A DNA stretch of 32,000 nucleotides from Polynucleobacter necessarius (GCF_900095195.1 NZ_LT606950.1:1281946-1313945), one strand, 5' to 3'. Counted from the stretch's first letter, positions 1 to 32,000 are shown. A program made the numbers and translations. Notes: generated by a model from the sequence alone, not told the origin.

Positions 1-581
1 TTTGGAAAGCTAATGGCCAAGAAATCTACCCCCATCGCAATCGCCGCATCTAAATCTGCAATGTCCTTTTCAGTTAATGCAGGCGCGGTCAATCCACCAC
101 CAGCGCGGTTAATCCCTTTATTGTTCGAAAGTGGGCCACCCTGCTCAACGATGGTAAAAATTTCGCCACCTTTAACGCTTTCGACTCGCAACACTACCAA
201 GCCGTCATTTAGTAAAAGACGATCGCCAGATTTCACATCATTTGGCAACTCTTTATAGTCAAGGCCAACACGCTCCTGATTGCCCAACTCACAAGCAACG
301 TCCAGGATAAATTTCTCGCCCTCCTTAAGAAGAATTTTGTTATCAATAAATTTTCCAACCCGAATTTTTGGGCCCTGCAAATCCGCCATGATGCCGACTT
401 CTTTTCCGGCTTCCGCAGAAATGCTGCGTACTAAATCATGGCGAGCCTTATGGTCAGCAACCGTGCCATGTGAAAAATTCATTCTCACCACATCAACACC
501 CGCGCGAATCATCTCACGTAAGACTTCTGGCTTCTCGGATGCGGGCCCTAAAGTTGCAATAATTTTGGTTGCTCTAAGCAT
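1..581 (-). CDS. pyk: pyruvate kinase, N-terminal part; gene runs off the left edge
   Basis: Not in the ORF track because it is truncated by the window. Minus-strand ATG at 581-579 translates as MLRATKIIATLGPASEKPEVLREMIRAGVDVVRMNFSHGTVADHKARHDL...MADLQGPKIRVGKF, a hallmark pyruvate kinase N-terminus. It starts 2 nt after the pgk stop, consistent with a pgk-pyk operon. Confidence 0.85.
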   Translation of the reverse strand, partial: MLRATKIIATLGPASEKPEVLREMIRAGVDVVRMNFSHGTVADHKARHDLVRSISAEAGKEVGIMADLQGPKIRVGKFIDNKILLKEGEKFILDVACELGNQERVGLDYKELPNDVKSGDRLLLNDGLVVLRVESVKGGEIFTIVEQGGPLSNNKGINRAGGGLTAPALTEKDIADLDAAIAMGVDFLAISFP

Positions 582-583
582 AA

Positions 584-1795
584 TTAGTCTTTCGCGCGCT
601 CAGCGAGAACCGCAAAGGCTGGCAAGGTTTTTCCTTCCAAAAATTCTAAGAAGGCACCGCCGCCAGTAGAGATGTAGTCAACTTGGTTTTCGATGCCATA
701 TTTTGCAATTGCGGCTAAGGTATCGCCACCGCCAGCAATCGAGAATGCGGGCGAATGCGCAATGGCCGCTGCTAACATTTTGGTGCCACCGCCAAATTGA
801 TCGATTTCAAATACACCCAGCGGGCCATTCCAAACAATCGTGCCGGCATGCGCGAGCATGATCGACAAACGTGCGGCAGTCTTCGGACCAATGTCCAAAA
901 TCATGTCGTCTTCGGCTACTTGATCTGCTGGTACCCGGTTTGCACGTGCAAGAGGAGAAAGTTCATTCGCCACAACCACGTCTTCTGGAATCGGTACATG
1001 CGCGCCACGCTTTTCCATCAACTCCATAATCTCGCGCGCCTCGTTTACCAAATCAGGCTCTGCAAGTGACTTGCCAATTGGCAAACCTTTAGCCAACATA
1101 AACGTATTAGCAATTCCGCCACCAACAATTAATTCATCGACTTTCTCAGAAAGCGCTTTCAAAATAGTCAATTTAGAAGACACCTTTGAGCCAGCAACAA
1201 TCGCAACCAACGGACGTTTCGGACTTGCGAGTGCACGACTTAACGCATCCAACTCAGCCGCCATTAATGGACCAGCACAAGCTATCGGCGCAAATTTTGC
1301 AACACCATTTGTCGTTGCTTCAGCGCGGTGAGCTGTCCCGAACGCATCATTGACATAAACATCACAAAGAGCAGCAATCTTTTTTGCTAGCTCATCATTG
1401 TTTTTTTTCTCGCCGACATTCAAGCGGCAATTTTCTAAAAGAACAACTTCGCCAGGCTGAACCTCAAATCCACCATTCACCCAATCACTAATCAGCGGAA
1501 CTTTTCGATTTAGCAGGGCAGCAATACGATCTGCTACTGGAGCTAACGAATCTTCTAGCTTAAATTCATTCTCGGTAGGGCGGCCCAAATGCGAAGTCAC
1601 CATTACAGCTGCGCCGGCATCCAAACACATTTGAACGGCAGGCATGGATGCCCGAATTCGAGCGTCCTCAGTAATATTCCCAGCCTCATCCTGGGGGACA
1701 TTAAGGTCGGCACGGATGAAAACCCGCTTTCCCTTCAATTGACCTGATTGGGCGAGTTCACTTAAACGCTTAACTTTAAACAAGGATTCCGGCAT
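584..1795 (-). CDS. pgk: phosphoglycerate kinase
   Basis: 403-aa ORF of full length for Pgk, with typical motifs (RADLNVP, TSHLGRP, ISTGGGA). Confidence 0.95.
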
Positions 1796-2004
1796 GACAG
1801 TGGCTAAATTTAGTGGTTTGTAAAGAATACTCTATTCTAAATCGTCCAGCCCTACCACCCCACAGGTCTGAGGCCTTAAACCGCTCCGCCTGCTCTACAA
1901 TAGAAATTTGGACGCTCAGTGACTCGAAACGCCTGTATCCGATGACCTGGCAACCTGATTAATCCGCTATTACAGATAGCTTATAGACACAAAAGGTAGA
2001 AAAA

Positions 2005-2928
2005 ATGTCGATGTCCGACCGCGATGGCTTTATTTGGTCCGATGGAAAGCTCATTCCTTGGCGTGAGGCCAATGTTCACGTGCTTACCCATAGCCTTCAC
2101 TACGGCATGGGTGTATTCGAAGGCATTCGGGCATACAAGACCCCCCAAGGCACTGCCATCTTCCGCCTACCGGAGCATGTAACACGCCTGTTCAACGGTA
2201 CCAAGATCTTTCAGATGAAGATGACCTTTAGCCCAGACAAAATCAGCAAGGGCATCATCGAGGTGGTTAACAGCAACAGGCTTGAATCTTGCTATATCCG
2301 CCCCATCATTTTTGTCGGCTCACAAAAACTAGGGATTTCACCCAAAGGCAACAGTATCCACACAGCAATAGCTGCATGGAAATGGGGTGCTTATCTAGGC
2401 GAAGATGGCCTCAATAAAGGCATTCGGGTGAAGACATCTTTTTTTACTCGCCACTTTGTGAACTCTTCACTTGTGCGTGCGAAAGCCTCTGGCTATTACA
2501 TCAATTCAATCCTGGCAAACCAAGAAGTCACTGCTAACGGATATGACGAGGCTCTATTGCTTGATACCGAAGGTTACGTCTCTGAAGGTTCTGGCGAAAA
2601 CCTCTTTATGGTGCGTAACGGCATTATCTACACGCCAGACTTAGCATCATGCCTAGATGGCATTACTCGTGATTCTGTCATGCAGATTGCTAAGGATCTA
2701 GGCTATGAAGTTCGCGAAAAACGTCTAACGCGTGATGAGGTCTACTCTGCAGATGAGGCATTCTTTACTGGCACAGCCGCTGAAGTAACGCCGATTCGTG
2801 AATTAGATGATCGCATGATCGGCGATGGCAAACGTGGAGCAATTACTGGGAAGATTCAGAAAACGTATTTTGATGCCGTTTATGGACGTAGCGATAAATA
2901 CAAATCTTGGCTCACTTACGTTAAATAA
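2005..2928 (+). CDS. ilvE: branched-chain amino acid aminotransferase
   Basis: 307-aa ORF with class IV aminotransferase features (GMGVFEGIRAY, EGSGENLF, TGTAAEVTPI). Confidence 0.9.
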   Translation: MSMSDRDGFIWSDGKLIPWREANVHVLTHSLHYGMGVFEGIRAYKTPQGTAIFRLPEHVTRLFNGTKIFQMKMTFSPDKISKGIIEVVNSNRLESCYIRPIIFVGSQKLGISPKGNSIHTAIAAWKWGAYLGEDGLNKGIRVKTSFFTRHFVNSSLVRAKASGYYINSILANQEVTANGYDEALLLDTEGYVSEGSGENLFMVRNGIIYTPDLASCLDGITRDSVMQIAKDLGYEVREKRLTRDEVYSADEAFFTGTAAEVTPIRELDDRMIGDGKRGAITGKIQKTYFDAVYGRSDKYKSWLTYVK

Positions 2929-2952
2929 TCTTTAGCAATCAGGAAACACGGT

Positions 2953-3141
2953 ATGGCTCAAGCTCAAATAACAATGGTCGATGGCAAAGATCTGCCATTG
3001 CATTGCCCAACTAATAAAACACCCGCGTGGAACTTACATCCACGCGTATTTTTGGACATCACTAAATCCGATGAAGCGAAGTGCCCGTACTGCGGCGCTA
3101 AGTACAAACTGATTCCCGGCACCGAGCCCCACGGCCATTAA
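2953..3141 (+). CDS. small zinc-finger (zf-CHCC-type) protein
   Basis: 62-aa ORF with LHCP...HPRVFLDI...CPYCGAKY. It occupies the conserved position between ilvE and waaF seen in Burkholderiales. Confidence 0.7.
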   Translation: MAQAQITMVDGKDLPLHCPTNKTPAWNLHPRVFLDITKSDEAKCPYCGAKYKLIPGTEPHGH

Positions 3142-3146
3142 CCATA

Positions 3147-3174
3147 TCAGCGCTCCAGAGAAGTGGAGCGCTGA
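3147..3174 (+). other. perfect 11-bp stem-loop between the zinc-finger gene and waaF
   Basis: TCAGCGCTCCA-gagaag-TGGAGCGCTGA. No U-tract follows, so it is not a canonical intrinsic terminator. It could be an attenuator or an RNA-stabilising element. Confidence 0.4.
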
Positions 3175-3189
3175 GTCAGGATACATGAC

Positions 3190-4224
3190 ATGCAAGGTAT
3201 TCTGATCATTGCCCCAAATTGGATTGGGGACGCGGTGATGACCCAGCCGCTACTGGCAAAACTTAAATCGCAATACCCAAACTCAACGATTGATGTACTT
3301 GCTAGTACTTGGGTTGCGCCCATATATCGCGCTTGCTCTGAAGTGTCTGAAGTTATCGAAGCGGAATTCGAGCATAAGCAGTTGCAATGGGGCTTGCGAA
3401 AAAGAATTGCAAGCACTATTCAAGCAAGAAATTATCAACTCTGTTTTGTATTGCCAAATAGCTTTAAGTCCGCATTAATTCCTTGGTTAGCTAATATTCC
3501 ATTGCGCGTTGGCTATCGTGGAGAGTTTCGCTATGGACTTATTAACGTATCGCTAAGCAATCCAAGCAAAGTGAATCGCCCTCCAATGGTGAACCACTAC
3601 CTGGCACTAAGCCAACTTCTTATAGATGATGAACAAGCGTCTTTTAGCGAAATAACCCCAACATTAAATGTTTCGAATCAGGCGAAGAAATCCGTTGAAC
3701 ATAAACTCGCTAATAGCAATATCAATCCAAATACTCTTTATGTATTTTGTCCTGGAGCTGAGTATGGTCCAGCGAAACGCTGGCCGGCCAGTCATTTTGC
3801 AAAGCTAACAGAAGATCTCATTCAAGAAAATTCTGAAGCGCGAGTAGTTCTCTTGGGCAGTAAGGGCGATCATGAGATAGCCGAAGACATTCGACAACAG
3901 ACTAGTAATCAAACAAAAATACAAAATTGGTGCGGAAATACCTCCCTTGATGAAGCAATTGCTCTTATTGAGCTAGCTAAAGCAGTCGTCAGCAATGATT
4001 CTGGATTGATGCACATTGCAGCTGCACTGAAAACACCACAAGTGGCTATTTACGGCTCAAGCGAGCCGGCGCATACTCCTCCACTATCTGATAAAGCCAA
4101 AGTTATTTGGCTTAGCCTTCCCTGCAGCCCTTGTCACAAAAGAGAATGCCCGCTTGGTCACCTAAAATGCTTAATTGACATACAGCCTCAACAAGTTTTA
4201 GCTACACTAAACACCTTGCAATAA
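3190..4224 (+). CDS. waaF: ADP-heptose:LPS heptosyltransferase II
   Basis: 344-aa ORF of glycosyltransferase family 9, with N-terminus ILIIAPNWIGDAVMTQPLL and the motifs NDSGLMHIAAAL and PCSPCHKRECP. Confidence 0.85.
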   Translation: MQGILIIAPNWIGDAVMTQPLLAKLKSQYPNSTIDVLASTWVAPIYRACSEVSEVIEAEFEHKQLQWGLRKRIASTIQARNYQLCFVLPNSFKSALIPWLANIPLRVGYRGEFRYGLINVSLSNPSKVNRPPMVNHYLALSQLLIDDEQASFSEITPTLNVSNQAKKSVEHKLANSNINPNTLYVFCPGAEYGPAKRWPASHFAKLTEDLIQENSEARVVLLGSKGDHEIAEDIRQQTSNQTKIQNWCGNTSLDEAIALIELAKAVVSNDSGLMHIAAALKTPQVAIYGSSEPAHTPPLSDKAKVIWLSLPCSPCHKRECPLGHLKCLIDIQPQQVLATLNTLQ

Positions 4225-4244
4225 ATACTCAGGGATAATTAGTC

Positions 4245-4678
4245 ATGACTAAGCTAGCTAGACTCTTTTACAATGCCGATGATGTGGTTGATGCATGGCG
4301 CGATGCTCTGCGTCACCGCGATGTCAAAGGGGCTCTGGATATTTTGCTAGATGATGATTCTATTACTTGCGTTCTACCAGAGGGACACCGCTTAAGTGGT
4401 CACGTAGAAATTCGAGAGGGCCTAGAAAGGTTGTTATCAAAACAGCCATTATTTCTAGAACCAATTCTTGTATCAGTCACTCTATATTGGGAGCAGCAGT
4501 CTATGACACGACTGAAGCGGTTCATTTGCGAGCAGATCAAGTTGAAGCAGAATTCTTTCTCAACATTACTTTAGTTTTACTGCAAGATAGTCAAGGCTGG
4601 CGTATTGCTCATTTACACGCCAGCAGATCTACTGACGACAGCTTTGATGCACCAAACTCTCCACACGGTTTCCACTAA
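4245..4678 (+). pseudogene. SnoaL/NTF2-like (DUF4440-type) protein, frameshifted
   Basis: Two overlapping ORFs (4245..4574 and 4367..4678) in different frames. The N-terminal half reads sensibly only in frame 1 (MTKLARLFYNADDVVDAWRDAL...LFLEPILVSV). The C-terminal half reads sensibly only in frame 2 (SILGAAVYDTTEAVHLRADQVEAEFFLNITLVLLQDSQGWRIAHLHAS). The frame switch is at about 4470-4495. Confidence 0.6.
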
Positions 4679-4683
4679 TTGAT

Positions 4684-5301
4684 ATGGATGAGCAAGTATT
4701 ACGCTCACTCATCAAATGGCCGAATGTGCCCGATTGTTTTGGCTGGCTAGCCCTGGATCGCCGTGGTCAATGGTGCATGGTTGATGAATTTGCACAGCAG
4801 AATCAATTACCAGGTCAAATCATCCAACATGCTGCCCTCAATGAATGCATTCGCCGCAATTATGCAAGCGACTCATTTGGGCGATTCTTTTTTCAGAACG
4901 GTCCTCAGCGAGTCTTCATCACGCTAGCAGTCACCCCTTGGGTTGCTCGCATCATTCCTAGCGAAAGTGGATCGCAGATAGTTACACAATGTCATAAAAC
5001 CATGGAACCTAGTGCTGCGCTCAGCGATGAACAGGGAAATATTTACATACTAGGATCGACTATAGAAACAATTTGTACCGATTTCGATCACCAGCAGTTT
5101 GAAACCGCAGAGCGATCAATAGTTGCCCTGTTACATGATCATGATTTAGATCTTTTCTCTGAGTTGGCCAAACCTCGCGAAGAAGTCTGCAGTTTCGGCG
5201 GCTCTTGGAACTGGCATGGAGAACGGTTACCGCTTGATCCTATACATTCGGATGAATTAAGTAAAAAATTTGGCTTTATTCAACACCCACAGCCTATTTA
5301 G
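4684..5301 (+). CDS. conserved hypothetical protein
   Basis: 205-aa uninterrupted ORF (LIKWPNVPDCFGWLALDRRGQWCM...). I cannot assign a family from sequence alone. Its stop overlaps the convergent M48 protease gene by 4 nt. Confidence 0.55.
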   Translation: MDEQVLRSLIKWPNVPDCFGWLALDRRGQWCMVDEFAQQNQLPGQIIQHAALNECIRRNYASDSFGRFFFQNGPQRVFITLAVTPWVARIIPSESGSQIVTQCHKTMEPSAALSDEQGNIYILGSTIETICTDFDHQQFETAERSIVALLHDHDLDLFSELAKPREEVCSFGGSWNWHGERLPLDPIHSDELSKKFGFIQHPQPI

Positions 5302-6998
5302 CTCGGCAACTGCTTCTTCTCTTTTAGCTCTTCGTTGTACTGCCTCTGCATTTCTCGCAAACGCGCATCGATACTAGAGCTTTGATAAAAATCAGCGCCA
5401 CCGACGCTACGAGCAATCTTTAGCTGCTCAATTGCAGACGGCCAAGCACCCTCAAGAGCATATTTCTCTCCAAGGGCGTAATGCCGCATCGGCACGTTCT
5501 TGGCCTGATCGTAAGCATTCGAAAGCAAGCTCCACCAGAGAATTTCGTTAGGCTGAGAACGGGTTCGAGCCTTTAGCCATGCAATCGCATCATTTGTACG
5601 CCCCATTTTTAACTCTGCATTAATCATAGCTGCGCCAGCAGCATAGGATTGTGGGTAGGTACGTAACGCATTTTGTGCAATTTGCAATGCTTCTTCATTT
5701 CGACCTTTTGCTAAGGCGAGTTCTGAAACCGTAATCTCCAAAGATAAACTTTGACGCTGTATCGGAGAGCCCGGTACGCTCGCTTTCTGCGCCAAGTTTC
5801 GAGCCTGTTGCAAATCTGTCTCTGCCTGATCCCATTTGCCTTGACGCTGCGCAATCAGAGCAAGGCCATAAAATCCCTCCATTTGCTTGCCGATTTGAGA
5901 TTGTTTACTCAAACCATCAAAAGTATTTTTTAAGTCGTACAGCCCACTAGAACTTCCTGCTTGCTCCATACGAGCTCGAGCCTTAATAAAGTAAAACTCA
6001 ATAGCCGTCGATACATTCCGCGATGGAACGGTACGCGCGCGATCTTGTATATCCGCAATACGATTGGTAGTTAATGGGTGGGTGCGCACATAAGTTGGCA
6101 CTCCATTATCCATAATGCCGGTAATTTTTTGCAAACGCTGAAAAAAACCCGGTGCGCCATTCACATCATATCCGCTAGCATCCAGTATCTGAAAACCAAT
6201 TCGATCTGCTTCCCGCTCGGCATCCCTTGAATAAGAGAGTTGATTGTTTATCGCAGCCGCTTGACCGCCCTGCATCAAGCCTGCTGCAGCCTGAGGATTA
6301 CGCGACATTGCTAATGCACCCAGAACCATGCCAGCTATTGCAATCATAGTGTTGGTGGTTTGTCTATCCATTTGCCGAGCAAGATGGCGTTGTAAAACAT
6401 GTCCTGTTTCATGCCCCATGACTGAAGCCACTTCCGAATCTGATTCGGCACTAACGATCAAGCCCGTGTGAAAACCTATAAAGCCACCAAGTAAAGCAAA
6501 TGCATTAATACTGCTATCCCTGACTGCAAATACCTCGAAGTTATAGGCACCGCTACCTTGCTCATTTGCACCGCCAAGCTGTAATTTTTTGGCTGCTTGC
6601 AATAAACGTCGTTCCATTTGATTGAGGTAATCATAAATAGGCAAATCGTTTGAGTAATCTGCATCTGGTCTAATTTGCCGCATGATCAGCTCGCCATACT
6701 TGCGCTCATCAATACGACTTAATGCATCTCCACCTGGATCACCCATATCGGGTAAAACAATCATTGGCTGACTTTGCATAGTGTTACAGGTTAGCGCATT
6801 TGCCGGCCTGGCATCAGGTGACTGCATGGCACGACCTATATTCTGGATCGCAGCAGAATTACCCTCTACCGAAACATCCCCAAGAGGTTGAGCTGCATAT
6901 GCCGGCAGGCATCCCGTGCAAGCTACCCCCATAGCAAGCTGAATTGCTAATATACGATGCCAAATTGAGATTTTATGAGTCAACTTTATGTTCTGCAT
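5298..6998 (-). CDS. M48 family metalloprotease with C-terminal TPR repeats (BepA/YfgC-like)
   Basis: 566-aa ORF with an N-terminal signal peptide, an HExxH zinc motif ([12 protein letters not shown]) and a TPR-like C-terminal half. Confidence 0.85.
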
Positions 6999-7021
6999 GC
7001 CTATATGGTAAAACTTATCCC

Positions 7022-7499
7022 ATGAACAAACTAACGCATTTTGATGATAGTGGCCAAGCCCATATGGTCAACGTAGCTGATAAACCCAGCACCCATCGCA
7101 TTGCCATTGCTACCGGCAAGATTACGATGCAACCCGAAACCTTCAAAATGGTTGAAGCCGGAAGCCATAAAAAAGGGGGATGTCTTAGGTATCGCCCGTA
7201 TCGCAGGTATTCAGGCATCTAAAAGAACCGCCGATTTGATTCCACTTTGCCATCCACTTGCTCTGACGCATGTCAGCTTGGAGTTTCAACATAATTCAGA
7301 AACGAAAAGCATTGCTTGCCAGGTGAGAGCAGAAACAACGGGGCCAACCGGGGTTGAAATGGAAGCCCTCACTGCTGTCCAAGTCGCGCTGCTCACAATA
7401 TACGATATGTGCAAAGCAGTAGACTGAGGAATGGTGATTGGTGATGTGAAACTACTCGAGAAGAGTGGTGGTAAAAGCGGAGAGTGGAAAGCGGTCTAG
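7022..7499 (+). pseudogene. moaC: cyclic pyranopterin monophosphate synthase MoaC, inactivated by 1 frameshift and 1 in-frame TGA
   Basis: [21 protein letters not shown]...GSHKKG reads in one frame and [27 protein letters not shown]...[26 protein letters not shown] in the next. The shift falls in the A6G5 run at 7168-7179. TGA at 7425-7427 is followed in the same frame by GMVIGDVKLLEKSGGKSGEWKAV*, which is the normal MoaC C-terminus. Confidence 0.85.
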
Positions 7500-7504
7500 T
7501 AAAC

Positions 7505-7534
7505 ACAAAAAATAAGTCGCCCTAAGACGACTTA
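7505..7534 (-). terminator. intrinsic terminator downstream of the pilin gene
   Basis: Stem TAAGTCG / CGACTTA (7513-7519 and 7528-7534), followed on the minus strand by a T6 run (plus-strand A6 at 7507-7512). It lies between the convergent moaC and pilin loci. Confidence 0.55.
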
Positions 7535-7559
7535 ATATGCAAACATTACGAGGTGCTTT

Positions 7560-8055
7560 TTATTTGCTGATCCTGCACTCTGAAGGCAGTAACTGAGGGA
7601 TCAGATTCGTTTCGGATGATCTGCAAGACCAACCCCCTGACCATGTAGACCCCTCTGGCTTTGACAAATCAATTGGTCTTGGCGATATTAGCATCAGGCT
7701 CATTTGTGGGAACGAGGTGCAAGGTATTTCTACCATCAGGAGCCACGCTGACTTGATAATCAATCGCTATTGCCCCAGAAGGTGTAATTTCAATCAGCTT
7801 CACGCTTCGTGTTGGCGTATAGGTAAAGGCTCCATTCGTTGCCTCATCCATTCGTACCGTTCCGCGACTGGCAAATGCTTCTGTAACAGCTAATTTAGCG
7901 CTTGAGGAAAGATTCATACCTTCTACAACACGACTGCGAGCAATGTAGTCTTGATACTGTGGAACGGCCACTGCTACCAAAATGCCAATGATGGCAACAA
8001 CGACCATAACCTCAATAATGTGAAACCTGCATCATGTTTGATGTCTTGTTGCATT
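7560..8055 (-). pseudogene. type IV pilin (PilA/PilE-like), two frameshifts
   Basis: The leader and start of the mature protein (MQQDIKHDAG|FTL) are in one frame. The hydrophobic core and body (VMVVVAIIGILVAVAVPQYQDYIARSRVVEG...) are in a second frame. The C-terminal disulfide-loop region (WSGGWSCRSSETNLIPQLLPSECRISK*) returns to the first frame. The shifts are at about 8014-8020 (observed ttattg where ttaattg would give FTLIEVM) and about 7670-7685. Confidence 0.75.
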
Positions 8056-8217
8056 TCTGGATTCTCTTTTGGACTCTGCATGTCTTTTTGCTCCTGAGGG
8101 TTAGTTACCTCATGATCCAGTCTAAACCTCTTTTCAATCAGGTAAAGTGCATAAGAAAAAGTCGACTGTGTGAGCCGGCTTTTCTGAATCTTTAGCAAGA
8201 AATGGATGCCACTAACG

Positions 8218-8922
8218 TTACCCCTCTTTGTGGGCATTCTTTCTCTTGAAATAAGTGCCTACCAAGATCACTATCGCTACGCCAATGATTTCAAAAGCAA
8301 GCTTTGCATCGCCTAGAGCCTTTTGGATGTTTACTTTGATAGCAGGATCATCCACTAACATACCGCCCGCGAGCAAGCCTAACAGGCCCGCACCAAGGGT
8401 GATGATGATTGGAAAGCGCTCCATCACCTTTAAAAGCATGGCGCTACCAAAAATAATCAATGGAATAGACATAGCAAGACCGATGATTAAAAGAAGTAAG
8501 CGCGTTTCTTCTGGACCTTTTTGAGCGGCAGCAGCAACTGCCAAAACGTTATCTAAACTCATCACCAAGTCGGCAACCAAAATTGTTCGGATCGCCGCCC
8601 AAATACTAGACTTAGCCTCCATGTGTTCCTCACCATCGCTATCTGCTAGCAACTGAATACCAATGTAGAGCAACAGGATACCGCCAATAATTTTGAGGTA
8701 CGGGAGCGTTAATAAAGCAACCGCGGTGATAGTCAAAACAACTCGCAAAATAATTGCCGCTGCACTACCCCAAAAGATTGCCTTTTTTTGTTGCGCTGGA
8801 GGCAAATTACGGGATGCCAATGCGATCACCACTGCGTTGTCGCCCGACAACAAAATATTTGCAACAATGATTGATAGAAGCGCCGCCCAAAAGGTGGCAT
8901 CAGAGAATGCTGAAAAATCCAT
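8218..8922 (-). CDS. TerC family integral membrane protein (YjbE-like)
   Basis: 234-aa polytopic ORF with the duplicated TerC signature (LSGDNAVVIAL ... SLDNVLAVAAA). Confidence 0.85.
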   Translation of the reverse strand: MDFSAFSDATFWAALLSIIVANILLSGDNAVVIALASRNLPPAQQKKAIFWGSAAAIILRVVLTITAVALLTLPYLKIIGGILLLYIGIQLLADSDGEEHMEAKSSIWAAIRTILVADLVMSLDNVLAVAAAAQKGPEETRLLLLIIGLAMSIPLIIFGSAMLLKVMERFPIIITLGAGLLGLLAGGMLVDDPAIKVNIQKALGDAKLAFEIIGVAIVILVGTYFKRKNAHKEG

Positions 8923-8976
8923 ATTGTCTCCCTACTTTTTTATGTTTTTACTATTTTTTAATTACTATTTACTACT

Positions 8977-9007
8977 GAAAAGGATGCTGAATATCAGCAT
9001 CCTTTTC
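8977..9007 (-). terminator. intrinsic terminator after sucD
   Basis: Perfect 14-bp stem GAAAAGGATGCTGA-ata-TCAGCATCCTTTTC, 11 nt downstream of the sucD stop. The U-rich end is partly inside the stem. Confidence 0.6.
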
Positions 9008-9017
9008 TGATTGCTTA

Positions 9018-9911
9018 TTACAGCATAGCTTTCAACAAAGCCGCCATTTCAGATGGGTTCTTTGTGACTTTGAAGCCACACTCTTTCATCACCGCAAGTT
9101 TTGCATCAGCCGTATCGGCACCACCAGAAATCAATGCGCCTGCATGACCCATACGCTTACCTGGAGGAGCAGTAACGCCCGCAATAAAGCCGACTACTGG
9201 CTTTTTCATGTTTTCTTTGCACCAGCGAGCTGCTTCGGCTTCATCCGGACCACCAATTTCACCAATCATGATCACAGCATCAGTGTCTTGATCTTCGTTG
9301 AACATGCGCATCACATCAATGTGCTTTAAGCCGTTGATAGGGTCGCCACCAATACCAACCGCTGTAGATTGGCCCAAACCAATCGAGGTCAACTGACCAA
9401 CAGCCTCGTACGTCAATGTACCAGAGCGGCTAACTACACCGATACGGCCCTTTTTATGAATATGGCCAGGCATGATGCCAATCTTAATTTCATCAGGGGT
9501 GATGATTCCAGGGCAGTTAGGTCCGAGCAGCAATGTTTGCTTACCACCTTTGGCTTCTTTTGCCTTCATCTTGTTACGCACTTCCAACATGTCGCGCACA
9601 GGAATACCTTCCGTAATACAGATCACAAAATCGAGATCCGCCTCTACCGCTTCCCAAATAGCTGCGGCAGCACCAGGGGGAGGAACATAAATAACAGAAG
9701 TGGTTGCACCAGTTTGCTGGGTAGCCTCTTTGACAGTTGCATAAATTGGAATGTCAAAAATTGACTCGCCAGCTTTTTTTGGATTGACGCCAGCAACAAA
9801 ACAATTTTTACCATTTGCGTATTCCTGACACTTTTCAGTGTGGAATTGACCGGTCTTACCAGTAATACCTTGTGTAATGACTTTGGTGTTTTTATTGATC
9901 AAAATAGACAT
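9018..9911 (-). CDS. sucD: succinyl-CoA ligase [ADP-forming] subunit alpha
   Basis: 297-aa ORF with the canonical SucD sequence ([30 protein letters not shown]). Confidence 0.95.
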
Positions 9912-9926
9912 ATTGAAATTCCTGGA

Positions 9927-11096
9927 TTATTTGTTGTTAGCAACAGCAGCAACTACCTTAGTAGCGGCATCAGCCATTGAATCAGCGCTGATGATTGGCA
10001 AACCAGAGTCAGCAAGAATCTTCTTGCCGAGCTCTTCATTTGTACCCTTCATACGCACAACTAAAGGTACGGTGAGATTAACGGCTTTACATGCAGTCAC
10101 AACGCCGTCTGCAATCACATCGCAACGCATAATGCCACCAAAAATGTTCACTAGAATTGCCTTAACATTTTTATTCTTCAACATGATCTTGAAGGCTTCA
10201 GTTACTTTTTCTGCTGTAGCACCACCACCTACATCCAAGAAGTTAGCGGGTTCACCACCGAACAATTTAATCGTATCCATAGTCGCCATCGCTAAACCGG
10301 CGCCATTTACCAAGCAGCCAATGTTGCCATCTAAAGAGATGTAAGCAAGATCAAATTTTGATGCTTCGATTTCAGCGGCATCTTCCTCATCAATATCGCG
10401 GTAAGCAACGATTTCTGGTTGACGGAACAACGCATTAGGATCAAAGTTGAATTTTGCGTCCAACGCCTTAATCTTGCCATTGCCTTCCAGAATCAATGGA
10501 TTGATTTCTACTAGGGATGCATCAGTATCCCAGTAGGTTTTGTAGAGGTTTTTAAATACTTCACGAGCTTGTGGGATAGATCCTTCAGGCACGCCAATGC
10601 CTTTGGCAACAATGTCACAATCAGCATCTGTTAACCCGACCAATGGATCAATAAATACCTTGATAATTTTTTCTGGGTGCGAAGCGGCCACTTCTTCAAT
10701 ATCCATGCCGCCTTCACTGGAGGCCATGATCACATTCTTTTGTGTCGCACGGTCCGTAACAATACTGAAGTAGTACTCTTTTTTAATATCTGCGCCATCT
10801 TCAATTAAGAGACGATTCACTTTTTGACCCTCGGGTCCTGTTTGATGAGTCTTGAGTTGCATGCCTAAGATTTCAGAAACATATTTCTTAACTTCATCCA
10901 TGCTCTTTGCCAATTTCACGCCACCACCTTTACCGCGACCGCCAGCATGAATTTGAGCCTTCACAACCCAAACTGGGCCACCCAGTTTTTCAGCAGCTTT
11001 GACTGCCTCATCAACATTAAATGCGGGGATGCCGTTAGGAACGGGCACATTAAATTGGCGAAGAAGTTCTTTGCCTTGGTACTCGTGAATTTTCAT
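9927..11096 (-). CDS. sucC: succinyl-CoA ligase [ADP-forming] subunit beta
   Basis: 389-aa ORF ([15 protein letters not shown]...), immediately upstream of sucD. Confidence 0.95.
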
Positions 11097-11283
11097 AATT
11101 ACTCCGAAACGGTATCTTTTTTAGCAAGCGATGAGGATTTTTAAACCGACGTTGCCTAAATCTCATACTTACTCTGGAAATGACTGAAACAGCCAAATTT
11201 GAATAAATGCGAACGGCTTGACCGACTCTATGAGTCTATCATGTTGCAATGCCGCAATTAGCGTTTTTTGATCCGTAATTGCC

Positions 11284-11805
11284 CTAATCGGGGGTTTGAC
11301 CGCCAATCACCTTGGGGACCACATCTGGACTAAAATCCTTGGACACCAGGAACCGATAGTGCCTCGCACGCTTTTTTTGATCTTGAGGTTTTTGCCCATA
11401 CTTTCTTAGCCAAAGGTCGTATGCGCGCTGAAATTCGGCCACTTTGAGCTCGTTCAACAACTTAATTGACTGCCTTGAGTCAATATCTGCTCTTGCCAGC
11501 TCATCGGCAATTTTTCGCAAACCAAAACGCTCGCTTCTCCTGCGTACCAAGGCTTCGGCAAACCGCTCATCCGACAACCAACCTCGGGCCTCAAAATCAT
11601 CCAGGACAGCCTCAATGCTGGAGACTGTCGCTTGCTGATCTGAAGTTAAAGGTTCGTCACCCAACTTAGCCTACCGCGCCTCGAACTCAACTAATTTAGC
11701 ACCCAAGGTCTTACGACTATATTCTCGAAGCGATAAAAGACGCAAAGCCCGAGCTTTGAGGCTCGGGCTTTGCTTTGCTTTTTTACTACTAGGTCTGACA
11801 TGCAA
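11284..11805 (-). pseudogene. recX: RecA regulator RecX, interrupted by an in-frame TAG
   Basis: The ORF track gives only the C-terminal 126 aa, starting from a TTG at 11664. The same frame upstream reads (TTG 11805) HVRPSSKKAKQSPSLKARALRLLSLREYSRKTLGAKLVEFEAR-TAG(11671-11673)-AKLGDEPL. SLKARALRLLSLREYSR is the typical RecX N-terminal helix, so the ancestral gene started about 13 nt after recA. The exact start is uncertain, because an ATG at 11801 lies in another frame. Confidence 0.65.
11743..11772 (-). terminator. 12-bp stem-loop just downstream of recA, inside the 5' end of the recX frame (candidate attenuator)
   Basis: CAAAGCCCGAGC-tttgag-GCTCGGGCTTTG. T-rich sequence follows on both strands (cgtctttta on minus, ctttgctttttt on plus). 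Confidence 0.45.
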
Positions 11806-11818
11806 TTACTCAATGCCC

Positions 11819-12910
11819 TTATCCTACTTCCTCTTCCTCGCTCAAGACGTCGGTCACTACTGCAGAACCAACTTTGACACCCAACTTCTCACGAATCCTT
11901 GCCTCAATATCTTTAGCAATATCTGGGTTCTCTTTCAAGAAGTCGCGCACATTATCTTTGCCTTGACCAATACGATCGCCGTTATAACTGTACCAAGATC
12001 CTGACTTCTCAACGATGCCCGCCTCGACACCCATGTCAATAATCTCGCCCTCTCTCGAGATGCCGGCCCCATACATGATGCCAAAAATCGCTTCGCGGAA
12101 CGGTGGAGAAACCTTGTTTTTCACAACCTTAACGCGCGTTTCATTACCAACTACTTCATCGCCCTTTTTGATACTACCTATACGGCGAATATCCAAACGC
12201 ATTGAGGCATAGAACTTCAGCGCATTACCACCGGTAGTGGTTTCTGGTGAACCAAACATCACACCAATCTTCATGCGAATTTGGTTGATAAAGATCACTG
12301 TTGTATTGGTACGCTTAATAGCGCCAGTTAATTTACGCAAAGCTTGGCTCATTAAACGCGCTTGCAAACCCGGCAGGGAATCACCCATGTCACCTTCAAT
12401 TTCAGCCTTTGGAACTAAGGCAGCTACAGAGTCAATGACGATCAGGTCAATTGAACCAGAACGCACTAATGCATCTGCAATCTCTAAAGCTTGCTCACCA
12501 GTGTCTGGTTGAGAAATCAATAGATTATTGACGTCCACGCCAAGCTTGCCTGCGTACTGAACATCTAAAGCATGTTCAGCATCAATAAATGCACAAGTAC
12601 CGCCAAGCTTTTGCATCTCAGCAACTGCATGCAAGGTTAATGTCGTTTTACCCGATGACTCTGGGCCATAAATTTCAATGACGCGACCACGAGCCAAGCC
12701 ACCAACCCCCAGGGCGATATCCAAGCCCAACGAACCACTCGATACCACTTGTATGTCTTGGCTAATTTCAGCATCACCCAATCGCATGATTGAGCCCTTG
12801 CCAAATTGCTTTTCAATCTGCGCCAAGGCTGCTGTTAACGCTTTTTGCTTGTCTCCGCTCATTCCATCAAACTCTGATGAAACTGATTTTCTTTTTTCAT
12901 CCAAGGCCAT
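11819..12910 (-). CDS. recA: recombinase RecA
   Basis: 363-aa uninterrupted ORF with Walker [10 protein letters not shown] and all the conserved RecA blocks. Confidence 0.97.
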
Positions 12911-12983
12911 TTTTATTCCCTTTTCGCCTTGTATTGGGCTTTTTCCCGAAGTTTTTTTCTACTGTCTAACAACTTATGGGTTA

Positions 12984-12999
12984 CTGTATATAAAAACAG
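12984..12999 (-). promoter_or_regulatory. LexA (SOS) box upstream of recA
   Basis: CTGT-atataaaa-ACAG is an exact CTGT-N8-ACAG beta/gamma-proteobacterial SOS box, 74 nt upstream of the recA ATG. It overlaps a plausible promoter on the minus strand (TTGCAA at 13006-13011, N17, TACAGT). Confidence 0.75.
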
Positions 13000-13029
13000 C
13001 ATTATTTGCAAGCGACTTTTTAACGGAAT

Positions 13030-13563
13030 TTACGGATTTTTTACTAGGCTTTGCTCCAAAGGGGTGCGATCCCAGTAGAAAAACAGTGGGATCGCGACTG
13101 CCCAAACCACGCCAATCAGGACAAGCCAGATTATTTGGCCTCCAGGACCCCAACTGCCAGCGCCCATTGAATACCTGCCTCATAAGACATTGGACCGCAA
13201 ATACTCCCTAAAAAGGCCCCCAAAATCGGCCTGCCACGAAGCCAAGAAAGGGAGCCATTAATTGTTGTAGCCACCAATAGCCAAAGCGCCCACATCCAGA
13301 CTGGAGAAAGATTGCTCGATGGCCAAGCATCCTGAAAATCCAGGCATCCCAAATGCACAATTAGGGTGTCAGTCAGAATCCCTTAAAAATTAAGGCCCTG
13401 ATGAGCAAGTGAAATGATTCTTTGGGCTCATCAAGTTGCCAGATATGAAAAGCGATGTAAATCAAGGTCCCGAGCACGGCCCAAAGCACTTGCTGATTGG
13501 CCGCCCCCAATACACAAGCAAACCAACCCAGCTGGAAAAAGACGAAGTTCCAAAATTAGACAT
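13030..13563 (-). pseudogene. DUF2878-like small membrane protein, three frameshifts
   Basis: ATG at 13563 (MSNF...) is followed by three segments in three different frames:
- FWNFVFFQLGWFACVLGAANQQVLWAVLGTLIYIAFHIWQLDEPKESFHLLIRALIF
- GILTDTLIVHLGCLDFQDAWPSSNLSPVWMWALWLLVATTINGSLSWLRGRPILGAFLGSICGPMSYEAG
- IIWLVLIGVVWAVAIPLFFYWDRTPLEQSLVKNP*
The shifts are at about 13552-13555 (T4 run on the coding strand), about 13376-13390 and about 13131-13175. The family name is from memory. Confidence 0.6.
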
Positions 13564-13623
13564 AGGAGAGATTCTACGGGCCGAAGAAAAAGACCACTGC
13601 TGTTAAGCAATGGCCTTGGTATT

Positions 13624-13700
13624 TGGAGGCGAATCAGGGATTTGAACCCCGGACCTGCGGATTATGATTCCGTCGCTCTAACCAGCTGAGCTAATTCGCC
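13624..13700 (-). tRNA. tRNA with CAT anticodon (elongator Met, or Ile2 if lysidine-modified)
   Basis: The 77-nt sequence GGCGAATTAGCTCAGCTGGTTAGAGCGACGGAATCATAATCCGCAGGTCCGGGGTTCAAATCCCTGATTCGCCTCCA folds as a cloverleaf. It has a 7-bp acceptor stem, GCTC/GAGC D stem, anticodon loop AT-CAT-AA, T arm CGGGG/CCCTG with TTCAAAT, and an encoded CCA. G1-C72 pairing argues against an initiator tRNA. Confidence 0.9.
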
Positions 13701-13767
13701 GAATGTGTGATTGTAGCAAATCCGCCTTATTCTGTAATACATAGAGCCAGAAACGTAATATAGAAAG

Positions 13768-14088
13768 ATGAGCAAATTCCTTCAAAAACAGCTGATTTTG
13801 GTATTTTTAGGGTGTTTTATAGCCATGAACACCCACGCAGCCCAAATCTTCATCACCAACTATCCCTCTGAAGCAAATGCCAAAGTCTTTGCAACGAAGT
13901 ATCAGTCCGAAGCAAATTGCATTGTTTATGAAACGCAATATTCCAGCGATAACGAGCCGGGCGTGTGGTTTTATACAAAATATAAAAGCGATGCGAGAGC
14001 AACGATCTATTGCACCCAATACAAATTGGAAGCAGATCTCATTGTCTATTACACCAAGTACAAAAGTGATGCCCGCTGTCGTTATTAA
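13768..14088 (+). CDS. small secreted protein made of six tandem ~13-aa repeats
   Basis: 106-aa ORF with signal peptide MSKFLQKQLILVFLGCFIAMNTHA|AQ. It is followed by TNYPSEANAKVFA / TKYQSEANCIVYE / TQYSSDNEPGVWFY / TKYKSDARATIYC / TQYKLEADLIVYY / TKYKSDARCRY. Confidence 0.6.
   Translation: MSKFLQKQLILVFLGCFIAMNTHAAQIFITNYPSEANAKVFATKYQSEANCIVYETQYSSDNEPGVWFYTKYKSDARATIYCTQYKLEADLIVYYTKYKSDARCRY
13855..14085 (+). repeat. intragenic tandem repeat (about 39-bp unit, 6 copies, diverged)
   Basis: Periodic T-x-Y-x-S-[ED]-A-x-x-x-[VI]-[YF]-x units, visible in the translation of 13768..14088. Confidence 0.6.
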
Positions 14089-14713
14089 TGAATAACTCGC
14101 ATATGAGGCTTACCTCCATCTCCTCGGGAAAAGTATCCCCACTTTTTGGCAATCATCACCCCGACTACAAATCTGTCGCCTCAGCGATCCGCAAGAAAAG
14201 TATTAGCAACTTGCAAAACCCTGCAACGGTAGAAATCAACAATCTCGGCGCCAAAGGTGATGAACAGGCCGACCTGAGCGTTCATGGAGGTCTCGAGAAA
14301 GCTATTTATGTATACCCCGTTGAGCATTACGCATTTTGGAACGAACTACTCACTCGTGAAACCAAAAAAGAGACACAGCTCGAATATGGGGCAATTGGTG
14401 AAAACTTCACGGTTGAATGTCTACTGGAAACAGGGGTATTCGTTGGCGACAAATTGCGAATTGGCGAGCTGGAGTTCGTCGTTGTTAAATTGCGAGAGCC
14501 TTGCTTTAAGTTCAATGCTGCAATAGGTTACAAAGGCGCCAGCAAAGCGATGCCGCAATCAGATTATAGCGGCTGGTATTTCGTGTACTCAAAACCGGCA
14601 TGGCTTCGGCAGGCGCACAAATCCCCGTCGATCCCGGCTCAAGAAACACCTCAATCGCCCAGCAAAATCAACAGCTCTTAAAGAGTCGCAATCAACGAGA
14701 TTTGTGGGAATAA
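14088..14713 (+). pseudogene. MOSC domain protein (YiiM-like), C-terminal frameshift
   Basis: The N-terminal 165 aa fit YiiM (GDEQADLSVHGGLEKAIYVYPVEHYAFW, GAIGENFTVE, LREPCFKFN, SGWYF). After about 14578-14588 the annotated frame gives low-complexity VYSKPAWLRQAHKSPS. The +2 frame gives the expected RVLKTGMASAGAQIPVDPGSRNTSIAQQNQQLLKSRNQRDLWE* and ends at 14713. Confidence 0.7.
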
Positions 14714-14741
14714 AAAACCCGATCATTTGAGATCGGGTTTT
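14714..14741. terminator. bidirectional intrinsic terminator between the convergent MOSC and MFS loci
   Basis: AAAACCCGATC-atttga-GATCGGGTTTT, with A/T runs flanking on both sides. Confidence 0.7.
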
Positions 14742-14765
14742 TAATTTGCTTCAGACTAAAAATGC

Positions 14766-16426
14766 TTAGTCACGGGCATAGATATCTACGTCTTTGGTTT
14801 CACGGACAAACAGTGTACCGATTACCAATGTCATCGCAGCGATGATAATTGGGTACCAGAGACCGTAGTAAATGTTACCGTTTTGCGCAACCAAGGCGAA
14901 GGAGATAGTTGGCAACAAGCCGCCGAACCAACCGTTACCAATATGGTATGGCAAGGACATAGAGGTGTAACGAATGCGGGTTGGGAACATCTCAACCAAC
15001 ATTGCAGCGATTGGGCCATAAACCATGGTTACCAAGATCACCAAGTACACCAACAATAGCAATACAGCTACGTAGTTAATTTGTGAGGAATCCGCTTTAG
15101 CTGGATAACCAGCAGCATTCAACGCTTCACGAATTTGTTTCTTGAACTCAGCATCCTTTGCTTTTGCTTCAGCCGGATCAATACCCTTCGATGTATAGCC
15201 AGTGATTTCTGTATCACCAATCTTTATACTACCCGTTGGTCCAGGAATCGTTGTGTAGCTAGCAGAGTTAGACGCCATCACCTATTTAGCGATATCGCAA
15301 GAACTAGTGAACTTCGCTGTGCCTGTTGGGCTGAACTGGAATGTACATTCGTTCACATCAGCAGTAATAGTTGCTGGTGAAGTTGCCATTGCCTTTTCCA
15401 ACGCAGGGTTCGCAAAGTGGGTCAAAGCATTAAATACTGACACTGGTGTATTAGGAATATAAGTAATGATTGCTAGGAGCAAGCCACCCATAATGATTAC
15501 TTTGCGGCCAATCTTGTCAGACCAAGAACCAAATACTACGAAGAATGGTGTGCCGATTACCAAGGATGCGGCAATCAACAAGTTTGCAGTCTTAGGATCT
15601 ACCTTCAATACTTGGGTGAGGTAGAACAAAGCGTAGAACTGACCGGTGTACCAAACCACCGCTTGACCTGCAACCAGACCAAACAATGCCAAGATAACAA
15701 TCTTCAAGCTCTTCTATTGGCCAAATGACTCGGACAAAGGTGCTTTAGATAATTTACCCTCTTCTTTCATCTTCTTGAAAGCTGGAGACTCATTCATAGA
15801 CAAACGAATCCATACAGAGATCGCCAACAATGCAATAGAAGCGATGAAAGGAACGGCCAACCCCAAACATCAAAGTCTGGGCCTGTGAATTCACGTGTGA
15901 ACAAAATCACGAGCAAGGACAAGAACAAGCCAAGAGTAGCTGTTGTCTGAATCCATGCTGTGTATGCGCCACGCTTTCCGTTAGGAGCATGTTCTGCAAC
16001 GTAAGTAGCTGCACCGCCGTACTCACCACCCAATGCTAAACCTTGAAGCATGCGTAATGCGATCAAGATCACTGGAGCGGCAACACGGATGGTTGCATAG
16101 TTCGGCAGAATACCAACGATGAACGTTGCGCAACCCATCAACAGGATGGTGACCAAGAACGTATATTTACGTCCGATCGAATCGCCTAAGCGACCGAACA
16201 CCAACGCGCCAAATGGACGCACAATGAAACCAGCAGCAAACGCTAACAAGGCGAAAATGAAGGCAGAGCCTGCATCTAGGCCTGAAAAGAACTGCTTGGC
16301 AATAACGGCAGCCAAAGAACCGTAAAGATAAAAGTCGTACTACTCAAAAACCGTACCTAATGAGGAAACAAAAATAACTTTGCGCTCTTCAGCGGTCATT
16401 GGGGCTGCTTTAGTTGATGTTGACAT
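14766..16426 (-). pseudogene. MFS transporter (metabolite:H+ symporter / ProP-like family), 3 in-frame TAG stops and 1 frameshift
   Basis: ATG at 16426 has an AGGAG Shine-Dalgarno. The reconstruction reads as follows:
- MSTSTKAAPMTAEERKVIFVSSLGTVFE-TAG(16340-16342)-YDFYLYGSLAAVIAKQFF...DFDVWGW
- 1-bp loss at about 15853-15860
- VPFIASIALLAISVWIRLSMNESPAFKKMKEEGKLSKAPLSESFGQ-TAG(15714-15716)-KSLKIVILALFG...SSCDIAK-TAG(15282-15284)-VMASNS...YARD*
The four ORF-track pieces (16315, 15707, 15281 and the unlisted N-terminus) join into one polytopic protein of about 553 aa. Confidence 0.85.
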
Positions 16427-16636
16427 CAGTAGCTCCTAACTATTTTTATTAAATAAAAAACAACGAACCGATTATGCTTTGAAAAAAATCAAAGAAATCC
16501 ACTAGTTAGGGTAATTCCTCATCAATTAGGATCGGGGTTTTCCCGAAAAGTTCACCAATATATGGCGTCAGCGCAACAATACGGCGTGTGTTGTCTAATT
16601 AGCCATTCAAACTAAATTCATCAATACCAAATAACC

Positions 16637-18219
16637 ATGCAACAAAAATGGGTAATAAGGGGGATGGCAGTTGTGCCGCACTCCCTCGCTTCTGAATCGG
16701 CTTTGGCTATTCTTCGCGAAGGTGGTAATGCACTCGAGGCAATTGTGGCCGCAGCAGCAACAATTGCCGTTGTGTACCCACATATGAATTCTATTGGCGG
16801 CGATTCCTTTTGGGTGATTCATTCCCAAGGTAAAGCGATGGGTGGCATCGATGCTTGTGGCGCTGATGCGGGCTTAGCAACGAAACGTTGATATGCGGAT
16901 CATGGCATCCAGCGTCCATTCCATTTCGCGGAGCGGTTGCTGCAATACCGTTGCTGGAACCATCTCTGGTTGGGGCGCAGCACACAAACTCTCAAAGGAA
17001 GGTCTAGGCGGAAAAATTCCGCTCTCACGCTTATTAGCCGATGCAATTCATTATGCAGAAGCGGGAGTACCTGTTACATATAGCCAATCAAGCTTAACTG
17101 CCAAAAAGCGGGAAGAACTGAGCTCGATTCCCGGCTTTTCAAAAACATTTCTGGTTAATGGCAAGGCCCCAGCTGTAGGCAGCATCTTCAAACAAGGGCG
17201 ACTAGCTAAAACTTTACGTCAAATTGCCGCCAAAGGAACCGAAGAGTTTTATCGGGGTGATCTTGCAGATTTATTGGCAAAAGAGTTGACCGATATTGGT
17301 AGCCCATTAAGACTGAGCGATTTGCATCGACATCAAGCAAAACTCATTGATCCACTCGAACTAAGACACAGCCTAGGAAATGTCTACAACATGGTGCCAC
17401 CTACTCAAGGTGTCGTGTCACTCATGATTATTGGCATCCTGGATCAACTCAATCTCAAGCGCTTCAAGGTAGATAGTGCGGAATACGTTCATCACTGCGT
17501 AGAGGCCACTAAACAAGCATTTAAGATTCGCGATCAATTCATTACCGATCCTGCGTATATGACAAAAAATGCGCAATCCTTTTTGTCGCCAATATTTCTA
17601 AAAAAACTAGCTAAGAATATTGACCCAAATAAGGCATTGCCTTGGGGTCAAGGTAAAGGACCAGCAGACACCATCTGGATGGGTATGATCGACGGCGCGG
17701 GAAACTGCGTTTCGTTTATTCAAAGCATCTATCACGAGTTTTGGTCCGGAATCGTGTTGCCTAAATCTGGAGCTAATTGGCAAAACCGTGGTTGCAGTTT
17801 CTCTTTAGACTCTAAGTCTCTGAATCATCTTGAACCCTATTGCAAGCCATTCCACACCTTAAACCCAGCAATGGCCTTATTTAAAGATGGTCGCCCAATG
17901 GTTTACGGCACGATGGGTGGCGATGGGCAACCCCAAACCCAATGTGCGGTATTTACCCGCACAGCAACCTATGGTCTCGATCCACAAGACGCGATAAGTC
18001 GTCCACGCTGGTTGCTGGGTCGGACCTGGGGGCAGACCAGTGGAAACACGCTTTAGCCATTGGGTTGCGAAAGAATTGCACGCCATGGGTCATGAAATTG
18101 AAATGCTCGATGCATTTGATGAGACCGTTGGTCACACAGGCTGCATCATTCGCGATCCCTCGGGGATACTTCGTGGTGGATGGGATCCCCGTAGCGACGG
18201 CGCTGTCAGCGCGTTTTAG
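16637..18219 (+). pseudogene. ggt: gamma-glutamyltransferase family protein, 1 in-frame TGA and 3 frameshifts
   Basis: The reconstruction reads as follows:
- GMAVVPHSLASESALAILREGGNALEAIVAAAATIAVVYPHMNSIGGDSFWVIH...ATKR-TGA(16889-16891)-YADHGIQ
- shift at about 16909-16916
- SIPFRGAVAA
- shift at about 16943-16947
- TVAGTISGWGAAHKL...TLNPAMALF...GTMGGDGQPQTQ...RPRWLLGRTWGQ
- shift at about 18036-18045
- VETRFSHWVAKELHAMGHEIEMLDAFDETVGHTGCIIRDPSGILRGGWDPRSDGAVSAF*. Confidence 0.85.
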
Positions 18220-18835
18220 TAATAAACATTTTAGGAACGCGCAGATCCCAATGAATGGCGACTGCGCGTAATCCAAAAATTCCCAACATACAGAGTACCG
18301 ATCCCTCAAGCGCATATTGCGGAATAAGGTTCAACACCAATATATACGCACAACATCCTAAAGTAACGGGAATGGCATACAACTCATGCGACATGATGAG
18401 TGTTTTTCGCCCTGCCAGAATGTCTCGTATTAATCCACCGCCTATCGCAGTAATAACCCCCAAAATCACTGGTCCCACGGGAAGTCCATATCCCATCGTC
18501 CAAGCCTTGTCTGTACCTTGAATCGCAAAAAGCGCAGCACCAAAACCATCGATGTACAACATCCGGCGGTAAATTTGTGGCTGAGTAAAAAACGATTCTG
18601 CTACAAAGGCCATGACGCTGGCACCAAGTGCTAACCACACATATATTTGGCTCTCCGACCAAAATACTGGGGCCTCCAAAATAATGTCCCGAATGGTTCC
18701 GCCGCCAATGGCAGTTATCAGGCCTAAAACCAGCACACCAAATAGGTCAACGCCTCGATCAGCAATTGCCAGTACGCCTGTAACCGCAAACGCCATCGTT
18801 GCAACCACCCCAATCCAAAATTGAATGTGTTCCAT
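18206..18835 (-). CDS. trimeric intracellular cation channel (TRIC/UPF0126, YadS-like) membrane protein
   Basis: 209-aa ORF with the duplicated motif ITAIGGGTIRDI / ITAIGGGLIRDI. Its 3' end overlaps the ggt pseudogene end by 14 nt. Confidence 0.8.
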   Translation of the reverse strand: MEHIQFWIGVVATMAFAVTGVLAIADRGVDLFGVLVLGLITAIGGGTIRDIILEAPVFWSESQIYVWLALGASVMAFVAESFFTQPQIYRRMLYIDGFGAALFAIQGTDKAWTMGYGLPVGPVILGVITAIGGGLIRDILAGRKTLIMSHELYAIPVTLGCCAYILVLNLIPQYALEGSVLCMLGIFGLRAVAIHWDLRVPKMFITKTR

Positions 18836-18921
18836 GCAAGCAGTCTAAAGCACTTTAAATAGCCAAACCAAAATTTAGGGGATGCATATACTGTTAGTCA
18901 TCATGTCCCAAAAGCCTCAAT

Positions 18922-19599
18922 ATGAAACCTAAGCTCTATAGTTTTTGGCGCAGCTCAGCTGCATTTCGGGTGCGCATTGCCCTAAATCTAAAGGGCATCA
19001 ACTATGACATTTTTCCAGTCCATTTAAGTAAAGATGGTGGCGACCAACTTTCAGAAACGTATGCCAATAAAAATCCAAACCGTTTGGTACCACTTCTAGA
19101 GGATGGTCATAATAGCCTTCATCAATCGGTTGCCATTATTGAATACCTTGAAGAAATTCACGCGCAACCCGCCCTACTTCCGAAATTAGCAATCGATCGT
19201 GCGTGGGTGCGTGCTTTAGCGCTGGATATTGCGAGCGATATCCACCCAATTGATAACTTGAGAGTCTTACGTTACTTGGTAAAAAAACTGGGCATCAGCA
19301 CTCAAGCCAAAGAAGATTGGTATCAACACTGGATATCCGTTGGCTTAGATAGTCTTGAAAAGCGGTTGATAAATGATCAACGCGTTGGACGATTTGTTTA
19401 TGGTGATCAACCTGGACTCATTGATATCTGTCTTGTACCTCAGATCTTTAATGCCTTAAGCGCCAAGATGGATATGAGCCCTTATCCAACAATCATGAGA
19501 ATCTTTAATGAATGTATGAAGCTACCAGCTTTTATAGATGCATCCTGGGAAAAACAAATTGATGCAGAGGGCCCAAATCCAACTAGCGCATACCAATAA
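18922..19599 (+). CDS. maiA: maleylacetoacetate isomerase (zeta-class GST)
   Basis: 225-aa ORF. LYSFWRSSAAFRVRIALNLKG and NPNRLVPLLEDG are typical of GST-zeta/MaiA. Confidence 0.8.
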   Translation: MKPKLYSFWRSSAAFRVRIALNLKGINYDIFPVHLSKDGGDQLSETYANKNPNRLVPLLEDGHNSLHQSVAIIEYLEEIHAQPALLPKLAIDRAWVRALALDIASDIHPIDNLRVLRYLVKKLGISTQAKEDWYQHWISVGLDSLEKRLINDQRVGRFVYGDQPGLIDICLVPQIFNALSAKMDMSPYPTIMRIFNECMKLPAFIDASWEKQIDAEGPNPTSAYQ

Positions 19600-19643
19600 T
19601 CACCAGGGAAATCTGTCGCAGTGATTTAGCTCGAAGGCAAAAA

Positions 19644-20166
19644 CTAAGAAATCTTTTTCAGAGTGTTGATGTAGCGTTGAGCATTCTTGATATAGCGCCC
19701 AGTAATTTCACCAATCCCTGCTTTCTGCTCAGAAGTGAGTGCTTTTACGGCTTTTGCAGGAGAGCCAATAATCATTGGCCCATCTGGAAACTCTTTACCT
19801 TCCGTGACTAGGGCGCCAGCACCAACCAAACAGTGTTTACCAATCTTGGCACCATTCAAAATAATTGCGCCAATTCCGATAAGACTGCCATCACCGATGC
19901 TGCATCCGTGCAGCATCACCTGATGACCAACAGTCACATTCTTACCAATCAAAAGGGGAACCCAGGGTCAGCATGAAGCACCGATGCATCCTGGACATTA
20001 CTGCCCTCGCCAATCTGAATAAGATCGTTATCACCGCGAATGACAACTTTTGGCCAAATATTGGCCCAGCATGAAGCTCAACTTTACCGATCACTTCAGC
20101 GCTTTGCGCAATATAAACGCCCTCAGATAACTGAGGAGCGTTTCCATCTAACTCATAAATAGCCAT
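19644..20166 (-). pseudogene. gamma-carbonic-anhydrase-like / hexapeptide-repeat (YrdA/PaaY-type) protein, two frameshifts
   Basis: [34 protein letters not shown] is in frame 1. [37 protein letters not shown] is in frame 2. [38 protein letters not shown]...KKIS* is in frame 3. The shifts are at about 20062-20070 and about 19950-19960, both at short G/C/T runs. Confidence 0.8.
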
Positions 20167-20202
20167 AACTCATTATAGGTATGAATCTGGCTGTGCAAAA
20201 AA

Positions 20203-21435
20203 TTACCAGTTCGTTTCGCAATCGGGCGTTGAAGAAATTCGATGCACACTTAAATCAGCGCCCTCGAATTCTTCCTCTTGCGACATCCTTATACCAAGCA
20301 CTGCTTTCAAGGTTCCGTAAACCACAATCCCACCCATCAAAGCAATGCTAACCCCAAGGGCACTTCCAATAAGCTGCCCCGTAAAGGTAATACCCCCGAT
20401 TCCGCCAAATGCTTTTGCGCCAAAAATACCAGCGGCTAATCCGCCCCATAGTCCACACAAACCATGCAATGGCCAAACACCAAGTACGTCATCAATCTTC
20501 CAACGGTTTTGCACTAAGGTAAACATATACACAAACAATCCGCCAGCAACAAAGCCAACAACTAGCGCGCCAACAGGATGCATTAAGTCAGAACCAGCGC
20601 AGACCGCAACCAGACATGCAAGTGGGCCGTTATAGGTAAAGCCTGGGTCATTTCGCCCTACGATCCATGCAGCGAGCGTGCCACCAACCATTGCCATTAA
20701 TGAGTTCAGCGCAACTAGGCCGCTGATCTTATCGATCGTTTGCGCACTCATCACATTAAAACCAAACCAACCTACCGCCAATATCCAAGCACCTAACGCT
20801 AAGAAAGGAATGCTGGATGGTGGGTGTGCTGATATTTGGCCTTCATTGGTATAACGCCCACGACGTGCGCCCAACAGAATTACCGCTGGCAGCGCAATCC
20901 AACCGCCTACTGCGTTCACTACTACATAGCCTGCGAAATCATGGAATTCCTCACCAGTAAATTCTTTGATCCACGCCTGAATGCCATAGTGTTGATTCCA
21001 AGCGATTCCCTCGAAGAACGGATAAATAAATCCAACCAGCACAAAGGTTGCAATGAGTTGAGGATTAAATTTTGCTCGCTCAGCAATACCGCCAGAGATA
21101 TTCGCCGGAATAGCGGCCGCAAAGGTTAGTAAGAAGAAAAACTTCACAAGTTCGTAGCCGTTTTTCTCTGCAAGCAATTCGGCGCCAGAGAAAAAATTGA
21201 CGCCATAGGCAATGCTGTAGCCAATAAAGAAGTAGGCGATTGTAGAGACAGCAAAATCCACCAAAATTTTGACAAGCGCATTTACTTGGTTTTTCTTGCG
21301 AACAGTACCAAGCTCCAAGAATGCAAAGCCCGCATGCATAGCAAGAACCATAATGGCGCCTAGCAAAATGAATAAAGCATCACTGCCTGATTTCAAGATT
21401 TCCACGTCTTTTCCACCGCCTATTTTTTGCATCAT
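20203..21435 (-). CDS. amt: ammonium transporter
   Basis: 410-aa uninterrupted polytopic ORF of the Amt/MEP family (AMHAGFAFLELG, FAGYVVVN, GVWPLHGLCGLWGG). Confidence 0.9.
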   Translation of the reverse strand: MMQKIGGGKDVEILKSGSDALFILLGAIMVLAMHAGFAFLELGTVRKKNQVNALVKILVDFAVSTIAYFFIGYSIAYGVNFFSGAELLAEKNGYELVKFFFLLTFAAAIPANISGGIAERAKFNPQLIATFVLVGFIYPFFEGIAWNQHYGIQAWIKEFTGEEFHDFAGYVVVNAVGGWIALPAVILLGARRGRYTNEGQISAHPPSSIPFLALGAWILAVGWFGFNVMSAQTIDKISGLVALNSLMAMVGGTLAAWIVGRNDPGFTYNGPLACLVAVCAGSDLMHPVGALVVGFVAGGLFVYMFTLVQNRWKIDDVLGVWPLHGLCGLWGGLAAGIFGAKAFGGIGGITFTGQLIGSALGVSIALMGGIVVYGTLKAVLGIRMSQEEEFEGADLSVHRISSTPDCETNW

Positions 21436-21453
21436 TATGGGGAACTAAAAATC

Positions 21454-21482
21454 CTAATTAGGTGCAGATTGCACCTAATTAG
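21454..21482. promoter_or_regulatory. perfect 13+13 bp palindrome in the amt upstream region
   Basis: CTAATTAGGTGCA-gat-TGCACCTAATTAG, centred about 33 nt upstream of the amt ATG. It contains the NtrC-type hexamers GGTGCA and TGCACC. TGCACC-taatt-AGTGCG (21470-21486) has the canonical TGCACC-N5-GGTGCA spacing, with 4 of 6 matches in the second half-site. Confidence 0.45.
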
Positions 21483-21542
21483 TGCGTTAATAGCATATAT
21501 TTATGGCTTATGATGTTTTTACACACGTATAGGGGAGAATCC

Positions 21543-21910
21543 ATGAAAAAATTACCGCATTTTTAGCGGCTTTTGCAGCATTTTCTGGCCTAGCGCAAGC
21601 GCAAGCAAACGCTCTAGTAAAAGTACTCAGCACACAAGAATTGGTCAATGTTTGTAAATTGCCAGCAAGCCCAGATTCACGCAGCTTTTGTATCGGCTAT
21701 TCCACAGCAATTTATGACACCTATTTAGCAACACGTCATCCACAACGCGCAAAGCCATTTATTTGCATCGAACAACCAGCTACATCACGCGATGAAGTGA
21801 TTGCGGATTTTGTGAAGTTCGGTCAAGAAAATCCACAAACTGCTGATAAACCAGCATCCGGCGTTTTCCTCGGTTTCTTGGCAGCAAAATTTCCATGCGC
21901 TAGAAAATAA
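21543..21910 (+). pseudogene. small secreted Cys-containing protein, frameshift in the A6 run right after the start codon
   Basis: ATG 21543 followed by aaaaaa (21546-21551) gives MKKLPHF*. With one more A the frame reads MKKITAFLAAFAAFSGLAQA|QANALVKVLSTQELVNVCKLPASPDSRSFCIGYSTAIYDTYL...FPCARK*. That is a clean signal peptide joined to the 21641..21910 ORF. The C..C.GY...YD pattern resembles Rap1a/Tai4-type periplasmic proteins, a weak resemblance recalled from memory. Confidence 0.6.
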
Positions 21911-21956
21911 TCGGATCATTCGGCTCAATTCAATTTAATTAAAAGGATCTGTTGAT

Positions 21957-22240
21957 ATGAAAAAAATTATCGCGATTACTGCAACTATTCTTGCTATTGC
22001 AGGCTGCTCCAATATGAGCAACACTGAACAACGCACTCTCTGGTGCTGGTATCGGCGCCGTTGCCGGCGGCGTAGGCGCAGCCATTTTCCACGGCAACCC
22101 CATTTGGGGGAGTAGGCGGCGCGGCAGTTGGCGCGGCGTCTAGATATGTATACGATGCTTACAAAAAAGAGCAGGCATCAGAGTACAACGCGGGATATAA
22201 CGCAGGCAAAAACAATAAGCCTGCAAATGCTCCGAATTAA
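21957..22240 (+). pseudogene. glycine-zipper outer-membrane lipoprotein, two frameshifts
   Basis: MKKIIAITATILAIAG|CSNMSNTEQRTL carries a lipobox. GAGIGAVAGGVGAAIFHGNPIWG follows in the +1 frame, then VGGAAVGAASRYVYDAYKKEQASEYNAGYNAGKNNKPANAPN* in the +2 frame. The shifts are at about 22036-22042 and at the G5 run 22106-22110. The start-to-stop distance is not a multiple of 3. Confidence 0.7.
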
Positions 22241-22626
22241 TTTACAAGCTGGGTTTTTATTTGGATGGCGCCTGTCAGTGCCTTGTGGATTGGGCACCTA
22301 TTCGCAATCTCAATTAAACGCTCTTTTTCTTCCGCACTCAGATCGCCCTCTAACTGGATCTCCCGCGTAAATGTTTCAACAGCATTTATGCGCTCAATGT
22401 CAACCGTCACGATTGCATTTCTCAAGTCCATCAATTTCCGGCCAGCATACATCTTTAAAGTCATGCTAGTGCATGCTGCTAGAGCCGCACCCAAGTACTC
22501 GTGCGGAGTGGAACCAATACCATTTCCGCCATTAGCTGGATAAACATCGGATAAAAAATGCAAATCACCAGACGTTAATTTTTGCTGCAATGGACCTTCA
22601 CCAAACTGTGAAATTACTTTTCTCAT
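22237..22626 (-). CDS. osmC: OsmC family peroxiredoxin-like protein
   Basis: 129-aa uninterrupted ORF with the two conserved Cys contexts (LAACTSMT and NRCPIHKAL). Confidence 0.85.
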   Translation of the reverse strand: MRKVISQFGEGPLQQKLTSGDLHFLSDVYPANGGNGIGSTPHEYLGAALAACTSMTLKMYAGRKLMDLRNAIVTVDIERINAVETFTREIQLEGDLSAEEKERLIEIANRCPIHKALTGAIQIKTQLVN

Positions 22627-23056
22627 TTGTGCTCCTCATTATTTTTTATTGGATTTTCATTCTTGTGAGGCTTGCCCACTTGTTCTGCGGTTGGCAGACC
22701 TGCCTTCTTCTAAGCGCTGAATCCACCCTCTAGGTGGGAAACGTTCGGCAATCCCATTTTTTGCAAAGCCTCAGTTGCTAATGCAGATCGCCAAGCAGAC
22801 GCGCAGTAAAGTACTAAGCGCTTACCCTCACCAAATATCGGCTTGTAGTAGGGGCTCTCTGGGTCTACCCAGCTCTCGGCGCATGGAATGCATTGGGAAT
22901 CATGCCCTCTCGCTCTAACTCACGCACATCGCGAATATCCACAAAGACCGAATTGCTCTCCAATAATAATTTCTCAGCCTGATCCAATGGAATTGTCTCA
23001 ATTTGAGCCATGGCGCTTTCTATTAAGGCACGATAACCAATCTTCAATTTCACCAA
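22623..23056 (-). pseudogene. rhodanese-domain sulfurtransferase, internal indel/frameshift and an in-frame TAG
   Basis: The reconstruction reads as follows:
- MVKLKIGYRALIESAMAQIETIPLDQAEKLLLESNSVFVDIRDVRELEREGMIPNAFHAPR
- break at about 22868-22878, where several codions appear to be missing
- WVDPESPYYKPIFGEGKRLVLYCASAWRSALATEALQKMGLPNVSHLEGGFSA-TAG(22710-22712)-KKAGLPTAEQ...
The active-site loop is CASAWRS. The frame ends in a TGA that overlaps the osmC ATG as ATGA at 22623-22626. Confidence 0.75.
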
Positions 23057-23111
23057 AACCTCCTAAAGTGACAACATCCAGCATTTCTAGCTCACCTGCT
23101 ACCATTCTGCT

Positions 23112-24374
23112 ATGAACTTTACCGCTACAGAATTCGGCGCAAGCATTATTTTTACAATTGCTGTATTGCATACCTTTTGTACAGGTTATTTTGAATCATT
23201 TGCCAAAAAATCGCCACGTCATGCTGGACTATGGCATCTTTTGGGTGAAGTTGAAATCGTCTTTGGCTTTTGGGCAGCAGTACTCATTATTTATATTGCT
23301 TGTATTGATCATATTGGTTCAGCAAAAGCCTATCTAAATCACCGTAATTTCACTGAGCCGCTTTTTGTGTTTGCCATCATGATTGTTGCTGGCAGCAAAC
23401 CCATCCTATATTTTTCATCACAAATACTGTATGGCTTAAGTAAAGGATTGCAAAAATTATTGCGCACTTGCAGCGCGCCGATTCTTTATTTCCTCACTCT
23501 GGCAATCACGCCCCTCTTAGGCTCGCTCATCACCGAGCCTGCAGCGATGACGCTGGCAGCCTTCTTATTGCGCGACCTGGTCTACTGCCATCAATGCTCT
23601 AAGGCTTTGCTTTTTGGAACACTAGGCGTGTTATTAGTAAACATATCCATTGGTGGAACGTTAACCAACTTTGCCGCACCGCCTGTCTTAATGGTTGCAT
23701 CAACGTGGGGCTGGAGCACCGCATTCATGTTTGCCAATTTTGGCTTGGAATCGTGCATTGCTATTTTTATTAACGCGCTTATAGCAACATGTTTATTTCA
23801 ACGTCAGTTAATTGAACCAAGCGAATTTAATCAATCCAGCAAAATTCCCTTGGCCGTTATTGCAATGCACCTTCTTTTTCTATTTGGCGTGGTGATGTTT
23901 GCACATGACTTAATTATTTTTATGTGGCTCTTGTTATTTTTTATTGGTTATACGACCGCATATCCAAAACATCAAAGCCCACTCATCCTAAAAGAAGCTC
24001 TTTTAGTCGGCTTCTTTTTGGCAGGCTTAGTTGTCCTTGGTGCATTACAGGGCTGGTGGCTTCAACCCCTCCTCGAAATGATGAGCCCTACTGCAGTGTT
24101 TTACGGAAGCTTAGCGCTCACAGCCATTACCGATAATGCTGCACTGACGTACTTAGGATCATTAGTGACAGGTACATCACCAGAATTTAAATTGGCCTTA
24201 GTGGGTGGTGCCGTTGCTGGTGGAGGGCTAACTGTTATTGCTAATGCTCCAAACCCTGCTGGAATTGCCATCTTGCGCAGTCACTTTCCTGGTGGCGCAG
24301 TTTCAGCCGTTTACTTATTTGTCGGGGCATTGCCACCCACTCTAGTAGCCATTGCTGCGTACCGCCTCCTTTAA
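23112..24374 (+). CDS. polytopic membrane protein, putative Na+/H+ antiporter family (Na_H_antiport_2-like)
   Basis: 420-aa uninterrupted ORF with about 11-12 hydrophobic segments. The family assignment is from memory of the N-terminal pattern and is tentative. Confidence 0.6.
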   Translation: MNFTATEFGASIIFTIAVLHTFCTGYFESFAKKSPRHAGLWHLLGEVEIVFGFWAAVLIIYIACIDHIGSAKAYLNHRNFTEPLFVFAIMIVAGSKPILYFSSQILYGLSKGLQKLLRTCSAPILYFLTLAITPLLGSLITEPAAMTLAAFLLRDLVYCHQCSKALLFGTLGVLLVNISIGGTLTNFAAPPVLMVASTWGWSTAFMFANFGLESCIAIFINALIATCLFQRQLIEPSEFNQSSKIPLAVIAMHLLFLFGVVMFAHDLIIFMWLLLFFIGYTTAYPKHQSPLILKEALLVGFFLAGLVVLGALQGWWLQPLLEMMSPTAVFYGSLALTAITDNAALTYLGSLVTGTSPEFKLALVGGAVAGGGLTVIANAPNPAGIAILRSHFPGGAVSAVYLFVGALPPTLVAIAAYRLL

Positions 24375-24440
24375 GTTAATTAAAGTACTTCCGCAGTAAA
24401 ATCTAAATATCGCCCCCAGTTATAAACCTGAGAACGGCAC

Positions 24441-25787
24441 ATGAAAAAACTCTATATCAAAACCTTTGGCTGTCAAATGAACAAGTATGACTCGGGCAAA
24501 ATGGCGGACCTACTTCATGCTGATGAAGGCATGGTCATAACGAATTTCCCTGAAGACGCAGATGTTGTTCTTTTAAATACGTGCTCCATTCGGGAAAAGG
24601 CAGAGGATAAAGTATTCTCAGATTTAGGCCGTTTGCAGGAACTCAAAAAAGTCAAACCTGATTTACTGATTGGTGTGGGTGGCTGCGTCGCCAGTCAAGA
24701 GGGTCAACAAATCGTCAGTCGTGCACCCTATGTTGATGTGGTTTTTGGTCCCCAAACTTTACATCGCTTGAGCGATCTGATCGCACAACGCCGCAAAACA
24801 GGACTCTCTCAGGTCGATATTTCGTTTCCAGAAATAGAAAAGTTTGATCATCTACCGGCATCCCGCCAGACCCGTGGCTCGGCATATGTTTCTATCATGG
24901 AAGGTTGCTCAAAATATTGCAGCTATTGTGTTGTTCCCTATACACGCGGCGAAGAAGTTTCTAGACCATTTGATGATGTGCTTACCGAAGTTGCTGGGCT
25001 CGCTAGCCAAGGTGTCAAAGAAATTGTTTTATTGGGACAGAATGTCAATGCCTATCTCGGCAAAATGGGTAGCACCCAAGAAATTGCAGACTTTGCACTT
25101 TTAATTGAGTACATTGCCGATATACCAGGGGTTAAACGTATTCGATTTACTACTAGCCACCCAAAAGAATTTACTCAGCGCTTAATCGATGTTTACGCCA
25201 AAGTACCAAAGCTCGTAAGCCGCCTTCATCTCCCAGTGCAGCACGGATCTGACGCCATACTCTTAGCTATGAAACGTGGCTATACAGCCTTAGAGTACAA
25301 AAGCATTATTCGCAAAATGCGCGCGGTACGCCCCGATCTGACGTTATCAAGTGACTTTATTGTGGGCTTCCCTGGTGAGACAGATGCAGACTTTGACAAG
25401 CTTCTGAGAATGGCAAAAGAACTTGAATTCGATAACAGTTTTTGTTTTATTTTTAGCCCTAGACCAGGGACACCTGCTGCCTACTTAAGTGATAATACTC
25501 CGTACGAAGTAAAGCTAAAACGCCTGCAAACTCTCCTTGGAGTGGTGGAAGACCAAGCCAACCAGATTAGCCAAAAAATGCTGGGTAACACTGAAACGAT
25601 ATTGGTAGAAGGTTTAGCAAAGGACGGGGTGAATTTACAAGGCCGCTCTGAAAATAATCGGGTAGTGCACTTTACCGTCCAAGATGACGAAATCGAATCG
25701 TTTATCGGGAAAATGGTTGATATACAAATCACTGAGGTACTCAATTACTCACTCAGAGGTGAGTTAGTCGAAGTCCATGCCAACTAA
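24441..25787 (+). CDS. miaB: tRNA-2-methylthio-N6-dimethylallyladenosine synthase
   Basis: 448-aa ORF with the N-terminal UPF0004 Cys triad (FGCQMN...NTCSIR...GGCVA), the radical-SAM motif CSKYCSYC and a C-terminal TRAM domain. Confidence 0.95.
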
Positions 25788-26256
25788 AACAACATCAAGC
25801 GCCTCTTCACTAGTAGTAGACATTCAAACTGCTAGCCCAGTTATTGAAGCAACCTTAGAAAAAATCGCTTCGACTGCACTTATTAAAAAATGGGTGAAGC
25901 TAAGCCTCAATTGTGGAGGCTTACTAACGCTACGTTTTGTCAACAGAGCAGAAGGCAAAAAACTCAATGAAGCATTTCGGGGGAAGGGGTACGCAACAAA
26001 TGTCCTCACTTTCCCTTACGAGAGCTCAAAGAAAAAAGTTGAGGCAGACCTTATCTTTTGCCTACCTGTGATTCAAAAAGAGGCCAAAGAACAAGGCAAT
26101 ACAGTCAGGGCCCACTTAGCACACTTAGTGATTCATGGCTGTCTCCACGCTCAAGACTTCGATCATGAGAATGCAACAGATGCCATGAAAATGGAGGCTC
26201 ATGAAATACGATTATTAAAAGCCTTGGGTATCTCAAACCCCTATCTACCCATCTAA
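25777..26256 (+). CDS. ybeY: rRNA maturation RNase YbeY
   Basis: 159-aa ORF with the metal-binding motif [15 protein letters not shown]. Its start overlaps the miaB 3' end by 11 nt. Confidence 0.85.
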
Positions 26257-26293
26257 TTTTTACTCTGTCATATTTCTAAGCTATTCTTCTCCC

Positions 26294-27130
26294 ATGCTTG
26301 ACCCCAAGTCTTTACTAGATCACCTAGCTGATTTTTTATCCCCTCAGCCAACCAGCCCTAGCGAACGCCGTCAAGAATTGATTGGTACATTGCGCGAGGC
26401 GCAAGCTGAAGGACTCATTGATGCCGATGCTCTCTCGATGATCGAAGGCGTTTTTCAAGTAGGTCAGTTATGCGCGAGGGATATTTTGGTTCCGCGTGCC
26501 CAGATTGATTGGATTGATATCAACCGGCCACTTGCAGAAATCATTAAAACGGTTATTGAGGCTGCCCATTCTCGCTTTCCTGTTTTTGAGGGAACGCGCG
26601 ATAACGTGATTGGCATCTTGTTAGCCAAAGATCTTCTACGTCACTCTTCTGAACAAGATTTTCAAGTGCGTGATTGGTTGCGTCCCACGGTCTTCATTCC
26701 AGAATCAAAGCGATTGAGCGTGTTATTAAGAGACTTTAAAGACAATCGCAATCATTTAGCAGTAGTAGTGGATGAATATAGCGGCATAGCAGGCATCATT
26801 ACCATCGAAGACGTGCTTGAACAAATTGTTGGCGATATTGAGGACGAGCATGATATTGATGAAGAGGCGGATAACATTCTTGCCTTAGATAATGGCGATG
26901 TTCGCATCAAGGGCATTACCGAACTTGAACAGCTGAATGAGGCATTAGGCACCAATTTTGCACCCGAAGATATAGAAACCGTAGCGGGTTTAGTCATCCA
27001 ACACCTTGGTCGAGTTCCCAAGGTTGGTGAACGCATCGAAATAGATGGGATTGAATTTGAGGTGCAGCGTGCTGATCCAAGGCAAATTCATATTCTGCTA
27101 GCGCGCCAAAAACCCAAAAAGGTTGAGTAG
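26294..27130 (+). CDS. corC: HlyC/CorC family transporter-associated protein (CBS pair + CorC_HlyC domain)
   Basis: 278-aa ORF in the conserved position between ybeY and lnt. It has CBS-domain sequence and the C-terminal transporter-associated domain. Confidence 0.85.
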   Translation: MLDPKSLLDHLADFLSPQPTSPSERRQELIGTLREAQAEGLIDADALSMIEGVFQVGQLCARDILVPRAQIDWIDINRPLAEIIKTVIEAAHSRFPVFEGTRDNVIGILLAKDLLRHSSEQDFQVRDWLRPTVFIPESKRLSVLLRDFKDNRNHLAVVVDEYSGIAGIITIEDVLEQIVGDIEDEHDIDEEADNILALDNGDVRIKGITELEQLNEALGTNFAPEDIETVAGLVIQHLGRVPKVGERIEIDGIEFEVQRADPRQIHILLARQKPKKVE

Positions 27131-27138
27131 AGATCGGT

Positions 27139-28662
27139 TTGTTCAATCGACAATCTTTCAGACCAATTCCCAAAGCATCTCTACTAATACTATTGGGGTT
27201 GGGCTCCCTGCTTGCAGGTGCAACCGAGCTACCTTATGGCGGCTGGATCCAGATTCCCATCTTGTCCTTGGTATGGCTTCAACTTACGACTAATCCATCA
27301 TCAAAATTATCAGAACATTTTGCTTCTGGCATCGTGTTTGGGATTGGGTATTTTGCAATTAGCCTATGGTGGCTTTACATTAGCATGCATGATGTAGGCG
27401 GGATGAATTCTTTGCTTTCAGGAGCGGCGGTATTGATCTTATCTACCTATATGGCGCTCTTTTTTTCAGCTGCCTCCCTAGCGATTCCAGCATTTAAAAG
27501 ATCAAAATTCACCGGAGTTCTATTGGGTTCAAGCTGGGTGATCATGGAATTTCTTCGCGGATATATTTTTACTGGATTCCCTTGGGCAGGATTTGCAGAA
27601 TCGCAGGTGAATGGTCCTTTTGCACCAATAGCGCCTTTACTGGGAGGTCTCGCTTGTACCTTTTTAGTCATTTGGATTTCTTGGGAATTGCTTCAGACGA
27701 AACGGCAAGCATTCTTGAGTGGGGCTATCATCATTTGCGCAATTGTCAGCACTCAATTGATCGGTCTCATGAGTTTCACAAAGCCCTTTGGAGAACCCAT
27801 TACGGTTCGCCTTATTCAAGGCAACTTTGAACAGAGCTTGAAATTTAACCCTGCAGCAATAAGCGAGCAAATTCATTTTTATTCTTCGCAAATAAAAAGT
27901 CGGCCCGCTAACCTCATCATCATTCCTGAGACCGCATTTCCTTGGCCACAAAATAAATTACCACCGGAATTATTGAGTGACCTGCAGGATTATTCAAATT
28001 TGAGCTCGAGCAACCTCTTGCTTGGTCTAGTTGGCGAAGTCACTAGTGATCAAGGCATGCAATACACTAATCGAGCAATTGGCTTATCGCCCAATGCTTT
28101 GCCCTATGAATACGATAAGGTGCACTTGGTTCCATTTGGGGAATTTATTCCCCCAGGCTTCCATTGGTTTGTCAAAGCATTCAATGTGCCCTTAAGTGAT
28201 TTTGCGCGGGGCAATCTTGATCAACCTGCATTTAGCATTATTCGCAAAAATCAAGATGCTGTTCATGCAGCGATTACGATTTGCTACGAAGATGTTTTTG
28301 GCGGCGAGCTTGCAAATCGCATACGAAAAAATTCTGAACCAGCCAATTTTTTAATTAACTTAACGAATCTAGCTTGGTTTGGCCAATCACAAGCACCAAC
28401 ACAACAACTGCGACTCTCTCAACTGCGCTCGCTTGAAACGGGATTACCAGCATTGCGCGCCACCAATACCGGGATCACCTCCGTTCTCGGACCTGACGGG
28501 AAAGTGCTGCAATCGCTTCCTGAACTCACTCAGGCAAACCTGAGAACCGAAGTGCAGGCATACAGCGGCAAAACGCCTTTTGTCACTTGGGGTAATTTGC
28601 CCATTTTGGGCATTTCATGCCTGCTCTTAATTTGGGGTTTTATTCGCTATCGACGTTTTTAG
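27139..28662 (+). CDS. lnt: apolipoprotein N-acyltransferase
   Basis: 507-aa ORF with N-terminal transmembrane helices and a C-terminal nitrilase-like domain (IIIPETAFP, ICYEDVF). There is no in-frame ATG near the 5' end, so TTG at 27139 is the earliest possible start and the start is uncertain. Confidence 0.85.
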   Translation: MFNRQSFRPIPKASLLILLGLGSLLAGATELPYGGWIQIPILSLVWLQLTTNPSSKLSEHFASGIVFGIGYFAISLWWLYISMHDVGGMNSLLSGAAVLILSTYMALFFSAASLAIPAFKRSKFTGVLLGSSWVIMEFLRGYIFTGFPWAGFAESQVNGPFAPIAPLLGGLACTFLVIWISWELLQTKRQAFLSGAIIICAIVSTQLIGLMSFTKPFGEPITVRLIQGNFEQSLKFNPAAISEQIHFYSSQIKSRPANLIIIPETAFPWPQNKLPPELLSDLQDYSNLSSSNLLLGLVGEVTSDQGMQYTNRAIGLSPNALPYEYDKVHLVPFGEFIPPGFHWFVKAFNVPLSDFARGNLDQPAFSIIRKNQDAVHAAITICYEDVFGGELANRIRKNSEPANFLINLTNLAWFGQSQAPTQQLRLSQLRSLETGLPALRATNTGITSVLGPDGKVLQSLPELTQANLRTEVQAYSGKTPFVTWGNLPILGISCLLLIWGFIRYRRF

Positions 28663-28721
28663 TCAATTGTGACGCTGGAATACGCTAGCCATGTAAAATC
28701 AACGGCTTAGCCAGGTTAATC

Positions 28722-29606
28722 ATGCTTACTTTTCAGCAAATCATTCTCAAACTTCAAGACTATTGGGACCAACAAGGTTGCGCCCTTTTGCAACCCATCG
28801 ACCTTGAGGTTGGCGCGGGCACATCCCATACCGCTACTTTCTTGCGTGCCATTGGCCCAGAGCCTTGGAAAGCCGCTTATGTTCAGCCATCGCGGAGACC
28901 AAAAGATGGCCGCTATGGCGAGAATCCAAATCGCTTACAGCACTACTACCAATATCAAGTGGTACTCAAACCTGCCCCAGAAAACATTCTTGAGCTTTAC
29001 TTGGGCTCCCTAGAGGCTCTTGGACTCGATCTCAAAGAAAATGACATTCGTTTTGTTGAAGATGACTGGGAAAACCCCACATTGGGAGCTTGGGGCTTAG
29101 GCTGGGAAGTATGGCTTAATGGCATGGAAGTGACACAGCTCACTTACTTCCAACAAGTGGGTGGCTTTGATTGCAAACCGGTTTTAGGCGAAATTACTTA
29201 CGGTATCGAGCGCCTTGCGATGTATATCCAAAATTGCTCAAACGTATACGACTTAGTTTGGGCAGATGGTATTTCGTATGGGGATGTTTACCTTCAGAAT
29301 GAAGGTGAGCAATCTTGCTATAACTTCGAGCACTCCAACACAGATCTTCTCTTTGCTAACTTTAATAATTATGAAAGTGAAGCAAAGCGTCTTATGGAAG
29401 TACCGCTAGCATTACCTGCTTACGAAATGGCTCTCAAAGCAGCGCATACTTTCAACCTACTGGATGCCCGTGGCGCAATTTCCGTGACAGAACGTGCAGC
29501 GTATATTGGACGTATCCGCAATCTTTCGCGCTCCGTTGCCCAAGCCTATTTTAAATCCCGGGAAAAGCTTGGTTTCCCCATGTGTCAACGCCAATCAACA
29601 GTATGA
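28722..29606 (+). CDS. glyQ: glycine--tRNA ligase subunit alpha
   Basis: 294-aa ORF with highly conserved GlyQ sequence ([20 protein letters not shown]..., [10 protein letters not shown]). Confidence 0.95.
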
Positions 29607-31741
29607 GCCAATCACCCTCGACCCCGCAATCAGACAGTTTGCTGATTGAAATCTTTACTGAAGAATTGCCCCCAAAGTCCTTACGACGTTTAGGTGATGC
29701 ATTTAGTGAGGGTATTTTTACCAAACTCAAAGACGCAAAACTAACAACCACCTCTTCTATTGCTACTAGCTTTGCTACGCCACGTCGACTATCAGTACTC
29801 ATTGGTGACGTGCTGAGTCAAGCAGAAGATTACCCGGTAAGAGAAAAGCTGCTTCCTACCAGCATTGCTTTTGATGCAGAAGGTAAAGCAACACCGCCTC
29901 TTCTGAAAAAATTAGCAGCCCTTGGATATCAAGATATTGATTTAGCAACGCTAGAAAAGTCGGGTGAAGGCAAAAATGAAGCTCTTTATCTCAAAGTGAC
30001 TACTAAAGGTGCAGCGCTTGAGCAAACTGTTCAGGTAGCGCTGGAACTAACATTGAATAAGTTGCCTATTGCCAAAATGATGCACTACCAAGTGATACAA
30101 AAAAATGGTCAATTAGTGGATGTGCAATTTGCACGCCCTGCGCATCGAATCATCGCTTTACATGGCAAAACCGTTTTGAATATTACCGGTCTTGGAATCG
30201 CAGCCAGCAATCGAACAGAAGGCCATCGTTTCTTGGCTCCTGGCATAGTAACGATCTGTACTGCTGACCAATATGAGCACGACCTTCACAATAGGGCCAA
30301 GGTTATTCCAAGTTTTGAAAAGCGCCGAGCACAAATTGAAAACTCTCTATTAAAAGCAGCGGGAGACGATTTTGTGCTGATGCCAGATACCCTCTTGGAT
30401 GAAGTGACTGCCCTCGTCGAGTGGCCCGCTATTTATGAATGTCAGTTTGATCCTAAGTTCTTAGAAGTACCTCAGGAATGCCTAATATTGACGATGAAAA
30501 CTAATCAAAAATATTTTGCCCTCACCGATAAGCAGGGTAAATTGCGCAATCGCTTTTTAATTGTTTCCAATATTGAAACCCCTACTCCAGCAGCAATTAT
30601 TTCCGGTAATGAACGCGTAGTGCGTCCTAGACTATCCGATGCTCGGTTTTTCTTCCAACAAGACAAAAAGCGACCGCTCGCATCTCGCGTTACAGATCTA
30701 GCCAAAGTGGTTTACCACAATCAACTTGGCAATCAACTCGACCGTACAAAGCGTGTACAAGCAATTGCGATTGGAGTTGCAAAACAACTCGTGGCAGATG
30801 AAAAATTAGCAGGTCGCGCCGCAGAAATCGCTAAGACCGATTTGCTGACTGATATGGTTGGCGAGTTTCCAGAGCTACAAGGCATCATGGGGACCTACTA
30901 TGCCAATTACGATGGCGAAGATTCCGAAGTGGCTGCCGCATGTAGTGAGCACTATATGCCACGTTTTGCAGGCGATGCCCTTCCTAAAACATCGACCGGA
31001 ACCATTCTTGCGATTGCAGACAAGTTAGAGACTTTAATTGGTATTTGGGGTGTAGGTTTAGCACCAACTGGCGATAAAGATCCCTATGCATTACGTCGTC
31101 ATGCGCTAGGTATCTGCAGACTGCTGCTAGAAAAAAATCTTCCCCTTAGTCTTCCAGAGCTAATTGATCTCGCCAAAGCACAATTCCCTCAAAAAGAAGT
31201 GCAAGAGAAGGTAGTTACGACAGATATCTACGATTTCATTATTGATCGTATGAGGGCTTATTTACGCGATCAATCCATAGGTGGCAAACCCTTCACCACA
31301 GCTGAGATTGACGCAGTATTGAGCCAATCGCCATCCCATTTAAATGACTTAATTGACCGTTTAACCGCCCTGCGGGAATTTAATGCGCTGCCTGAAGCAG
31401 TGCAATTAGCGGCAGCTAATAAACGAATTAGCAATATTCTCAAGAAAAATACTGTAGCTATTCCGCCGGCCTGCTCAAACAAACTTTTGCAAATTCCAGC
31501 GGAAGTTGCTGTTTTCAAAACACTAGAGGAAGTTGGTCCAACCCTGAGTGCCGCTTATGACAAACGTCAATTTGTTGAATTTCTCAGGGCACTTGTCGCG
31601 CTAAGCGCTCCAATTGATCAGTTCTTTGCGGATGTCATGGTTATGGACCCCAATCCTGAACTACGTGATAACCGTTTGGCGCTTTTGCAACAACTCCATC
31701 AAAAAATGAATCTCATTGCTGATATCGGCAAATTGGCATGA
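29603..31741 (+). CDS. glyS: glycine--tRNA ligase subunit beta
   Basis: The ORF track starts at GTG 29582. I prefer ATG 29603 ([25 protein letters not shown]), which overlaps the glyQ stop as ATGA. The product is about 712 aa. Confidence 0.9.
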
Positions 31742-32000
31742 GCGCTAGCTCCTCTAAGCTGATTATTTTTGATCGCGATGGCGTGATTAATGAAGATCGA
31801 GATGACTATGTAAAATCGGTGGATGAATGGATTCCACTTCCTGGCAGTCTAGAAGCGATAGCACTTCTCAATCAAGCAGGCTATCAAATTGCCATCGCCA
31901 CGAATCAGTCTGGCCTTGCAAGAGGCTATTTCACCATCAACGATTTACATGCAATGCACAGCAAAATGGAGCGGCTGCTACAGCCCCTCGGCGGAAAAAT
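31738..32000 (+). CDS. gmhB: D-glycero-beta-D-manno-heptose-1,7-bisphosphate 7-phosphatase, N-terminal part; runs off the right edge
   Basis: ATG 31738 overlaps the glyS TGA as ATGA. The translation [65 protein letters not shown] carries the HAD motif I DRDGV and resembles GmhB. Confidence 0.8.
   Translation, partial: MSASSSKLIIFDRDGVINEDRDDYVKSVDEWIPLPGSLEAIALLNQAGYQIAIATNQSGLARGYFTINDLHAMHSKMERLLQPLGGK

Follow-up and report, generated by a model that had tools for sequence, protein, structure and literature searches.

The stretch of DNA analysed here, 32,000 nucleotides long and referred to below as the window, contains 36 protein-coding loci together with a single tRNA gene, tRNA-Met, which was the only hit in an Rfam scan of the window. 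We compared free-living orthologue proteins with the window by frameshift-aware protein-to-DNA alignment, together with tblastn and three-way nucleotide alignments. A scan of the genome collection anchored on recA, which is highly conserved, gave L001 and L002 as close relatives among the matches listed, and for the remainder of the window the free-living loci were taken from contigs encoding members of protein clusters. Polynucleobacter-type genomes were the closest other DNA among the matches listed, with conserved gene order and 76-80% nucleotide identity, as seen with the relative loci L001, L002, L085 and L087.

We found that 12 of the 36 loci (33%) are broken, each corresponding to one intact, syntenic gene of free-living Polynucleobacter with which it aligns end to end. 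They carry 26 lesions over 7,943 bp, namely 19 frameshifting indels and 7 in-frame nonsense codons. The remaining 24 loci, among them the partial genes at either end, pyk and gmhB, have no interruption and were recognised as single full-length in-frame matches or by intact Pfam domains. These figures bear out the first-pass annotation, a reading of the raw sequence alone, which had listed the same 12 loci as pseudogenes among about 36 and had tallied about 18 indels and 7 nonsense codons in about 7.9 kb. The joins it proposed match intact ORFs at 12/12 loci, the free-living orthologues being single unsplit ORFs in every relative examined, across several independent genomes. Its description of the broken genes as keeping roughly their ancestral length also agrees with the alignments, in which the spans are 0.90-1.02 of orthologue length (90-102% kept). 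Protein identity to the orthologues is 61-91% for the broken loci, resembling the 58-96% of their intact neighbours; this, with the retained length, agrees with the view that inactivation was recent and that deletion is lagging behind.

Among the intact genes are pyk, pgk, ilvE, waaF, sucCD, recA, miaB, ybeY, lnt and glyQS, while the broken ones encode a pilin, an MFS transporter, a gamma-glutamyltransferase (GGT), MoaC, a MOSC protein, RecX, a rhodanese and small envelope or unknown proteins. The division drawn earlier between broken accessory functions and intact housekeeping genes agrees with these lists, although two of the labels used for it, "detoxification" (GGT or rhodanese) and "envelope" (Rap1a-like, Gly-zipper), are loose.

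Lesions at the twelve broken loci

An independently sequenced sister strain, represented by two independent assemblies (samples SRR32119647 and ERZ27248707) with 98% DNA identity to the present strain (1-2% of sites differ), allowed lesions to be sorted into those shared by both strains and those private to the present one. The SnoaL_3-domain pseudogene (4245-4678, plus strand) has a shared 1-nt deletion at 4468; its orthologue (L085:12225-12659; Pfam PF13474) is 144 aa long in free-living relatives. The moaC pseudogene (7022-7499, plus strand; 158 aa orthologue) has gained 1 nt at 7169, in an A6G5 run, and carries a CGA-to-TGA change at 7425, both private; the sister's copy is instead stopped at codon 110. 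A type IV pilin pseudogene with N_methyl and Pilin domains (7560-8055, minus strand; 192 aa orthologue) contains a private frameshift at 8017 and a shared one at 7683. Adjoining the intact recA, the recX pseudogene (11284-11805, minus strand), whose orthologue carries Pfam RecX, combines a private 1-nt deletion near 11788 with a shared TAG at 11673. The DUF2878 membrane-protein pseudogene (13030-13563, minus strand) has frameshifts at 13556 and 13168, which are private, and at 13383 (+2 nt), which is shared; a candidate N-terminal lesion in the sister's copy proved to be an alignment over-call and was rejected.

The MOSC-domain pseudogene (14103-14713, plus strand; 203 aa orthologue) is interrupted by a shared 1-nt deletion at 14581 (codon 160), to which the sister adds a frameshift at codon 92. 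The MFS (Sugar_tr) transporter pseudogene (14766-16426, minus strand; 556 aa orthologue, 91% amino acid identity) is broken in both strains by a 1-nt deletion at 15855 and TAG at 15716, and in the present strain also by TAG at 16342 and at 15284. The GGT pseudogene (16637-18219, plus strand; 545 aa orthologue, 86% amino acid identity) has four lesions: TGA at 16889 and the loss of 1 nt at 16917 are shared, and the loss of 1 nt at 16943 and of 14 nt at 18042 is private. The alignment also flagged TAA at 16613, but this precedes the likely start and was left out of the count.

The hexapeptide-repeat pseudogene (19644-20166, minus strand; 174 aa orthologue) has frameshifts at 20066, where the frame is also disrupted in the sister, and at 19956, in a C-run and private. 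The Rap1a-like secreted protein (21543-21910, plus strand; 120 aa orthologue) has lost 1 nt just past ATG AAA AAA, a shared lesion that brings a stop at codon 8 and leaves the downstream frame open, without a start codon or signal peptide. Lying three codons past the start, this frameshift was missed by the frameshift-aware alignment and was recognised by reading the sequence, and the locus is the least certain pseudogene among the twelve. The Gly-zipper lipoprotein pseudogene (21957-22240, plus strand; 95 aa orthologue) has 2-nt deletions at 22038 (shared) and 22111 (private), and the rhodanese-domain pseudogene (22623-23056, minus strand; 136 aa orthologue) has both of its lesions, the loss of 13 nt at 22872 and a TAG at 22712, in common with the sister.

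Deletions make up about 16 of the 19 frameshifting indels and insertions 3, a mutational bias towards deletion to which the sister strain adds deletions of 35, 133 and 209 nt, and the nonsense changes are G:C-to-A:T in 6/6 that can be polarised. No transposase or IS-like ORF occurs among the loci of the window, and a search within it for further gene remnants between annotated loci returned alternative-frame shadows of known genes only. A PrpD-like gene (483 aa) and a Mem_trans gene (309 aa) of free-living relatives left no trace in the window, which points either to occasional outright loss or to flexible gene content as well.

Divergence between strains and rival readings

All 12 loci are also broken in the sister strain, with 14/26 lesions in common and at least one shared lesion at 11/12 loci; the other 12/26 are private to the present strain and known here from its assembly alone. 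Substitutions between the strains are spread evenly over first, second and third codon positions in the pseudogenes (35/34/40; p = 0.75) and are biased towards third positions in the intact genes (21/15/52; p = 1.5e-6). At positions 1 and 2 the rate is 1.33% in pseudogenes vs 0.61% in intact genes (Fisher p = 1e-4), and the overall pseudogene rate of 1.41% is near the intergenic 1.55%. Taken together, the broken loci evolve neutrally, without purifying selection, as a statement about the set, since per-locus substitution counts are too small for gene-by-gene neutrality (2-4 each at the Rap1a-like, hexapeptide and rhodanese loci). Indels between the strains are distributed unevenly: 32/42 fall in pseudogenes (7.9 kb) and none in genes that both strains keep intact (8.9 kb; P = 3.5e-11 under a uniform spread), and indel sites lie in pseudogenes, genes broken in the sister or intergenic DNA and nowhere else.

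The frameshifts and stops might instead be errors of sequencing or assembly, the genome being otherwise intact. Such a reading would account for the 12 lesions seen in the present assembly only, three of which occur in a short homopolymer or dinucleotide context (7169, within A6G5; 19956, within a C-run; and 13168). However, two independent assemblies of a strain differing at 1-2% of sites contain 14 of the lesions in identical form, and every one of the 12 loci is broken there too. Random errors should also have struck genes intact in both strains, in which no inter-strain indel was found. Moreover, seven lesions are base substitutions and others remove 13-14 or 2 nt, kinds of change that are atypical of error, and the neutral substitution pattern of the pseudogenes is independent of the indels. 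We therefore regard wholesale error as extremely improbable; the lesions appear to be real, heritable mutations, firmly so for the 14/26 identical in the sister assemblies.

It could also be argued that the interrupted genes still function, whether because slippage (programmed or transcriptional) or read-through of stop codons rescues expression, because the genetic code has changed, or because the genes are deliberately split. Two frameshifts do lie in slippery runs (the A7 after the Rap1a-like start codon and the A6G5 in moaC), and sizeable ORF fragments persist, for instance 387 aa of GGT and 197 aa of MOSC. Against this, none of the 24 intact loci is interrupted by an in-frame stop or a frameshift, and the genetic code is therefore standard. 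Most broken loci combine two to four lesions of different types, in contexts that are not slippery. Substitutions that are uniform across codon positions and occur at the intergenic rate, additional lesions of the sister's own in the same loci, including deletions of 35 and 133 nt, and unsplit free-living orthologues are all at odds with retained function, which we consider very improbable for the set. Some truncated products (MOSC 1-159, the C-terminal part of RecX) could in principle keep partial activity, and there is a smaller possibility that the frameshifts in slippery runs (Rap1a-like A7, moaC A6G5) still permit some expression.

We regard pseudogene formation by loss of selection as very probable. 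Genes needless in intracellular life would have been released from purifying selection, with host restriction as the likely cause. They now accumulate G:C-to-A:T nonsense mutations and indels that are small and mostly deletions, at the pace of neutral change, and core genes remain under selection. Inactivation appears recent, with large deletions yet to clear the remnants. Unsplit orthologues, lesions shared with the sister and the neutral substitution pattern support the earlier proposal of an early-to-middle stage of reductive evolution. Decay might also go on separately in closely related strains. The ammonium transporter gene amt (20203-21435, minus strand) is intact here and has a stop, frameshifts and a 209-nt deletion in the sister, and decay may therefore still be in progress. 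A 106-aa DUF6150 ORF (13768-14088, plus strand), absent from the free-living loci compared, is likewise intact here and has four frameshifting indels in the sister, which also has about twice as many private lesions in the 12 loci as the present strain. That decay is still running and partly independent in the two strains (moaC hit differently, amt and DUF6150 broken only in the sister) is a tentative reading, to which we assign a low probability. If true genome-wide, strain pairs could yield the order of gene loss and direct rates of pseudogene birth and erosion in a protist endosymbiont.

Source organism and known systems

The organism had been guessed correctly from the raw sequence as Polynucleobacter necessarius: 10/10 intact window proteins have exact NCBI matches to this species (WP_1146631xx), all on one contig of 1,550,368 bp. 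Published average nucleotide identity between P. necessarius and free-living Polynucleobacter is about 76-84% (PMC5018217, Table 3), and the species lives as an obligate intracellular bacterium in Euplotes ciliates (PMC5018217). GC content is 44.8-46.1% in free-living Polynucleobacter vs 45.6% in symbiont STIR1 (PMC5018217, Table 1). Because free-living relatives show equal GC, a value of roughly 45% carries no signal of symbiosis, and the AT-leaning composition offered as evidence by the first-pass annotation does not serve. The window is almost certainly a chromosomal segment of P. necessarius, an obligate cytoplasmic Euplotes endosymbiont, in a pseudogene-rich phase of reductive genome evolution.

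The genome of strain STIR1, symbiont of Euplotes aediculatus, was reportedly described by Boscaro et al. in PNAS in 2013, and those of further Euplotes symbionts are said to have followed from Boscaro et al. in Nat Ecol Evol in 2017. PMC5018217 attributes "a large number of pseudogenes" to P. necessarius genomes, and two further papers put the STIR1 count at 269 (PMC5632650) or 231-460 (PMC4285135). The latter also gives 13-18% of coding capacity as still visible in pseudogenes, with no spread of mobile elements. The window resembles these symbiont genomes, STIR1 among them, in species, by exact protein identity, in genome size (about 1.55-1.56 Mb), in its many near-full-length pseudogenes with intact, collinear orthologues in free-living Polynucleobacter, in the absence of mobile-element spread and in a GC content equal to that of free-living relatives. 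It differs in its pseudogene share, 12/36 (33%), which is higher than the published genome-wide figures of 13-18% and 15-17% but does not stand out against the upper published estimate of 26%. Heavy pseudogenisation of P. necessarius has already been published and figures in the emended species description, and our finding is correct but known. It adds no new principle; the window offers a clean, well-controlled case of how the genome of an obligate endosymbiont begins to decay, for which both intact orthologues and a nearly identical sister strain can be compared. The main value is methodological, a reading of raw sequence alone having got right 12/12 pseudogenes, the lesion counts and the organism.

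Massive pseudogenisation is also a feature of the recently host-restricted Sodalis glossinidius, 'Ca. Sodalis pierantonius' SOPE, Serratia symbiotica and Mycobacterium leprae. These four taxa share with the window many length-preserved pseudogenes amid intact housekeeping genes; their lesions likewise include small frameshifting indels and nonsense mutations, deletion is favoured, and the remnants evolve neutrally. In the insect symbionts among them, IS elements have also expanded greatly and rearrangements are seen. In contrast, the window contains neither IS elements nor rearrangements and is collinear with free-living relatives, as published for P. necessarius (PMC4285135).

Broken and intact loci in the window

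Reference loci came from a recA-anchored scan of species-representative genomes, in which L001 and L002 were close relatives among the matches listed (RecA identity to the window 95-96%, DNA identity 76-80%, gene order alike), and from further free-living cluster members, namely the isolate Polynucleobacter sp. TUM22923 (L084), its close relatives L085 and L086, and lake metagenome contigs L087-L089. Combined, these free-living loci cover the whole window, which holds 36 protein-coding loci (two cut by its ends) and one tRNA-Met. With free-living orthologues as tblastn queries, multi-frame or stop-containing matches were given by exactly the 12 loci that the first-pass annotation had called pseudogenes. 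Single full-length in-frame matches were obtained for pyk (partial), pgk, ilvE, a zf-CHCC protein, waaF, DUF2944, an M48 peptidase, TerC, sucD, sucC, recA, a 209-aa membrane protein, amt, OsmC, a Na+/H+ antiporter, miaB, ybeY, corC, lnt, glyQ, glyS and gmhB (partial). The last two ORFs, encoding a GST and a DUF6150 protein, have intact Pfam domains and no counterpart in the free-living loci compared. Among the window's ORFs none is transposase-like, in agreement with the lack of mobile-element spread reported for this symbiont (PMC4285135).

Several intact loci deserve comment. The DUF6150 ORF adjoins tRNA-Met (13700-14088), at the place of a 483-aa PrpD-like gene in L001 (L001:7527-8978), and the GST gene (18922-19599, plus strand, within 18835-19644) lies where L001 and L087 have a 309-aa Mem_trans carrier (L001:1798-2727); we found no remnants of the PrpD-like and Mem_trans genes at either spot. 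The genes waaF (3190-4224), DUF2944 (4684-5301), ybeY (25777-26256) and lnt (27139-28662) are intact, yet share 58-65% protein identity with free-living orthologues, compared with 85-96% for their neighbours, which may reflect either relaxed constraint in the symbiont or normally fast-evolving families.

Nature and authenticity of the lesions

Frameshift-aware protein-to-DNA alignment, direct reading of the Rap1a-like start and three-way nucleotide alignments showed that the 12 loci, 7,943 bp in all, contain 19 frameshifting indels and 7 nonsense codons, close to the about 18 and 7 in about 7.9 kb first estimated. Each locus retains 0.90-1.02 of its orthologue's length, as expected from the claim of near-ancestral size, and protein identity across the lesions (61-91%) falls in the same range as that of intact neighbours (58-96%). 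Every free-living genome examined carries each of the 12 orthologues as one uninterrupted ORF at the corresponding position, and the proposed joins of fragments are therefore ancestral. Three-way alignments further show that approximately 16 of the 19 indels are deletions and that all six polarisable nonsense changes are G:C-to-A:T, the biases that mutation usually shows where selection is absent. The Rap1a-like frameshift (21543-21560) falls right after ATG AAA AAA, inside a seven-A run identical in the sister strain; slippage during transcription or translation might in principle bring the frame back.

The sister strain is represented by contigs L081 (Logan SRR32119647) and L082 (ENA ERZ27248707), independent data sets found via the exact RecA protein and sharing 96-98% DNA identity with the window. 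All 12 loci are broken there too: 14 of the 26 window lesions recur base for base or as the same frame disruption, and in 11 of the loci one lesion or more is common to both strains. The 12 lesions private to the window include three substitutions (CGA to TGA, TGG to TAG, CAG to TAG) as well as a 14-nt and a 2-nt deletion. Between strains there are 42 indels, of which 32 lie in the 12 pseudogenes, six in amt and DUF6150 (broken only in the sister), four in intergenic DNA and none in the genes that both strains keep intact, 8.9 kb in total (P = 3.5e-11 under uniform spread, for 32 in pseudogenes and 0 in intact genes). Sequencing errors, falling at random, would not leave functional genes untouched like this, and are a very unlikely cause of the lesions.

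Relaxed selection and strain-specific decay

Classifying the 233 inter-strain substitutions by codon position revealed a third-position bias in the 10 genes that neither strain has lost (21/15/52 at positions 1/2/3, p = 1.5e-6), whereas the distribution in the 12 pseudogenes was not distinguishable from uniform (35/34/40, p = 0.75). At positions 1 and 2, pseudogenes differ at 1.33% of sites and intact genes at 0.61% (Fisher p = 1e-4), and the overall pseudogene rate (1.41%) was similar to the intergenic rate (1.55%) and near the 1.75% seen at third positions of intact genes. The 12 loci are thus true pseudogenes, derived from genes intact in free-living congeners and evolving neutrally. The intact OsmC gene (22237-22626) is the most diverged from the sister (2.05%), and its eight substitutions do not favour the third codon position (2/4/2); selection on it may already have relaxed, but the sample is too small to tell.

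These closely related strains continue to acquire lesions independently of each other. In moaC (window 7022-7499; L081:14316-14789), strains 98% identical carry entirely different lesions, a 1-nt insertion at 7169 plus TGA at 7425 in the window and TGA at codon 110 in the sister, so their common ancestor probably still had an intact copy, and the gene was probably lost twice. Both amt (20203-21435) and DUF6150 (13768-14088) are intact in the window and broken in the sister (L081:751-1783; L082:1817-2868), where amt is interrupted by a stop at codon 204 as well as by frameshifts and a deletion of 209 nt, and the DUF6150 gene by four frameshifting indels. Within the 12 shared pseudogenes, private lesions are about twice as numerous in the sister.

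Reductive evolution and its probable link to host restriction

The attribution to P. necessarius proved correct, as 10 of 10 intact ORFs searched (pgk, ilvE, waaF, sucD, sucC, recA, amt, miaB, glyQ and the Na+/H+ antiporter) have exact matches in the public collection, all of them on a single contig of 1,550,368 bp, the named ones being P. necessarius proteins (WP_1146631xx). The pseudogene observation held in detail, from the 12 loci and lesion tally to retained length and intact orthologues. Its interpretation as reductive evolution in a host-restricted symbiont is supported by neutral evolution, shared lesions and orthologues intact in free-living relatives. The AT-leaning composition that had been offered as a further sign of symbiosis fails: free-living Polynucleobacter, at 44.8-46.1% GC, have the same GC content as the symbiont (PMC5018217, Table 1), and the argument therefore carries no weight.

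Based on what is known of endosymbiont genome reduction, life in the Euplotes cytoplasm would remove selection on dispensable genes, here those for a pilus subunit, an MFS transporter, GGT, MoaC, MOSC, RecX, rhodanese and small envelope proteins. Disabling mutations would then be fixed by drift, and the remnants later eroded by deletion bias.

Pseudogene-rich decay is already known for this organism. For P. necessarius, PMC5632650 quotes 269 pseudogenes and PMC4285135 a range of 231-460, pseudogenes being still recognisable in 13-18% of coding capacity. The window's share of 33% is not above the upper published estimate (binomial p = 0.22) and exceeds the lower ones (p = 0.006-0.015).
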